From contig CAZFHY010000005.1 of NCBI GenBank assembly GCA_964519305.1, forward strand, positions 32,001-96,000: a stretch of DNA of 64,000 bases, read 5' to 3'. The DNA comes from Candidatus Undinarchaeota archaeon (GTDB taxonomy: Archaea; SpSt-1190; JASMDC01). Below, piece after piece: positions 1-64,000 of the stretch. The notes beneath the pieces were generated by a model. It was not told the origin of the DNA. It made no database searches and was given only the letters and a program-made list of their open reading frames with translations. Each line of letters opens with the position of its first letter. The stretch's first letter is position 1. The position numbers and the translations under genes are program-made.

Positions 1-2
1 GG

Positions 3-734
3 ACCGTACGCCTTCTAGTCGCCCAGGAGGGATTACGAGGTCCTCTCGCCGTGTCCATGGTACGGACAGTGCTCGCCGATAGCGATCCGGCACAACGTCG
101 ACTGGCACTGGCGGACGAGCGGAAGCTCGTAGTGGGAGGGCTTCGTGTGCAGGACGACTACGGTTCGTGGGAGGTCCCACCGCTCCTCGTGGACGCAGTG
201 CTGCTCTTCCTGGTCCCCTTCCTTGTACTCTTTCCAGCCTTCGCCGTCGCCATGTTCACGACCAACCTCGTCCGCGAGGAGTTCACGACACGTACCCTGG
301 ACTCCCTTCTCATGGCCTGCCCACGACCGCGTACTCTGGCCGGGGGTCTGGCGGCGCCCACGGTGCTCCTCACCGCGGTCGCTTCGGGAACGGTCCTCCT
401 CCTGAGCACCCGTCTGTTCCCCGTGCTCGGCGTGGCACCGCTCGTGGCCATCTCCGCTGTCACAGCCCTTTTCTTTTGCGGTGTAGGTTCCGCTGTTGCG
501 GTGCGTACGCGGGGCGCCGAGACGTCCCAGTCAGCAGTATGGATCGCGGTCGCTATGGTGGGTGCGACGGTGATGCTCCCTCGTCCGCTCTCTCCGCCTA
601 GGCTGGCGGTCGCGCTCGGTACGGGCCCCGTGCCATTCTGGGAAGTAGGTACGTGCATCTCAGGTCTCATCGTTCTTGCGATGCTGGCGTGGAGTCTGTT
701 CGAGACGTCAATCGCAGGCTTGGCGGAAGGTTAG
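3..734 (+). CDS. ABC-2 type transporter permease (5'-truncated by window edge)
   Basis: Frame is open from the window start; multiple TM helices; 'VREEFTTRTLDSLLMACP' matches the ABC-2 E-x-x-x-x-T-L-x-x-L-L-x-x-P motif. Confidence 0.7.
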   Translation, partial: TVRLLVAQEGLRGPLAVSMVRTVLADSDPAQRRLALADERKLVVGGLRVQDDYGSWEVPPLLVDAVLLFLVPFLVLFPAFAVAMFTTNLVREEFTTRTLDSLLMACPRPRTLAGGLAAPTVLLTAVASGTVLLLSTRLFPVLGVAPLVAISAVTALFFCGVGSAVAVRTRGAETSQSAVWIAVAMVGATVMLPRPLSPPRLAVALGTGPVPFWEVGTCISGLIVLAMLAWSLFETSIAGLAEG

Positions 735-746
735 TCCAGGCCAGTA

Positions 747-1529
747 TCACGGATGCGGGCCGGTCCTTGCGGTCGTGCGTGGCGTCTGTGCCAGACGCTG
801 TGAGCGTCGGTGGAGGGAGAGGTACTCACCCAAAAGCTCGCTCACAACATCCCGGGAACCAAGGCCGATTGCGAGCCCCATGCCCAGAGAGAGACCAAGG
901 CCGAGAGAGCACAGGACGACGATGAGCGGCATTGCCAGCACCAACGTGACGATGCTCCTCTCGACGCCCATGACCAGCAACGGCAGCGCCAGGACCACGG
1001 CGACGTACACGATCAGTATGTTGGTCAGCACACCGAGTATCTTTGCCTGGGGTAGTTCAAGGGTACCCAACCGTCGTGCCACGTACTCGCCAACGACTAC
1101 GCCAAGGAGCACGATGAGTGCGGACTGGACGATCCGTGGCGAGAACTCGACCAGGACCAGGCGCATCAGCGCGTCGACCGTCGGTACACCGAATGTACCC
1201 ACGGCCACTGTGAGGAATATGAGGTAGACGTACCAGCGGATGGCGATGGACACGATCTCAGCGAGCCCGAGGCCCTGGAACTCCACCTTGACTTCCGCCC
1301 GCTCGAGCATGTGCTCCAGCTGGATGAGCCGGAATATCCGGACTGCTACTGCAGAGATTGCTCGCCCGAGCACGTACCCTGCGGCCACCACGAGGGCGGC
1401 CACGAAGAACCGGGGGACGAAGAAGTGGGCCTTCCCATATGCCTGGGTAACGCTCTCCTGGAAGATGTCACCCATAACACCGGTGGCGTTCATCACCCCT
1501 GCCATCGCCGTGTGGGGGTTGTGCATCAT
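747..1529 (-). CDS. Conserved TM-helix repeat membrane protein (CmpX / MscS-associated)
   Basis: Two 'PR..AALVV..G..LGR' type TM repeats; C-terminal 'GLAIGLGSRDVV' motif. Confidence 0.7.
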   Translation of the reverse strand: MMHNPHTAMAGVMNATGVMGDIFQESVTQAYGKAHFFVPRFFVAALVVAAGYVLGRAISAVAVRIFRLIQLEHMLERAEVKVEFQGLGLAEIVSIAIRWYVYLIFLTVAVGTFGVPTVDALMRLVLVEFSPRIVQSALIVLLGVVVGEYVARRLGTLELPQAKILGVLTNILIVYVAVVLALPLLVMGVERSIVTLVLAMPLIVVLCSLGLGLSLGMGLAIGLGSRDVVSELLGEYLSLHRRSQRLAQTPRTTARTGPHP

Positions 1530-1560
1530 TTAAATATCGTTCGCGTATCAATAGAAAGCG

Positions 1561-1746
1561 ATGGAGTGGCCGGAACAGGGCACGCTCGAAGGTCTGGCAC
1601 TGGCGGCCTTGGTGCTCGTCATCACCTTCCATGGCTACTTCGTGTTCTTCTGGGGGGCCGTAGGTCTGGTGAACTGCGTCGTGTTCGTTGTGGTGGCGGG
1701 ACTGCTGGCCCAGGAGATCGTCCCCTGGATCGAGGAGGACGACTGA
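1561..1746 (+). CDS. Small two-TM membrane protein
   Basis: 61-aa hydrophobic ORF downstream of a TTTAAATA box; next gene starts 1 nt after its stop. Confidence 0.55.
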   Translation: MEWPEQGTLEGLALAALVLVITFHGYFVFFWGAVGLVNCVVFVVVAGLLAQEIVPWIEEDD

Positions 1747-1747
1747 G

Positions 1748-2086
1748 ATGCTCCGCACCGAACTCGAGAAATCGCTCGCCCATTACCTGGCCGCGGACGG
1801 CTGGCAGGCCCGCGAGGCCGTACCCTTTGGCGTTCCTTCTGTCCTGCGCCTCCTGGCTGCACAAAGGGAGGGGAAGATGGCGCTGTTCCATCCGCTGGAC
1901 GCGGGGAAGCAGAAGAAGCTCAAGCTCGACGCAGATCAGCTCGCGGACCTTAAGGACTGGTCTGAACGTAACGATCTCAGAACATATATCGCCGTGCTCT
2001 TCGGGGACAACTGGGTCATCAAGAAAGTGAGCAGGATCCACTCCACCTGGATCGAACGTATGACCTTTAGCGACGACGGTCTCTGA
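1748..2086 (+). CDS. Hjc (Holliday junction resolvase)-like PD-(D/E)XK fold protein with degenerate catalytic residues
   Basis: ATG at 1748; aligns by eye to archaeal Hjc (ELEKSLAHYLAADGW; LADLKDWSERNDLRTYIAVLFGDNW) but lacks the D and ExK residues. Confidence 0.55.
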   Translation: MLRTELEKSLAHYLAADGWQAREAVPFGVPSVLRLLAAQREGKMALFHPLDAGKQKKLKLDADQLADLKDWSERNDLRTYIAVLFGDNWVIKKVSRIHSTWIERMTFSDDGL

Positions 2087-2136
2087 ACCCCTCCCAAGAA
2101 GGAGGGTTTTTATTATTTCCCGGCCATCATCGCTCC

Positions 2137-3771
2137 ATGCGGTCGCTGGGTGCCCTCTTGCTCGTATTCATTCTACTCGCTTCGGTACAGGCAGCTGAGC
2201 CGGTGATCAAGTACAGTGGAACATCCTTCGATGACAGCCTTTACACGGGAGAGACGAGCGTGATGGAGGTAAAGATCACCTCCACATACGACACCGGTAA
2301 CGCGCCCAGTGTGAACGTGATCCTGGACGCCGCTGAATCCGGTGGTAAGCTCAAGCTCTACCGGATCACGTCGCGCTCGTTCACCAAGCGCACCATCCCG
2401 TGCTCGGACGCCGCGTACAATCGTCACGAGAACTTGAACGTTGCGGTCACCAAGGGTCTAAACTCCTTCCTGTACGCCATTCAGCCATGCGAGAACGTTC
2501 TGCCCGGCACCTATGCCCTGGAGTTCAAGGTGGACGGTACGGCCGTTGTGGAAGAGATAACGGCCAAGGTGCAGTCCCCCGTACGGATATCTGTATCATC
2601 CGGTACCGTCAGACTGGGCGCTGCCAAGACCCTGACCGTCACCGTCGCCAATCGCGGGATCGAGCTCCTAGAGAACGTTGGGGTCGACTTCTCGAGCCCG
2701 CTGCCCGGAAAGATCACGATCAAGCCTACACGCATACGACTGGACGAGAACCTGCCCCTCAAGGCATCCACCAAGTTCGAGGTAACGGTGAACGCTACAC
2801 TTGACACACCCGCCGTTGAATACCCGCTCAACGTGTACACGTCGTACAGGACCTTCGAGACCGTTACCACGGTACGCGAACCCGTCCCCGATAAGAGCAT
2901 CACGGTGGTCCAGGGGGACAATCCCAAGCTGGAGCTGGCCGTACGGGACCCTGCCGACATCAACGTGGAGGATGCCCGGTTCGCCTCAGTGCTCGGGAAG
3001 GAGTTCAACGTGGCGTTCCCTCTCAAGAACACGGGGAACGGGCATGCAGAGAAGTGCACCGTGGAGCTCACCATGCCCCATGGTGTTTTCCTACCCGCCA
3101 ACGTCACACGGCCGTTCGAGTTCCGGGAGCTCGTCACCGAGGACGTGCTCGTCATCGACATGGGAACCCTGATAGGTGGGGACGAGGGGAACGTCGAGGT
3201 CATCTTCCTTCCCCTTCTGGTCGATACCACTCCTGAGGGCACCACCGAGGTCGACGTCCTGGCCCGGTGCCTGAACATGGCAGGGAAAGATATCACGAGC
3301 CGGAGCATGACCATGAAGGTCGACCTTGAGTTCCCGAAGCCGGTGTTCGAGCTGGGCACGAACGTACCGGACACGGTAATCGAGCCCGAGAGCTTCATAA
3401 CCGCAAAGGTCTCTCTTAAGACACTGGAAGCCCAGAAGTGCTCAGTCCGTGTGAAGTGGCCAATATACCTCCATTACATGGACACGCTGGGCAAGTTCCA
3501 GTGGAGCGCCAATCCCGAGGTGAACGGTACATACGAGAAGACGCTGCGGCTCAAGAGCTCCGCAGAGCATCGCTCGACGTCGGACCATGACATTCTGGTC
3601 ACCGCCACCTGCAAGAACAGTCTGGATGTGACCGCGTCCCAGGAACGACGGATCGCTCTCCAATACGTCTCGCCGGGGGGACAACAGGACATGATCGTCT
3701 ACGGCATCGTTGGACTGGGCGCCGTACTGGTCGTTCTCATCGTGCTCTTCCAGCTAACCAAGAATAGCTAG
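2137..3771 (+). CDS. Secreted, C-terminally anchored multi-Ig/CARDB-like surface (S-layer-type, COG1361-like) protein
   Basis: Sec signal (LLASVQA/AE); beta-rich repeats with 'VTVANRG' and 'LKNTGNG'; C-terminal TM helix. Confidence 0.65.
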   Translation: MRSLGALLLVFILLASVQAAEPVIKYSGTSFDDSLYTGETSVMEVKITSTYDTGNAPSVNVILDAAESGGKLKLYRITSRSFTKRTIPCSDAAYNRHENLNVAVTKGLNSFLYAIQPCENVLPGTYALEFKVDGTAVVEEITAKVQSPVRISVSSGTVRLGAAKTLTVTVANRGIELLENVGVDFSSPLPGKITIKPTRIRLDENLPLKASTKFEVTVNATLDTPAVEYPLNVYTSYRTFETVTTVREPVPDKSITVVQGDNPKLELAVRDPADINVEDARFASVLGKEFNVAFPLKNTGNGHAEKCTVELTMPHGVFLPANVTRPFEFRELVTEDVLVIDMGTLIGGDEGNVEVIFLPLLVDTTPEGTTEVDVLARCLNMAGKDITSRSMTMKVDLEFPKPVFELGTNVPDTVIEPESFITAKVSLKTLEAQKCSVRVKWPIYLHYMDTLGKFQWSANPEVNGTYEKTLRLKSSAEHRSTSDHDILVTATCKNSLDVTASQERRIALQYVSPGGQQDMIVYGIVGLGAVLVVLIVLFQLTKNS

Positions 3772-4404
3772 ACTGAATGGGTCCCCGAGCAGCAGGTTCG
3801 CGATCACCGACACAAGGAGGAACGGCGCCATCGGTATCCTTAGTTCCTGTCCCTCCAGCCTAAAGAGCATGAGGAGCGCAGTGGCCGCGGCGAAGAGCAC
3901 AGGGACCAGTGCGGTCGTGACATCACCGTGCAGGAGTAGGAAGAGCGCTGCCCCCAGGAGCATGCCCAAGGGAGCGTCCCGTCGGCGGAAGGTGGGCCGC
4001 TGTCCTTCGCGCACGACATGCCAGACGTACCATCCCATACCGACTACCTGAGCGAGGAGGACGGCGAGCACCAGCACCGCTACGGGGAAGGGAAGGATTG
4101 CAGGGAAACGTGTCGCCACACCATCGTGGACGAATCCCTGGGCCCTCAGTGGTGAGAGGAGGCAAAGGGCACAAACTAGCTTCACGTCGGCGCCGCCGAT
4201 GCACCGGGCCCGGTACCACAGGAACACTAGGCCGAGCACCAGGAGGTTCACGGAGAACTGGTCCGGGTCATGCCCGATAATCAGGTAAGCGATCGCGCCT
4301 ATGACCAGGAGCACGTCGGTGATGAGCGGATGCACCTCGCCAGTCCGCAGGTCGTCGAGGGAGGCCGCGGCCAGGCCGGCCACGAGCACGTACAGACGCC
4401 ACAC
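3754..4404 (-). CDS. Prepilin peptidase, A24 family (PibD/FlaK/EppA-type)
   Basis: 'ASLDDLRTGEV' and 'IGGADVKL' aspartate motifs, C-terminal 'PMAPFL'; GTG start 1 nt after the upstream stop; last gene of the pilin operon. Confidence 0.9.
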   Translation of the reverse strand: MWRLYVLVAGLAAASLDDLRTGEVHPLITDVLLVIGAIAYLIIGHDPDQFSVNLLVLGLVFLWYRARCIGGADVKLVCALCLLSPLRAQGFVHDGVATRFPAILPFPVAVLVLAVLLAQVVGMGWYVWHVVREGQRPTFRRRDAPLGMLLGAALFLLLHGDVTTALVPVLFAAATALLMLFRLEGQELRIPMAPFLLVSVIANLLLGDPFSLAILG

Positions 4405-4405
4405 G

Positions 4406-6667
4406 CTACTTCCACACCTCGAGGTTGAGCACGCCCACACCCCTGCCACCCCGGGGCGCTACGACACGGTTGACGGACACAATACCGTACTTTGCCTGGG
4501 TGGAAGATATGCAACCGAAGTCCGGGCTCTGGCAGTTGGCCAGTCCCTCGGGCGGTTCATCCTCCCCCTCCTGATCGGGGTTTGGATCGGTCATGAAGGG
4601 TTCGGCCTGATACTGTGGATTGAAGCAGAAGGTCTCACAACTCCCTTTGTCCTCGATATCGCGGATCACGCATACTGGAGGGATCGCCTCCGCGTCCCAC
4701 TCACCGCTGACTTCCTCGCCCTCGCAGAACGCCGAGTCCATCCCTATTGACGAGACAGCACACCGGCCGCCAGGGCCTTCACCGGGATCGTTCCAAACCC
4801 ACGCGGTCGTTAGGTGCTCACATGCTTGCAGATCTCCTGCGGCGAGCACGCACTCGTCGTTCACCCAGGTACCGCCCACGTCGGGATCCAGGCAGTCCAC
4901 GTCATTATCGATTCCAACGGCCACACATCGCGGATCGGGCTGGTCCTCGGTCCATTCCGTGTTGCCCGCGGCCTCGCAGGTCTGCTCGTCGGATATGAGC
5001 CAGATGAAGCAGTCCGGATCGTTCCAGACGCCGTTGATGTCCTCGCACGCTGCCTGGTCAGGCACTGCAGCAGGATCGGTCCGACAGAGCTCGGTAGGGA
5101 GCCATTCGGCATCCACGAGAGCACCCTCGCACGTTGTCTGATCAGGAACTATCGGGAGCAGGCACTCGCCCCGCTCGTCGTCCCAGAAGGTAAGGTACTG
5201 TCCTTGATCATCTCCCCAGAAGGTGGCCTCGCCATCGAAGGTCGAATCCGCCTGGACGACAAAACCGTAAGTGCGTGTGGGGATGTCCCCGGTGAACGTG
5301 TCCGTGTGCTGTAGAGCGAGACGGCAGTCGTTGGTAAGGATGAAATTGGCTACGATAGTGGCGCCGGGGAATGTATCCTCACCTTGTCTGAAGGTCGTGT
5401 ACGTGATAGTGGCAGTAGCACTGTTCGCGTCCTGTGTGGTGATGATTGTTGGTTCCTCGCCGGGCAGGCAGACGTTCCCTACATAGCAGTACACGGTGCC
5501 TGCCTGGCAAGCGACCGGGAGTTCGTGCTTGAACACGGGCCGCCACGTCGGGGTTCCGGGTGTAGCGGGATCGCTATCCACGTCGCCATCCGAAGCGACA
5601 TAATAATCGATAAAGCTGACGATACCACCGTCACACGCCGTTCCGGCATGGACGCGGAGCCTAGATTCCACTGTACCGCAGTCGGCCGTGTAGACCTCTG
5701 ACGTCCCGTCCATGGTCTGCTGGATAGAGCCTGCAGGGTGCTGGCCGCCCCCTACCGGGAAGCCGCGGTTGGAGGTCAGATACGTGGCTGCCGCTGCTCC
5801 GATTGTGTCGGAGGCAATATTGCTCTCATCAGGGATAATATCGAAGACGACGGTCCCGCTGTCGTATGTGTCCGGACAGTTACCTGCTTTACAGGCAACG
5901 ATCCCTATTTGGAGAGAGTCACCGTTAGCATCGACTTTCACCTGGGTGAGACCAAGAGCACCTGGCGTGTAATCATCCGCCGTCGTCACATGGAGGCACA
6001 TCCCCCCCGGATCCTCCCGGTTACATGTACCCGTCGAATGACCAGCTTCATTTATCTGGAATACCGCCGGATTCCTGAGAATTATCCTTGTCAGTTCATC
6101 ATCTTCGTAGTAGAAGCTGCCATCCATCTCACGATATCCTGCGGATAATATCCGACAATCATTCCCATTATCCGTCACCGGATCAGTGACAACGCATCGA
6201 GGGACAGGCGCGTCCTCGAACCATTGGGTATTGACGGGTAGAGTAATGTCCCGGTCCACACCCATGTCCTCGTCCTTGCACACGTACATGTTCACACGCC
6301 AGCCATAGCCCAGAGAACCCTCTGTACTCATCAGGCGCGAGAAGAATGTCGGCCCTACCAAAAAGGGAGCTAGTCCACCTGCCGCCTCGACATCGATAGC
6401 GTTCAACCGGTCGATGCCCATACCCTCGTCATAGTACGAAACACCGTACTGATAGCCGTTCGGTGTGGAGTCGACCATGGCGGTCATGAAGTCATCGGAG
6501 ACCATCTTGAGGTCATAAACCGTCTGCCACTCCACACGGTCCTTCTCCACTTCTGTTCCCATTCTTTCCATGGCCGTGAATAGCAGGCCGAAGATGGCAA
6601 GAGCTATGATTATGTCGATGGAGAATGTCTGGCCACGACGTCGCCCTCCGAGCTTCACGGCCCGCAC
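4406..6667 (-). CDS. Large Cys-rich type IV pilin-like protein (class III signal peptide)
   Basis: RRRG/QTFSIDIIIALAIFGLLF cleavage motif; C-terminal 'VNRVV...LNLEVWK' typical of archaeal minor pilins; internal C..GxW..C repeats. Confidence 0.8.
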   Translation of the reverse strand: MRAVKLGGRRRGQTFSIDIIIALAIFGLLFTAMERMGTEVEKDRVEWQTVYDLKMVSDDFMTAMVDSTPNGYQYGVSYYDEGMGIDRLNAIDVEAAGGLAPFLVGPTFFSRLMSTEGSLGYGWRVNMYVCKDEDMGVDRDITLPVNTQWFEDAPVPRCVVTDPVTDNGNDCRILSAGYREMDGSFYYEDDELTRIILRNPAVFQINEAGHSTGTCNREDPGGMCLHVTTADDYTPGALGLTQVKVDANGDSLQIGIVACKAGNCPDTYDSGTVVFDIIPDESNIASDTIGAAAATYLTSNRGFPVGGGQHPAGSIQQTMDGTSEVYTADCGTVESRLRVHAGTACDGGIVSFIDYYVASDGDVDSDPATPGTPTWRPVFKHELPVACQAGTVYCYVGNVCLPGEEPTIITTQDANSATATITYTTFRQGEDTFPGATIVANFILTNDCRLALQHTDTFTGDIPTRTYGFVVQADSTFDGEATFWGDDQGQYLTFWDDERGECLLPIVPDQTTCEGALVDAEWLPTELCRTDPAAVPDQAACEDINGVWNDPDCFIWLISDEQTCEAAGNTEWTEDQPDPRCVAVGIDNDVDCLDPDVGGTWVNDECVLAAGDLQACEHLTTAWVWNDPGEGPGGRCAVSSIGMDSAFCEGEEVSGEWDAEAIPPVCVIRDIEDKGSCETFCFNPQYQAEPFMTDPNPDQEGEDEPPEGLANCQSPDFGCISSTQAKYGIVSVNRVVAPRGGRGVGVLNLEVWK

Positions 6668-7131
6668 CTCCAGTCCTGAGTGTCAATGCACAGATGCATG
6701 GTCTTCCCTATGCAACGCATTCGGAGGCTCCGCTCATATACGATCTTGTTCGACGATGGACGGAAGTGGAGCGGGGCATAGGCCTCGTAAGGTCCGAAGT
6801 ACTGCATCTTCGTGTCGTACACTACATGCACGTAGAAGCGGACCGGCCCGATCTCCGCCTCCCGCAACTCGTAGGTGTACATGGAACCGTCACAAGTGAT
6901 GGTCTTGTTGAGCCGCCCTATTGCGAAGTACGGGTTCATGGCGGCAGCCACGCGCTCCGCCTCATCGACAGCGCGCTGCTCGAGGGTCTCCTCACGACGA
7001 TCGTTCCGATGACCCATGAACTGAGCGGCGAGCGCACTGATGAGCACCATATAGATGGCGAAGATGGTCATGAGCTCCAGCGCCACCTGGCCACGACATG
7101 ACCTGAGATCGCGTCCCCTAATCATCTTCAT
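6655..7131 (-). CDS. Minor type IV pilin (class III signal peptide)
   Basis: CRG/QVALELMTIFAIYMVLI; overlaps both neighbours; GGAGG upstream (start may be 7125). Confidence 0.8.
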   Translation of the reverse strand: MKMIRGRDLRSCRGQVALELMTIFAIYMVLISALAAQFMGHRNDRREETLEQRAVDEAERVAAAMNPYFAIGRLNKTITCDGSMYTYELREAEIGPVRFYVHVVYDTKMQYFGPYEAYAPLHFRPSSNKIVYERSLRMRCIGKTMHLCIDTQDWRCGP

Positions 7132-7660
7132 CCTCCTGGGGTACGCCACCTTCTGCGAATAACCGCACACGCCCGTGACGACATTGCACCTTGAGCTGGA
7201 CTGATCCGCAGATTAGGTTGCCGCAGGTGACCTCCATCTTATATCGCTCCGCGGGCTCATCCTTCCATTCTCCCACGGACGATGCACTGAAATGTCGCCC
7301 ATTGACATAGGCAGAACCGGTCGGCGGTGCCGGATCGAACTGGGAGCGAGGTACCTCCACCTCTATCCCCTGCACCCGCCCGCTGCCGAAATCCTCTTCA
7401 CGGTAGCGGACGGTGATATGGCGCGACCATGTATAGACCTGGAGGTGCTCGGTGTTGTGTGAACCACCGTCACAAGCGTGCTCCAGAGAGAATGCGAGCT
7501 TGTTCGCGATGATCTGCGCCCGCTTTGCTGAGTTCCGGTCCGCAAGGCGCTGGTTCTCCATCTTGGCCGTGAACAGAAGCATGGAGAACATCACGAGCAC
7601 CGCTGACATGAGCGCAAGTGTCTCGAGAGGGACCTGACCCCGCCTCACGCGCGCTGTCAT
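7118..7660 (-). CDS. Minor type IV pilin (class III signal peptide)
   Basis: MTARVRRG/QVPLETLALMSAVLVMF; GGAGGTG RBS; ATGA overlap with the upstream gene. Confidence 0.8.
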   Translation of the reverse strand: MTARVRRGQVPLETLALMSAVLVMFSMLLFTAKMENQRLADRNSAKRAQIIANKLAFSLEHACDGGSHNTEHLQVYTWSRHITVRYREEDFGSGRVQGIEVEVPRSQFDPAPPTGSAYVNGRHFSASSVGEWKDEPAERYKMEVTCGNLICGSVQLKVQCRHGRVRLFAEGGVPQEDEDD

Positions 7661-10542
7661 GTCGCACCTCCCGCAATCTTGCTCACTACGACCATACCCT
7701 GACCTGACTGCCCTGAGGTAATGGGGAGGCTCTGACACCTCACACCGATGGTACCCATCCCCTTGAACACGAGATCGAAGGGCTCGGTCCGTTCCATAAA
7801 GGTGATGGGGACAACTGACGATGCCAAAGGATCATATGCATCGAACCGCTTGAATCCTTTCTCACGACGTACTTCAACAAGAGAGTCCTGGCCGATGTCA
7901 AGGTCTATCGTCTCGAAGATCTCCTCTCCTATGTAGAACTGGTACTCGGTCCCTGTACCCCATTCAGTCGCAGGGAACAGGACGCTTTTACTTAGACCCG
8001 CACCGATAGGGGCCTTAAACCGTGCGTTCCAACCGTCAGCGTTGCCCCCGGTCTCACATGTGTTCTGATTCAGCCGGCTGAGGATATAGCAGGCCCCCGC
8101 TCCAGCATTGGCATCCGGATCCCAGAAGCCGTCACCCTTGGTGCATAGGCGTTCGCTGTTCAGGGAAGGATATATGCAGCGTGGCGGATCGTCCGCCGGC
8201 CACACTCCGTTGGCGGTGCAGGCCCAGAGGGACCGGTCCCCGGTCAGGACATCTGTAGGCGTCTTGCACGTACCGTCATCCGACACGACCGTGAGCACCT
8301 GCTCGTCCCTGTTGACGAAGGAGGTCCGTCGCAGTTCCCTGGGACTGTTGAGCTGCTCGGCGCCGAGCATGACTTGGCTGAAGACCGTGCTAACAGTCAG
8401 GATCACGTTCTCATCATCACCAAGACGGAACTTGTATGTCCCGGGATGCGGGAAAGGCACCTCGACCACATCGTCCGGTTCGAGGTCCAGAGAGAGTACC
8501 GGGGCCCACATCACGTTCTCATCTTCCTCGATGACGCATAGGTCCTGAGTTACCCGAAGATTATCAATACAGCCCTGCTCGTCATGCCAGTGGTAGTAAC
8601 CATCCTGCGTCCAAGTCCCGCTGGCCGACCCACATGCATCCCGGGTGAACTCACAGCTATCAGTGAAGCTATACCATGTCCCATCGGCATCCTCGCACGT
8701 CGTCGGAGTTAGCACGCATCCTAGCAGTTCCTCCCACTTGCCTCCGATGTCCTTGCACGTCTCCTCGATGAACGTGCACGAGCCGGGACCTACCTCGCAC
8801 TCCTCTTGTGAGCCCACGTCGGAGAGCGTGCAGAAATCGATGGGGAGACCCTGATCGTCCTGCGGATCGTTCCACTCACCGTTGAGTGAGCAGAGGCTCT
8901 CAGCGGTGTCTACTTCGTTGGAGCATCCATACTCCTCGGATACTACGGATGCTGACGTCACGTCGGGATTGCGGAAGACGATGACGCCGCCCACGGGTAG
9001 ATCGAGGACCGATGTTGGATCGAACATCAAAGGATGGACATCGACGTCGCGGGTATCCACATATACCTCGAGCACGTCGTCAGGAACGACATCGGGATCG
9101 CCTGCGATACTGAAGCGGTGGACGCCCGATACTGTGAAGGTCACCACGTCGCTGTCCACTCCACATGTTAGTATTTCCTCGTTCCATGCACCATCAACGT
9201 CCTCACAGTCATCGGAGGACAGGATAGCTGCAAGAACTGGGTTCTTTGGGAGGTAGATGCGGTCGTACTCGGAAACCCACCCTCCGTCGTCGCGCTCGCA
9301 GACCTCACGAGAGACAGCACGCTCGGCGATATGACAACCGGCACCGTTCACTTCTTCTCCACCACTGTCCGTGCACAGGTCGGTCACATCGCATGTGGCC
9401 GTACCGGCGTCCCACGAACCAGCGGTTCCTATGAGCACATCGCAGGCATCCTCGGTGCCTATATCAGCGAAGAACACGCACAGGTCCACGCCATCGGCCC
9501 CTGCGCCAGGTCTGTACCGTCCTGCACGGTCACGGACAAGCGCGGGATCGCCCGCCCCGCAACGGTCCTGGCTCACGGCACGATGGGGCAGGTTGCACAC
9601 GGTTCCATCGTCACCGAGGTCTACGATCTCCCCACCCACGGCCACGCACGGAACGCGGATATTGCACATGGGCTCATCGCCTTCGACCCACTCCCCGCCC
9701 ATGGTCTCGCACGATTCCTGCGTATCGAGACCGTCGAAGAACACGCACAGGTTACCGGCTTCGCCCGCTTGCATGTAAGTCCCCTGGAGCCCGCACATGG
9801 GCTCGCTGTCGCCGTAGTCGCTTGAACACTTGCCACTTTCGGACACGATCCTGATGCCGCAGGAGCCGCTCTCGTCATGCCAGGCACCCCCTGCATCACG
9901 ACAGGCAACCGGCGTCATATCGCAGCCGCCGAGATCGTTGTTCCACACACCATGCCCATTCCCACACCCTGTCCGGGCAAGCTCGCATGTGTTATCAGCC
10001 TCTGTCCATGTGCCGCCCGCGGCACGACACTCGTCCTCAGCGAGGGTGCAGTCCAAAGGATCCCCCTCCCAGGCACCGCCTGCGACAAGGCATGCACGCT
10101 CGGCGAGCTCGCAGACACCGTCTGCACCGTTCCACGTTCCCCCCGCGCCAACCTCGCACGCCGCTTCGGTATCAAGGTCGGCGAACCAGTCGTGGCTCTC
10201 GATGATGACACGGTCGTTCAAAGATAGATCCGTGATCCGTGCTGGCCAGAACCCTTCACGCAGTAGCTGGACATTTCGTACCTTGGCCGTTGCGTGTATG
10301 CGTGTATATGGAGCCGCGGGGACCTTCACTTGGACCATGTCGGGGGTCGCTGGTTCACACACGGTCTCGATCGCCGAAGCGAGCTCGTACCCCATGGCGG
10401 TCATCTTCTTCTCGTCTGCGAGGCGGTCGAAGGAGATGTACTTGAGCTGTGCCTGATAGAGCACGTAGCCGAACACCATGAATATGGCAGTGGCAAGGAC
10501 CATGAACTCCAGTGCGACCTGACCTCGGAAGCGCCTCCTCAC
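7657..10542 (-). CDS. Giant (~961 aa) pilin-like adhesin with about 20 Cys/Trp repeats and two cupredoxin-like domains
   Basis: GTG start in a GTGA overlap with GAGGTG RBS; RFRG/QVALEFMVLATAIF class III signal; tandem C-x-x-x-GGxW-x(n)-C repeats. Confidence 0.8.
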   Translation of the reverse strand: MRRRFRGQVALEFMVLATAIFMVFGYVLYQAQLKYISFDRLADEKKMTAMGYELASAIETVCEPATPDMVQVKVPAAPYTRIHATAKVRNVQLLREGFWPARITDLSLNDRVIIESHDWFADLDTEAACEVGAGGTWNGADGVCELAERACLVAGGAWEGDPLDCTLAEDECRAAGGTWTEADNTCELARTGCGNGHGVWNNDLGGCDMTPVACRDAGGAWHDESGSCGIRIVSESGKCSSDYGDSEPMCGLQGTYMQAGEAGNLCVFFDGLDTQESCETMGGEWVEGDEPMCNIRVPCVAVGGEIVDLGDDGTVCNLPHRAVSQDRCGAGDPALVRDRAGRYRPGAGADGVDLCVFFADIGTEDACDVLIGTAGSWDAGTATCDVTDLCTDSGGEEVNGAGCHIAERAVSREVCERDDGGWVSEYDRIYLPKNPVLAAILSSDDCEDVDGAWNEEILTCGVDSDVVTFTVSGVHRFSIAGDPDVVPDDVLEVYVDTRDVDVHPLMFDPTSVLDLPVGGVIVFRNPDVTSASVVSEEYGCSNEVDTAESLCSLNGEWNDPQDDQGLPIDFCTLSDVGSQEECEVGPGSCTFIEETCKDIGGKWEELLGCVLTPTTCEDADGTWYSFTDSCEFTRDACGSASGTWTQDGYYHWHDEQGCIDNLRVTQDLCVIEEDENVMWAPVLSLDLEPDDVVEVPFPHPGTYKFRLGDDENVILTVSTVFSQVMLGAEQLNSPRELRRTSFVNRDEQVLTVVSDDGTCKTPTDVLTGDRSLWACTANGVWPADDPPRCIYPSLNSERLCTKGDGFWDPDANAGAGACYILSRLNQNTCETGGNADGWNARFKAPIGAGLSKSVLFPATEWGTGTEYQFYIGEEIFETIDLDIGQDSLVEVRREKGFKRFDAYDPLASSVVPITFMERTEPFDLVFKGMGTIGVRCQSLPITSGQSGQGMVVVSKIAGGAT

Positions 10543-12233
10543 GGACAGCACCTCTTTCCGTTGCATGTGCGCATAGCGCGCCTGATGAGCGGGTATGCCC
10601 GCAGTACGCGCAGGAGACACTCGTCGTCGTCGGGACACCTTGTGAGGACCTGATACCCGGAATCGATATACGCATCGTCCGTGGCCCATTTGTGCATGAT
10701 GCTGGTGAAATTGTGGATGCCCCGCTGGTCCGGGAGGTCCTCGGCCAGTACCTGGGCAAGAGTTATTATGCTCCCGTCGGCCAGGTTGACATCGTGGTAG
10801 TCCGTAGGATAGAAATCTGTGGCTTCCATACGGCAGGCGATATTGTAGAAGGCCCATACGTCGAAATCAGCGAGATGATAGTCGCACGCAGTCTCTCCCG
10901 ATGACTGGTACTCATCGCCCACTCCCAGATGGACGGGAAGCTTCGTCACCATGTTACCATCCTCGTCAAGGAGCTCCATCTCACCGTCGTACATGGCCGT
11001 GGGTAGAAGGCTGCTCAGTCCGCTCTCCACGATGGTCTGGGAGGTGCATCGGGAGCGCATGACGACGCCCTCTGCTGCGGCGAACGTGTCGGGGTCGTTA
11101 CCGTCGATATCCGGGGAGTAAACGCATGGATAGCAGGTGTCGACGGGGTATATCTCGTCGTAATCGTTCCTACCGGGCGAACACGCTCCGCAGGGTGTTC
11201 CTTCTGCCTCCTCTGGCTCCTGGACTCCGCTGTAGAGACCGTACCAGCTCTGAGGATAGGTGCGTCCCGTATCCTCGTCCACAGCGAAGAAACCATCGAT
11301 GTACTCGTCATGGTCAGGGTCCGTGTACCGCGAGCATGTGTTGCTTATATGGACCCCGAACGTCCGGCGAAGGATATCCCGCGGGTCCGGTGGTTCTGCT
11401 CCTTCTTCAGCTTCCCCCCCATCGAGCTCACAGAACTCCTCGAAGGAATGGCCTCGAGGTATACCATATGGGCCGAGCGTCGTATGGTCACTGAGCACGC
11501 ACATCCCGAGCTCCACTGCTGCACAGAGCGACCGGGCAGGACCGCAGGCCTTCCCCGCCTCCCGTGCGTACGTGGCGAGGTTCTGCATGTCCACCGCATA
11601 GTCGAGGTTGACGTCCGGCAGCTCCATATCACAGCACCCGAGGTTGTACCCCGTCTGGATAATGAAGGTACCGAACTGCTCGATATCGATCTCTTCAAGT
11701 GTGAGCACGGGCTCGGGATCGGTCTCGGGCGGTGGTGGATCGCCCGGTTCGGTAGGTGCTGCAGCGTCGTCGGATGGTTCGAACCGTAGCCTCAGCCGCG
11801 ACATGGTCCTGAGACGAGCGGCCATCTTACCCTTCCAATCGTCATCACCGGGACCATCGATCAAGGGGGGATATTGGGCACGGACGGCTCCGATGACGGG
11901 CGAGTTTTGACTGGGACAGTTCGTCCCAGTATTCATGAGATCAAATCGATTATTGAGCATGAGTTGCAGGTCCACGATACTGTGGCCGAAGAGCTCGCCA
12001 GGCACTCCGCTCCAAGCACCGACAGCAGCATATCCGCCATCGACGAGCCCTATCTCGAGGGCGGTCTTGTGATACCGGAGGAGATTGATGGCAGCGCGCT
12101 CTTCAAGGTCGATGGTGGCCCGCGCCGAGCGTGCCTGGTTGATCGTAGCTACTTCCAGGACACCGTACGCGATGACGATGAATATAGCCAGAGATATGAA
12201 CCCCTGCTGCTCACGTCGGTCTACTCGCGCCAT
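10539..12233 (-). CDS. Large acidic Cys-rich pilin-like protein (probable class III signal peptide)
   Basis: MARVDRREQQG/FISLAIFIVIAYGVL; translationally coupled within the operon. Confidence 0.7.
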   Translation of the reverse strand: MARVDRREQQGFISLAIFIVIAYGVLEVATINQARSARATIDLEERAAINLLRYHKTALEIGLVDGGYAAVGAWSGVPGELFGHSIVDLQLMLNNRFDLMNTGTNCPSQNSPVIGAVRAQYPPLIDGPGDDDWKGKMAARLRTMSRLRLRFEPSDDAAAPTEPGDPPPPETDPEPVLTLEEIDIEQFGTFIIQTGYNLGCCDMELPDVNLDYAVDMQNLATYAREAGKACGPARSLCAAVELGMCVLSDHTTLGPYGIPRGHSFEEFCELDGGEAEEGAEPPDPRDILRRTFGVHISNTCSRYTDPDHDEYIDGFFAVDEDTGRTYPQSWYGLYSGVQEPEEAEGTPCGACSPGRNDYDEIYPVDTCYPCVYSPDIDGNDPDTFAAAEGVVMRSRCTSQTIVESGLSSLLPTAMYDGEMELLDEDGNMVTKLPVHLGVGDEYQSSGETACDYHLADFDVWAFYNIACRMEATDFYPTDYHDVNLADGSIITLAQVLAEDLPDQRGIHNFTSIMHKWATDDAYIDSGYQVLTRCPDDDECLLRVLRAYPLIRRAMRTCNGKRCCP

Positions 12234-13522
12234 ACGCACACCTTCACCGTGACGATCTGCGGACAAGCCAGGGGTTGGACCTGTGGTGAATCGAGGGCTT
12301 CACCGCAACTGTTCCGGTCCAGATTGAGCCCGCACAGCATCACCTCTCGCTCCACACAGTACACGGTCCTTGGGGGTATTTGCTCAGGGATGTGGCAGGA
12401 GCAGAAGAAGCCGAAAGGATTGTCGCAGTCGTTACTGGGATCGTCATCGTACCTACTGTTGTCGAAGCATCGTCGGAACTTGATGAACCGGGAAGGATCG
12501 TCATCGTCAGTGATATCATTAATGCCATTAGGCAGGTTGAGTACGGTATCGATTATGTCCCTAGAGTGGTCCGCTATACTCTCTGCGCCTTCCAACGCTT
12601 CTCTTACAGTGCGCGCAGCATAGGTACGGGGTGTCGGCGGATTCGCCTCGGGAGGATCCTTCTCGGGAGGGAACACCTCGGGGAAGAGCTTTGGCAATAG
12701 CCGATCCAGCTCGCGGTCCTCGGCCATCTGGTCAGGCGTCGCTAGTTCAGGATTGTCCGCGAAAAAGTTGATACCATAGGTGCTCACATACCTGATGGTG
12801 GGATCCTCGGCGTCCTCGTTGATACTCTGTTCGAACCGTCCGAGGCTGGGCGGGTCCATGCGCCATTCGGTGGCGTAGCCCAGGGGGGGATCTGGTGTAC
12901 AGTCATCACTGGTCGTGATGGTCATGAGAACGCATTCTCCTTCACCGGCGTCCCACGCGGCACCGTTGGCGTCGTAGGGTGGGACCTCGCAGGTCCCAAG
13001 ATCGATCACGTCCGCTTCCGTGACCACGCATCGCGGATTCGGGTCCTCAATCTCAACGAGGTCCTGGCGGGCATAGCCGAGGTACTGCTGGAACGCACCT
13101 GCCCGTGCGTCATCGATCTCTCCTGCATCGATGGCCTCGCGATTGGACTCGTACCACGCAGCGTAGCTCATACCGCCAGCACCGTCGTCCACCGCATCCG
13201 GCAGCAACCCCAGTAGCCACGGGTCCTCGTACTGAATATAGAACCGATACGCCGGGTACATACCGGCGATCGTGTCCAGTGCCATGCTCCCGCAGCTGCG
13301 TTCGGGCGGGAACGCGAATGGGCAGCTCTGGACATGCTCGGCCGACTGGCTGCAGGCGTTGATTATGTCATGGGCAAGACGCTGGGCGTTGAGCGCCTCT
13401 GCGTTGGGATAAGGAAAGTGATGGACCGCGACCGACGATAGGATGAGCACCGATAGCGTCATGGTGAGAAGGGCGTCCATCGTGAATATGAATCCCGCAC
13501 GCTCACGTCGCTCCACGTTCAC
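12221..13522 (-). CDS. Pilin-like protein (class III signal peptide) with a Cys/Trp module
   Basis: RRERAG/FIFTMDALLTMTLSVLIL; C-terminal 'VTVKVCVWRE'; GTGA overlap. Confidence 0.8.
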   Translation of the reverse strand: MNVERRERAGFIFTMDALLTMTLSVLILSSVAVHHFPYPNAEALNAQRLAHDIINACSQSAEHVQSCPFAFPPERSCGSMALDTIAGMYPAYRFYIQYEDPWLLGLLPDAVDDGAGGMSYAAWYESNREAIDAGEIDDARAGAFQQYLGYARQDLVEIEDPNPRCVVTEADVIDLGTCEVPPYDANGAAWDAGEGECVLMTITTSDDCTPDPPLGYATEWRMDPPSLGRFEQSINEDAEDPTIRYVSTYGINFFADNPELATPDQMAEDRELDRLLPKLFPEVFPPEKDPPEANPPTPRTYAARTVREALEGAESIADHSRDIIDTVLNLPNGINDITDDDDPSRFIKFRRCFDNSRYDDDPSNDCDNPFGFFCSCHIPEQIPPRTVYCVEREVMLCGLNLDRNSCGEALDSPQVQPLACPQIVTVKVCVWRE

Positions 13523-16500
13523 TCTTCCTCCTCCTCCTCTTCAGGAATGGGTACTATCAGAGCGCTGTCCAGCTCCTCCAGCGTTGGTGGTGGGTCCACA
13601 GGCGTAAGACAGGATGTGAAGCCGATGGAGTTGAAGAAATTATTACATAAGGAGGTCGAGATCGGCTCACGGACGGTGCAGTACGTCTCCATGTTCTCGC
13701 GCATGGAGATAGCCAGGTCCGCCAGCGGTGCGAAGCTGTTCTCGCCGTCCTCGTACGAGCACTCGAGCTCTGCTTGTGTCATGGGCGGGTATAGAGCACG
13801 TAGCAGGTAGTTGTCCTGATCTATACCGCACTGTGCGAGGTTCTCTGTGATCTCGCACTGGTCATCCTCATCAGGCGCCGGGTATGTGATAAGGTCATTA
13901 AAGAACACGTCCAGATCGCGTCCGAGACAGACGTTCTCCTCGCAGTCGCCGTGACCGGGAAGGGTGGCGAAGGTGGCGCACTCCTTTACGTTGTTGCACT
14001 CGCTCCCGGCCCGCTTCCCTAAGGCGCACCAGTGCGTGTTGACACCAGCAGTGGGATCGGGCTCTTCAGGGTTCAGGCAATAATAGGGTGTGGGGAACGA
14101 GCCGTCGTTGATGGCGGTCGCGTACTGGTCAGCGAGCCAGTAGCAGCAGTCATTGGCCGGCAGCTCGGACGTCGGCGCATCAGGATCATCACTACATATC
14201 ATCAGGTCCGATACGGTCCCCGTCAGATCATCGAACACCAGATCCCAGCCATCACCTAGAGCGTAGAGGATGGTCACCTTGCTGAGCGCCGATGTGTCGA
14301 TCGTTAAATCACAATCTCTAGAGGCCTGGTCCAGTTCGACGTTGCAATAATCGATTGCGTTAGGGAACCATCCGTCTGTGAGAGACAATGAGACACCGTC
14401 CTCGGTGCAGATGTCGCGGTCCCCGTTGTCGCAGACCACATCACCGTCATATACGGCAATGAACGAGTGGTAATCCCTGTCGATGGCCGGTTCGGACGTG
14501 ATCGTTGCTGTTAATTGGAATGAATTCGTGTTAGTGACATCGAACTCCTTTACAGCGACACCGGTCCACTGGGCCGACATATGCTCGCACTTCAATCGTA
14601 TCTCTGACCTTATTGCCAGGTTGCCCCAGGAGTTGCAGGGATAGGAAGCATCGGCACCGAAGTAGACATCGAAATCCGTCAGGTCAGGATAGGAGCAACC
14701 CTCAACGCCCACGCTGTCGCAGCATGAGAAGGGCGGGGGCTGTACCATGTGGCCCTCGCAAATGGCGGTCTCGTCACAGTCCTCCGCGGGCAGGAACAGG
14801 GCGTGAGTGCATCCCTGGAAGCAGTTATCTGCAAGGTCGTCAAGGTCCCGGCATTGCGTATCGGGGCAATCGGACCCGGGACAGTCCGGATCGAAGCAGT
14901 CGGTGGCCACGCAGTCGGCGTTCGGGTCGTCCAGGTCATCAGTGAGACTGAACACACGACAGAACTTGCAATGATCCGCCTCCGAGCCGGGACAGCACAT
15001 CCCCAGATCGAGGTCGATGCACATGGATGATCCATCGCACTGATGGGTCCGGTTCCCTTCGTCCCCCCACCGCTCAGCAAGTTCCTGCTGGAACAGACTG
15101 TCGTCTATCGAGTCCGGTGCCCATGGATCGTTCACGGGATCGGGCGCCATGGCGTTCATCTCATCTGAGTAAGGAGCGCGAATGACATATGGCAGGTCAG
15201 TTTCCTGGCACGCGTAGACACGGGGAAGCTCGTCCTCGTCGGTCCCGAGGATCGTCCGCGTCACGATTTCCAGGGTCTCAAGGAACTCAGTAGCACAGCA
15301 CTGGCCGTCCTCACCCGGGAGCCCGTCATCGATCTCCTCGGCGATGAGCGTGGCATTGAGATTCACGTAATACGATTCTTTCTGAGCCCGGTACGTTGGG
15401 TCCAGAGGGTCCCCTCCTGCGTCAGCAAGGACCTGAAGGGTGACGTCCTCGAACTCCTGTGGATGGACGCAGGAATACCACGCTCCGCCCATGCAGTAGT
15501 GGTAGCGATAATCACGGTCATCGTTCCATCCAAAACCCGGTGGGTCCTCGTCTATGCGGCCATCGCCATCGTCATCTACATCGTTGTCGGGGTCCTCATC
15601 GTAGAGCGGGAATATCGCGGTCCCCGCGAGCGTGTCTTGGACGCCATTGGCCCCATCGCTCAGGACCTCTTCTGTCCCATCATAAAGTCCGTTATCCCCG
15701 TCATCGGTGGCGAATATCTCGTCCACGCCAGGATCGAAAACTTCTGCCGTCCCCCCTGGTTCGTCTCCGAAGTAATCGGTATCTGCGGGACCGAACACGT
15801 CCGCTATGTTCTGCGTGAGCGTCGTGTCCGGGAGGCACATGGGCAGCGGATCGCCGAACCACTCCACATCGAAAGCGAGCCCGGCGCAGTCATCCTCGAC
15901 AATAATCCCCGGGACCACGCAGTGCAGGAAGCCTGCATCCCACTGGCCATCGTAGGGTGCGCTCTCACAGGTCTCCCGGTCCTCGACGGCCTCGGTGTCC
16001 GCGAGGATGCAGCGGGGATCGGGGTCCGCGCACGTGAACTGTAGCAGCCGGAGATGGTCGGGATCGGTATAGGCGTCCAGAGAACTGTTCCACGAGCAGC
16101 GGGAGAACCCACCACATCCCACGTCTTGTCGATCGCATGTCGCGGTATGTGCATCGGCATCGTAATTGCATCGCTGGACGCGCCACACGCTGTTCTCCTC
16201 CGCGTCCAGCCGGCACCGGTCGCAGTTCTTGCTGAACGTATCAGCACCCTCAGCGTCAAGCATTACGCGACATTCATCGAGATCGTCGGGATCGTTGTCA
16301 GGATCGTTGCATGCGTAGTGCCACTGAGCATCCTCCAAACACTCGTCCTCGACCTCTAGGTCCTCAGGGAGCGGGAGGGGCTCGTCCGAGCAAACGACGG
16401 AGCCCGAGGCCATTTCGACATCACATCGTGCGTCCCGGGCAACGCCGCTGATAGAGCAGTACTGACAGGTAATACCGCCGTTCTCGCCCTCCAAGTCTTC

Positions 16501-17655
16501 GATGCATGCATTCTCGATGGCCGGGGCACCGGGAGGCGGTCCTAGAGCCGGTGGATCACCGGACTCGACGAGATAGCACTGGGTCTCGGGTGCAACAATT
16601 TCCGGTAGCGGATCGCAGGTGATAGGGTCGCCGTACGCAGCGGGCATCACGCACCTGCGAGTCTCGCCAACAGCGAATCGCGCGTTATCTACATCGTTGA
16701 TGCAGCGTGAGCACTGGATGGATCCGCCGTCCTGCGAACCGCACTGGAAGGTAGTCTGTCCTTCGGCGAGCTCGGGGAGGCAGTCGCCCGATTCCGCTGA
16801 TTCGTCACAAGTAGCCTGACCGTCCTGCCTCGTGCAACCCGAGGTCACGATACTACCATCGCTCTCGCAGAACTCACAGTTGATGTCTTCGGCGTTAGTT
16901 GCGTCACATGCCGCTTCCAGCGGTGCGTTCCCGGAGTAGCATGAGTCGGTGGATTGCTGGCACTTGTGCAGGTTGCCATTGCACCGGGCCTGCACTGCTT
17001 CCACGCCTTCATCGACGCTGCACAGGTCACAGTAGACTATGTTGTTATCAACGTCCACCTGACAGGGATTCGCGTCCGGATTGCAGTCCTTCTGCAGCTC
17101 CCCGACCGCCGTGAATACCTTACCTGTGACATCGGACACCAGACAAGTGTCCGCCATCAGCTTGCCTGTCACGTCGCAGTAAAAGCAAAGCCGCTTGTCC
17201 TCGTCCCCGCCGCTACAGGCCACGGCCGCGTCAACGGGGCCGGTGTAGTACTGCACCTGGTCCTCGATGCACTGGCGGGCCTGAGCATCGCACCTGCGCC
17301 GCTGGACAGCACCTGTATCCAGGCACGCCTCCTCGCAGTAGGCGCTCCCAGTGCCCGAGTCCCGCTTGCACGATTCCGCGAATCCGCAGTCGGTCGTGAC
17401 GGGTGGTGAACAGCCACACGTGCCATCACCCTCGTTTATGACACAATCCCATTCATTGAGGACACCGTCCAGCGTGCATCCCGCACAGGTGATCGGTGGG
17501 CCGACGTCGTAGTCACAGGTTACGGGATTACCGTCGACCAGCTGGATAGTGTTCCCCTGACCGAGAACGCATGCCGCGCTGGCAGGTGTGAGGATAATCA
17601 GAAATAGTAGAAGTAGGGTGATGACTGGCGAATCTCGCACGCCATCACCCTTCAT
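13519..17655 (-). CDS. Giant (~1380 aa) Sec-secreted, extremely Cys- and Asp/Glu-rich protein; putative adhesin or pilus-associated scaffold
   Basis: Signal peptide VITLLLLFLIILTPASA/AC (start 17655, or GTG 17640); very high Cys density; DxDxDG motif; poly-E tail; no C-terminal TM. Confidence 0.75.
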   Translation of the reverse strand: MKGDGVRDSPVITLLLLFLIILTPASAACVLGQGNTIQLVDGNPVTCDYDVGPPITCAGCTLDGVLNEWDCVINEGDGTCGCSPPVTTDCGFAESCKRDSGTGSAYCEEACLDTGAVQRRRCDAQARQCIEDQVQYYTGPVDAAVACSGGDEDKRLCFYCDVTGKLMADTCLVSDVTGKVFTAVGELQKDCNPDANPCQVDVDNNIVYCDLCSVDEGVEAVQARCNGNLHKCQQSTDSCYSGNAPLEAACDATNAEDINCEFCESDGSIVTSGCTRQDGQATCDESAESGDCLPELAEGQTTFQCGSQDGGSIQCSRCINDVDNARFAVGETRRCVMPAAYGDPITCDPLPEIVAPETQCYLVESGDPPALGPPPGAPAIENACIEDLEGENGGITCQYCSISGVARDARCDVEMASGSVVCSDEPLPLPEDLEVEDECLEDAQWHYACNDPDNDPDDLDECRVMLDAEGADTFSKNCDRCRLDAEENSVWRVQRCNYDADAHTATCDRQDVGCGGFSRCSWNSSLDAYTDPDHLRLLQFTCADPDPRCILADTEAVEDRETCESAPYDGQWDAGFLHCVVPGIIVEDDCAGLAFDVEWFGDPLPMCLPDTTLTQNIADVFGPADTDYFGDEPGGTAEVFDPGVDEIFATDDGDNGLYDGTEEVLSDGANGVQDTLAGTAIFPLYDEDPDNDVDDDGDGRIDEDPPGFGWNDDRDYRYHYCMGGAWYSCVHPQEFEDVTLQVLADAGGDPLDPTYRAQKESYYVNLNATLIAEEIDDGLPGEDGQCCATEFLETLEIVTRTILGTDEDELPRVYACQETDLPYVIRAPYSDEMNAMAPDPVNDPWAPDSIDDSLFQQELAERWGDEGNRTHQCDGSSMCIDLDLGMCCPGSEADHCKFCRVFSLTDDLDDPNADCVATDCFDPDCPGSDCPDTQCRDLDDLADNCFQGCTHALFLPAEDCDETAICEGHMVQPPPFSCCDSVGVEGCSYPDLTDFDVYFGADASYPCNSWGNLAIRSEIRLKCEHMSAQWTGVAVKEFDVTNTNSFQLTATITSEPAIDRDYHSFIAVYDGDVVCDNGDRDICTEDGVSLSLTDGWFPNAIDYCNVELDQASRDCDLTIDTSALSKVTILYALGDGWDLVFDDLTGTVSDLMICSDDPDAPTSELPANDCCYWLADQYATAINDGSFPTPYYCLNPEEPDPTAGVNTHWCALGKRAGSECNNVKECATFATLPGHGDCEENVCLGRDLDVFFNDLITYPAPDEDDQCEITENLAQCGIDQDNYLLRALYPPMTQAELECSYEDGENSFAPLADLAISMRENMETYCTVREPISTSLCNNFFNSIGFTSCLTPVDPPPTLEELDSALIVPIPEEEEEEE

Positions 17656-17668
17656 ACGTACAGCCCGA

Positions 17669-18259
17669 TCAACACGACGGCATACGCTGGGCGGCAGCAT
17701 TACCCATGATGATGTTCGGTCTGCCTCCCGTGTAGTCGAAGGAGATGTACAACGTGGTACACTGGGGACCCATAGTGCCGCCGGAGTCATGGGCGTGGCA
17801 CTCTCCATCCTGGAGGTTCGTGTAGTCGTCGGCAATATTATCCGGCTCCGTCTGGGTCTGGATCTGGAATCCTAGGGTCTCGGCACCGTCGGCAGCTATC
17901 TTACCGGCCAGGCCGTTGGGCGGGTCACCGCCACCCTGATCGAACAGGTCGTCGTCGCAGGAAGTGGGCATAGGGATCGTGAAGCAGGTGAAATCCCTAC
18001 CCAGCCCCTTACCGCGTGCCACGCACTGCCGGATGGCCCGGTCAATATCATCCGCGCACCCGAAGGCCGGGTCCACAGCGTACTGCTCGGACTGGGGCAG
18101 TGAACGGAGGCAGAGCCACCGCTTCATCTGGAACGCGACGAAGGCCGCGATCGCTAGACCTGCAGTTGCGATAATGAGGTACTCGAGCGGGATGGCACCA
18201 CGCTCATCGCTGGCCATCCTCCTGAGAAGCAACTTCTTGTTCAATTTGTACTTTCTCAT
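17669..18259 (-). CDS. Type IV pilin, first gene of the operon (candidate major pilin)
   Basis: MRKYKLNKKLLLRRMASDERG/AIPLEYLIIATAGLAIAAFVAF; six Cys in the head domain. Confidence 0.8.
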   Translation of the reverse strand: MRKYKLNKKLLLRRMASDERGAIPLEYLIIATAGLAIAAFVAFQMKRWLCLRSLPQSEQYAVDPAFGCADDIDRAIRQCVARGKGLGRDFTCFTIPMPTSCDDDLFDQGGGDPPNGLAGKIAADGAETLGFQIQTQTEPDNIADDYTNLQDGECHAHDSGGTMGPQCTTLYISFDYTGGRPNIIMGNAAAQRMPSC

Positions 18260-18275
18260 ACGTATTTTAAGACAC

Positions 18276-18470
18276 GTATGCTTTTTATCTGTTACGTGAC
18301 ATCCTCCCAAGGCTATAGTCTTGGGCTTCCAGCAGCGGCCACACGTGTGTGTGGACGACCGCGTATAGTTCCTGCTTCCGCGACCTCACTTACCCCTGCC
18401 TCAGTAGCGGGAGTAGAGGTGTGATCTCCACAGGCGTAACTTCGGGCTCGTCCAGCCCTAGCTCTCCTAA
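18276..18470 (-). ncRNA. Predicted TnpB omegaRNA (reRNA) overlapping the tnpB 3' end and right end; guide is the flank 18295 to about 18276
   Basis: Position inferred from known TnpB biology; right-end hairpin visible; 5' boundary approximate. Confidence 0.55.
18281..18295 (-). promoter_or_regulatory. Putative BRE/TATA promoter of the pilin operon
   Basis: Minus strand GTAACAGATAAAAAG about 22-36 nt upstream of the ATG at 18259, consistent with a leaderless archaeal transcript. Confidence 0.45.
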
Positions 18471-19786
18471 GTATATTCCGTGCAGCGTTCACGTCCCGAT
18501 GCGCCTCGAATCCACAGTGCGGGCATCGATGAACACGAACGCTCAATCTCTTGGGGACTAAGTTCCCGCACCGACTGCACATCTGCGACGTGTTTCTCGG
18601 GTCCGCCTCGAACAGCTCCGCCCCGGCCGTTACAGCCTTGTAACGGAGCATTCTGATGAAGGTATCCCACGATGCGTCCTGTATGTGCTTGGCGAGACTG
18701 TGGTTCTTGAGCATGTTGGATTCATTGAGCTTTTCGACGGCTATGGTACCGTATCGGTCGACGAGCGCCCGACTCGTCCGATGTAGAAAATCACGCCTCT
18801 GGTCGGCGACATGAGCGTGATGTTGTGCGAGCCGGCGAACGGCGTTCCTCCGGTTCCGGAATCCCTTCTTCTTCCTAGATACCCTGCGCTGGAGCCGTTT
18901 CAACCGTTTCTCGCTCCTGAGCAGATGTCGCGGATTATCGATGACGGTGCCGTCGGACAGCGTAGCGAAGTGCTCGATACCTACATCGATACCGATCTCG
19001 ACATTGTTCGGTGTACCCACAACCTCATTGACCTCGCACGAGAAGCATGCGAACCACCGGCCGGCCCGGTCACGCTTGATGGTGAGCGTCTTGATCTTCC
19101 CCCGGGGTACGCGATGGAGAACGATTGGAATGTTGCCGATTCTGGAGACATGGAGCCGGGTCTCGCTCCTGAACCTGAATCCATATTGCGGGTAGGTGAT
19201 GCTTGTAACACGGTTCTTGACGCGAGGGAAGCCAACCTTCACCTGCTTACCCGCCTTCCTCTCCTTCACCCTCCGGAAGAAGTGTTGATACGCCTTGGCG
19301 AGCCTGTCGGCGACGTTCTGGAGCGCTTGTGAGTAGACGGCGTTGAACCTCGGCTCATTATCCTTGATCACCTTGATGATATGGCAGAGATCGGCCTTCC
19401 TATTGATTGAAGTGCAACTCGTCCTATACTCCTCCCGACACCGTCCTAGGAGAGTGTTATACATCTCCCGACAGAGCGAGAGATGATTGTCGAGCCTGAC
19501 TAGCTGCTTCCGGGAGGGATAAAGACGGTACTTAAACGTCCGCAGGATCGGACGAGCGTTCTGGAAAACGGACCGTGACATCTTTGCATGACTCAGATTT
19601 TCGGTGTCCTGCGTCACCTGCGCACACTCCCAAAGAATAGTAGATTGCGCTTCAACATAAACAAAGGGTGAGTGGCAGACCGGTATTCATGTGGTCCTTC
19701 TACCTGACTAGGTTAAACCACCCACGGGCGGATACTGCCTTCATCCCACTCACGAATGAAGGTGGGCTTTCTGCTCCAAAGCCGTT
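18296..19786 (-). mobile_element. IS200/IS605-family (IS1341-like, tnpB-only) insertion sequence
   Basis: Left end follows TTAC (19790-19787) with subterminal hairpin AAGCCCAC...GTGGG; right end has hairpin GAAGCCCAAG-ACTATAGC-CTTGGG and finishes GGATGTCAC at 18296; no intact tnpA. Confidence 0.85.
18313..19617 (-). CDS. tnpB: RNA-guided endonuclease TnpB
   Basis: RTFKYRLYPS N-terminal HTH; RuvC D (GIDVG), E (IAVEKL) and D (HRDVNAARNI); Zn finger CSRCG/CPHCG; start may be ATG 19581. Confidence 0.95.
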   Translation of the reverse strand: MTQDTENLSHAKMSRSVFQNARPILRTFKYRLYPSRKQLVRLDNHLSLCREMYNTLLGRCREEYRTSCTSINRKADLCHIIKVIKDNEPRFNAVYSQALQNVADRLAKAYQHFFRRVKERKAGKQVKVGFPRVKNRVTSITYPQYGFRFRSETRLHVSRIGNIPIVLHRVPRGKIKTLTIKRDRAGRWFACFSCEVNEVVGTPNNVEIGIDVGIEHFATLSDGTVIDNPRHLLRSEKRLKRLQRRVSRKKKGFRNRRNAVRRLAQHHAHVADQRRDFLHRTSRALVDRYGTIAVEKLNESNMLKNHSLAKHIQDASWDTFIRMLRYKAVTAGAELFEADPRNTSQMCSRCGNLVPKRLSVRVHRCPHCGFEAHRDVNAARNILRRARAGRARSYACGDHTSTPATEAGVSEVAEAGTIRGRPHTRVAAAGSPRL

Positions 19787-19961
19787 GTAAGGCGCTGCGC
19801 CCCGATCAATCGAAGGCGGGAGAGCTTATACTAGTGCAAAGGTCCGTGCCCAGCGCAGGATAGAGCTCTAGTGATGCGCTCAAGGGTTCGTGTCCTGACT
19901 GGGCGAGGGGGAAGAGTCCCCCGACTGCTCGGGGAGTTCGCCGATAGGTCGATCCGAACGC

Positions 19962-20354
19962 TCAGCCCTGGACGATGCTCTGCAGGGCCTCCATCATATC
20001 CAGGGGCGACACATAACCCAGCACGTCCCCGGACGAGGAGTCGCAGACGACGACGGCCGAAGGCCGCACGCGGCGGATGTCCTGGTCCACGTTCTTGATG
20101 TCTGTCTCAGGGTTGACCTTGACGACGTTCTCGTCCATGATGTCCTGTGCGGTGGCGACCGTGGGGTCCTTTGCCTCGACGACCGTCTTTGCGACGATGA
20201 TGTCCATCGTTATGGCACCCACGATTTCCTTACCGGCCCTCACGAGGGCGGTACCGTAGTAGCCCTGGAGCAGCCGCTTGGCCACCTGCTGCACGGTCTC
20301 GTCGGGTCCGACGATGATATATTCGTCATCCACCTTAAGGTCAGATACTAACAT
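19962..20354 (-). CDS. CBS domain protein
   Basis: Tandem CBS pair (VGPDETV...VGAITMDI; VNPETDI...LGYVSPLDM). Confidence 0.85.
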   Translation of the reverse strand: MLVSDLKVDDEYIIVGPDETVQQVAKRLLQGYYGTALVRAGKEIVGAITMDIIVAKTVVEAKDPTVATAQDIMDENVVKVNPETDIKNVDQDIRRVRPSAVVVCDSSSGDVLGYVSPLDMMEALQSIVQG

Positions 20355-20424
20355 AGCGCATCACTTACCAGCCGGCGATACACGTTGAGTTTTAAAAAAG
20401 TTTAGCATGGGATGCGGCCCGAAC

Positions 20425-20886
20425 TCAGATGGTCTGGTTGCGTCGCACCTCGTAGAGGATGATGGCCGCAAGCCCGATCTCCGAGAGGCCTTTGGTCGAC
20501 GGTAGATGGACGGACACACCGCTCTCGGCCTGGCCTTTGAGCCCGGGCGGATCAACGCCACTGAACACGAACATGACCTCTCCTTCGCCCTTGAGCTCAC
20601 CAGCAATTGCCTCCGTATCGATCTCTGTGCTCCCCTTCGTATGCTCGATGAGGTAGGCCTTGTCGGGACCGAAGAGGTTAACGGCCTCGAGGAGCTCGTC
20701 GACGACCATCACCGTTCGCCCCTCCGTCCATGCAAGATGCTGGACCTCTTTCACACCGCGTGTCTTGGCGTCGGTCATGGCTCGTGAGATTATGAGGATG
20801 TCCACGTTGAAAGCAAAGACCGTCTTTGCGAACTCCTCAAGCTTTCGGGCGTTGGCCACGTCATGGTAGACGACGATGAGGGTCAA
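20425..20886 (-). CDS. DUF2122 / COG4080 archaeal SPOUT-like protein
   Basis: 'VYHDVANARKLEEFAKTVF...GVKEV...VFSG...GL...IG..AIILY' pattern. Confidence 0.7.
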   Translation of the reverse strand: MTLIVVYHDVANARKLEEFAKTVFAFNVDILIISRAMTDAKTRGVKEVQHLAWTEGRTVMVVDELLEAVNLFGPDKAYLIEHTKGSTEIDTEAIAGELKGEGEVMFVFSGVDPPGLKGQAESGVSVHLPSTKGLSEIGLAAIILYEVRRNQTI

Positions 20887-20943
20887 TGACCATCCATGTG
20901 CTGCCCAAGGTATAAATCTTCATCAGTGAACGGAAGGATGTGT

Positions 20944-21840
20944 ATGGCGGAGGACGTGGAGAGGATATCGATCAAGCTCCTTTCTGCGGGCGAGTCCGCA
21001 CTGCGCGCCGTGAACGGGCTCAAGGGGACCGGTCGTGTGGTGGCCGTGTTCCGCCGGGCCGTGCACCTTGAACTGCCTCCTGCTCATCTGGCCGCTGTGT
21101 GCGTGCGGGATGTATCACCGGCCCCTCTCAACCTTGTGGCCGACCTCGATGACATGACGGACCTCAGTACTATCGTTGCCCTGGACGACACGGTGCGTCT
21201 GGAAGGGACATCGCTATTGGTCGGTGAGCTAAGGTTCGGATTGGAGAGTGCTCCGGTGTGGCGATCCCTTCCCCCTCCGTCGGCTATCGACTGGCAGGGC
21301 CTTCTGGGACGCGCGCACCACTGTGCGTCGGTGGCCGCGGGTGTGCGGGAGGGGCTCGGTCCCTTGACGTGCGCAATTATCAACGGGGAGAAGCCCGACG
21401 TGCTCGATACGCTCACCCGGACGGCCCATGGACCTGTCCTGCTCCTGAGGGAAGGGGTGCTGACCAAGGATACTACGCTCGTATGCCAGGGTGCCCGGCA
21501 GCTGGTCGGCCTAGGGCCGGGGCTCACACCATCGGGCGACGATCTGTTGGTGGGGATGCTGGCTGTTCTCTCGCTAGCTGGTGATACGTGGGTCGGCGAG
21601 GCCGTGGCACCCGCGGTTCGTGACACGCCCGATTTCTCCCGGGCCGTGCTACTGGAAGCGTGCAGAGGCGGATTCGCAGCGGACGTGGACGCGCTGGTAC
21701 GTGCGCTCCTCGCGGGCGAGACTGACGAAGTAGATGCCGCGTCGGGAGAGCTTCTTGAACAGGGGGCCACATCGGGCTCCGACCTCTGTGCGGGGGCCGC
21801 ACTCGGGGCCGTGCTCGCGGCGGCCCGCCATAACACATAA
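20944..21840 (+). CDS. allH: DUF2877 family protein (YlbF/AllH-like oxamate carbamoyltransferase subunit)
   Basis: 'LVGLGPGLTPSGDDLLVG' and 'GATSGSD' signatures; adjacent to fdrA. Confidence 0.8.
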   Translation: MAEDVERISIKLLSAGESALRAVNGLKGTGRVVAVFRRAVHLELPPAHLAAVCVRDVSPAPLNLVADLDDMTDLSTIVALDDTVRLEGTSLLVGELRFGLESAPVWRSLPPPSAIDWQGLLGRAHHCASVAAGVREGLGPLTCAIINGEKPDVLDTLTRTAHGPVLLLREGVLTKDTTLVCQGARQLVGLGPGLTPSGDDLLVGMLAVLSLAGDTWVGEAVAPAVRDTPDFSRAVLLEACRGGFAADVDALVRALLAGETDEVDAASGELLEQGATSGSDLCAGAALGAVLAAARHNT

Positions 21841-21878
21841 ATCATTTCAGCAGCTCCCCCCGACGTTCCGTGATCACC

Positions 21879-23456
21879 ATGGTCGTACGCGCTATCATCC
21901 AGAAGAACGCCTACCGCGATTCCGTGTTCCTAATGAACCTCTCCCGCCGTCTGGGGGAGATGGACGGGGTAGGGAAGGCACACGCCCTCATGGGCACACC
22001 AACTAACATCCGGCTGCTCAAAGAGGACGGCCTCCTTGTGCCCGAGCTGGAGGATGCAGGACCTAATGACCTTATCGTCGTTGTCGAGGCGGAGAGCGAC
22101 GACGTTGCGGACGCTGCCGTGAAGGCCGCGACAAGCACCGCAACGGCGCCCCGGGACGCAGGTGAACGAGCGTTCGCGTCCACCGTGGCCGCTCTGGAAG
22201 GATCTCCGGGCGCGAACCTTGCGCTCATCTCCATCCCCGGTCAATTTGTCCGCCGCGAGGCCATGCGTGTCCTGGACGAAGGACTGAACATATTCCTCTT
22301 CTCCGACAATGTATCTCTCGAGGACGAGGTCGCTCTCAAGCAACGGGCGAAGGAGAAAGGCCTTATCGTCATGGGCCCCGGCGCAGGGACGGCGATCGTC
22401 GGCGGTACCGCCGTCGCCTTCGCCAACAGCATCCGGCCCGGCCCTGTGGGGGTTGTTGGAGCGTCCGGTACCGGTATCCAGGAGATCACTGTCCAGCTCC
22501 ACCGCAGGGGCGGGGGCATCACTCATGCCATTGGGACGGGAGGTAGGGACCTCTATCGCGACGTGGGGGGCATCTCCTTCCTGACCGGGATGGACGCCCT
22601 CATCTCGGACAAGGACACCAGAGCGCTCGTGCTCGTGTCCAAGCCCGCCCATCCAGAGGTGGAGGCGCTGGTGCTCGAACGGGCAAAGGCAGCCAAAGCG
22701 GCCGGTAAGCCGGTCGTAGTCCACTTCATCGGCGGGGACCCTGCCGCTGTGGAGGATGCCGGGCTCGTGCCCGCAGCCACCCTGGAGGACGCGGCGGCCG
22801 CCGCCTTGGCCCTCCTCCGTGGTAAGGAGCCCTCACCCATCATATTCTCCGCTCCGCGAGATGAGATCCTGACCATGGCACGACAGGCCCAAGAGGGCCT
22901 AACCGATGGCCAGACCGATATCCGCGGCCTATACTCCGGTGGGACGCTGTGCGGCGAAACGCTCCTGGTTCTGGGGCCGGTCCTCGGCCCGGTCCGCTCC
23001 AATGCGACCAAGGACCCTGCACTCAAGATGACCGATCCCAATGTCAGCGAGGGTAATACCTGTGTGGACCTGGGCGAGGAGGAGTTCACCCAGGGACGCC
23101 CCCACCCCATGATAGACCATACGCTCCGCTGTCAACGCCTGGTGCAGGAAGCCCGCGATCCGGCCACGGCGGTCATACTCCTAGATGTCGTACTGGGGTA
23201 CGGTTCCTCCGAGGACCCGGCCGGCGCCCTCGTCCCTGCGATCCAAGATGCGAAAGCGATCGCCGCTGCCGAGGGACGGTCGCTGGTTATCGTTGCCTCT
23301 GTATGTGGTACCGACCTGGATCCCCAGGACCTGGACAATCAGGAGGCCACCCTCCGTGAGTCGGGTGTCGTGGTACTTCCCTCCAACGCACAGGCCGCGC
23401 GTATGGCAGCTCTAATCGTCACGCGCGGAGGGGCTGAGGACAAAATTTTCGGGTGA
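21879..23456 (+). CDS. fdrA: FdrA acyl-CoA-synthetase-like protein (AllF)
   Basis: 'NAYRDSVFLM', 'FSDNV', 'GASGTGIQE', 'GTGGRD', 'GLYSGGTL' and 'FTQGRPHPMID' motifs. Confidence 0.92.
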   Translation: MVVRAIIQKNAYRDSVFLMNLSRRLGEMDGVGKAHALMGTPTNIRLLKEDGLLVPELEDAGPNDLIVVVEAESDDVADAAVKAATSTATAPRDAGERAFASTVAALEGSPGANLALISIPGQFVRREAMRVLDEGLNIFLFSDNVSLEDEVALKQRAKEKGLIVMGPGAGTAIVGGTAVAFANSIRPGPVGVVGASGTGIQEITVQLHRRGGGITHAIGTGGRDLYRDVGGISFLTGMDALISDKDTRALVLVSKPAHPEVEALVLERAKAAKAAGKPVVVHFIGGDPAAVEDAGLVPAATLEDAAAAALALLRGKEPSPIIFSAPRDEILTMARQAQEGLTDGQTDIRGLYSGGTLCGETLLVLGPVLGPVRSNATKDPALKMTDPNVSEGNTCVDLGEEEFTQGRPHPMIDHTLRCQRLVQEARDPATAVILLDVVLGYGSSEDPAGALVPAIQDAKAIAAAEGRSLVIVASVCGTDLDPQDLDNQEATLRESGVVVLPSNAQAARMAALIVTRGGAEDKIFG

Positions 23457-24862
23457 TTCTAATGGACCTGCTGAACAATGACCTATCGGTGCTCAACATC
23501 GGCCTCAAAGGGTTCGCTTCGGACCTGAATGCCCAGGGAACTGCGGTCTCGCACGTTGACTGGCGCCCTCCCGCCGGGGGCGATCCTGCCCTCTTGGACG
23601 CGCTCGATGCGCTCCGGGGCGAGCAACTCGATGAAGCGAACCGCACGGCTGTGGAACGTCTTATGGCGGCTCAACCCACTCTCGTCGGTGTGGGGATCGC
23701 CCGGGACATCATCCCCGGGATGAACGACACCACCATCCTCCATGCGGGACCTCCCATCACATGGGACCGCATGTGCGGTCCGACACGCGGCGCCATCATG
23801 GGCGCGCTCGTGTACGAGGGGCTCGCCCAGGACTATGACGAGGCCGCACGGCTCGGTGCTTCAGGGGATATCACGTTCGATCCATGCCACCATCACAGTA
23901 CTGTTGGGCCCATGACGGGTGTCGTATCCCCCTCCATGCCCGTGTGGATCGTCGAGAACCGTGCAGAGGGCACGGGGAACCGGGCGTTCTGTACGCTCAA
24001 CGAGGGCCTGGGCAAGGTACTGCGTTTCGGCGCTTACGGCGATGATATCATCGCTCATCTCAAGTGGATGGAAGAAGTGCTGGGCCCAGGGCTAACAGAG
24101 ACCATGGAACTGGCGGAGCCCATAGACCTGGGCACGGTCATCTCCCAGGCACTCCAGATGGGTGACGAGTGCCACAATCGCAACAAGGCCGCGACTTCGC
24201 TACTGGTCCGCGCGCTCGCACCATCCCTCGCGGAGACTAATCTGCCCAAGTCCGACGTTGTGCGCATCCTACGGTTCATCGACTCGAACGACCATTTCTT
24301 CCTCAACATCTCCATGCCGGCATGCAAGTGCGCTACGGACGCGGCCCACGGTATCAAGGGTTCGTCTATGGTAACGGCGATGGCGAGGAACGGCACGGAC
24401 TTCGGCGTGCGCGTGTCCGGATGCGATGACGCCTGGTTCGTCGCTCCTGCCCCCGAGGTCAAGGGACTGTACTTCCCCGGCTACTCGGCCAAGGATGCAA
24501 ACCCTGACCTGGGCGACTCCACCATCACGGAGAGCGCTGGTATCGGAGGGTTCGCCATGGCCGCCGCTCCAGCCATAGTGCAGTTCGTGGGCGGTGTCGC
24601 CGAGGATTCACTGAGGTATACGCGGGAGATGCTCACTATCACTCTGGCCCAGAATCCAGATCACGCAATCCCGTCGCTGGACTTCGCCGGGAGCCCCACA
24701 GGCATCGACGTGTGCAAGGTAGTGGAGTCGGGCGTGGCGCCCTTCATCAACACAGGCATCGCGCATAAGGAACCCGGTATCGGCCAGGTAGGAGCCGGGA
24801 TCGTCCGCGCACCCATGGAGTGCTTCCATCAGGCGCTCAGGCATCTCGCAGGACGCGTATAG
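23453..24862 (+). CDS. allG: DUF1116 family protein (YlbE/AllG-like)
   Basis: 'LHAGPP', 'PCHHH..VGPM.G', 'NEGLGKVLRFGA', 'MGDECHNRN' and 'INTGIAH' motifs; start 23453 or 23462. Confidence 0.9.
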   Translation: MILMDLLNNDLSVLNIGLKGFASDLNAQGTAVSHVDWRPPAGGDPALLDALDALRGEQLDEANRTAVERLMAAQPTLVGVGIARDIIPGMNDTTILHAGPPITWDRMCGPTRGAIMGALVYEGLAQDYDEAARLGASGDITFDPCHHHSTVGPMTGVVSPSMPVWIVENRAEGTGNRAFCTLNEGLGKVLRFGAYGDDIIAHLKWMEEVLGPGLTETMELAEPIDLGTVISQALQMGDECHNRNKAATSLLVRALAPSLAETNLPKSDVVRILRFIDSNDHFFLNISMPACKCATDAAHGIKGSSMVTAMARNGTDFGVRVSGCDDAWFVAPAPEVKGLYFPGYSAKDANPDLGDSTITESAGIGGFAMAAAPAIVQFVGGVAEDSLRYTREMLTITLAQNPDHAIPSLDFAGSPTGIDVCKVVESGVAPFINTGIAHKEPGIGQVGAGIVRAPMECFHQALRHLAGRV

Positions 24863-24865
24863 GTC

Positions 24866-26764
24866 ATGGGCACGTTCCGGGACCTGCGCGCGCTGGTGGC
24901 CCTCGAGCACCTTCACAACCGCGGCGAGCGGTCATTGGCATCCTTGGGTGCCGTTCTCCTGGTGCTCGGCGCACTCGCTGTGCTCCCGATGGTCGTGGGC
25001 AGGGGACCTCTCATCTCGCAGGAGAGGTTCGCGGTCCTCGTGCTCGCGAACGGCCCCTCGTCCTTCGAGGACATGCTCGTCAGGGACGGCAGGTTCGCCG
25101 TCCATCGTGCTCCTGGAAATTCCCTTGAGGAAGTTCATTTAGGATCGTACGATGCGGCCATCCGCATCCAGACCGAGTTGGATGCCGCCGCGTTCAGTCG
25201 GGACCTCACAATCGGTATGAAGGTGGCAGAACGTCCCTCGTCAATCCCGCTGGTATCTGCTGTACGCGAGCTGGCAGCCCTGTACTCCGAGGGCGTTCTG
25301 CGTGCAAGTCTGGAGGTGCACGGACTCGACCGCTCGGACGTTGCACCACCGGCCCGGCTGGTGGTCGAACCATCCCGGGCATTGGGAACCCCAGGAGGTC
25401 CGGGCAACCCTTTGAAATCAGCACGGGAGGTGCTTGGAGCTCCCTCGTTGGGCGACACCCTCACCGCTGCTGCTAACGATGTGAAGGTGGACGACTACAC
25501 ACAGCTTGATGAGATGGGTGCAGAGGCACCGGCGGGCGCCCTCGACCATTTGCGTGAACAACTGTCCACCGGGACAGAGGGTGCTGACGATTCGGGTGTC
25601 CCCTGGGAGACGACTCCGCTAAGGCGGTACCTGATCCCCACCCTCCTGCTCCTCCCGGCTTTCGTGCTCTCCTCCGCCCTCTCACAAAGCGTGGCCCGGG
25701 AGAAGGCAAGGCGCTCGGGAGAAGTGCTTCTCTCCTGTCCGGTGTCACCCTCCCTCGTGCTCATTGCCAAGGCGGTCTACTATCTCGCCCCATCTCTGGG
25801 CCTGGCCGCTCTTCTACTTGTGATCTCATCCCCCGGCATCGGAGCTGGAGCGCTGGCAGCTGCAGCGCTCGCTGTTGCGGGGATCCATGTACTCGTGTTC
25901 TCGGTTGACCTTGCGATAGGTGTGTGGTTCACCCGCCTCAGTGAACTCATGTCCGCTCTTGTTGTCGTTCATATGGGCCTAGTAATGCTCATCTTCGTAC
26001 CCGCCGCAGCTCCTGCCATATCGCCGATCCATGACCTTTCCCCTCTCACGCTCCTGGCCGACGTGCTTGAGGGCGCCCCTGTGGAAGGATACCGGCTCGC
26101 ATTCGCGCTGGCAATTCCCGGCATGCTGGTGCTCGCGGCCCTTCCTCTGGCCCTCGTGCTCTTTGGCGGTAGCGCCCTATCGGGCACTCCCTCGCTCTCC
26201 GAGGAGATTGCCTTCACCCTCTGGAGGAGCACGGTCCATCACGGCCGATGGACCCTTTACCTTGCAGGATTCCTCTCCCAGGCAGTGGGCGTGGCCGCGT
26301 CCCTGATAGCGCAGCTGGCGCTCATGTTGATGCTGTTCGTGTTCCGCTCGTACGTTGCATTCCTAGTCTGCCTCCTGGCGTGGGTGACCATCGAGGAGGT
26401 GTCCAAGGTATACATAGGGTGGAGCCTGCGTCAACGGTACGACCTGGACGTTGGCGGGAAGAGGACTATCGTCACGGTGTGCATCATATCCGCCCTGGGC
26501 TTCTGGTGTTTCGAGCTTGTCACTAAGATCGTGTTCCTCTTACCGGCGATCTCCTCCGCTGGCGGGCTCATTGCGGTGGGGGCCGCTGGGATGCTGGGCG
26601 GGTACATGCGTCTCCTTGCTTTATCATCAGTAGCCCACATCGTGCTGACGTCCATCGCCGCCATCGGAGTCGTCCAGGGCACGAAACAGGCCTTTGTAGG
26701 CTACATCGCCGCCTCATCACTCCTGCACCTGGTGTTCAACATGTGGGTGCTGGGCGGCATCTGA
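24866..26764 (+). CDS. ABC-2 permease fused to a PrsW-family intramembrane metalloprotease
   Basis: 'REKARRSGEVLLSCPVS' ABC-2 motif; C-terminal EExxK (IEEVSK) and HxxxN (HLVFN). Confidence 0.75.
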   Translation: MGTFRDLRALVALEHLHNRGERSLASLGAVLLVLGALAVLPMVVGRGPLISQERFAVLVLANGPSSFEDMLVRDGRFAVHRAPGNSLEEVHLGSYDAAIRIQTELDAAAFSRDLTIGMKVAERPSSIPLVSAVRELAALYSEGVLRASLEVHGLDRSDVAPPARLVVEPSRALGTPGGPGNPLKSAREVLGAPSLGDTLTAAANDVKVDDYTQLDEMGAEAPAGALDHLREQLSTGTEGADDSGVPWETTPLRRYLIPTLLLLPAFVLSSALSQSVAREKARRSGEVLLSCPVSPSLVLIAKAVYYLAPSLGLAALLLVISSPGIGAGALAAAALAVAGIHVLVFSVDLAIGVWFTRLSELMSALVVVHMGLVMLIFVPAAAPAISPIHDLSPLTLLADVLEGAPVEGYRLAFALAIPGMLVLAALPLALVLFGGSALSGTPSLSEEIAFTLWRSTVHHGRWTLYLAGFLSQAVGVAASLIAQLALMLMLFVFRSYVAFLVCLLAWVTIEEVSKVYIGWSLRQRYDLDVGGKRTIVTVCIISALGFWCFELVTKIVFLLPAISSAGGLIAVGAAGMLGGYMRLLALSSVAHIVLTSIAAIGVVQGTKQAFVGYIAASSLLHLVFNMWVLGGI

Positions 26765-27034
26765 AGCACGCTTAACATCCGGCGGATTATTACGTCATAT
26801 AAGACCCGGAAAAGGTCATCTCGCCTTTTCTAGGCCTAAACATGATTAATTAGGCGATTTAATGTTCAAGGGTTACAATTTAGCCTATTTATTGAGAAAA
26901 ATGTCGAGATTGCCCTTCCCCTCACCACAAACTATAAATAGTAGAGTTTTCCCCTTCCCCCGGGATGTCCCGCCGCGTCCCCCGAATAGGGGATGTGTGA
27001 TCAGGACGTCTCGTGTAAAGGAGTAAGAGAAATC

Positions 27035-27274
27035 ATGGATGGATATGCGACACAGGAGAAGGTTCAGTGCCCTTCCTGCGGGGCCCTCGGAACCCCTGAG
27101 ATGGTCGTCGGAAAGACCGAGGTGAACAAGCGCGGTGTGCGCGAGATCCACAATGTGGTCCGTTGCACTTGCGGCAAGGTCTATCGAGGAAAGGTCATCA
27201 AGAGCATCAAGTTCACTGACCGTCCCAGAGGCCCTCCCGGTAGAGGCCCTTCTCGTGGCCCGCCTCGACGATGA
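27035..27274 (+). CDS. Small Zn-ribbon protein with an Arg/Gly/Pro-rich tail
   Basis: CPSCG...CTCG; GGAG RBS; TATA box (TATAAATA) upstream. Confidence 0.65.
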   Translation: MDGYATQEKVQCPSCGALGTPEMVVGKTEVNKRGVREIHNVVRCTCGKVYRGKVIKSIKFTDRPRGPPGRGPSRGPPRR

Positions 27275-27629
27275 TCACCTAACTACCCGTTGTTAGAACC
27301 TAATCGATCAAGAGGTAGCGGGCCTAGGGGAGCCCGTGCTATTCTAACATAGCAAATCTTGGACCGGTCCGTTCCATCCCGATTGATGAACAGATTCCAA
27401 GTTCGGGCATAGAAATGATGTGTTGAACATTATCGATATAAATTGTGCGCATTTCACCCCAATACGGCTTAAACCCATAAATATACGGATTGGAAAGGTC
27501 ATAAGAGTAATCCGCGGTCATCTACGGTAATGGCGGGCATCCCCCGGGATTAAAACAACCAGTCCGGAATCGTTCTAGATAAGTCATTTAATAAATGAAC
27601 TCCAAGTTGATTATTGACGAACCCAGGAC

Positions 27630-28376
27630 ATGGAGATGTATGCTATGAGAATCCGATTGAAGCGACTTGTGCGGTCCAAGCGCGGTGTGACACCTGTTAT
27701 TGCCATTATTCTGTTGCTCATGATGACGGTAGCAGCAGCAGGTGCTGCCTATCTATGGATCACTAAGATTCAGAAGACAATCACTACACAGGCTGAGAAG
27801 CAGATCATGACCAGCTTCCAGCAGGGAACACTGCAGGTCATCTCTGCCTATGCGTGTGAATCGAACTGCACGACCAACGGTGAAAGGGGCTGTGACGACA
27901 GGTCCAAGGTCAGTGGTGAAGTGTTCAAATACCATGGTAATGCCCCCGAGTCGACGTGGGGTGGAAACCTGACGGACGAGGGATGTTCGCTTGGAGGCGC
28001 ATTGTGCCTTCTTGTACGCAATACAGGGAACACAGTGGTACGCATGACCGATCTCGGATCGGCTCAGGTAGTCTACGAGCTGCCCGAGGCGCCCGAACTC
28101 GGTGAGCGCCCGCTGATGAGCAAGACCATCGGTGCGACCTTCAGCAGTGGCGGCTCGGACATGTGCTGCAAGTTCTCAGAGATCGCCGGCGAGGGTAAGT
28201 GCGGAAACCAGAAGTCTGTGGCCAGCCGCGAGACATTCATCCTTAGCTTCTTCGGGAAGTTCAAGACCGCGAATGGCGAGTCTCGGAGGATGTGGTACAG
28301 CGACGTGAAGGACCAGCGTATCATCGTGGGTCTGAACCTGCCCAGCGGGTTCAAGGTATCGCACCAGGTCGTGTGA
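27630..28376 (+). CDS. Archaeal type IV pilin (archaellin/pilin N-terminal domain)
   Basis: KRG/VTPVIAIILLLMMTVAAAGAAYLW; 'LLVRNTG' motif; TTTAATAAA box upstream. Confidence 0.88.
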   Translation: MEMYAMRIRLKRLVRSKRGVTPVIAIILLLMMTVAAAGAAYLWITKIQKTITTQAEKQIMTSFQQGTLQVISAYACESNCTTNGERGCDDRSKVSGEVFKYHGNAPESTWGGNLTDEGCSLGGALCLLVRNTGNTVVRMTDLGSAQVVYELPEAPELGERPLMSKTIGATFSSGGSDMCCKFSEIAGEGKCGNQKSVASRETFILSFFGKFKTANGESRRMWYSDVKDQRIIVGLNLPSGFKVSHQVV

Positions 28377-28404
28377 TCCGGGCGTCAATTGGAAGGGCGG
28401 AGGC

Positions 28405-29244
28405 CTAGGCCCCGCCCTTCCTGAACGCCGCTGCTGCGCAGTAACCAACCGTGTATTGTCCGATCATTTTCTGGCCGGTGACCTCGGCTGAGTTGGTATA
28501 GCTCAGCACATCGATGGCGTCGGCCCCAAGCTCCTTGGCGGCAGTGAGCGCTGCCATGATAGGAACCCTGCCGCACACCGAGCAGTCGCGGGGCGATAGC
28601 ACCTTCTTTATACGTTCCAGGTCAAATGTAGCAAGGGCATCGGTAACAGTCTTGTCGCGTGTCGCCACCTCCTCGAAGTCCTCGATGTGATGGAGGTCGG
28701 AGCTGGCCACGATGAGGGCATTGCGATCACCGAGCACCTTAGCTAGGACCTTGCCCAGTTCGGCGCCATCGTCCAGGGAGCTCGTACCGAGCATTACCGG
28801 GAGGATAGGGATGTTCCCGAGGACATACTGGAGAAGGGGCAATTGTATCTCGAGCGAGTGCTCGCCGTCGTACCCCGAGCGGTTGATGGGAATCTCTTTC
28901 TCCAGTGCTTCGACAAGTTCCCGGTCAACGGGGACCTCCCCCAAGGGCGTCTCGTATGCCCGGGACTTGGTCACCACATATTTCCCGAGAGGGAGCCTGT
29001 GGAGGGGCGATAGTATCACGATGGCATCATAGCTCTTCCCCTTCAGCGTGTGATAGGCATAGGCGGCCGTGGGTCCTGAGAAGGAATAACCAGCGTGTGG
29101 GCTGATGAGGGCGATCGGGTCCTTTACCTTTCCTTCTTTCGTATCAACGTCTTCGAAGTACTCATCGAGCGTCGCTCGCAGACCCTTCTCTGAACCGGGG
29201 TACCACGAACCGGCGATGACCGAACGTCTGACCTCTTCTGCCAT
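28405..29244 (-). CDS. amrB: AmmeMemoRadiSam system protein B (MEMO1 family)
   Basis: 'AGSWYP', 'PHAGYSFSG', 'EHSLEIQLP', 'ASSDLHH' and 'VGY' motifs. Confidence 0.92.
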   Translation of the reverse strand: MAEEVRRSVIAGSWYPGSEKGLRATLDEYFEDVDTKEGKVKDPIALISPHAGYSFSGPTAAYAYHTLKGKSYDAIVILSPLHRLPLGKYVVTKSRAYETPLGEVPVDRELVEALEKEIPINRSGYDGEHSLEIQLPLLQYVLGNIPILPVMLGTSSLDDGAELGKVLAKVLGDRNALIVASSDLHHIEDFEEVATRDKTVTDALATFDLERIKKVLSPRDCSVCGRVPIMAALTAAKELGADAIDVLSYTNSAEVTGQKMIGQYTVGYCAAAAFRKGGA

Positions 29245-29405
29245 AGCGAATCCCTACTCAGGAGGGTACGGGTCCAAGCTTGAAAAAGATTGGTATCGGC
29301 CTGGACGCGTTCCCCCTTTGTTAATCTCGCGATATCGATGGTTTGAAGAAATGGACCTGAAGCTTGCTTTAGTACCTCTGACACCCTCGTTCCATCTGTT
29401 CACGA

Positions 29406-29945
29406 TCACTTCTCGCTGGGCAGCAGGTCCTCGCGCGTGAGCACTGAGAGTACCGGAGCACCCATGTCACCGAGGTTCTCCAGACCACCCTCCTTGCGGT
29501 CGACAAGGACGAGTACGCCTGCGATCTCGAGCCCCTCTTCCACGAGGGTGTCCACGGCCTCGCGGAGGCTACCGCCCGTGGTGAGGACGTCGTCCACGAC
29601 CAGGACACGCTCGCCAACGACGCCTTCCACTCTCTTACGGGTGCCGTGCTTCTTGGCCTCCTTGCGGAGATATCCGAAGGGGACGTCCAAGCGCTGACTG
29701 AGCAGCACTGCCGGCGGGACGCCTCCTAGGGGCACACCCACCACGGCATCGAACCGCAGTCCTGCGTCCTGGATGAGCCCTGCACCAAGGTCGGCGAACG
29801 ATGCGGCTATGTCGGGGAAGGACTGGCCCCTACGCAGGTCGATGTAGTAGGAGCTCGTCCGACCGGAGCTGAGGGTGAACTCCCCGAATAACAGTGCCTC
29901 GCGCTCCTGAAGGAGACCGACCAGACGCTCTCGTGTGCAGGCCAT
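29406..29945 (-). CDS. pyrE: Orotate phosphoribosyltransferase
   Basis: 'FTLSSGRTSSYYID', 'RKEAKKHG' and PRPP motif 'VVDDVLTTGGS'. Confidence 0.95.
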   Translation of the reverse strand: MACTRERLVGLLQEREALLFGEFTLSSGRTSSYYIDLRRGQSFPDIAASFADLGAGLIQDAGLRFDAVVGVPLGGVPPAVLLSQRLDVPFGYLRKEAKKHGTRKRVEGVVGERVLVVDDVLTTGGSLREAVDTLVEEGLEIAGVLVLVDRKEGGLENLGDMGAPVLSVLTREDLLPSEK

Positions 29946-30643
29946 CAGACCATCTCCGCGAGCCGTCGCGCTGCAGCCTTCGGATCGTCGGCACCGTAGA
30001 TGGAGCGGCCCACGATGAGGGCGTCGGCACCGGCCTCCAACGTATCCTGCGCCTTTCCACCCTGGGCACCCACGCCAGGGGAGAGTATCAGCGTGTTCTC
30101 GCCCACGGTACGCCGGATGGCCGCCACCTCCTCGGTGCGTGTTGCCGGGGCTATGACGCCGTCCACTTCCAGATCCCTGGCGAACCGCGCCGTGTCCTCA
30201 TAGGGAGGCATGAACTCCTTCGCACCGGGATGGGACATGCTTGTCACGAGTATGACGCCCCGCTCATGGCGGGATGCAGCTTCGAGCACTGCGTCAAGCG
30301 CCCCCTGTCTACCCACGACGCTGTGAGCGATGAGGGCATCGAACCCGACATCGTACATGATCTCGCATATCTTCGCGTTGGTGGCGTCGATGTCAGCGAT
30401 CTTGAAATCACCGATGAAGGGAAGGTCATAACGTTCGATCATCCGTCGGACCACCTCCCTGCCCACAGATAGGAAAAGTGGATAGTTCACCTTCACGGCG
30501 GCCAGGTGTGGATGGACCGCGTCCAGCACTCGATAGGCCTCTTGCTCGTCGAGCACATCCAGGGCGAGCACCACCCGGCTGCCTCGTTCCCGTATCGATT
30601 CACGCATTCTTCGTCCGAAGTTACTCGAGTAGTCCTTTGACAT
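29945..30643 (-). CDS. pyrF: Orotidine 5'-phosphate decarboxylase
   Basis: 'DFKIADID.TN', 'MSHPG', 'SPGVGAQGG' and 'IVGRSIY'. Confidence 0.95.
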   Translation of the reverse strand: MSKDYSSNFGRRMRESIRERGSRVVLALDVLDEQEAYRVLDAVHPHLAAVKVNYPLFLSVGREVVRRMIERYDLPFIGDFKIADIDATNAKICEIMYDVGFDALIAHSVVGRQGALDAVLEAASRHERGVILVTSMSHPGAKEFMPPYEDTARFARDLEVDGVIAPATRTEEVAAIRRTVGENTLILSPGVGAQGGKAQDTLEAGADALIVGRSIYGADDPKAAARRLAEMV

Positions 30644-31823
30644 TTCTTCCGCCTCCCGATGACGTTATATGACCATGAAGATAGACGACCTCCCCGCGTC
30701 GGACGGTGGCCAGCACCGATCCGGCGGTCCTGTGGCCGTCGAAGGGCGTCGAACGAGCCATGGTGTACAGGTCCTCCGCCCGGACCCGCCCCTCTTCCTT
30801 GCGCACCACGACTACGTCAGCAAAGCTCCCCTCGCGCAGGACCCCCTTGGCAGGATAGAGCCCGAGGAGCCGGGCGGGGTTCTCGGAGGTCAGACGCGCT
30901 AGCAGAGCCAGTGGCAGCCTCCGCTGGAGGAACGCTGTAAAGAGGAGAGGAAGCATGGTGGGGGCCCCGGGGATACCGCAGGGAGGATCGTCGCCCTCCT
31001 TCTCGGCCCGTGAATGTGGAGCATGGTCCGAACCTATGGTCGTCACCGTGCCATCGGCCACTCCGTGCCACAGAGCGCTCAGGTCAGGAGAGCGTCTGAG
31101 AGGGGGCCGGACCCGATAGAGGGGATCGTCGGTCTTCTTTGTGAGCAGTAGGTGGTGCGGAGTTACCTCGCACGTGGTCCCGGGATGGTCGCGGACGGCG
31201 TCCAGAGCGGCCGCTGTTGAGATATGGCAGAGGTGGACAGGATTGGAGAGCTCGCGACGGCGCAGGTCCGTCAGAAGGTCGGGTAGGCATTCGCGTTCCC
31301 CCTCGTCGGTCTGGTCGGACTCGGCGTGGAACATCAGCAGGCTCTCCGGTGGCGGCGGTGTATCGAGCATCGCCGCAGTCCCGTGCTGATAGCAGAACAG
31401 TTCTCCAAAAGCTGGGACATCAGGCGGGGGCCCTCCATGGAACGGTAAGGCAGGATTGATGAGGAAATCTACACGACTTGAGTTGGCCGCAGCGACCTCA
31501 CGCGCCTCGAGCGCTTCGATAGAGTCTGTGGGGGGATCGTTGTTGGGCATGTCCACAGCGGTCGTGATGCCGCCCTGAGCACATGCGGCGCTGCCGGTGG
31601 CGAAGGTCTCCTTGTGTGCAAGACCTCCATCCCGCAGGTGGACGTGGAGGTCGACAAGACCGGGGAGCAGGATACATTCCCGGGCATCTATCGCGCGGTC
31701 GGCAGGCAGTGATTGCCGTGCTATGCGGGCGATCCTACCATCACGTGTGTACAGGTCAGCTCGTACGAGGCGACCACCCATCAGACAGCGCCCTCCGATT
31801 ATGGCGAGGTCGTACGACTCCAT
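30621..31823 (-). CDS. pyrC: Dihydroorotase
   Basis: 'DLHVHLRD', 'DMPNN', 'CEVTPHHL' and 'GSDHAPH'; within the pyr operon. Confidence 0.9.
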   Translation of the reverse strand: MESYDLAIIGGRCLMGGRLVRADLYTRDGRIARIARQSLPADRAIDARECILLPGLVDLHVHLRDGGLAHKETFATGSAACAQGGITTAVDMPNNDPPTDSIEALEAREVAAANSSRVDFLINPALPFHGGPPPDVPAFGELFCYQHGTAAMLDTPPPPESLLMFHAESDQTDEGERECLPDLLTDLRRRELSNPVHLCHISTAAALDAVRDHPGTTCEVTPHHLLLTKKTDDPLYRVRPPLRRSPDLSALWHGVADGTVTTIGSDHAPHSRAEKEGDDPPCGIPGAPTMLPLLFTAFLQRRLPLALLARLTSENPARLLGLYPAKGVLREGSFADVVVVRKEEGRVRAEDLYTMARSTPFDGHRTAGSVLATVRRGEVVYLHGHITSSGGGRNVKGLLE

Positions 31824-31827
31824 GATG

Positions 31828-32592
31828 TTACACCGGTACCCTCCGCCCAGCACCATCCCGCGTCGTCCGCCCGAACCCGGTACCCTTCAGTCGCTCGCCT
31901 GGGAGCACAGGACCCTCGGTGCATGCACATATATCGCCCACATGACAGGAACCGCACAGCCCCACACCGCACTTCATGTATCGCTCCACGCACAGCTCGC
32001 AGGGTACGTCCGTTGCAAGGGCCACGTCGAGCACGGCAGCCATCATCCGCTCAGGACCGCAAGCGTACACACGGTCAGCGTCTTCAAGAAAACTGTCCAT
32101 CGATGCGGTGACGATGCCTGACACACCGCTGCTCCCATCGTCCGTGAATATGTGGAGCCCGCCCGTATCGTTGAACGTCTCCCTTAGGATTAACTGGTCG
32201 GCCGTGCGCGCCCCTAGTAGTGTTGTCACCTCGTTCCTAGGTGCGAGCTCGCGTGCCAGGAATGCCAGTGGTGCGGCCCCCATCCCGCCGGCCACGAGCA
32301 ACGTGTTCGCATCCTCCGTTAGGGTGAATCCTGTGCCGTAGGGTCCTCGGATACCGATGCTATCCCCAGCAGACCGGGCACAGAGTGATTGCGAGAACGG
32401 GCCGACCGAACGCACGCAGATTGATAGAGGATCACTAGCGACAACGCTCATCGGTTTCTCGCCTTCACCCGGGACCCATACCATGGCGAACTGCCCGGGG
32501 CGGACATCCCACGCAGAATCAAGTGTGAGCCGTACCGTATCAGTGCCCACCCGCTCGGTGTCCGTGACCGTTACTTTACTGGGCCTATCCAT
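31828..32592 (-). CDS. pyrK: Dihydroorotate dehydrogenase electron transfer subunit
   Basis: 'PGQFAMVW', 'RGPYG', 'AGGMG.AP' and 2Fe-2S 'MKCGVGLCGSC...C..GPV'. Confidence 0.92.
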   Translation of the reverse strand: MDRPSKVTVTDTERVGTDTVRLTLDSAWDVRPGQFAMVWVPGEGEKPMSVVASDPLSICVRSVGPFSQSLCARSAGDSIGIRGPYGTGFTLTEDANTLLVAGGMGAAPLAFLARELAPRNEVTTLLGARTADQLILRETFNDTGGLHIFTDDGSSGVSGIVTASMDSFLEDADRVYACGPERMMAAVLDVALATDVPCELCVERYMKCGVGLCGSCHVGDICACTEGPVLPGERLKGTGFGRTTRDGAGRRVPV

Positions 32593-33499
32593 GGGCACCA
32601 CCCACCAGGTCGGCCGCCCTTGAGAATCCGTTTGCGTCGAGGTATCCCCCGAGCTCACGATGTACCCGATCGAACACCTCTGGTCCGTGATAGGCGACAG
32701 CGGTACCCAGTTGGACGGCAGAAGCGCCCGCGAGCATGAACTTGACCACGTCCTCCCCTGACACGGCTCCTCCTGAAGCGATGATGGGTATGTCGACCGC
32801 TTCGTGTAGTCCGTACACCGCACGAAGGGCAACCGGAAGGATCGCGGGACCCGAGAGCCCGCCGAACTTGTTACCAAGGACCGGTCTGCGGAACCCTATG
32901 TCTATATCCATGGCGGGGAGCGTGTTGATAGCGACGATCCCGTCGGCGCCGTTGGCCGCGAGGTCACGAGCCTGGTCCACAAGGGAGTGCGAGAACGGTA
33001 GCTTGACTAGCACCGGTCTTCGTGTCGCGTTCTTGGCGGCGGCGAGGATGGCGAGCAGGACATCGCGGTCCTGGGCGACGTGGATGCCCCCGTGACCGCG
33101 ACCGGCATGGGGGCATGAAGCGTTGACCTCCACAGCGTCGAAACCGTCCCCAAGTACCGTGATCACAGCGCCCACGTCCTCGGATGTGGGACCGTACACA
33201 CTGGCGATCAGCGGGACCTCGCTGGAGTCACGAGCGTCGGCAAGTTCCCTGGCGAATCCCTCGCACCCGCAGTTAGGGAGCCCCATGGCGTTGAGATAGC
33301 CCCCGGCGACCTCCACTACGTTCGGTCCCATGTAGCCGGGATTGGGCTCCCGTCCCACAGACTTAGTGACGATCGCCCCTGGCTTGTGCCGGGCCACCCG
33401 GAGGATGGCGCCCGCGGACGTGGCCAGGATGCCCGAGGCGAGCATGGTGGGGGCGACCAGCGCCCGTTCCAGCCCGATGTCAACAGTGAGATTTGCCAT
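32585..33499 (-). CDS. pyrD: Dihydroorotate dehydrogenase (class 1B) catalytic subunit
   Basis: 'NAMGLPN', 'EVNASCPH', 'INT' and 'GGLSGPAI.P'. Confidence 0.95.
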   Translation of the reverse strand: MANLTVDIGLERALVAPTMLASGILATSAGAILRVARHKPGAIVTKSVGREPNPGYMGPNVVEVAGGYLNAMGLPNCGCEGFARELADARDSSEVPLIASVYGPTSEDVGAVITVLGDGFDAVEVNASCPHAGRGHGGIHVAQDRDVLLAILAAAKNATRRPVLVKLPFSHSLVDQARDLAANGADGIVAINTLPAMDIDIGFRRPVLGNKFGGLSGPAILPVALRAVYGLHEAVDIPIIASGGAVSGEDVVKFMLAGASAVQLGTAVAYHGPEVFDRVHRELGGYLDANGFSRAADLVGGAHG

Positions 33500-33502
33500 T
33501 GT

Positions 33503-33967
33503 CTACCCGGTGACGATGTTCTCCCCGACCTCGTTCCCCTGGAGTGTGCGCTCACAGTAGCGGCACCGTACCAGCACGGGGTCCGTTCCCTCAACAGTGA
33601 AGGACTGTCTCGGCTCTAGCCGGGTGATACATCGGGGATTGGGGCAACGGATGAGGTCCTCAACGGCCCCGGGGACGCTCAGGGTCCGCTTTTCTGCGAC
33701 CTTATAGTTGCGGATGATCGATACCGTGGCATTGGGGGCGACAAGGGCCACCTTGCTCTCCTCCTCCTGTGTAAGGATACGGTCCTCCATCTTGATTATG
33801 TCCTTTCTACCATGCTTCCCGCTGGCGAGGTTCGTACCGACCAGAAGGGTTTCCCCGTTGGCCGCCGTGAGGTCCAGCACCTTGGCGAGCACGAGGCCGT
33901 TCCCGGCCGGGACATGGTCGATCACGTAGCCGTTCGCGAGCTTCTGTACCTTCATGTCCGTGTCCAT
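33503..33967 (-). CDS. pyrI: Aspartate carbamoyltransferase regulatory subunit
   Basis: 'GYVIDHV', 'KDIIK' and Zn site 'CPNPRCIT...CRYCE'. Confidence 0.95.
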   Translation of the reverse strand: MDTDMKVQKLANGYVIDHVPAGNGLVLAKVLDLTAANGETLLVGTNLASGKHGRKDIIKMEDRILTQEEESKVALVAPNATVSIIRNYKVAEKRTLSVPGAVEDLIRCPNPRCITRLEPRQSFTVEGTDPVLVRCRYCERTLQGNEVGENIVTG

Positions 33968-34899
33968 CAGGCGTCACCTCCGTTGATGAGCATCTCGAGC
34001 ACCGCCATCCGGACCGGTACTCCGTTGTAGGCCTGGTCGAAGTAAACAGCGTGGTCGGAGTGGTCCACGGATGTCTCGACCTCGTCCACACGGGGAAGCG
34101 GGTGCATGATGATGGCATCGCTCTTGAGCGAAGCGAGGGTGTCCTTAGTGATTCGATAGGAGCGCTGGAGGCGCTCGAGCTCCAAGGGATCGGCGAAGCG
34201 CTCTTTCTGTATGCGTACGACGTAGGCCGCATCCACGTCACCCAGGCTCGTCGCCGGATCGTGGGCCTCGGTGATGTTGGTCCCCCACTGCTGTCGCACC
34301 TCGTCCACCACCTCGGTGCTCATCTCCAGCCCCTTGGGCGCCACGAGGGCAACGTCCGCACCGAACATCCCCAGCGCGTAGGCCAGGGAACGGGTCGTCC
34401 GTGCATGCTTGAGGTCGCCCACGAGGGCTACCTTGAGATCGAAGGTCCCCTTGTGCTTCCAGATAGTGTAAAGGTCCAACAGGGTCTGTGTCGGGTGCTG
34501 GTTCGAGCCGTCCCCGCCGTTCACCACCGGTATGGATACGGCCTCTGACGCCAGCCGGGCCGCGCCTTCATACGGGTGACGCATGACTATAGCGTCGGCG
34601 TACTGTTCCACGGTGCGTATCGTGTCCGAGAGGGTTTCGCCCTTTTCCACTGATGTACCCTTTGGGGATGAGAACCCGGTGACCATCCCCCCCAGGCACT
34701 TCGCGGCGGTCTCGAAGCTCAGCCGTGTGCGGGTGCTCGGCTCGAAGAATAGCGATGCGATCATCCGTCCGGCGAGGCTCCGAGGGGGATCCCGCGCCTT
34801 CAGGCGCTCGTCCATGACACGCGCCCGCTCCAAGATACCCGTGACTTGGGTCTTGGAGAGGTCGCGCATGGAGATTATGTCCTTATCCAGCAGCGACAT
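33967..34899 (-). CDS. pyrB: Aspartate carbamoyltransferase catalytic subunit
   Basis: 'FFEPSTRTRLSF', 'HPTQTLLD', 'RIQKERF' and 'MHPLPR'. Confidence 0.97.
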   Translation of the reverse strand: MSLLDKDIISMRDLSKTQVTGILERARVMDERLKARDPPRSLAGRMIASLFFEPSTRTRLSFETAAKCLGGMVTGFSSPKGTSVEKGETLSDTIRTVEQYADAIVMRHPYEGAARLASEAVSIPVVNGGDGSNQHPTQTLLDLYTIWKHKGTFDLKVALVGDLKHARTTRSLAYALGMFGADVALVAPKGLEMSTEVVDEVRQQWGTNITEAHDPATSLGDVDAAYVVRIQKERFADPLELERLQRSYRITKDTLASLKSDAIIMHPLPRVDEVETSVDHSDHAVYFDQAYNGVPVRMAVLEMLINGGDA

Positions 34900-35170
34900 G
34901 GAGGTTGGCTCTACTTCACCATTTAAGTATCTTTACTTTACATAGGTTTTGGAGGCGAATAGGGGGTCCTGCCATGATCGCGCGGGGCCGTCCCCCCGCG
35001 CTCAACCGCGACCAAAGGTCGAGCTATCGTGTATCAATAATACAAGAGAACGCGGGCGCCCAGTCTGTCCTTTACAGCGATAGACCTCGAACAGCCCGGG
35101 GTGCGTCATCTAAAAACGGTTATACACGCTCACCGTTTAAATATCGATGCTTTGGGGTTCGGGCGCTAGC

Positions 35171-35698
35171 TCATCGAGCGGGCCGGGGACGGAGCCGTGT
35201 CGATACTAGCTCCATGGAGATCGTGTGCTCCCGAGAAGTGCGGTACGGGGAGACTGCGTCAACGGCCCACCAACCTTCGGCATTGAGCTCACGTTCCGCT
35301 CCACGTCGCTCTGCTCTGAACACGTCCACACGCAGTGAACCACAGGCAGCCTCATAGAATGTACGGTCGAGCGCGACCCGTGCTATCCCATCGATATCGG
35401 TGACCGCTGATGCGGTGGGACCTTCCAGCGCAGGTGGCGGTGTGGTCTCGCCGATGTCCGTGCGTGCGGCCCCTACCTCGTTCCGTGAGGCACACTGCAG
35501 CGCCGCTAAGGTCACAATGGCGCCGGCGGCTGGACCGCCCCCTTCATATCGTGCGGTGACTGTCACCACGCCCGCCGTGGCCCCGGCCCGGCCTCTAGGA
35601 GCAGGGATATGTGGTGTAAAGAGGATTACGATCGCTACGCACACGATGAGCACGATCAGGAGCCTGTTGGTATGGGTTAAGGGCTGTTCGTCTCCCAT
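35171..35698 (-). CDS. Hypothetical N-terminally anchored protein
   Basis: N-terminal TM followed by a prealbumin-like beta segment ('GAIVTL...TDIDGIARV'). Confidence 0.5.
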   Translation of the reverse strand: MGDEQPLTHTNRLLIVLIVCVAIVILFTPHIPAPRGRAGATAGVVTVTARYEGGGPAAGAIVTLAALQCASRNEVGAARTDIGETTPPPALEGPTASAVTDIDGIARVALDRTFYEAACGSLRVDVFRAERRGAERELNAEGWWAVDAVSPYRTSREHTISMELVSTRLRPRPAR

Positions 35699-35757
35699 TG
35701 TGGTCGATCAGGGTATGAACGCCCATCTTCTTATGTATTTCCACGCAGCACATCCTC

Positions 35758-36276
35758 GTGCGATCGGTCCTCTTATACTGCGAGCGACAGTGCGACCCGC
35801 GCAAGTGCACGGCCATGAAGCTAATCAGGTTCGGGCTGGCCCGAGAGGTGCGCTCGATCCCCGCTCGCTCGGTGCTCCTGGATCCCACCAGTGAGAAAGT
35901 GCTCTCCCAAGAGGACGTGGGATCGCGAACACCGGTCGTTGCCCTGGACTGCTCTTGGAACCGGGGGGTCGAGATCTTCACCGATCCACGCCTCTCGCGA
36001 CGGGGCGTGCGAAAGCGGGCTCTGCCATATCTCGTTGCCGCCAATCCAACCAATTACGGGAAACCGACCAAGCTCTCAACGGTCGAGGCACTGTGCGCGG
36101 CGCTCTTCATTCTTGGGGATAAAGAGCAAGCAAAACAGCTCATAGCCCCATTCCGGTGGGGCCATTCCTTCCTGTCACTTAACGAAAACCTTTTAAGAAG
36201 GTATTCCAAAGCAGTCTCTCCCTCGGAAATCCTGTCAATCCAGGCCGAGGTTATGAGTGATGATCATGGCGCTTGA
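35758..36276 (+). CDS. tsr3: 16S rRNA aminocarboxypropyltransferase Tsr3
   Basis: 'QCDPRKCT', 'DCSW', 'RALPYLVAANPTNYG', 'LSTVEA' and 'FRWG..F..LN'. Confidence 0.95.
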   Translation: MRSVLLYCERQCDPRKCTAMKLIRFGLAREVRSIPARSVLLDPTSEKVLSQEDVGSRTPVVALDCSWNRGVEIFTDPRLSRRGVRKRALPYLVAANPTNYGKPTKLSTVEALCAALFILGDKEQAKQLIAPFRWGHSFLSLNENLLRRYSKAVSPSEILSIQAEVMSDDHGA

Positions 36277-36439
36277 TCCCGTCGTAGAGCAGAGGATGTT
36301 CTCCAACGTGTTCGTCTGCATGCGGTGCAACGCCCGGAACCGCGCGGCCTCCATAAAGGTCCGCCAGGGTAAGATCCACTGCCGCAAGTGCGGATACAAT
36401 AGACTGCGAGTGAGGAAGAAGGGCTCCGGTAAGGCCTGA
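36266..36439 (+). CDS. rpl40e: 50S ribosomal protein L40e
   Basis: 'VCMRCNARN...CRKCGYNRLR' Zn finger; usual position next to the DGGGP synthase gene. Confidence 0.9.
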   Translation: MALDPVVEQRMFSNVFVCMRCNARNRAASIKVRQGKIHCRKCGYNRLRVRKKGSGKA

Positions 36440-37284
36440 TGTGGGTATTTGCCGAGGTGCTCCGTCCCGCCAACTGCCTTATGGCAGCGGCGGCCGTGCC
36501 CTTGGGGGCAGAGGTCGCCTTGGGGGCCGGAATAGGGCCCGGTGTCCTCCCAGCAGCCACGACTGTGTTCCTTATTTGCGGGGCAGGTAATGTCGTTAAT
36601 GACTACTACGATCGCGATATCGACGCGGTCAATGCTCCCGAACGCCCCATCCCCTCCGGTAGGCTCTCACCGCAGGGTGCTCAAGCGTACGCGATAATCC
36701 TCTTCCTCGCAGGTGTGGGACTGGCCGCCACCATCAACACGTACGCACTCGCTATCGCCGCTCTCGCGGCCGTCCTCCTCGCCGCCTATGCCCACAGCGG
36801 CAAGCGCATGGGCATCTGGGGCAATCTCATAGTCTCGCTCCTTGTCGGTCTTACTATCGTGTACGGTGGCGTCGCCGTCGCTGCTAATGACATCATTGCG
36901 CTACAACGCGTGGGTGTGCTCGGGATGTGCGCCCTACTTGCCAATCTCGGTCGCGAGCTGGTCAAGGACATCGAGGACCTGGAGGGCGACCTCACCGAGG
37001 ACGCCCAGAGCGTCCCGGCAGTTCACGGCCCTGAACGCGCACGCTCACTCGCCACGGCCTCCCTCAGTACGGCAATCCTGCTAGGATTCCTGCCCGTGTA
37101 CCTCGGGTTCCTCACGTCCACATACTATATCATGACCATCCTCATCGCCGATGCGCTGTTCGCCGCCGCAGCGGCCCAGCTCTTCCAGGGGCAGCTCACA
37201 AGCGACTCGGCCGGCCGTTCACAGCGGATTATAAAGTTTGGCATGTTCTGTGCTCTCATAGCGTTCCTAGTAGGTAACCGGTGA
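36439..37284 (+). CDS. Digeranylgeranylglyceryl phosphate synthase (UbiA family)
   Basis: 'NDYYDRDIDAVNAPERPIPSG' and 'RELVKDIEDLEGD'. Confidence 0.92.
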   Translation: MWVFAEVLRPANCLMAAAAVPLGAEVALGAGIGPGVLPAATTVFLICGAGNVVNDYYDRDIDAVNAPERPIPSGRLSPQGAQAYAIILFLAGVGLAATINTYALAIAALAAVLLAAYAHSGKRMGIWGNLIVSLLVGLTIVYGGVAVAANDIIALQRVGVLGMCALLANLGRELVKDIEDLEGDLTEDAQSVPAVHGPERARSLATASLSTAILLGFLPVYLGFLTSTYYIMTILIADALFAAAAAQLFQGQLTSDSAGRSQRIIKFGMFCALIAFLVGNR

Positions 37285-37289
37285 TCATC

Positions 37290-38045
37290 ATGGCATACAA
37301 CAGATCAAAGACCGTGTACGAGCATCTTACGTCCCTCCTCCCTAAGGGGCGTTTGCACTTCACACTTATCGACCCTGCCGCTCAGTCGCCCGAGGAGGCT
37401 GCCAACACGGCGCGGGTCGCCGAAGAGGTAGGCAGCGATGTCATCCTTTTGGGCGGTTCCACCGGCGCGTCCCAGCTGCTCGACGCGACGGGTGCCGCGA
37501 TCAGAGAGGCCTGCTCTCTGCCCGTGGTGCTCTTCCCCGGCAATGTCGACGGCATCACACCCAACGCCGATGCAGTGCTCTTCATGAGCCTGCTCAACTC
37601 CATGAACCACTACTGGGTCATTGGTGCCCAGGCCTTGGGTGCACCCACGATCAAGCGGATGGGTATCGAGCCCATCCCAATGGGCTACATCGTCGTGGAG
37701 CCCGGGGGCACCGTGGGTTGGGTCGGAGAGGCCAAGCTGATGCCCCGGTCCAAGCCCGAACTGGCGGCATGCTACGCTCTTGCCGCTCAGTACATGGGTA
37801 TGCGGCTCGTGTATCTCGAGGCCGGCTCTGGCGCCGATGCTCCTATTCCCGCAGAGATGATCGCCGCTGTGCGCGGCACGATCGACATCCCCATCATCGT
37901 GGGCGGGGGTATCCGGACACCGGAGCATGCCCGGAACGTCGTGAAGGCCGGTGCTGACATCGTCGTTACAGGCACAGTGCTCGAAGAGAAGGGCGGAGCA
38001 TCCGAGACCTTCAAGCAGATCGTGGCTGCTGTCAAGGGCACCTAA
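37290..38045 (+). CDS. Geranylgeranylglyceryl phosphate synthase (group II)
   Basis: 'HFTLIDP', 'GGST', 'LFPGN', 'SLLNS', 'YLEAGSGA' and 'VGGGIR'. Confidence 0.93.
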   Translation: MAYNRSKTVYEHLTSLLPKGRLHFTLIDPAAQSPEEAANTARVAEEVGSDVILLGGSTGASQLLDATGAAIREACSLPVVLFPGNVDGITPNADAVLFMSLLNSMNHYWVIGAQALGAPTIKRMGIEPIPMGYIVVEPGGTVGWVGEAKLMPRSKPELAACYALAAQYMGMRLVYLEAGSGADAPIPAEMIAAVRGTIDIPIIVGGGIRTPEHARNVVKAGADIVVTGTVLEEKGGASETFKQIVAAVKGT

Positions 38046-38055
38046 CGGACGAGTA

Positions 38056-38087
38056 TGACCCCGGGGGCATTGCCCCCAGGGGGGTCA
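38056..38087 (+). terminator. GC-rich inverted repeat after the GGGP synthase gene
   Basis: TGACCCC-GGGGGCA-T-TGCCCCC-AGG-GGGGTCA. Confidence 0.4.
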
Positions 38088-38292
38088 GGGCTCCAGAATG
38101 TCCACATCCGGGTTTAGAATCCCTTCGGTAAACCCACAACCCATCATTCCCATGGCCGAGGATCGGGGGAGGATTATAAGGGTGAGGGTGAAGTGACCCT
38201 GTAATCTACTGGCGTTATCCTCCACCATCAATTAATTGGCCTTGTGGGGTCGCTGCCGTCATGATTTTATTGTTAGCGTCCGTCCCACCCAT

Positions 38293-39448
38293 CATGGTCG
38301 ACCTCATCGCCCTGGGTATGAACACCCGCCCGGTCGTGGAGTCGCTAATCCACGCCGGTTACAGTGTTGCCGCTGCGGACGTGTTCGGTGATGAGGACCT
38401 AAGGGATGCTGCTGAGCTCGTTGTGGCATTGAGCGACGACGAGGGTGCCTTCGACTTCGATGCAGCTCGCTTGGTCGAGCTCGCCAACGGTCTCGCCACG
38501 ACTACCGGATGCACTACCTTCTTCCCCACATCAGGATTCGACCGATGTCCGGAGGTGCTCGCAGGCCTGAAGGGCGAGGTACTGGGAACATCGCCCGAGA
38601 CCATGCGACAGGCCAAGGACGTGCGCGCGCTCAAGACAATTGGTATCCCGATCCCCCGCTCGATCTGGGTGCGGGACCAGCACCATATCGAAGAGGCCGC
38701 GGAACGGATCGGTTATCCTTGTGTGATCAAACCGCCCGTAGGCTCGGCGGGGGTGGGAGTGCGGCTCGTCCAGCATCCGAACGAGCTCCATACCCGGGAG
38801 GACTACTCTGACAGCGGTTTCCCAGAGGAGGGCATTCTCGTACAAGAGCATGTCCCCGGTGCGCCTCTGTCTGCGAGCTTCCTGGCCGATGGTCGACAAT
38901 CGCTCCTTGTGGGGACGAACCGTCAGCTATTGGGTGAGCCGTGGTTGGGTGTTGACGGTTACCAGTTCTGTGGATGCTTGTCACCAGCACCCGTGCCCGG
39001 GCAAGTGCATGAAGAACTGACCGCACTTGGCTCGGTGTTGACGTCCCGGCTAGGGCTACGTGGCTCGTTCGGGATCGACTTTGCGCTCCGTGACGGATCG
39101 CTGGTTGTGTTCGAGGTCAATCCCCGCACACAGTCGACGCTCGATACGCTCGACCGCGCCCTCGATCTTTCCATCGGTCAGCTCCATGTCGAGGCATCCC
39201 GGGAACGCCTGCCTGACGAGCTCCCACGTTCCGGGAGCGACGTCTGGGGGAAAGCGATCGTGTACGCCAGAGCGAACGGTCCGGCACCGAAGCTGTCGGA
39301 CGTGTCGGACCGCCCTGCACAGGGTACTCCGCTCGAGAAAGGCGAACCCGTGTGCACGGTCCTGGCCAAGGGTTGTTCGTTCGATGATGCACTGGCCGGG
39401 CTGCAGGAGCGTGCGGCCGAGGTCTATCGTGTGCTGGAGGAGAGCTAA
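38293..39448 (+). CDS. ATP-grasp domain protein (COG2232-like)
   Basis: 'ADVFGDEDL', 'IKPPVGSAGVG', 'QEHVPG' and 'EVNPR'; start may be 38261. Confidence 0.82.
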
Positions 39449-40587
39449 CCCTCCACCTTCACCATCCGGACCGTGTTGAACCCTACCGTAACGCGAAGAT
39501 AGCCCTTCTTGGTGAACTCCCGGTCCAGACCACGGTCGCCGGTGTCCACGCGGAGGACGGGTGTCTTCGCCAGCTTCGAGGCCGTGGCCAGTATCATAAT
39601 ACAGTCCATACCGATCGCACGGACCACCTGTGGCGAGAGCTGCTGGTTCCCTCTCCCAAGGATGAATCCCTGGGCGCCGATAGGTGTGAGGACCAGGCAC
39701 CGGGGCCGGTCAGCATGTTCCTCAAGGATGTTCAGGAGGGTCTTCTCGTCCGCGTCCTTAGCTATTATCTTCCGGTCTAGGACAACATCGATGCCCAAGA
39801 CCGTGAGACCGAGCCCTAGGCGTCTGCCCACGGCCTCCACCGTGGAGCCAGAACCCAGAATGTAGAGGGTGTCCGGATTCCGTCGCATCTCGAACACGAC
39901 CGTCATCGCCATCTCGTCCTTGAGCTCGTCCTCGTCCACGCGTTCGAATCCCATCTTCCCTGACTGGATGTAGGTGGGTTCCGCGAGCGTCCTTGCAGCA
40001 GCATGGAGCCGGACCTCGACCCGGTCGTCCCGGAACGCGTCCTCGTCCAGGTCCAGCACCTCCGCGTCCGCTCCACCCACCTGGCCATGGAGGTAGTCCC
40101 AGATTACCTGGGCACAGCTCGCGGGATGGATCCCGAACACACCCGAGTACATCTTCACGCCCGAAGGGATTCCCATCACAGGGACCTTGGTCCCCGTCAC
40201 GGACACGACGTCACGTGCCGTGCCATCTCCACCGCAGAACACGACGAACTCGACCCCATGTTCCAGGAACGCGCGGACTGCGCCCTCGGTGTCCACGGCA
40301 GTGGTGGCATCAGCGTGGTCATGGACCACTTCGATCCGGGCATCGGGGAGAGCTGATAGAGCGTCGGCGCCCATCGAGCCCGCACTGGTCACCCATTCGA
40401 TGGCCAGGGGCTTGTTCTCTGCGAGCTGTATAAGCGCGTCCATAGTCTCCCGGGCCTTGCCGGGCGCCACGGGCTCAGCACCCCGCGCCCGGGCCTCGTC
40501 CACCACACCATCGGTGCCCTTGAGCGCCACGCGTCCGCCCATTCCGGCGATGGGATTCACCACGAATCCGATGCGCCTGGGCTCCAC
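39445..40587 (-). CDS. ATP-NAD kinase family protein (COG3199)
   Basis: 'NPIAGMGG...LKGTDG', 'GGDGTARD', 'GVKMYSGVF' and 'GQGFILGRGNQQ'-like motif. Confidence 0.9.
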   Translation of the reverse strand: MEPRRIGFVVNPIAGMGGRVALKGTDGVVDEARARGAEPVAPGKARETMDALIQLAENKPLAIEWVTSAGSMGADALSALPDARIEVVHDHADATTAVDTEGAVRAFLEHGVEFVVFCGGDGTARDVVSVTGTKVPVMGIPSGVKMYSGVFGIHPASCAQVIWDYLHGQVGGADAEVLDLDEDAFRDDRVEVRLHAAARTLAEPTYIQSGKMGFERVDEDELKDEMAMTVVFEMRRNPDTLYILGSGSTVEAVGRRLGLGLTVLGIDVVLDRKIIAKDADEKTLLNILEEHADRPRCLVLTPIGAQGFILGRGNQQLSPQVVRAIGMDCIMILATASKLAKTPVLRVDTGDRGLDREFTKKGYLRVTVGFNTVRMVKVEG

Positions 40588-40609
40588 TATAGCGGGCCTC
40601 CGGAAATCC

Positions 40610-41791
40610 TCAGATGATACCCAGCTTCTTACCGTTGCGCTCCAGGACCTCGAGCGCGGTGTCCAGGTCCTCGCGGGTGTGCCCGGCGTTCATCATCGTA
40701 CGGATGCGTGCCTTGTCCTTGGCCACCATGGGGAACACGATGGGAAGGGCGAACACACCGTCGGCGATGATGGCGTCCGACAGGGCCTTGGCGTTCTTCG
40801 ACTCGCCCACGATGACAGGTGTGATGGCCGTGTCCGAGTGACCGCAGTCGAAACCCATGGCCTCGAGCTGGGCCTTGAAGTAGCGGATGTTCTCCCACAG
40901 GACCTTGTGGTGCTGAGGTTCATCTTCCAGCACCGATATGGCCGCATCGCAGGCGGCCGCAACGGCCGGTGGATGCGATCCGGAGAGCAGCCATGTGCGC
41001 GACTTGTTCAGAGCGAAGTTCTTCAGGTCCTGTGTGCCCGATACATAGCCACCGACGACACCGAACGCCTTTGAGAAGGTCCCCATCTCCACGTCGACCC
41101 TCCCTTCGAGACCGAAATGAGAGACTATGCCGCGACCGCCCTCGCCGATAACGCCCTCACCATGGGCGTCGTCCACGTAGGTCATGGCGCCGTACTCCTC
41201 GGCAAGCTTGACTATGTTGTCCATGGGAGCTATGTCGCCGTCCATGGAGAACACACCGTCCGTGATGATGAGGATGCGCTTGAAGTCCTTGTCAGCGTCC
41301 TTGAGCACCCGTGCCAGGTCCGTCATGTCGTTGTGGGCGTACACGCCCTTGTTGGCCTTGGAAAGACGGACGCCATCGATGATGCTGCCATGATTGAGCT
41401 CGTCGGAGATGATTATGTCGCCGGCCCCCACGAGCTGGGGGATGAGACCTGCATTGGCCGCGAACCCGGTCTGATACACCAAGGCCGCCTCGACGTCCTT
41501 GAACCGGGCCAGATGCGCCTCCAGTGCTTCATGGATGTCCATGTTCCCGGCGATGGCCCGCACGGAGCCCGAACCGGCACCGTGGGTCTTGACCGCGTCA
41601 ATGGCCGCCTGCTTTATCTTCGGATGGTTGGAGAGGTTGAGGTAGTTGTTCGAGCAGAGCATGATGACATCGCGGCCATCGATGGTGCACCGGGGGGTGC
41701 TCGGCCCTTGTAGGACCTTGAGCCTCCAGTCGAGGTTCTCGTTGACCAGTCGTTCATACTCCTGTTTCAGGAATGCTTTAGAGTCGCGCAT
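40610..41791 (-). CDS. kbl: Glycine C-acetyltransferase (2-amino-3-ketobutyrate CoA ligase)
   Basis: 'CSNNYL', 'DGVFSMDG', 'DDAHG' and PLP lysine 'GTFSKA'; adjacent to tdh. Confidence 0.9.
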   Translation of the reverse strand: MRDSKAFLKQEYERLVNENLDWRLKVLQGPSTPRCTIDGRDVIMLCSNNYLNLSNHPKIKQAAIDAVKTHGAGSGSVRAIAGNMDIHEALEAHLARFKDVEAALVYQTGFAANAGLIPQLVGAGDIIISDELNHGSIIDGVRLSKANKGVYAHNDMTDLARVLKDADKDFKRILIITDGVFSMDGDIAPMDNIVKLAEEYGAMTYVDDAHGEGVIGEGGRGIVSHFGLEGRVDVEMGTFSKAFGVVGGYVSGTQDLKNFALNKSRTWLLSGSHPPAVAAACDAAISVLEDEPQHHKVLWENIRYFKAQLEAMGFDCGHSDTAITPVIVGESKNAKALSDAIIADGVFALPIVFPMVAKDKARIRTMMNAGHTREDLDTALEVLERNGKKLGII

Positions 41792-41829
41792 GGCTCCTTC
41801 CTCCGTGTCGTGATGACCGTGACGGCGAT

Positions 41830-42885
41830 TCACTCCAGGGACAGCACTACTTTTCCGCTCTGTCCGGAGCGCATAATCTCCATACCCTTCTTGAAGTCCT
41901 CGAAGGGCAGGTTATGAGTGATGATGGTGGACAGATCCTCGCAGAGCGAGGGTATGTTTAGGAGGTTCTTGGTGATCTGCCAGGTCTTGAATATGCGGCG
42001 ACCGGTGATACCGACCATCGTGATGCCCTTGAATACCACCTGATCGGTTATATCGATCGGGATCGGTTCCTTGTACACACCGAGGATAGCGAAGTGGCCA
42101 CCCTTCTTCAGGATCTGTAGACCTGTGTTGAAGGCATGGGCGTTACCGGACATCTCCAGAACTACATCGACACCCGCACCGTTCGTACGTTCGAGGATCT
42201 CCTTCTCCACATCCTGCTTGGAGGCGAGGAAGGTCTTGTAGGCGCCCACCTTCTTGGCGAGCTTGGCCCGATACTTGTTGTCCCCCTCGACGACGTAGAT
42301 CTCCGAAGCACCACAGGCCTTGCACACGGCCGTGGCCATGAGCCCGATGGGGCCTGCTCCAAGGATCGCTACTGATTGTCCCGAGACGTTCGTGGAGAAT
42401 ACAGTGTGCACGGCGTTGCCCAGCGGATCCTGCACGGAGCAGAACTCGGGGGGCAGTGTGGGATCGTTGACCCACACGTTGCGGGCCGGGATGCAGCAGT
42501 ACTCAGCGAAGATCCCGGTGCGGTCCACACCGAATATCTCCACGTTGTCACATATGTGGGCCCGGCCTGACTGGCACATCTCGCACCGGTCGTCCACGAT
42601 GTGGCACTCGCCGGATACGCGGTCTCCCACCTTGACGCTGGTGACAGCAGAACCTACCTCGACTATCTCGCCCGCGAACTCGTGTCCATAGATGAGCGGG
42701 GTCTTGATACGGCCCTGTGCCCACGAGTCCCAATTGAATATATGGACGTCAGTACCGCAGATGGACACGCACTTGTTCCTGATGAGCACATCAGTGGGGC
42801 CTGGTTTAGGGATGTCCACCTCTACGATCTCGGTCCCGTCGTACTCCGGCCGGACCTTCATGACAGCGCGCATCTTACCTTCCAT
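41830..42885 (-). CDS. tdh: L-threonine 3-dehydrogenase
   Basis: 'ICGTDVHI', 'GHEF.G', 'DPLGNAVH', 'GAGPIG', 'LEMSG' and 'SGKVVL'. Confidence 0.92.
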   Translation of the reverse strand: MEGKMRAVMKVRPEYDGTEIVEVDIPKPGPTDVLIRNKCVSICGTDVHIFNWDSWAQGRIKTPLIYGHEFAGEIVEVGSAVTSVKVGDRVSGECHIVDDRCEMCQSGRAHICDNVEIFGVDRTGIFAEYCCIPARNVWVNDPTLPPEFCSVQDPLGNAVHTVFSTNVSGQSVAILGAGPIGLMATAVCKACGASEIYVVEGDNKYRAKLAKKVGAYKTFLASKQDVEKEILERTNGAGVDVVLEMSGNAHAFNTGLQILKKGGHFAILGVYKEPIPIDITDQVVFKGITMVGITGRRIFKTWQITKNLLNIPSLCEDLSTIITHNLPFEDFKKGMEIMRSGQSGKVVLSLE

Positions 42886-43022
42886 GGTAACGACCCGTAC
42901 CCGTCCTGGGGCAGGGGGCGAGAACTGCAAGTGATTTAAAAACGTGATGGTGCGCCCTGTGCCACGGTCACAGGGTGCGGAGGTCGCCAGCGATGCGGGA
43001 GAGACGGCCTTAGGAAGGAATG

Positions 43023-43277
43023 TCAACCGCCAGCGACGATGGGGTATAGCACTACCTCGTCCCCATCCTTTAGCACACGGTCGAATGATGTCTTCTCCTT
43101 GTTCACGAACACGAGCATCACCATCCCGTCCTCGACCCCGTTCGAGTTCGCAAGTTCGCGCACGGTGGTCCCAGCGGGGACATCACGGTGCATGGGCGGT
43201 TTGACGAACCGTGTGAGCGTGCCCACGGCCCGGAGAGCGATGGAGATCGTGTCGTCGGCCATCGTGGTCACATCCAC
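43023..43277 (-). CDS. MoaD/ThiS-like ubiquitin-fold protein (SAMP)
   Basis: 'VFVN...LKDGDEV..YP..AGG' with C-terminal di-glycine; start may be 43262. Confidence 0.85.
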   Translation of the reverse strand: MDVTTMADDTISIALRAVGTLTRFVKPPMHRDVPAGTTVRELANSNGVEDGMVMLVFVNKEKTSFDRVLKDGDEVVLYPIVAGG

Positions 43278-43377
43278 GGTCGAGCAGGATTAAAACACTT
43301 TGGGTTAACGGGCACCGGGCTCTTGGCCGTTCGGATCCGCATACAAAGAGACCAATCTCTATCTAATGTGTGAAATG

Positions 43378-43451
43378 AGCCCCCGACGCGATTCGAACGC
43401 GCGACCTGCTGATTACGAATCAGCCGCTCTGACCAGCTGAGCTACGGAGGC
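43378..43451 (-). tRNA. tRNA-Thr (CGT)
   Basis: GCCTCCG-TAGCTCAGCTGGTCAGAGC-G-GCTGA-TTCGTAA-TCAGC-AGGTC-GCGCG-TTCGAAT-CGCGT-CGGGGGC-T cloverleaf; no intron; CCA not encoded. Confidence 0.95.
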
Positions 43452-44453
43452 CTGTGGTCTGAGGAGGGCATCGACGGCCTCGACAAGGCGGCCGATCAGC
43501 GCCTCCCGTTCGTAGTACGCGATGTCAACCTTTTTAAGCTCGATGGTGACGCTCGGCACGTCGAGTCGATCGTACCGCGGGCCCTTTAGCAGGAGCGGTG
43601 AGCGCAGGTCCGTGAGTAGGCCGAGTTCCAAGGAGCGCTTGTATACCCACTCCGGGGACAGCACACCCTCGCTCAGGTCGAGACCGACACCTATACCTCG
43701 TCGCCGCGAATGGACCAGCTGGCTGTACCCTTCCAGGTCGCTCTTGAGCTGATCGGCCGTCTCCACCAGGTCCTGATAGGTCCGGGGCGCCTCTTCCAAG
43801 GCCACCAACATCCCGGCGACTGTCACAGGATCGGGTGCGGCCAAGGAGAGGGCGAACTGTGCCGATTCCAAGAGCTCCTCGCTATCAGCGGCGATGAATC
43901 CTCCGGAAAGGAGGTTGGCCACTGTGGCGGGGCCGGTGGAACAGACCACGACGTCCGCGTGGCGTCCAGCGTCCTTTCGTCCCAGCACACCTGTGATATC
44001 CTCGATGACCCGTACACCCTTGTCACGGCAGAGGTTAGCGATATGGCGATCGTCGTTCTCCGCAAGGAATCCGGAAGAGGCACTGTAGATGAGGGTCTTG
44101 GGCGCCTTCATGTCCAGGTTCTTCTTCAGGAGGTCGAGGTCGAGGTGACCCTGGTCCGTCTCGAGAGCTTGGGTTTCCAGCCCCAGCACCTTTGGATGGG
44201 TCCTGAACGCGATCCAGCCGCCCGTATCTGGCAGCATCACGGGACCTGGGGCAACGAAGAGCGCTGCGAAGATGGCGCCGTTCCCGCTCGATACGGGGCG
44301 GACATAGGCCTTCCCCGTCATCCGTGATACCTTGGCCACAAGCTCCTTGGTCGCGCCAGCGTCCTTGGATGAAGTGTAGTCCTTACCAAGACCCACGGCT
44401 GCCGCGGACATGGCCTTGCGCACTTTGATGCTCGGCGACCTGTGCTTGAACAT
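43413..44453 (-). CDS. PLP-dependent transferase fold-type I-like archaeal protein, apparently lacking the Schiff-base Lys
   Basis: 'VSSGNGAI', 'PDTGGW', 'VIEDITG' and 'CSTGPATVAN..SGGFI'; last 13 codons lie inside tRNA-Thr. Confidence 0.6.
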   Translation of the reverse strand: MFKHRSPSIKVRKAMSAAAVGLGKDYTSSKDAGATKELVAKVSRMTGKAYVRPVSSGNGAIFAALFVAPGPVMLPDTGGWIAFRTHPKVLGLETQALETDQGHLDLDLLKKNLDMKAPKTLIYSASSGFLAENDDRHIANLCRDKGVRVIEDITGVLGRKDAGRHADVVVCSTGPATVANLLSGGFIAADSEELLESAQFALSLAAPDPVTVAGMLVALEEAPRTYQDLVETADQLKSDLEGYSQLVHSRRRGIGVGLDLSEGVLSPEWVYKRSLELGLLTDLRSPLLLKGPRYDRLDVPSVTIELKKVDIAYYEREALIGRLVEAVDALLRPQASVAQLVRAADS

Positions 44454-44578
44454 CGCAGGCCTCAACCCGCCGCCAAACCTTATAATGATTTCCCGCGTGC
44501 CAAAGATTCGCACGATTTAGCCCCGCCGAAACATTTTTAACCACCTAGGGGAGCCTGCCGCGACAGGTGTAGGTATCA

Positions 44579-45808
44579 ATGGTCGGATATGATCTTGAGA
44601 GCGATGGCTCCTCCGCTGCCGAGGCTGCGGACGGGTACGTCGTTAATGATGATTTGAACAAAGGTGATGTGAGCAAGGTCATGTTGCTCGGAGGGCTGTT
44701 CGCTGCCGGGTATGCGCTCACCGCGCTCCTGGACCGGGATCCCGAAGTGTCCGAACAAAAGGTGGAGGAGAAAGGCTTCGACTACTCCTCGCTCAAGGAG
44801 GATGGTTCCTGGGAAGAGCTCGACGTCGTCGTGGACAACAACGGTTACGCGGAGCTCACCGAGACCACCGGCTACCTCGCGGTCACCGAGGAGATGGAAG
44901 AGGTCGCTGCGCAGCTTGAGGAGGACACCGTGCTAGAGACCGTCGTGGCCGATGCCGAGTACGTCAAGGAGCATATCGGTATGAACGGCTACTATGTGGG
45001 CATCTACAATGTCAACGTCCCCGAGACGGCCGCCGAGACCTTCCAGGACGGTACCGGGGTGTGCGCCGAGCATGCGAACCTCTTCACAGCAATCGCCCGA
45101 GAGCAGGGCATACCTGCCGTCATCCGTACCGGCATATCCCGCGGTGTGGGGCATGCCTGGGCCGAGGTCCCCGTCCAGACCGAAGAGGGTGTGCAGTACC
45201 TGATCGTGGACCCGACCAACAACTACATCGGACCCTATTCGGAGAACTACATCCATTCCTTCGATGCCGGGCACCCGTTCAGTCAGCTCAGTGACGCTCT
45301 GGCAATCACGGGCAACATCAAGGATTACGACTCCATGGGCAAGCTCCTCCTTTACGATCACGAGAATATGCCTGACATAGCTGAGGCCTTGAAGGACCCT
45401 GGCGCCCATATGGACGAGATCCGCGAGGCCATCGCTCAGGCCCGGATCGAGGTTGCCCCCGAGGACGCTGAGAGCTTAGAGCTACTCGGTGAGTACGGCC
45501 AGTACGTCCGCAATGGTGTACAGTTCGGTGGGCTGGGACTTGTGTCCTACGGTGTGAGCTCATTCACCCACAAGCGCAAGATGTCCATCGGCGGAGCGCT
45601 AAAGGCCGTGGCCATCGGCATCGCCGGCGGTACCGTGGCGACCGCGTCCTCGCTCATCTTCGGGCTGGGCCAGTACATGGGCATTGCTGGTAACATCGGC
45701 GCCATATACGGCGGGTCCAACACCGAGAAGACCAAGGCGGAGCTGGCGGCCGAGCAGTCGGCAAGCTGCCTTGCCAGCGAGGAGCACCTCTTCCGCGAAG
45801 AGGAGTGA
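44579..45808 (+). CDS. Membrane-anchored transglutaminase-like (Cys-His-Asp) protein
   Basis: 'GVCAEHA', 'GHAWAEV' and 'VDPT' triad; N-terminal TM and C-terminal Gly-rich TMs. Confidence 0.8.
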   Translation: MVGYDLESDGSSAAEAADGYVVNDDLNKGDVSKVMLLGGLFAAGYALTALLDRDPEVSEQKVEEKGFDYSSLKEDGSWEELDVVVDNNGYAELTETTGYLAVTEEMEEVAAQLEEDTVLETVVADAEYVKEHIGMNGYYVGIYNVNVPETAAETFQDGTGVCAEHANLFTAIAREQGIPAVIRTGISRGVGHAWAEVPVQTEEGVQYLIVDPTNNYIGPYSENYIHSFDAGHPFSQLSDALAITGNIKDYDSMGKLLLYDHENMPDIAEALKDPGAHMDEIREAIAQARIEVAPEDAESLELLGEYGQYVRNGVQFGGLGLVSYGVSSFTHKRKMSIGGALKAVAIGIAGGTVATASSLIFGLGQYMGIAGNIGAIYGGSNTEKTKAELAAEQSASCLASEEHLFREEE

Positions 45809-47059
45809 TCAGCGGCCCTCTGTCACGTACCGGGCGGCCCGGGCAACGGCGGCCATCTCTGGCTCGCCCAGCGGCGGGTGCACGGGCAGATGGACCAGCT
45901 CCCGGGCCAGTACCTCGGCCGTCGGGCACCTTCCTGAGGCGCCACCGAACATCGGAAGGGACCCACATGCCATCATAGGGGTCGCCCGCGTATCCACGCC
46001 ATGCCGGAGCATCCGCTTCATGAAACCGGCGCGGTCCTTAACACGGCTGCAGTACCCATGGTAGGCGTGCTCTGCGTTCCGGGGCGCACCCGGGAGAGTG
46101 AGCGCCGGTATGTCGGCGAGCTCGCGGTCGAGCGCGTGGGCGTTCGCCCGGCGCCGGGATAGCTCATCGTCGAGGTGGTCAAGCCCACTAAGGCCCTTGA
46201 TGGCCTGGACATTGGTTAGACTACCCCGGGAACCGGGGGGCAGGGTCTTTAGCAGAAGCTCCTCCTCGGCAAAAGGATCGGTGGCCGCAGAGCCTGAGAG
46301 CGATGCAAAAGCAGAGGAAAGGGCCAGTGCGGGGAAAACGGACAGACTGAAAAGGGGTTGACGGGTAAGAGCCCAGACGGCGGTGTCCTTGATCACCGCC
46401 TTTGTGATCCGTGTCCTCGAAGGTCGCTGTTCTTTTGCCAACACCTCGCGGACGGCGTGGGCGATAGCACCGTCGTCCGTGGTGATGATGCCCCCCCCGA
46501 AGGCCATGGGGGTCTTGCCGGTCGCCATCGAGAATACTGAAGCCATCCCCTGGGTACCGACCTTGCGGCCCTTGTACCGTGCACCAGTGGCATGGGCACT
46601 GTCCTCGATCATCACTAGACCATGGTCCTCGGCCAGGTCACCCAGCGCCGCCATGTCGCACGGGCATCCATAGAGATGAGTTGGGACGATCGCTCTCGTC
46701 CTCGGTGTGACCGCGTCAGCCACTGCAGTGGGATCTAGCGTGTAGGTCTCCGGCGACACGTCCGCGAACCGCACGGCAGCAGACCACATAGCTACGTTTG
46801 GCATGACAGGGATGGTGAGGGCCGGTAATATCACCTCGTCCTTTCGTGATAGCCCCAATGCCTCCATCAGCAACTGAAAAGCGTACCGACCCGATGCCAC
46901 TGCAATGGCGTGCTCTACGTGAAGGTACTGGGCGAAGGCCTCCTCGAAGCGCGCCACCTCTTCGCCTTCCATAAAGGAGGAGAATGGGATCGAGGTCACC
47001 GCCCGTAACGCCTCGGCAAGGGTCATGCTCACACCCTGACGAGGGATTGGAAGGACCAT
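45809..47059 (-). CDS. DegT/DnrJ/EryC1/StrS family aminotransferase
   Basis: 'FEEAFA', 'HLYGCPCDM', 'IEDSAHA.G' and 'FSMATGK...GGG'. Confidence 0.88.
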   Translation of the reverse strand: MVLPIPRQGVSMTLAEALRAVTSIPFSSFMEGEEVARFEEAFAQYLHVEHAIAVASGRYAFQLLMEALGLSRKDEVILPALTIPVMPNVAMWSAAVRFADVSPETYTLDPTAVADAVTPRTRAIVPTHLYGCPCDMAALGDLAEDHGLVMIEDSAHATGARYKGRKVGTQGMASVFSMATGKTPMAFGGGIITTDDGAIAHAVREVLAKEQRPSRTRITKAVIKDTAVWALTRQPLFSLSVFPALALSSAFASLSGSAATDPFAEEELLLKTLPPGSRGSLTNVQAIKGLSGLDHLDDELSRRRANAHALDRELADIPALTLPGAPRNAEHAYHGYCSRVKDRAGFMKRMLRHGVDTRATPMMACGSLPMFGGASGRCPTAEVLARELVHLPVHPPLGEPEMAAVARAARYVTEGR

Positions 47060-47118
47060 CTGCTCGATGGCGCGCTACCAAACTTTTAATCCGTTTGGGC
47101 GATCGAGCGGGACCCGGT

Positions 47119-48072
47119 TCAGGATGCGCTGATTATCCTGTACGTTGCCGTGCCGTTCAGTATCCGCACTATCGCCGCTTGGCCAGGTGTGTCCGAGCCA
47201 TCAAGTAGGGTCCAGGGATGGCCGGGTGCCGCGTTGAGCAGGAGCTGAGCTACCGGCGTGTCCGGTGGTACTTCTTCTCCCCCCGGCGTTTCTGCACGTC
47301 CACCAGCCTCATGGATATGGCCGAACACGTGGAGGGTGAACCCGCCCTGTTCGAACACCTCATTGAGACGCTGATCGCCGACATGGGCCCCGTCGGTGAT
47401 CTGGTCAATCCCGCCCTCCCGCACTGACCGGGGTGGGCCGTGTGTGAGAAGGAGACGTGGTACTGGAAGGTCCTTGGCCCGACGCACCGCTGATCCGTAT
47501 TCCTCGTCACCTATAAGGCGACCAGTGGCCGGGATGAAGCGCTGGTCGTGATAACCGCCCAGTGCCACGATGGAAACATCATCCAGCCGGGCCACAGGTA
47601 CACGGACCATGTCCACTAGGTTCGGATTGGCTTTCATCATGCGGGTCAGGACCGCATCGTATACCTGCATCTGCTCGTGGTTCCCGGGGATGGTCAGCAC
47701 GAGCATGCTGGTCGTCAGGAACGGTGTGAGCACCCGTTCCATCTCCGCATCGTCCGGCCCCGGATCTCGGTAATGATCACAGATATCGCCGCACACAAGC
47801 ACGATGTCAACACCAGCGTCCTTGAACCGGGCTGCCAGGGCCGCTGCGGCGGTCCCGTTCCCGTGCAGATCGCAAGCCACACCGACGACTGCGAGGCCAT
47901 CATCGTCGCGGTCATCCTGGACGAGGGTTCCCTGGACGAACCTGTAAGGATGTCCTCCGATAGTGAATTTCCCGTCCTTGGGCGGCGTACTCTCCTCGGG
48001 GCCCGAGGAGAAGCAACCGCAGAGGAACAGGCTCAGGACAATTATCGCCAAATAGCGGTCTGGTGGGGACAT
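47119..48072 (-). CDS. Lipoprotein metallophosphoesterase (calcineurin-like)
   Basis: Lipobox LFLCG/C; DLHG, CGD, PGNHE, THGPP and GHIHE motifs. Confidence 0.85.
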   Translation of the reverse strand: MSPPDRYLAIIVLSLFLCGCFSSGPEESTPPKDGKFTIGGHPYRFVQGTLVQDDRDDDGLAVVGVACDLHGNGTAAAALAARFKDAGVDIVLVCGDICDHYRDPGPDDAEMERVLTPFLTTSMLVLTIPGNHEQMQVYDAVLTRMMKANPNLVDMVRVPVARLDDVSIVALGGYHDQRFIPATGRLIGDEEYGSAVRRAKDLPVPRLLLTHGPPRSVREGGIDQITDGAHVGDQRLNEVFEQGGFTLHVFGHIHEAGGRAETPGGEEVPPDTPVAQLLLNAAPGHPWTLLDGSDTPGQAAIVRILNGTATYRIISAS

Positions 48073-48092
48073 GGTCTCCCCCCGAGGTCCTC

Positions 48093-48656
48093 TCAGGACG
48101 TCTCGCTTGGCTGGAGCATCCGCCCGGCCCGGACCATGAAGGCCGTGTTCGTGGACTTGACGTACTCGTACTCGTGCACCGTGTCAAGGAACTCGGCGAA
48201 GTCCAACATGGACCCGCAGTCGATGGATGCCAGAAGGTCATGTTCCCCGGTGACCACGTACGCCCGCGCGACCTGTGGAACTTTCTTGAGCCGTGATGCG
48301 AGGGGTTTGGTCATTCCTGTCCGGACGTTGATAGAAACGGTGGCGATGAGATGGGATTTGAGCATCTGCTTCTGGTCGTCATCCGAGGGTTCGATGAACT
48401 TAAAGGTCGACGGCTCCTTCACGACCTCCTTCACAACAGAGGACCGGGAGCGGGTGACCCACGGGAAGTTCGTTAGGCGGTCGAGCACCTTGGTGAGCTG
48501 CCAGATGCTCTGGCACCGCACCTCGACCAGGTAGTCGTACGGTCCGGTGACAGCGAGCACCGCGGCGCAGTGCTCCTGCTCCTTGAGGAGGTCCACGGTC
48601 TCGCGGAGGGAATTGTAGTTCCCCATTAGCTCCACGAACGCGACGACCTCTCCCAT
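48093..48656 (-). CDS. Tandem Lrp/AsnC ligand-binding (RAM) domain protein without HTH
   Basis: Two copies of the 'VTG.(Y/H)D.L' motif. Confidence 0.8.
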   Translation of the reverse strand: MGEVVAFVELMGNYNSLRETVDLLKEQEHCAAVLAVTGPYDYLVEVRCQSIWQLTKVLDRLTNFPWVTRSRSSVVKEVVKEPSTFKFIEPSDDDQKQMLKSHLIATVSINVRTGMTKPLASRLKKVPQVARAYVVTGEHDLLASIDCGSMLDFAEFLDTVHEYEYVKSTNTAFMVRAGRMLQPSETS

Positions 48657-48972
48657 AGCTGCCTTTGCTCAATCGACAGCCATGATTAATAAGGGTATCG
48701 CACAAGGGGTCCAAACCCCATGTTCCCCCGGATTGGACCCGTGTTCGGGGGCGTTTTTACGATATCTTTTTAAAGGGGAAACAAAACTCACATCCCCGGG
48801 GTACGGAATGCACGTTGACGTAATCCTATCAGAGGAGCTTCGTGAGGGTATGGACCTCGCTCAGCTCCCCGAGGTCCACGGACCAGCAAACGAGCCCGAT
48901 TATGGGGAGTTCGCCTCCCTGTTCTAGGGCCGCTGACACAATCCCTCAGGCGCCAGCGAACGATTTTTAACG

Positions 48973-49986
48973 TTGAACGCTGTCTTGGATAATGTGGACA
49001 CCATTCGCTGGGCTGAAGGATTGGTCGAACTGGTCGACCAGCGACGGCTCCCCTTCGAACGTTGCACACTCAAATGCACGACCGTCGAGGAGCTCGCTCT
49101 CGCTATAGAGTGTATGGCCGTGCGCGGGGCACCGGCCATCGGTGTCGCGGCCGCATTCGGTATGGCCTTGGCTGCTCGCGAGGACGATTCCCGCAAGGCC
49201 CTTGCTAGCGCACGAGAACGCCTACTGCGGACTCGCCCCACGGCGGTCAACATTGCCTGGGGTCTACAGCGAGTAGAGAACGCGGTCCACGATGTGCCCG
49301 AGAATGAGATCGCTGCGGTGGCACTGGCGGAAGCGCAACGGATCCTTGAGGAGGATATCGCCCGCAATCGCGCCCTGGGACGTCATGGTGCCGCCCTGCT
49401 CGATGACGGTGATACGGTGCTCACCCACTGCAATGCCGGGGCACTGGCCACCGGGGGGTACGGTACGGCCCTGGGGGTCATCCGGGCTGCGGTCGAGGCA
49501 GGGAAGCGTATCGACGTGGTCGCTGACGAGACCCGTCCCAGGCTCCAGGGTGCGCGGCTCACCATGTTCGAGCTGATGGAGGAGGGGATCCCAGCGAGGC
49601 TCCTTCCGGACGGAGCTTCCGGCCTTCTCATGCGTCGCGGGATGGTCCAGAAGGTGGTAGTGGGCGCTGACCGGATCGCTGCCAACGGCGACGTAGCAAA
49701 CAAGGTCGGGACCTACATGGCCGCCCTTGCCGCCCATGACAACGGTATCCCCTTCTACGTGGCAGCCCCCACATCGACAATCGATCCGGACACGCCTTCC
49801 GCTGAGGACATCATCATCGAGGAACGTGATGAGGAAGAGGTGCTCAAGGTGCTGGGCACGCCCATTGCACCACCCGGCGCTCGCGCCTACAACTTCGCCT
49901 TCGATGTAACACCCGCACGATTGATCACGGCCATCATCACCGAGCGGGGTGTGTATCCTCCAAGCGAAATCCTCAGATCGCTTTAA
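48973..49986 (+). CDS. mtnA: S-methyl-5-thioribose-1-phosphate isomerase
   Basis: 'DQRRLP', 'VRGAPAIG', 'RPTAVN', 'THCNAGALAT..YGTALG' and 'NKVGT'; start may be GTG 48994. Confidence 0.92.
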   Translation: MNAVLDNVDTIRWAEGLVELVDQRRLPFERCTLKCTTVEELALAIECMAVRGAPAIGVAAAFGMALAAREDDSRKALASARERLLRTRPTAVNIAWGLQRVENAVHDVPENEIAAVALAEAQRILEEDIARNRALGRHGAALLDDGDTVLTHCNAGALATGGYGTALGVIRAAVEAGKRIDVVADETRPRLQGARLTMFELMEEGIPARLLPDGASGLLMRRGMVQKVVVGADRIAANGDVANKVGTYMAALAAHDNGIPFYVAAPTSTIDPDTPSAEDIIIEERDEEEVLKVLGTPIAPPGARAYNFAFDVTPARLITAIITERGVYPPSEILRSL

Positions 49987-50051
49987 TAATGAAAGTGCGG
50001 ACCGGCCCACGAGGGTCGAAGATAAAAATGAATCGACCGTGAAACATTGAC

Positions 50052-50864
50052 ATGGTCGACAAGCTGCTCGCTGAGATGAACCGTCTGGCAGACGCTGGAG
50101 AGGTGTTCGCAGTGGCCACCATCACAGCATCAGAGGGCTCCAGCCCCCGTCACATCGGCAGCAAGATGATCGTGCGCGCTGACGGTTCCATCGTCGGGAG
50201 CGTCGGCGGTGGTGCGGTAGAAAAGTTCATCCATAGCAAAACCAAGCGGCTGATGAAGCACCGTGTCACGGAAACGATCGATGTCGACCTCTCGAAGCTG
50301 GGAATGATATGTGGCGGGAAGGTTACGGTGTTCATCGAGACCCATGGCCCGGTAATCAGACTCGTCATCTGCGGCGGCGGCCACATCGGCATTGCCCTCG
50401 CAGACATGGGTGACAAGATGGGGATCCCCATTTGGGTGGCGGATGACCGGCCCGAGTTCTGCAACGAGGAGCGGTTCCCCCAGGCCGAGCGGCTCTTCTG
50501 CGGCCCGTACCCAGAGACAATTCCGACCATACCCCTTGATCCCATGTGCGCTGTCGTGATCGTCACGCACGGTCATGTCCACGACTACACCTGTCTCAGG
50601 ACCGCTGTAGAGTCCGATGCAAGGTACATAGGTATGATCGGGAGCAGGAACAAGGTCGGAGCTGCGCTCAAGCGCCTGCGCAGCGATGGTGTTTCCGAGG
50701 AGGCAATCGCGAATGTGCGTGCTCCTGTCGGTCTTGACGTTGGTGCTGAGTCGCCCTACGAGATCACGGTCGCGATCCTTGCCGAAATGCTGAACGTCTT
50801 CAGAGGCGGTACCGGTCGTCCGATGCGTGATACCGTTCCCGAAGAAGGGATGAAAAAGAAGTAA
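50052..50864 (+). CDS. xdhC: XdhC/CoxI family molybdoenzyme accessory protein
   Basis: 'GSSPR..GSKM', 'GSVGGG', 'CGG', 'YIGMIGSR.K' and 'PVGLD.GAE.P.EI'. Confidence 0.9.
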   Translation: MVDKLLAEMNRLADAGEVFAVATITASEGSSPRHIGSKMIVRADGSIVGSVGGGAVEKFIHSKTKRLMKHRVTETIDVDLSKLGMICGGKVTVFIETHGPVIRLVICGGGHIGIALADMGDKMGIPIWVADDRPEFCNEERFPQAERLFCGPYPETIPTIPLDPMCAVVIVTHGHVHDYTCLRTAVESDARYIGMIGSRNKVGAALKRLRSDGVSEEAIANVRAPVGLDVGAESPYEITVAILAEMLNVFRGGTGRPMRDTVPEEGMKKK

Positions 50865-50970
50865 CGATACAAACTGTATTAATCTCCGGATTGTCGAGAC
50901 CCTATCGATTCGAATCCTGCACCATAGGCGCAACTCTTTTATCCTTTGATTCAGCGCCAGTAACAATAGT

Positions 50971-52689
50971 ATGGGGTTGGAATCCTCCTTAGACCAAGGA
51001 GTTGTACTCGGACTGGTGGACAGTCAGAACGACTGCGGTGCCTGTATCGTGAAGGATGGAACCCTTCTAGCGGCCGTCAATGAAGAGCGTCTTACAAAAA
51101 GGAAACTGAAGGGAGGATTCCCGCGACTGTCCCTTCATGAAGTGCTCGAAATATCGGACCTCGATTACGCCGATGTGGATGTCATCGCACTTGGGGGCAT
51201 CATGACACCCCCCCCATACGCACGTCTTATCCGCGTGCTCCAGTCCATGGAGAACGGGGTTCGTGCATCCTATTCAGGGGGGTTACTTCCTTTCCTTTCC
51301 GATCTCGTCCAGGACCGCTTTGGGCTTAACATCATCGATCCTAGATCAAGGAGCGGACGTATCCTCTCCAAGGCAGTCCCCGCCCTATTACGAAAGGACC
51401 TCCCACGACCGATCAGGGACCGGCCAATTATCCCTGTCGACCACCACGTGGCCCATATCGCGGGGGCCTATTTCCTGTCGGGACAGGATCATGTCTTGGG
51501 CATCACTGCCGACGGTCTGGGGGACGGTTACTCGCTGACAGTGAACCGTTGTGAGGACGGTCATATCGAGCGGCTCGATACTATGGACGGGATGGACTCA
51601 TTCGGACAGTTCTATTCCGCCGTAACCCAATGGCTGGGCTTCCTCCCCCACCGCCATGAAGGCAAGACCTTGGGCCTTGCAGCTCATGGCGACTGGACGG
51701 TTGTCGACGTACCATTCCCCTTCACGGAATCGGGTACCTATATGGGCCGATGGGGATGGGCCGGGATACCTGACCTCGAGCGTAAGTTCGAAGGATATCG
51801 TCGCGAGGACGTCGCCGCCTGGGTACAGCACCACATCGAAGAACGGATGACCGAACTCGTGGTCGATTGGATTGAGCACACGGGCCTGTCACATCTCGCA
51901 CTGTCCGGCGGAGTGTTCGCAAACGTCCGGCTCAACCAGCGGCTCTGGGAGATCGAGGACGTTGACTCCATATACGTGCTCCCTCACATGGGCGATGGGG
52001 GACTTGCCGTGGGTGCAGCCCTCGCGTGTGCTCGTCCCCTGCCGGAGCGTCTGGACAATCTCTTCTTAGGTAAGGAGTACAGTGAGAAGGAGTTGCGGTC
52101 AGCTCTCGAACGGGAAAAAACCACGTACCATCGTCCCCCGGACCTGGAACGGGAGATGGTTCGACTTCTCGCTGATGGAAAGGTGGTCGGGCGGTTCCGT
52201 GGGCGGGCTGAATGGGGTCCTCGGTCGCTCGGGAACCGTAGTATCCTGGTACAGGCCACTGACGTAGCTGTGCTCGATTGGTTAAACGACCGTCTCAATC
52301 GATCAGAGTTCATGCCGTTCGCGCCGCTAGTGCTCGAGGAACGTGTAGAACAGTGCTTCGGTGATATCACTGGCGCCGAGCTCCCGGCGACCACTATGAC
52401 CATCACCCTGAACTGCACACCTTGGATGCGGAAGCACTGTCCCGGTGTCGTGCACGTTGATGGGACTGCGAGGCCCCAGATCGTCTCCGCGAAGACCGCA
52501 CCCCGGCTCCACCGATTGCTAAGGCTCTACGAGGAGGAGACGGATCTCCCCGCCCTGATCAACACGAGCTTCAACCTTCATGAGACCCCCATGGTGTACG
52601 GCCCTGCAGATGCGGTGCGCACCTTCAAGGAGGGGGCCGTCGATTACTTGGCCATTGGGCCCTACCTGACTACGTCTTCAACAGAGTAG
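50971..52689 (+). CDS. Carbamoyltransferase, NodU/CmcH family
   Basis: 'NEERL', 'DHHVAH', 'DGLGD', 'EGK..GLA', 'GPRSLGNRS', 'HVDGTARPQ' and 'NTSFN'. Confidence 0.92.
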   Translation: MGLESSLDQGVVLGLVDSQNDCGACIVKDGTLLAAVNEERLTKRKLKGGFPRLSLHEVLEISDLDYADVDVIALGGIMTPPPYARLIRVLQSMENGVRASYSGGLLPFLSDLVQDRFGLNIIDPRSRSGRILSKAVPALLRKDLPRPIRDRPIIPVDHHVAHIAGAYFLSGQDHVLGITADGLGDGYSLTVNRCEDGHIERLDTMDGMDSFGQFYSAVTQWLGFLPHRHEGKTLGLAAHGDWTVVDVPFPFTESGTYMGRWGWAGIPDLERKFEGYRREDVAAWVQHHIEERMTELVVDWIEHTGLSHLALSGGVFANVRLNQRLWEIEDVDSIYVLPHMGDGGLAVGAALACARPLPERLDNLFLGKEYSEKELRSALEREKTTYHRPPDLEREMVRLLADGKVVGRFRGRAEWGPRSLGNRSILVQATDVAVLDWLNDRLNRSEFMPFAPLVLEERVEQCFGDITGAELPATTMTITLNCTPWMRKHCPGVVHVDGTARPQIVSAKTAPRLHRLLRLYEEETDLPALINTSFNLHETPMVYGPADAVRTFKEGAVDYLAIGPYLTTSSTE

Positions 52690-52726
52690 ACAGTAATTCA
52701 AACGCGATTCATAGTGAGCACCCCCG

Positions 52727-54298
52727 TCATAAGGACGGGATCAGATGACTTGATGCGAGAGGCGCATAGAATGTCATGTTCGCTCCAGGAACTCCGATCG
52801 CTTCCATCTCGACAAGGGAGTAGCCCTGTTCTTGGAGGACGATCATCACGTGCTCCATGTCGGGCTCAAGAGCCCCGCTCACATTACGACCCAGTCGCAC
52901 ACATTCGCCCGAACTGATAATCTCTCGGACAAGAGAGGGATTGTCCAGTATAGCACTTGCGGGGATAGCCTTGGCAACTCTGAATGCCATGTACAGAGCG
53001 GGTTCCTCAGAGATCATGTAGCAGTCGTCATCGAACGGCCAGCGGTTGGCCAGCCTTGTAGCTAGTGCATTCCAAGACGATGAATCGGGCGCCTCCTCGC
53101 CCCGAGCAAGGGTGTCCAGCGGGCTATACGCGAAAAGGAGGCAAATCATCAAGATTACTAGTTCATGGACACCGATTCGCTCCTTGAGCTGCCGAGCACC
53201 GAGTCCTGCTAAAAGGAACAGAGGTACAAAGGTAATGATGAATAGACGGTCCTGACCCTCGGAGAGCCATGCGTTGTAGAACAGGAAGAATACGAGGAAC
53301 CAGGCCCCAAGAGCGAGCACATGACCGCGCTCGTTCCGATCCGCTAACAGGAGGGCTGCCAGAACGAGTAGCTCGGCGGCGAGAGTTAGATAGAACCCTA
53401 TGGCAACTTTGAACATATATTGAATCGATTGGTTCCACAGAAGGTCGCTCGTGTACACTACGTTCTTGGGGTGGCCTGCCTGCAGGCCCACGGTAGCGGG
53501 ATAGACAATGGCTGCAATTGCCAAGGGAAGGAGTGCGAACCGCCAGTGGCGCCACGGTGGCCATACTCCTTCTGCGTAAAAGAGCAGTATCAAGGGAACG
53601 ACGAGCAGGGGGTACTCTACCCTAGCGAGGAGGCTGATGCCGAAGGCCAGGGCGCATGCAGCCAAGAGCCACGGCTCGTTTGAGCGCGCATAGAGTATAG
53701 CGAGGTACACTGTAAGGAGGACAAGGACCAGAGCGAAAACATTGTTGGCGGCGGTGGCGCTCCAAATCAGGTTGACAGGATTCACGGCCAGAAATCCAGC
53801 GGCTAGGAATCCTGCCCAGTCCCCGAATAGCAGACGTCCAACTAGGAACATGAGAACGACGGCTACCATCCCACAGAGGATTGAGAGCCAGATGGCCGTC
53901 CCGCTCCCCACACCGACAAGAGAGAAGGCAAATGCGACCGCCGTTGGCCAGGCGGGCATGTCCGTCAGGGGACGGCAGGTCATTTCGTCCGGACCCACGT
54001 ACCAGCAGTCCACTAATCCCGTTCCCAGGGTGAGGTTCCGTGCCCATGCCATGAACCAGTACTCGTCAATCACTTCACGATGGAAGTGGCCGACATGTAA
54101 GGTGACAAGGAACAAGAAAAGACCGAGCGTACAGAGTAGTGCAATCCGGGTCTGTCGTGAGCTCGAGTGCAAATCGTCGACAATATAGCGTCGGCACCGC
54201 ATAAGGGCGAGTACGAGGAGCGAGCCCAGCAACAGGCATACTGTTGGTGCCCCATGAGCGAGGAAAGCCTCTGTCGATAGTACCGAGGGTGCGGCCAT
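52727..54298 (-). CDS. GT-C fold glycosyltransferase (family 39 / ArnT-PMT-like)
   Basis: Multi-TM; 'DEYWF' motif after the first TMs; 'RVE' motif. Confidence 0.75.
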   Translation of the reverse strand: MAAPSVLSTEAFLAHGAPTVCLLLGSLLVLALMRCRRYIVDDLHSSSRQTRIALLCTLGLFLFLVTLHVGHFHREVIDEYWFMAWARNLTLGTGLVDCWYVGPDEMTCRPLTDMPAWPTAVAFAFSLVGVGSGTAIWLSILCGMVAVVLMFLVGRLLFGDWAGFLAAGFLAVNPVNLIWSATAANNVFALVLVLLTVYLAILYARSNEPWLLAACALAFGISLLARVEYPLLVVPLILLFYAEGVWPPWRHWRFALLPLAIAAIVYPATVGLQAGHPKNVVYTSDLLWNQSIQYMFKVAIGFYLTLAAELLVLAALLLADRNERGHVLALGAWFLVFFLFYNAWLSEGQDRLFIITFVPLFLLAGLGARQLKERIGVHELVILMICLLFAYSPLDTLARGEEAPDSSSWNALATRLANRWPFDDDCYMISEEPALYMAFRVAKAIPASAILDNPSLVREIISSGECVRLGRNVSGALEPDMEHVMIVLQEQGYSLVEMEAIGVPGANMTFYAPLASSHLIPSL

Positions 54299-54435
54299 AT
54301 CATGTCCTCCCTGAATGCCCGGAACCGGTCATGCAATCTCTCCCCCGGACGGTCCTTTCAACTGCAGGAGCCGTCCCGTACTGCATCAGCAGAGGAGCGT
54401 AATACATATATCCCTTGACGGGACGGGGCGCGCCT

Positions 54436-55821
54436 TCATGTGGTGAACCGATCATGGATGGCCTGCGCAGCCTTTCGTCCGGCGATGATGGCCTTAACCA
54501 CCGTGGAACCGCCATGGACAACGTCGCCACCGGCGAACACCCGATCATTGGCTGTGGCCCCGGTCTCCTCGTCAGCATCGAGATGGCCCCATTTCCCCCG
54601 GGGCTCGACACCCGGGAGCGCCTCGCGCACCCCTGCAGCGGGGGTCTGGCCTATGGCCATGATTACCGTGTCCACGTCCGTGGTGAACTCGGAGCCCTCG
54701 ATGGGCACGGGCCGTGGTCGGCCGGAGCGGTCCAGATCTCCGAGCTCCATGCGGATACACTCCACGCCGGTAACGCGATCATTCTCCCCGAGGACCCGGA
54801 CAGGATTCGTGAGGAACAAGATCTCCACCCCTTCCTCGCGTACCTGGGCGAGCTCGTTGGGCGTGGCAGGCATCTGTTCCTCTCCACGTCTGTAGAAGAG
54901 GATGACCCTGTCAGCACCCTGACGCCTGGCCACGCGCAGGGAGTCCATGGCCACGTTCCCGCCACCGACCACTGCGACGGTCCCGACCATGGGTGGCACC
55001 TTGATGTCCTTCACGCCCGCATCCGCGAGGTTGGCGGCAACGAGCACGTCGAGGGCTGTGTACACACCCTCAAGCTCTTCGCCAGGGATGCCCATGGTAT
55101 AGGGCTCGGTCTCCCCCGTGGCCACGAACACCGCGTCAAATGACGCGAGGTCGTCGTTCGTGAGGTCCTTCCCCAGCCGGCGTCCGGTCTCGAAGCGTAC
55201 GCCCAGCTTTCGGAGGGGCTCCACCTCTTTCTCCACCACGTCGTTGGGGAGTCGGTATCCGGGAATCCCATAGACCAGTAGCCCCCCGAGAAGGGGTTGT
55301 GCCTCGAACACCGTGACGGTATGGCCGAGGATGGCGAGCTCCCTGGCACAGGCAAGGCCCGCGGGACCGGATCCGATGACGGCCACGGTACGCCCCGTGG
55401 ACGTACCAGCTGATGATGGCGCCTGCCATCCGCGGTCGGCGGCGAAGCGCTCCAGCGCCCCGATGCGCACGGGATCAAATTTCTTGCCCAGCACGCACGA
55501 ACCCTCGCACTGGTCCTCGTGGGGGCACACCCGTGAACAGAAAGCGGGGAAGATGTTGTGGTCCCGGACGATGGTAAAGGCATCGTCGAACCGGCCTTCA
55601 CTGATGGCGAGCACCATGGCAGGGATGTCGTTGTTGGCGGGGCAACCTGTCCTGCAGACAGGATCCTTGCACTGTAGACAGCGCTCCGCCTCGGCACGGG
55701 CCTCCTCTTCGGAGTACCCGAGCTCGACCTCCCGATAGTCACTGATGCGATCACGAGGAGAGGCTTTCCGCATGGGGACGCTCTCCTTGCGTAGCTTCTT
55801 CGCAGGCGTTTTTTCGGACAT
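54436..55821 (-). CDS. GltD/SudA/NfnB-like NAD(P)H-dependent Fe-S flavoprotein
   Basis: 'RCLQCKDPVCRTGCP', 'RVCPHEDQCEGSC', 'GSGPAG', 'YGIPGYRL', 'GGGNVAMD' and 'FAGGD'. Confidence 0.9.
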   Translation of the reverse strand: MSEKTPAKKLRKESVPMRKASPRDRISDYREVELGYSEEEARAEAERCLQCKDPVCRTGCPANNDIPAMVLAISEGRFDDAFTIVRDHNIFPAFCSRVCPHEDQCEGSCVLGKKFDPVRIGALERFAADRGWQAPSSAGTSTGRTVAVIGSGPAGLACARELAILGHTVTVFEAQPLLGGLLVYGIPGYRLPNDVVEKEVEPLRKLGVRFETGRRLGKDLTNDDLASFDAVFVATGETEPYTMGIPGEELEGVYTALDVLVAANLADAGVKDIKVPPMVGTVAVVGGGNVAMDSLRVARRQGADRVILFYRRGEEQMPATPNELAQVREEGVEILFLTNPVRVLGENDRVTGVECIRMELGDLDRSGRPRPVPIEGSEFTTDVDTVIMAIGQTPAAGVREALPGVEPRGKWGHLDADEETGATANDRVFAGGDVVHGGSTVVKAIIAGRKAAQAIHDRFTT

Positions 55822-55899
55822 GGTGCAGACCTCGGGCGCTAGGCGAGAAAGGTATATTTTAAGAGGATATATGTCGGGGCGCGACAGGGCCGCGACCAT

Positions 55900-57144
55900 T
55901 CACGGCCAGATACCCCGCTGCTCCTGCGCGTCCACGAGGCGGCCGACGGCGAGGACATAGGCGGCCGTCCTTAGGTCCACACTGTGCTCTTCGGCCATGG
56001 CCAGCACCTCGTCATACGCCTTGAGCATGAGGTCGCGCAACTGCACGTTGATCTCGTCCTCGCTCCAGAAGAAGGAGGACGTGTCCTGCACCCATTCGAA
56101 GTAGGAGAGGGTCACCCCTCCGGCGCTGGCCAGAATGTCCGGTAGGACGACCACGCCGCGCTTCTGTAACCCCTCGGCAGCCCTGGAGGTCACAGAGGCG
56201 TTGGCTGCCTCTACCACGATCCGGGCCTTGACACTCGCTTCGTTCCTGCTGGTCACTGTCAGTTCCCGGGCGGCAGAAACGAGCACGTCCACATCCAATG
56301 CCATGATCTCCTTATCCGTCATGTCCCTGACTCCAGGGAATCCTTTGACAGCACCCTTTACAGCCGTCCACTCCCTGAGGGCAGGAATGTCAAGCCCGTC
56401 ACCATCGTACACGCCACCATGTCGGTCCGATACGGCGACCACTGTGCAGCCTTTTCGCGTCAAGTGGTGGGCGACGTTGCTCCCCACGTTCCCGAAACCG
56501 ATAACGGCCACGGTGGCCCCCTTGAGTGGAATGCCGGCATGTTTCAGTGCTTGCCGCGTCACGAACATCACGCCACGCCCGGTCGCGTCCTTCCGTCCTT
56601 TCGTACCACCGACCTCCACCGGTTTCCCCGTGACTACACCGGTTATGGTGTGCCCCTGCATAGTACTGTAGGTGTCCATTATCCAGCTCATAACCCGCTG
56701 GTCGGTGCCGCGTCCGGGGGCCGGGATATCCTTCTTCGGACCGATGAAAGGGGCGATCATATAGGTATAGCGCCGAGTGACTCGCTCGAGCTCCTCAGCG
56801 GAAAGTTCCTCGGGATCACAATCCACGGCACCGTGCGCACCACCCCACGGGAAGTTCATGACGGCGCACTTCAGGCTCATTATGGCGGCGATGGATCTGA
56901 TTATGTCGGGATCTGCACCAGGATCGAAGCGCACACCACCCTTGAATGGACCCCTGGAGTTGTAGTACTGGATACGGTAGCCAGTGAACACCTTGATAGT
57001 ATCATCATCCATTACGAGTGGGACGGCGACCTTAATCTCGCGACGCGAGTGGCGTAGCCGCTCCACCTTCTCATTAGGGAGGCCGAGTATCTCTGCTGCC
57101 TTCTCGATATCCCGAAATACTTCATGAAAATAGCATGAACCCAT
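55900..57144 (-). CDS. Glutamate dehydrogenase paralog with substituted catalytic residues (candidate regulatory subunit)
   Basis: Full GDH sequence, but GGAKGG is GGAHGA and DIPAPD is DIPAPG. Confidence 0.85.
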   Translation of the reverse strand: MGSCYFHEVFRDIEKAAEILGLPNEKVERLRHSRREIKVAVPLVMDDDTIKVFTGYRIQYYNSRGPFKGGVRFDPGADPDIIRSIAAIMSLKCAVMNFPWGGAHGAVDCDPEELSAEELERVTRRYTYMIAPFIGPKKDIPAPGRGTDQRVMSWIMDTYSTMQGHTITGVVTGKPVEVGGTKGRKDATGRGVMFVTRQALKHAGIPLKGATVAVIGFGNVGSNVAHHLTRKGCTVVAVSDRHGGVYDGDGLDIPALREWTAVKGAVKGFPGVRDMTDKEIMALDVDVLVSAARELTVTSRNEASVKARIVVEAANASVTSRAAEGLQKRGVVVLPDILASAGGVTLSYFEWVQDTSSFFWSEDEINVQLRDLMLKAYDEVLAMAEEHSVDLRTAAYVLAVGRLVDAQEQRGIWP

Positions 57145-57350
57145 GGCCCGTCCCAGTTCGGGCGTGGCCCATATAATTTATATATACCGTGGCAATGGGC
57201 CTCATTGAGATTCCCCTGTGTAATCCTTTCGGGGGGAGTGGGACCTCTGCTAATAGAAGGGAGGGCACCCCCGACCCAGACTCGGCTTGAACCGGTGACG
57301 TGGGCCCGGGGTACCCTCACATGCAGGTAATCCTGTTCTGAATTCTCTCC

Positions 57351-58634
57351 TTAGGGGAAGATACCGCGCATGGTGATGGCATCGGCCACACGCTTCAGTG
57401 CCAGACAGTAGGCGCCGATGCGCATGTCCACCTTGTACTTCTCCGAGAGCTTCACCACATCCGCAAAGGAGTCGACCATGACGCCCCGCAGCTTCACGTT
57501 GACATCGTGCTCGGTCCAGAAGTGGGCCTGGAGGTCCTGCACCCACTCGAAGTACGAGACGGTAACACCACCGGCGTTGGCCAGGATGTCAGGGACCACG
57601 AAGATACCCTTCTTGAAGAGTACCTCGTCGGCCTCAGGCGTGGTGGGGCCATTGGCACCCTCCACGATTATCTTGGCCTTGATCTTGTCGGCGTTCTCCT
57701 TGGTGATCTGGTTCTCCAGAGCGGCCGGGATGAGCACGTCCACAGGTAGTTCGAGGAGCTTCTTGGTGGCCGCGGCCGGCCCCTCGATCCACTCACACGC
57801 GGGCTGCTCCTTCTCGAATCCCTTGAGCAGATGGTCGTCCTTCTCATTGACGTAGGCGAAGGCCTTCTCGATGTCGACGCCGTCCGGATTGAATATACCG
57901 CCAGATGCGTCGGAGATCGCCACGATCTTCGAGCCCTTCTGTTGCATGAACAGGGCGGCATGGTTCCCCACGTTACCGAAGCCCTGTACCGCGCAGGTAG
58001 CACCCTCGATCGGGATGTTCTTGTGCTTGAGCGCTTCCCTGGCCACGAACATCACACCACGACCAGTAGCCTCGTTCCGACCCTTGGAACCACCGAGGGA
58101 GATGGGCTTCCCCGTTACAACACCGGGTACGGAGTAGCCCTGGAACATCGAGTAGGTGTCCATGAACCAGGCCATGGTCTGGGCGTTCGTGAACACATCG
58201 GGAGCCGGGATGTCCTTCTCGGGGCCGATTAACGGAAGGATCATGTAAGCGTAACGACGGGTGAGGCGCTCCAACTCCTTTTCCGACATTGAGGGGGGGT
58301 CACAGATGACACCTCCCTTCGCCCCACCGTAGGGGATGTTGACAACTGCGCACTTCCAGGTCATCCAGGCCGCCAGCGCCCGCACCTCGTCGAGGTCGAC
58401 GTCGGGGTGGTAGCGGATGCCGCCCTTGGTGGGTCCTCGTGCATAATTGTACTGGACTCGGTAGCCCTGGAAAACCCTGACTTCACCGTTGTCCATCTTG
58501 ATCGGCATGGAGACAGCCAGTTCCCGCTGGGGGTGCTTGAGTATTCCCACTACACCCTTGTCTAGCTTCAGTATCTCGTTTGCCTTGTCTATCTGCTTGA
58601 TAACGTTCTCGAACGGATTGATCTTGTGTGCCAT
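57351..58634 (-). CDS. gdhA: Glutamate dehydrogenase
   Basis: 'GPTKGGIRY', 'MTWKCA', 'GGAKGG', 'DIPAPD', 'GFGNVG' and 'SYFEWVQ'. Confidence 0.95.
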   Translation of the reverse strand: MAHKINPFENVIKQIDKANEILKLDKGVVGILKHPQRELAVSMPIKMDNGEVRVFQGYRVQYNYARGPTKGGIRYHPDVDLDEVRALAAWMTWKCAVVNIPYGGAKGGVICDPPSMSEKELERLTRRYAYMILPLIGPEKDIPAPDVFTNAQTMAWFMDTYSMFQGYSVPGVVTGKPISLGGSKGRNEATGRGVMFVAREALKHKNIPIEGATCAVQGFGNVGNHAALFMQQKGSKIVAISDASGGIFNPDGVDIEKAFAYVNEKDDHLLKGFEKEQPACEWIEGPAAATKKLLELPVDVLIPAALENQITKENADKIKAKIIVEGANGPTTPEADEVLFKKGIFVVPDILANAGGVTVSYFEWVQDLQAHFWTEHDVNVKLRGVMVDSFADVVKLSEKYKVDMRIGAYCLALKRVADAITMRGIFP

Positions 58635-58806
58635 TTTAGTACCCTCGAACCGCGTGCGCACAACAAAGTTCGTCTTATAAACTATTCGCACCGGGCGTGT
58701 TAGTGTGCTGCCATAGCCCAAGGTAGCACACCTCATGATATGAGGGCCACTCGGACGGGCTTCGGAGGTTTTTTAAAACTAACCAGCGGGTGATTTGAGC
58801 GGTAGC

Positions 58807-59130
58807 ATGGCCAGAGATGTCATAGGGAAGGTGCTTGAAGCAGAGGCCGATGCGGAGCAGGTCCTAAAAGAAGGACGGGACAGTTCGCAGCGCATCCTCG
58901 CCGAGGCCAATAAGGATCGTGACGAACAGGTCGCGAAAGCTCGTGAGGCTGCGCACAAGGAGGGCGAGGCCCTCTTGGCCAGGACTCGAGATGAGGCTGA
59001 GGCTGAGGGGAAGCGCATCCTCGATGAGGGGCGCACAGAAGCGGAGCGCATCCAGAAAGAGGCGACCAAAAAGGTCGCCGTCGCCGCTGCCGCCGTGGTT
59101 AAGGCCGTCGTGGGGAATGAGCGTGTTTAG
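58807..59130 (+). CDS. atpH: A-type ATP synthase subunit H
   Basis: Charged coiled coil; first gene of the operon, before subunit I. Confidence 0.8.
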   Translation: MARDVIGKVLEAEADAEQVLKEGRDSSQRILAEANKDRDEQVAKAREAAHKEGEALLARTRDEAEAEGKRILDEGRTEAERIQKEATKKVAVAAAAVVKAVVGNERV

Positions 59131-61066
59131 ACCCTCCCCCATGAAGCGTGTTACTGTGGTGGGACCCATCCAGCATCGTCTCCCGCTCTTACGAGCATTC
59201 TATAAAGAGGGCTCGATCTCGCTCATCCGCTGCGAAGTGGAGGGTGCCGAACCGGCCGGCATCACCGACGGTTCACGGGCCGCATCATCCCTTCACATGA
59301 AGGCGTCACGCATCCGGGATCTCCTCTGTTCCAGGGGCGCCAGCAACATCATAGAGATGTTCATGGGCGTACAACCGCGGTTCACCAAGACCCTGACGTC
59401 TGATGAGGAAGTGGCCCGGATCGAGGAGTCCGTGAAGCTAGTCGCCGAGCTCGAGGAGCGGATCCGTGATATCGAGGGAGGCCGCTCCGAGGTCCGCACC
59501 CAGCAGGAGGCCCTGGAAGAGCACCGGAATCGCACAGAGCTCTGGAACCTTTTCGGGGTCGAAGGTGGGAGCTGGACCCTATTGGAGATCGTTATCGGGA
59601 CCACCTCCGAGCCTGACCGTGTGGAGGAAGAGCTGGCCGAAGGGCCGGACACGCTCCATTGGGAATCGCAAGAACGGGACCATGGAAGTCATGCGTACTG
59701 TGTCCTCGCCCCAAGAGGCACAGAGATCCTCCGGCGGCTCAAGCTCACCGGACTCGAGCCCGTACCTCAGCCAGGCCCGATCCCTGATGTGACCGATGAG
59801 GACCTTGCACGTCGTGAGCAGGAACTCGTTGACGAGCTGGCGATGCTCGCTAAGGAGCATGGAGAGGCGCTAGAGGTGCTCGTGGAGCTGCTCGGGTTCG
59901 AGCGCGAGCAGTTGGACGGGGAGGGCCTTACGAGATCCACCAAGCGTACCTTCGTCCTCGATTTCTGGACACCCGCCAGCCACTTGGACAGCGTCGAGAC
60001 CGTGGCACACAAGATATGCGGCGACGCGGTCATCGTGGAAGCCACGGACCCCGAGGGCGATGAAGCCCCTGTGCTCCTTGACAATCCGCCCATTCTCAAA
60101 TCCTTCGAACTGCTTACCAAGACCTACGGTCTACCTACCTACACATCGACCGACCCCACCATCATCTTTGCGATATTCTTCCCGCTGTTCTTCGGTTTCA
60201 TGCTCAACGACTTCATCTACGGCCTGGCGCTACTGGCCGTTGTGTTCCATCTCAGGAAGCGGGTGTCCCAACCGAAAGGGGCCCGGGAACTGTTCGGGGT
60301 GCTCACGGCATGCGCCCTCGTCACGCTCGTTATAGGCGTCATCATGGGCAGCTTCTTCGGCGACCTCATCGAGTGTACTGCAAAGCATGGGGAGCACGAG
60401 GGACTGCAGTGGCCAGCCATCGATGTCGGCCCCACGAACTACCCCGACTTCCCGGTCCCTTATTGCTACAAACCCGCCTATCCGGGAATGGCCAACGCCG
60501 AGACCCTTCTCTACCTCTCGTTCTTAATGGGGCTCATGCACATCAACCTCGGTATCCTGGTGGGACTGGCCGACGGTATCCGCAACCGCGACTGGAAGCG
60601 ACTGATAACGGAGCAGGGTTTCTGGCTACTTGTGGAGGCCGGGATCGTCTCCGCGCTGTTAGGAGCCACATACATCGGCCTCGGGCTCGTCGCCCTCGCC
60701 CTGTTGGGCTTCATGGTCGGCGAGGGACCCAACCTTCCCATCGCGTCGTTCTCACGCTTCTTCGATGTCACCGGTTTCTTTGGTCGGGTGCTCTCCTATG
60801 GGCGCCTCCTGGCCATCAGTCTTTCCGGTGCCGGTATCGCCATGGTAGTTAACATGCTCGCGGGCATCCTGGGAGGCATCTCGATACTCCTCGGGATCCC
60901 GTTCCTCCTACTGGGGCACGGTGCGGCATTCCTCTCGGCCGCCTTCGGCTCCTTCGTCCATGCTCTCAGGCTCCATTATGTTGAGCACTTCAGCGCCTAT
61001 TACGAAGGAGGGGGCTCTGCGTTCGCCCCGTTCGGTCCACGGCGCGTGTGTACAGAGGTGAAATAG
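59117..61066 (+). CDS. atpI: A-type ATP synthase subunit I (a)
   Basis: 'YGLP.Y...DPT', 'FFGFML.D..YG', 'LSYGRLLA' and 'HALRLHYVE'. Confidence 0.93.
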   Translation: MSVFRPSPMKRVTVVGPIQHRLPLLRAFYKEGSISLIRCEVEGAEPAGITDGSRAASSLHMKASRIRDLLCSRGASNIIEMFMGVQPRFTKTLTSDEEVARIEESVKLVAELEERIRDIEGGRSEVRTQQEALEEHRNRTELWNLFGVEGGSWTLLEIVIGTTSEPDRVEEELAEGPDTLHWESQERDHGSHAYCVLAPRGTEILRRLKLTGLEPVPQPGPIPDVTDEDLARREQELVDELAMLAKEHGEALEVLVELLGFEREQLDGEGLTRSTKRTFVLDFWTPASHLDSVETVAHKICGDAVIVEATDPEGDEAPVLLDNPPILKSFELLTKTYGLPTYTSTDPTIIFAIFFPLFFGFMLNDFIYGLALLAVVFHLRKRVSQPKGARELFGVLTACALVTLVIGVIMGSFFGDLIECTAKHGEHEGLQWPAIDVGPTNYPDFPVPYCYKPAYPGMANAETLLYLSFLMGLMHINLGILVGLADGIRNRDWKRLITEQGFWLLVEAGIVSALLGATYIGLGLVALALLGFMVGEGPNLPIASFSRFFDVTGFFGRVLSYGRLLAISLSGAGIAMVVNMLAGILGGISILLGIPFLLLGHGAAFLSAAFGSFVHALRLHYVEHFSAYYEGGGSAFAPFGPRRVCTEVK

Positions 61067-61068
61067 AC

Positions 61069-61341
61069 ATGCCACTCACAGATACTGCGCTCATATACGC
61101 CGTCGCCATGACCGGTGTCGGCACGGCCCTGGCCCTCGGATTGGCGGCCCTCGGTTCCGGCATCGGCCAGAGCATCACGGCCTCCGCTGCCACCCGTGTC
61201 GTTGAGAAGCGGGAGGAGACCATGGGCAAGATGATCGTGCTCTCGGCGCTGCCCGAGAACCAGGCCATCCTTGGGCTCATCGTCGCCCTGTTCCTCCTAT
61301 TCCGCGTCATGTTACCGCTGCTCGCGGTGGGGGTGCAGTGA
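61069..61341 (+). CDS. atpK: A-type ATP synthase subunit K (c), copy 1 (variant ion site)
   Basis: 'LAALGSGIGQ...LPENQAILG'. Confidence 0.9.
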   Translation: MPLTDTALIYAVAMTGVGTALALGLAALGSGIGQSITASAATRVVEKREETMGKMIVLSALPENQAILGLIVALFLLFRVMLPLLAVGVQ

Positions 61342-61414
61342 CATGAGCGGTCACATCATGATGAACGATCGTAACGAATGCGGGCCTAGGACCCGCGAAA
61401 TTAGGTGAATAACT

Positions 61415-61696
61415 ATGGTAGACGTACTAAGCAACGAGCTGATAATGTATGCCATCGGCCTGTCCAGCATCGGTGCTGGTCTGGCGATCGGCGCGGCAGC
61501 CCTTGGATCGGGTATCGGCCAGGGTATCGCCACGGCGTCCGCTGCTGGCGTCGTGGGAGAGAAGGAAGAGACAATGGGTAAGATGATCGTGTTCGCGGCT
61601 ATCCCCGAGACACAGGCTATCTACGGCCTCATCGTCGCCCTGTTCATCCTCTTCCGGGTCATCTTCCCGCTGTTGACAGCGGCAGGCGTCCAGTAG
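61415..61696 (+). CDS. atpK: A-type ATP synthase subunit K (c), copy 2 (Na+-type motif)
   Basis: 'GSGIGQG...PETQAIYG'; AGGTGA RBS. Confidence 0.93.
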   Translation: MVDVLSNELIMYAIGLSSIGAGLAIGAAALGSGIGQGIATASAAGVVGEKEETMGKMIVFAAIPETQAIYGLIVALFILFRVIFPLLTAAGVQ

Positions 61697-61703
61697 AACG
61701 GCC

Positions 61704-62330
61704 ATGGGAGCTAAAGAACTGCTCACATGGGTGAAGAGGACCTCCTCTGAGGAGGCTGAGACCGTCGTGACCGAGGCCGAGCGCAAGGCCATCGACATCC
61801 GCGCAGAGGGTGTAGCAGAGTGTGAAAATGTCACCCTCGTTATGCGCGGTGAGTACGAGCGTAAGTCTGGCCAGGAGCGTCTGCGCATCCTTGCTAGCCA
61901 GCGAGTGCTCGCTCGTCGAGCGGTCATGGAGCAGAAGGAGGTACTGATCGAGAAGGTCTTTGACGAGGCACAGAACGCCCTCATCGGCCTTGCCGACAGG
62001 CCCGAGTACACCGACATCCTGGTCCGCCTTGTGGTGGAAGGGGCCGCGGCCCTTGGTGGCGGTTCGCTCGTAGCCCTTGTGCGGCAGGAGGACCTCGGTA
62101 TCCTCCGGCCACGGCTTCCGAACATCCAGACGGCGGTGAGCAAGGCGACCGGACACGACACATCCATCACCGTTCAGGAGGCGGATCGCGCCATCACCGG
62201 TGGCGTCGTGGTCGCCTCGGAGGACGGTACGCGACGGGTGGACAACACCCTGCAGGCACGGATGGACGCCATGGACGAGGAGCTTCGCACGGTAGCTGCC
62301 CGCGAGCTCTTCGGTAACAGGGAGGGCTAA
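61704..62330 (+). CDS. atpE: A-type ATP synthase subunit E
   Basis: N-terminal coiled coil; 'GGVVV...DG..RVDNT...R...LF'. Confidence 0.9.
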   Translation: MGAKELLTWVKRTSSEEAETVVTEAERKAIDIRAEGVAECENVTLVMRGEYERKSGQERLRILASQRVLARRAVMEQKEVLIEKVFDEAQNALIGLADRPEYTDILVRLVVEGAAALGGGSLVALVRQEDLGILRPRLPNIQTAVSKATGHDTSITVQEADRAITGGVVVASEDGTRRVDNTLQARMDAMDEELRTVAARELFGNREG

Positions 62331-63448
62331 TGGAACCATCCTCCGTCGTCCTCTTCAGCCTGGCCCTAGGCTTCCTGGGAGGGTTCGCGATAGCGCTAGT
62401 AGCAGCTCTCGGGAACGTCCGGGTCGTCCGGGCCGCGGCCTACGCCTATACCACGGCCCGGCTGCGGGTAATCAGGGGCATCGCCCTCTCCCCCCGTCGA
62501 TGGGAGGAGCTGTTAAGGGCGGGCTCGCTCCAGGACATGGCGCCCGCTCTGGACGGTACAATCTACGGTCCAGCCCTCATGCCCGTGCTTGCGCGCGGAG
62601 ATGTCGACGGAGCGGACCATACCCTGGACCGGGAACTGGCACGCCTTGAAGTGCGTGCTCTGGACCTAGTGCCGGTGAAGGACCGTCAGTTCGGACGGCT
62701 GCTCGGGCTGCGTCTGGATATCGCCAGCATCCGCCGTGTCATACGCGGCATCCATGCCGGACGTACTGCGGACGAACTCGAAAACATCCATCCTGCCCCC
62801 ACATGGGGCCGGCGGGACGCCCATTACTATGAGTTGATGGCGCGGGCATCCACAGTGGAGGAGGCTGTGATCAGGCTCAGTCACGAGCTCGACATCTCCC
62901 TTGATGCGGCACTGGACTCCTACAAAGAGAACGGCAATCTCCATGCGCTCGAACTGGCGCTCGACGCAGTATGGTTCGATGCCATGGACCACGCGATACT
63001 ACCTGGCGCGGACATGGCCCTCGTGACCATCGTGGAAGAGATGGCGGACGTAGAGAACCTCAAGATGGCCCTGCGCGCGGCTAACCGTGGTGCTGAACCC
63101 CCCGCGTCCTTGCCAGGGGGCGGGCTCTCGGCCGATGTGCTGGAGAAGGCCGCCCGGGCCGATTCGCTTGATGTGTTCGCCGCAGCGCTCGAGGGATCCA
63201 TCTACGGGCCCATGCTCGTGGAGGCGTTGTCCAGCGGGACCGGCGCACCTGGGATGGAGGCTGCACTGGACCGACACATCCTCGCACTTGCTCGGACCAC
63301 GTTCCAAGGCTCACCCTTCGGCCTAGAGGCGATACTTGCCTTCATGCTGGAGCGGGAGTACGAGGCACGGAACCTCCGCGCCGTGATCAGGGGCAAGGCC
63401 GCCAATATGGATCAGAGCACCATAAAAGAGCTCATGGTGGTGGTATGA
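62330..63448 (+). CDS. atpC: A-type ATP synthase subunit C
   Basis: 'YAYTTARLR', 'D..NL' and 'E.RNLR.V..GK'. Confidence 0.88.
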   Translation: MEPSSVVLFSLALGFLGGFAIALVAALGNVRVVRAAAYAYTTARLRVIRGIALSPRRWEELLRAGSLQDMAPALDGTIYGPALMPVLARGDVDGADHTLDRELARLEVRALDLVPVKDRQFGRLLGLRLDIASIRRVIRGIHAGRTADELENIHPAPTWGRRDAHYYELMARASTVEEAVIRLSHELDISLDAALDSYKENGNLHALELALDAVWFDAMDHAILPGADMALVTIVEEMADVENLKMALRAANRGAEPPASLPGGGLSADVLEKAARADSLDVFAAALEGSIYGPMLVEALSSGTGAPGMEAALDRHILALARTTFQGSPFGLEAILAFMLEREYEARNLRAVIRGKAANMDQSTIKELMVVV

Positions 63449-63449
63449 G

Positions 63450-63755
63450 ATGCGAATAGGAGTAGTCGGCGACCTGCAGACGGTTACGGGCTTCCGCCTG
63501 GCCGGTGTGAGGGTCGCACAGGAGATCGTCGCAGAGGACGACACTGACTGGGGGTCCGTGGCAGAGGCCCTCAAAAAGGCCGAGGTAGCTCTTGTCATCG
63601 CTACGGAGGCATCGGCGGAGCACCTCGTGCCCCGCCTATCAAAGGAGATCATGCTCATCGAGGTACCCGACGCCTCAGGGCCACGACCGCGTGAGGAGAG
63701 CATCGCTCAGGAGCTCGCGCGCAGGGCCACCGGAGTCGGGATAAAGGAGGAATAA
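63450..63755 (+). CDS. atpF: A-type ATP synthase subunit F
   Basis: '[16 protein letters not shown]' and 'RRATGV'. Confidence 0.92.
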
Positions 63756-63757
63756 TC

Positions 63758-64000
63758 GTGATATCAGGAAAGATCATTAAAATCGCCGGACCCGTTGTCG
63801 TCGCTGACGGGCTCAAGGGTGTGAGGATGTACGAGGTCGTCCACGTTGGTGCAGAGCACCTGGTGGGCGAGGTCATCCAGATCATCGGTGAATCGGCCGT
63901 CATCCAGGTGTACGAAGAGACAGCGGGTATCGCACCCGGTGACGAGGTCGTGGCCACGGGCGCTCCACTCTCGGTGGATCTGGGTCCGGGGCTGTTGAGT
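63758..64000 (+). CDS. atpA: A-type ATP synthase subunit A (N-terminus; truncated by window)
   Basis: Translated by hand: [18 protein letters not shown]...MYEVV...GEVI...QVYEETAG...[11 protein letters not shown]. Confidence 0.95.

Follow-up and report, generated by a model that had tools for sequence, protein, structure and literature searches.

A nine-gene archaeal operon of large cysteine-rich class III-type proteins with a minimal prepilin peptidase: a candidate accessory set for a type IV pilus-like filament

The Epd pili of the archaeon Methanococcus maripaludis (EpdA-E, EppA) are encoded by several pilin genes beside a dedicated second prepilin peptidase. The Epd-pilin features named in PMC4371748 include cleavage sites with Arg or Lys at -2, Gln at +1 and Glu at +5, of the form [KR]G/Q[VIL] (KGQV, KGQL, KGQI, RAQI), and the same source notes many archaeal pilins without an acidic residue at +5. 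EppA itself is described as a 9-TM peptidase, much larger than the one reported below (PMC4858521, PMC4371748). The bacterial Tad/Flp system (TadV, Flp, TadE, TadF, TadG) is considered a descendant of an Epd-like system of archaea, and an ATPase with two split platform genes is given as the hallmark of Epd and Tad (PMC6668835). In bacterial type IVa pili (T4aP), according to PMC8179133, minor pilins present a large non-pilin protein at the tip, and modular type IV pilins, in which a pilin module carries a bulky functional module, are widespread, diverse and thought to be tip-located (S. sanguinis PilB/PilC, CofB/TcpB, ComZ, GspK). The type IV pilus (T4P) loci of Thermoproteales, as presented in PMC4858521 (Makarova et al. 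2016), include an ATPase and TadC, an S-layer-like protein anchored at its C-terminus and a large protein that is putatively an adhesin or a minor pilin, and nearly all of their components have multiple conserved cysteines.

Here we analyze a nine-gene operon from a marine, uncultured archaeon, located in a 64,000-nucleotide stretch of DNA (the window). It encodes seven pilin-like proteins, one giant protein with a Sec-type signal and one A24 peptidase, and is best read as an accessory set of a T4P-like filament, not as a whole machine.

Layout and conservation of the operon

The nine co-directional open reading frames (ORFs), A to I, occupy about 14.5 kb of the minus strand, from window position 18259 to 3754. 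Coordinates of A to I are given for starts refined after the ORF listing, and a slash marks the predicted cleavage site.

18281..18288, minus strand: TATA-like A/T-rich box ATAAAAAG (coding strand), also present in the sister genome
17669..18259, minus strand: gene A, prepilin-like ORF, 196 aa; leader MRKYKLNKKLLLRRMASDERG, mature start AIPLEYLII
13519..17655, minus strand: gene B, non-pilin with Sec-type signal, 1378 aa; start MKGDGVRDSPVITLLLLFLIILTPASA/AC, signal end LIILTPASA/AC
12221..13522, minus strand: gene C, prepilin-like, 433 aa; MNVERRERAG/FIFTMDALL; 16 Cys
10539..12233, minus strand: gene D, prepilin-like, 564 aa; MARVDRREQQG/FISLAIFIVIAYGVLE; 20 Cys
7657..10542, minus strand: gene E, modular prepilin-like, 961 aa; MRRRFRG/QVALEFMVL; 46 Cys
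7118..7660, minus strand: gene F, small prepilin-like, 180 aa; MTARVRRG/QVPLETLAL; 4 Cys
6655..7131, minus strand: gene G, small prepilin-like, 158 aa; MKMIRGRDLRSCRG/QVALELMTI; 4 Cys in the mature part
4406..6667, minus strand: gene H, modular prepilin-like, 753 aa; MRAVKLGGRRRG/QTFSIDIII; 30 Cys
3754..4404, minus strand: gene I, minimal A24 prepilin peptidase, 216 aa (Pfam PF01478)
2137..3771, plus strand: convergent neighboring ORF, 544 aa, with N-terminal Sec signal and C-terminal membrane anchor

A preliminary description of this DNA had reported nine tightly coupled genes, and the refined starts agree: successive genes are either separated by a short gap (13 nt for A>B, 1 nt for H>I) or overlap (by 4 nt for B>C, D>E and E>F, by 13 nt for C>D and G>H, and by 14 nt for F>G). 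Gene C starts with a GTG at 13522; for gene A the upstream ATG was taken as the start, because one homolog carries Ile where the internal Met stands. The TATA-like box ends 21 nt upstream of this ATG and is kept in the sister genome, a position from which the operon transcript would be leaderless or near-leaderless. At the other end, the 3' end of the 544-aa neighbor overlaps gene I by 18 nt. This neighbor also adjoins the operon in the sister genome (87% identity), and shows weak matches to NPCBM_assoc (24.2 bits versus a cut-off of 24.4) and choice_anch_D (E-value 0.0023).

The entire operon is syntenic in the sister species (G001), at 76-97% amino-acid identity. Purifying selection acts on all nine genes (dN/dS 0.03-0.15; 0.028 for A, 0.126 for B, 0.151 for C, 0.136 for D, 0.068 for F, 0.101 for G, 0.128 for H and 0.082 for I), and the GC3 of the operon genes resembles that of neighboring genes. 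Protein A is the best conserved, with 97% identity to its G001 ortholog and an N-terminal 90 aa that is almost invariant; its homologs share 98, 84, 73 and 65% identity, versus 38-76% for E and 40-79% for B. Peptidase I is 91% identical to its G001 counterpart and, used as a query, was found in 2 of the 17 genomes of the phylum. Full-length relatives are very rare: a set of 5.8 billion proteins contains four clusters of them, and Pfam and NCBIfam have no family for any of these rare proteins. Protein B, with relatives in four clusters (identity 100, 73, 79 and 40%), had no match in Pfam or NCBIfam (E-value <= 0.1), in PDB sequences or in Atlas, and protein A reached DUF4244 in Pfam only at an E-value of 0.047, under the cut-off. 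The large proteins represent families without a described relative. The conservation data cover a single genus and, from two or three other lineages, proteins in databases.

N-termini, peptidase and assembly machinery

In all seven pilin-like proteins the leader, which is 7-21 aa long and contains 3-8 Lys/Arg, ends in Gly at -1, and a hydrophobic stretch begins directly after this Gly. Each has one hydrophobic window (~20 residues), which is N-terminal and lies right after the predicted cleavage site. The class III motifs quoted earlier were all found in the sequence (RG/QVALEF in E, RG/QTFSID in H, AG/FIFTMD in C and RG/AIPLEY in A), with RG/QVALEL in G, RG/QVPLET in F and QG/FISLAI in D as the similar ones. 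Arg stands at -2 in five proteins (Ala in C, Gln in D), Gln at +1 in four and Glu at +5 in four (A, E, F and G); Asp is found at +6 in C and H, and in D neither +5 nor +6 is acidic. Gln at +1 together with Glu at +5 is seen only in E, F and G, with Gln alone in H, Glu alone in A and neither in C or D. A rule asking for 21 hydrophobic residues is passed by six of the seven; D has 16 such residues and then Glu, and because of this Glu at +17 it fails the permissive class III rule.

Across the 3.63-Mb genome, the strict class III rule selected 35 unique ORFs, four of them in the operon stretch (0.14 expected, Poisson P 1.4e-5), and the permissive rule selected 218 of 13,858 ORFs, six of them in the operon stretch (0.87 expected, P 2.9e-4). 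The permissive rule also catches many plain membrane proteins. None of the seven N-termini exceeded the cut-off of the Pfam models PF04021 (Class_IIIsignal) or PF07963 (N_methyl); E (16.2 bits) and G (11.3 bits, E-value 0.36) gave matches to PF04021 below its cut-off of 23.7, and the other five gave no match. Three class III controls from elsewhere in the genome all fell under the PF04021 cut-off as well, which indicates that this model is insensitive here.

The presence of an A24 peptidase in a pilin-type operon, as proposed earlier, is well founded. Peptidase I scores above the cut-off for Pfam PF01478 Peptidase_A24 (31.6-31.9 bits versus 26.5, E-value 2.3e-7) and retains the two motifs with the catalytic Asp residues, LDDLRTGE and GGADVKL, which align with those of the three other A24 peptidases of the genome. 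It consists of the A24 core only, with ~7 segments by a crude hydropathy count and no match to the archaeal C-terminal domain (Arc_PepC).

The genome has seven matches to T2SSE (T4P-type ATPase) and eight to T2SSF (platform), all of them outside the window. None lies on the contig that holds the window (C5), in line with the preliminary observation that the window has no assembly ATPase or TadC/PilC gene; nor was an ATPase or platform gene found from 1 to 62 kb of that contig, so the tie of the operon to any one machine is an assumption. The preliminary description had looked to the rest of the genome for this machinery, and T4P ATPases and TadC-type platforms are indeed present there; the objection that the machinery is absent therefore fails. 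At three loci, on contigs C18, C12 and C1, an ATPase gene is accompanied by two adjacent single-domain platform genes, and at the C12 locus no pilin or peptidase gene adjoins them.

The cysteine-rich proteins and their possible role

The four large pilin-like proteins, C (433 aa), D (564 aa), H (753 aa) and E (961 aa), are real genes conserved by the measure of dN/dS, as is B, the ~1380-aa Sec-exported protein of the preliminary description. The high content of Cys, Asp and Glu noted there also stands: B, C, D, E and H have 3.5-7.3% Cys and 16.4-20.6% D+E, with pI 4.05-4.32, as compared with genome medians of 1.3% Cys (95th percentile 5.0%) and 13.5% D+E (95th percentile 18.3%) in a rough gene set of 911 ORFs from seven contigs. 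This combination of giant size, cysteine and acidity is, however, a trait of the organism's secreted proteins genome-wide, and is not peculiar to the operon. Mature B, at 1351 residues, has 100 Cys (7.3%), 20.6% D+E and a pI of 4.05; mature A has 175 residues and 8 Cys. The number of cysteines in the mature form is even in all eight non-peptidase proteins in both genomes, and in the two family alignments made every cysteine is invariant (46/46 for E in four sequences, 8/8 for A in five). The large proteins are thus very probably disulfide-bonded.

Protein E begins with a ~115-aa module, continues with 21-residue Cys-hairpin repeats and ends in further Cys-rich parts. Its N-terminal module is homologous to F (the profile of E matches F at an E-value of 9.6e-6), giving what by sequence is a modular-pilin architecture; the E/F module, searched as a profile against PDB, gave no match at E-value <= 10. 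The hairpin motif, C-x2-AGG-x-W-x5-6-C, occurs in 10 copies in E versus 0.56 in shuffles, and motifs of the same type occur in three copies in the C-terminal third of H versus 0.29 in shuffles. Among 1.84 billion representatives, the E repeats match 17 other proteins. Ten of these were included in a Pfam scan, and five of the ten carry the bacterial prepilin N-methylation motif at E-value <= 0.01, two of the five reaching the cut-off; the source annotation of two repeat-bearing bacterial proteins is prepilin or PulG pseudopilin. By these signatures, the E repeats recur in bacterial proteins of pseudopilin type. Elsewhere in the set, B and C have a similar segment (residues 568-693 in B and 109-258 in C; 27% over 151 aa, E-value 1.4e-5). 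Protein C has a paralog on another contig, C35 (E-value 6e-11). The module there includes a giant protein with a WD40 propeller, for which an hhalign comparison with B gave a probability of 5.6%, too low to establish homology.

Small minor pilins, module-grafted pilins and a large secreted non-pilin protein together make up a known T4P theme, as laid out in PMC8179133 and PMC4858521, and we consider it somewhat probable (about 0.55) that the operon encodes such a set, made up of minor pilins, modular pilins and a non-pilin adhesin, along with a minimal peptidase dedicated to it, while the platform is encoded elsewhere. The seven class III-type proteins would enter the membrane, and peptidase I would cut after the Gly that ends the basic leader (7-21 residues), so that the mature proteins would start with a hydrophobic helix. 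They would then be pulled from the membrane and polymerized by machinery from another locus, namely a secretion ATPase with a split TadB/TadC-type platform; the C12 locus, where these genes have no pilin gene beside them, is the obvious candidate. Protein A may be the repeating or core subunit, a role that its high conservation fits, and F and G, both small, may be minor pilins. C, D, E and H would be modular pilins (E being an F-like module plus ~840 residues), whose bulky, disulfide-stapled acidic modules could be accommodated only at or near the tip, and Sec-exported B would be held by the pilin complex as bacterial PilY1 is held by minor pilins. Cleavage, polymerization, the choice of platform, the individual protein roles and the ligand are all inferred; the likely job would be to attach, in sea water, to particles or to other cells. 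The operon would then supply what looks like the minor subunits or the adhesive tip of a T4P, drawn from protein families not described before.

Several observations count against this accessory-set reading, among them the sub-threshold PF04021 scores and the lack of ATPase and platform genes in the 1-62 kb region of C5. C, D and H stray from the Epd pattern. By eye, the start of B fits a permissive lipobox as well as it fits a signal peptidase I site, and a lipid anchor, if real, would hold B at the membrane. Mature A, at 175 residues, is also longer than the short major pilin that PMC6668835 gives as typical of Epd/Tad.

One possible alternative, which we regard as tentative, is a surface complex without a long filament, in which the proteins cut by I remain rooted in the membrane by their N-terminal helices as a stub or raft and present the Cys-rich modules and B as a coat, binding platform or attachment pad. 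The Sulfolobus bindosome is a proposed precedent for such a structure. The N-termini and the peptidase serve this explanation equally well, as does a locus without ATPase or platform gene that keeps a 544-aa membrane-anchored protein beside it, and four of the seven proteins are too bulky for a filament body. Both large class III proteins and giant secreted proteins rich in Cys are frequent across the genome, and there are ~20 paralogs of ~600 aa, several of them adjoining giant secreted proteins, which suggests that the class III signal may be a general surface-anchoring device here, and non-pilus proteins with class III signals are known (PMC4371748). The N-terminal half of A is nevertheless invariant across lineages, as a polymerizing helix would be, a mere coat gives small proteins of the F and G type no obvious role, and the E repeats are found on bacterial pseudopilin-type proteins.

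The preliminary description went further and proposed an undescribed surface appendage. Its protein families do appear to have no described relative, but the design follows the T4P theme set out above, and the size and composition of the proteins recur in many others of this genome. We hold it rather unlikely that the operon encodes a new structure, in which a thin core of A would bear the four giant, disulfide-stapled acidic modular pilins and mature B along its length or at its end, made with its own minimal peptidase and a borrowed Tad/Epd-like motor. If true, the result would be an organelle of the bottle-brush or grappling kind, with which a 3.6-Mb relative of the tiny-genome Undinarchaeota grips particles or partner cells.

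It is quite improbable that the seven are plain type II membrane proteins, with uncut signal anchors for hydrophobic stretches and with other substrates or another role for I. Such anchors would agree with the sub-threshold Pfam class III scores, with the breadth of the permissive rule and with the lack of a basic residue at -2 in C and D; they would not account for Gly at the leader border in every protein, for Glu at +5 within the hydrophobic stretch of four, which is unusual for a plain anchor, for a peptidase gene 1 nt after H that is conserved with the operon, or for the clustering of class III-rule ORFs. A type II secretion-like pseudopilus, a piston that would drive B, or other Cys-rich giants, across the envelope, is highly improbable: B is encoded within the pilin set, the genome exports many giant proteins and the E repeats are shared with pseudopilin-type proteins, one of them named PulG, but an archaeon without an outer membrane needs no piston, B has its own Sec-type signal, the bulky modular pilins are unlike pseudopilus subunits and, to our knowledge, archaea have no type II secretion system.

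Comparison with described systems

Like the Epd locus, the operon is archaeal and sets several pilin genes beside a dedicated peptidase, E, F and G have the RG/QV..E form of the Epd sites, and the hallmark ATPase with two split platform genes is found at other loci of this genome. The preliminary description had drawn a resemblance to EppA-type loci, and in the strict sense that label is not supported: I is small (216 aa, the A24 core only, versus the 9-TM EppA), and the N-termini follow the Gln +1/Glu +5 rule in three proteins and depart from it in four. Better EppA-like substrates in the genome (QAAMEFLMTYGW type) lie away from the operon. The operon locus also differs from Epd in its lack of an ATPase or platform gene and in proteins of up to 961 aa with 46 Cys that have no sequence kinship to a described family.

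TadV is a small, minimal prepilin peptidase, and peptidase I is likewise without extra domains. A (G/AIPLEY) and E (G/QVALEF) match the G/xxxxE[YF] motif of the Tad/Flp set, in which small and large pseudopilin-like proteins also stand side by side. Unlike that set, the operon proteins match none of the Pfam models for Flp, TadE and TadG, A greatly exceeds Flp in length, and the locus has no secretin, TadZ or ATPase.

With the T4aP tip complex (FimU-PilVWXE with PilY1/PilC) the operon shares the arrangement of several minor pilins and a large Sec-exported non-pilin in one operon. The tip-most pilins GspK and PilX have no acidic residue at +5, and neither has D. Neither a PilY1 beta-propeller signature nor any Pfam domain is present in B, so its likeness to PilY1/PilC is one of role only; the operon proteins show no homology to bacterial minor pilins, and the operon carries its own peptidase. 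The modular T4 pilins are a close parallel in design, as E appears to be an F-like module with an extension and its repeats occur on bacterial proteins of the modular-pilin class. The proteins surveyed in PMC8179133 are bacterial IPR012902 proteins of at most 860 aa, whereas E is archaeal and has 961 aa; here four such proteins are encoded in one operon, with modules that match no known domain.

The T4P loci of Thermoproteales are comparable in their cysteine-rich components and in their anchored S-layer-like protein, the 544-aa neighbor being anchored likewise. Unlike the operon, those loci include the ATPase and TadC, and the scale here is much larger, with 228 Cys in the eight non-peptidase proteins A to H.

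Architecture and conservation of the operon

Nine ORFs, all transcribed in the same direction, fill the minus strand of the window from 18259 down to 3754, and their starts were refined with translations, database gene calls and the sister species genome. Adjacent genes overlap by 4 nucleotides (B/C, D/E and E/F), 13 nucleotides (C/D and G/H) or 14 nucleotides (F/G), or are separated by gaps of 13 nucleotides (A/B) and 1 nucleotide (H/I).

Genes of the operon. Each line gives coordinates, strand, product, predicted leader/mature start, mature Cys count, and amino-acid identity to the sister species.
A: 17669-18259, minus; 196 aa, prepilin-like; ...SDERG/AIPLEYLII; 8 Cys; 97%
B: 13519-17655, minus; 1378 aa, secreted non-pilin protein; Sec-type signal ending ASA/AC; 100 Cys; 80-92% (indels present)
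C: 12221-13522, minus; 433 aa, prepilin-like; ...RERAG/FIFTMDALL; 16 Cys; 79%
D: 10539-12233, minus; 564 aa, prepilin-like; ...REQQG/FISLAIFIV; 20 Cys; 82%
E: 7657-10542, minus; 961 aa, prepilin-like; MRRRFRG/QVALEFMVL; 46 Cys; 76%
F: 7118-7660, minus; 180 aa, prepilin-like; ...RVRRG/QVPLETLAL; 4 Cys; 83%
G: 6655-7131, minus; 158 aa, prepilin-like; ...RSCRG/QVALELMTI; 4 Cys; 84%
H: 4406-6667, minus; 753 aa, prepilin-like; ...GRRRG/QTFSIDIII; 30 Cys; 82%
I: 3754-4404, minus; 216 aa, A24 prepilin peptidase; 91%

The operon genes show a coding pattern in GC at the three codon positions. Their GC3 (0.66-0.76) is close to that of their neighbours (0.70-0.77), so composition gives no hint of horizontal acquisition. 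The flanking genes are unrelated to the operon: downstream lies a convergent gene for a 544-aa membrane-anchored protein, and upstream a TnpB gene is followed by CBS, DUF2122 and AllH/FdrA-like/AllG genes. Both the operon and its convergent neighbour (87% identity) are syntenic in the sister species, whose genome is the order's one other species genome. Pairwise dN/dS between the two is lowest in A, at 0.028, and lies between 0.07 and 0.15 in the remaining eight genes. The operon stretch is also contained in eight DNA runs from two studies (marine or seawater metagenomes), and no RNA run was among the runs listed as containing it. The organism occurs in marine waters poor in oxygen.

The TnpB gene (18313-19617, minus; OrfB_IS605, E 2e-27; Cas12f1-like TNB, E 2.7e-25) is the sole gene of a 1.49-kb IS200/IS605-type element at 18297-19788. 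The element has the operon's orientation and adjoins ...gcgccTTAC, 37 nucleotides upstream of the gene A ATG and 9 nucleotides from a conserved TATA-like box. It is missing from the sister genome, where its flanks are contiguous, and it may change or drive transcription of the operon. Further upstream, AllH, an FdrA-like CoA-ligase-fold protein and AllG stand in a row (20896-24862, plus strand); these are oxamate carbamoyltransferase subunits, which suggests that this archaeon degrades purines or allantoin.

Relatives of the operon proteins are few. Among 5.8 billion clustered proteins, A, B and E each have only four clusters, with identities of 98, 84, 73 and 65% for A, 100, 73, 79 and 40% for B, and 100, 76, 67 and 38% for E. 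An E profile run against 1.84 billion representatives found full-length relatives in E's own cluster and one other only, plus one fragment. Scans with this profile recovered one relative among 27 pattern matches in genome contigs and one among 117 in metagenome contigs, both of the form seen in the sister species. Across the 17 genomes of the phylum, E, A and peptidase I each occur in two, the host and its sister. Pfam and NCBIfam held no family match for A-H at E <= 0.1, save one noise match for G, and NCBIfam gave nothing meaningful for any of the nine proteins. Sequence searches of the PDB found nothing for B, H, D, the E profile or a profile of the module common to E and F, and a chance match alone (E 0.6) for peptidase I; the ESM Atlas had no usable match for E or B. 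A literature search found no account of giant or Cys-rich class III or archaeal pilin proteins like A-H. As judged from these comparisons, the nine genes are real and conserved and of a very rare kind, and A-H appear to belong to no described family.

Signals, peptidase and Cys-rich modules

Proteins A and C-H each begin with a basic leader of 7-21 residues ending in Gly, followed directly by one hydrophobic stretch. Arg occupies position -2 in five of the seven, Gln position +1 in four and Glu position +5 in four. The Methanococcus maripaludis Epd pilin sites described in PMC4371748 (KGQV, KGQL, KGQI and RAQI; Gln at +1, Glu at +5) provide a pattern that E, F and G match fully and A, C, D and H in part. 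Two class III rules, which are our own approximations and distinct from FlaFind, catch four and six of the seven N-termini, versus 0.14 and 0.87 expected by position. Against the Pfam class III model (cut-off 23.7 bits), E scores 16.2, G scores 11.3 and the other five have no match; three proteins encoded elsewhere in the host genome that are clearly class III likewise fall below the cut-off. As none of the seven belongs to a curated model, the case for pilins rests on sequence features.

The signal of B is also compatible with a loose lipobox pattern; plain cleavage is mildly favoured by the Cys count, which is even (100) when the +1 Cys is counted. The RRR runs of E and H raised the option of a Tat signal, which was rejected on the reasoning that the hydrophobic stretch is not followed by an AxA site. 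Disulfide-rich proteins are, moreover, poor Tat cargo.

Peptidase I scores above the Pfam Peptidase_A24 cut-off and aligns across both Asp motifs with the three other A24 peptidases of the host. In two of these (421 and 389 aa) the core is joined to Arc_PepC, the archaeal C-terminal domain; I and a 214-aa paralogue (32% identity) are bare A24 cores. In build, I is closer to the peptidases of Tad systems, which are minimal. The preliminary description had likened the locus to the EppA type, but EppA is described as a much larger form with nine TM segments (PMC4858521, PMC4371748), so the 216-aa peptidase I does not fit that label. The 214-aa protein, the closest paralogue of I, is encoded at C15:18504-25310 (locus L026 6504-13310) in a row with four other genes, for a presenilin-type signal-peptide peptidase, a CetZ/tubulin-family protein (Tubulin, E 4.9e-23; CetZ_C, E 2.6e-6), a 425-aa protein with a weak T2SSF match and a PrsW-type protease. 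With a minimal peptidase inside the operon and a paralogue elsewhere, the host lends itself well to asking how each prepilin peptidase is paired with its set of substrates.

Mature Cys counts are even in all eight proteins A-H of both species. All 46 Cys of E are invariant among four sequences, the most distant at 38% identity by BLAST, and all eight of A among five. Only five N-X-S/T sequons occur in ~3970 mature residues, so few being unusual for archaeal pilins. The host genome has no homologue of VKOR, the only disulfide-forming family searched.

Residues 1 to ~115 of E align with F, so that E is an F-like module with ~840 further residues. At the start of this extension stand five 21-residue repeats in tandem, each with the pattern C-x2-AGG-x-W-x5-6-C. 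The motif occurs 10 times in E (0.56 in shuffles) and three times in H (0.29); self-BLAST gave no off-diagonal matches, and it is these motif counts that show the repeats. C has segments related to parts of B (E 1.4e-5) and of H (E 1e-4). The E profile also gave 17 partial matches, all confined to the repeat region. Of ten that were scanned, five match the motif for bacterial prepilin N-methylation with E <= 0.01 (two reaching the cut-off) and have the N-termini GFTLVE, GFSLIE and GFTLIE. Two are named by their source as a prepilin-type protein and a PulG pseudopilin. One repeat is thus carried by pilin-type proteins of archaea and bacteria alike, for which common descent, gene transfer or convergence may account. 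The hairpins are an undescribed repeat family on pilins, for which Pfam has no model. Five bacterial pseudopilin-type proteins of 388-726 aa (P0006, P0009, P0010, P0018 and P0022) consist mostly of these hairpin repeats.

Assembly genes and other class III loci of the host

The host genome (3.63 Mb, ~60% GC, 99.8% complete) has seven matches to T2SSE, the T4P-type ATPase (six above cut-off), eight to T2SSF, the TadC-type platform (seven above), and four A24 peptidases. None of the T2SSE or T2SSF matches is on the window's contig. The earlier observation that the window lacks an assembly ATPase and a TadC/PilC gene is thus borne out, and a search of the rest of the genome, which had been proposed, located such genes on other contigs. 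On C18, C12 and C1, an ATPase gene adjoins two single-domain platform genes, an arrangement described for Epd/Tad systems in PMC6668835. The C18 locus has its own pilin-like genes; the C12 locus (429-aa ATPase, 311- and 336-aa platform proteins) has none alongside.

The operon is one among many class III loci in this genome.

Other class III and Cys-rich loci of the host genome.
C14:58742-65955, C20:24542-29905, C6:9606-17253, C10:58933-60363 and others: QAAMEFLMTYGW-type family
C7:57535-59343 + C7:59376-65840; C2:106009-107784 + C2:101424-106004; C3:50602-52407 + C3:52404-57620: class III-like paralogue paired with a giant protein
C2:14170-29937, C3:171692-180232, C4:88615-96021, C6:40292-47788, C7:59340-78565: examples of giant Cys-rich proteins
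C35, locus L029 916-8401, minus: second, diverged paralogous module

One family, of 90-1760 aa, has the near-fixed N-terminus R[AG]/QAAMEFLMTYGW..VIAGA. Its members are better candidates for an EppA-type system than the operon's proteins, and the 389-aa A24 peptidase (C5:1400-2569) may serve them. About 20 paralogues of 575-695 aa share the class III-like N-terminus R[RG][GA]/Q[MIV][AST]L[IMF][GA]L, and several adjoin a giant Cys-rich secreted protein; the pair looks like a repeated two-gene cassette. Further groups comprise small RG/Q..P-type proteins and PilA-type pilins. A solitary PilA-type gene lies in the window, ~9 kb upstream of the operon (27630-28376, plus strand; 248 aa, …RSKRG/VTPVIAIILLLMM…); its product has no Pfam match, and a near-identical N-terminus is found at C11:109364-110050.

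In 1.2 Mb of the genome, more than 25 other proteins have at least 400 aa and at least 3.5% Cys, the longest of 5255 aa. Size and Cys content are therefore the house style of this genome and no hallmark of the operon. Many of these giants (1200-5255 aa, contigs C2-C8) have Sec-type signals and 6-13% Cys, and the repertoire of such secreted proteins, like that of class III proteins, is exceptionally large.

The module on C35, an 8.7-kb contig that ends just upstream of it, encodes a 295-aa paralogue of C (RG/FIFTLDAL, E 6e-11), a 745-aa protein that weakly resembles D at the N-terminus only (RG/FLSVIAFIMMV, E 0.004), and a secreted, Cys-rich protein of 1465 aa that has a WD40 beta-propeller (E 1.5e-19) and an anchor at its C-terminus. 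We do not claim homology between B and this last protein, as they share a 32-column motif alone (hhalign probability 5.6%).

The sister species genome is 3.8 Mb, and those of the 15 remaining species in the phylum range from 0.6 to 1.2 Mb; the Undinarchaeota described in PMC7414124 have 0.37-0.98 Mbp and 38-43% GC. Either the host represents a lineage of large genomes within or next to this DPANN phylum, or it is misplaced; our literature search yielded no account of it. The phylum is otherwise known for symbiont-like genomes of 0.4-1.2 Mb, and the surface biology of a host with a 3.6-Mb, 60% GC genome assigned to it may reveal by what means lineages of this sort hold on to partners or particles.

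Proposed working and comparison with known systems

We favour, at a probability of roughly 55%, the reading that the operon encodes a set of accessory proteins for a filament resembling a type IV pilus. Peptidase I would mature the seven prepilin-like proteins, and a motor encoded elsewhere, predicted to be that of the C12 locus, would assemble them. The core would be built of A, with F and G as small minor pilins; as modular pilins, C, D, E and H would fit solely at or near the tip. B would be a non-pilin partner retained there, by analogy with PilY1, which is described as held by minor pilins (PMC8179133).

The same signals could instead serve a surface complex that forms no filament, a possible but clearly less probable reading. 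It is doubtful that the seven proteins are plain membrane anchors that stay uncut, a reading in keeping with their sub-threshold Pfam scores and to be weighed with the Gly-ended leaders and the peptidase gene of the same operon. A secretion pseudopilus, to which the hairpins of bacterial pseudopilin-type proteins might point, is the least likely of all, given that its subunits are unlike modular pilins of such bulk.

If the accessory-set reading is true, modular pilins, which are well known in bacteria and reach 860 aa in the bacteria-only survey of PMC8179133, extend to archaea, and at a scale not reported before: this one operon combines four pilins of 433-961 aa and a 1378-aa partner, with 228 mature Cys across eight proteins. 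The hairpin repeats would likewise link archaeal and bacterial pilins, pointing to an adhesive module that is old or has been exchanged. Earlier work (PMC4858521) has described archaeal T4P loci that have large putative adhesins and conserved cysteines. The form of its peptidase places the operon outside the EppA system. It would work like a minor-pilin set of the Epd/Tad type, to which modular pilins and a PilY1-like partner have been added.
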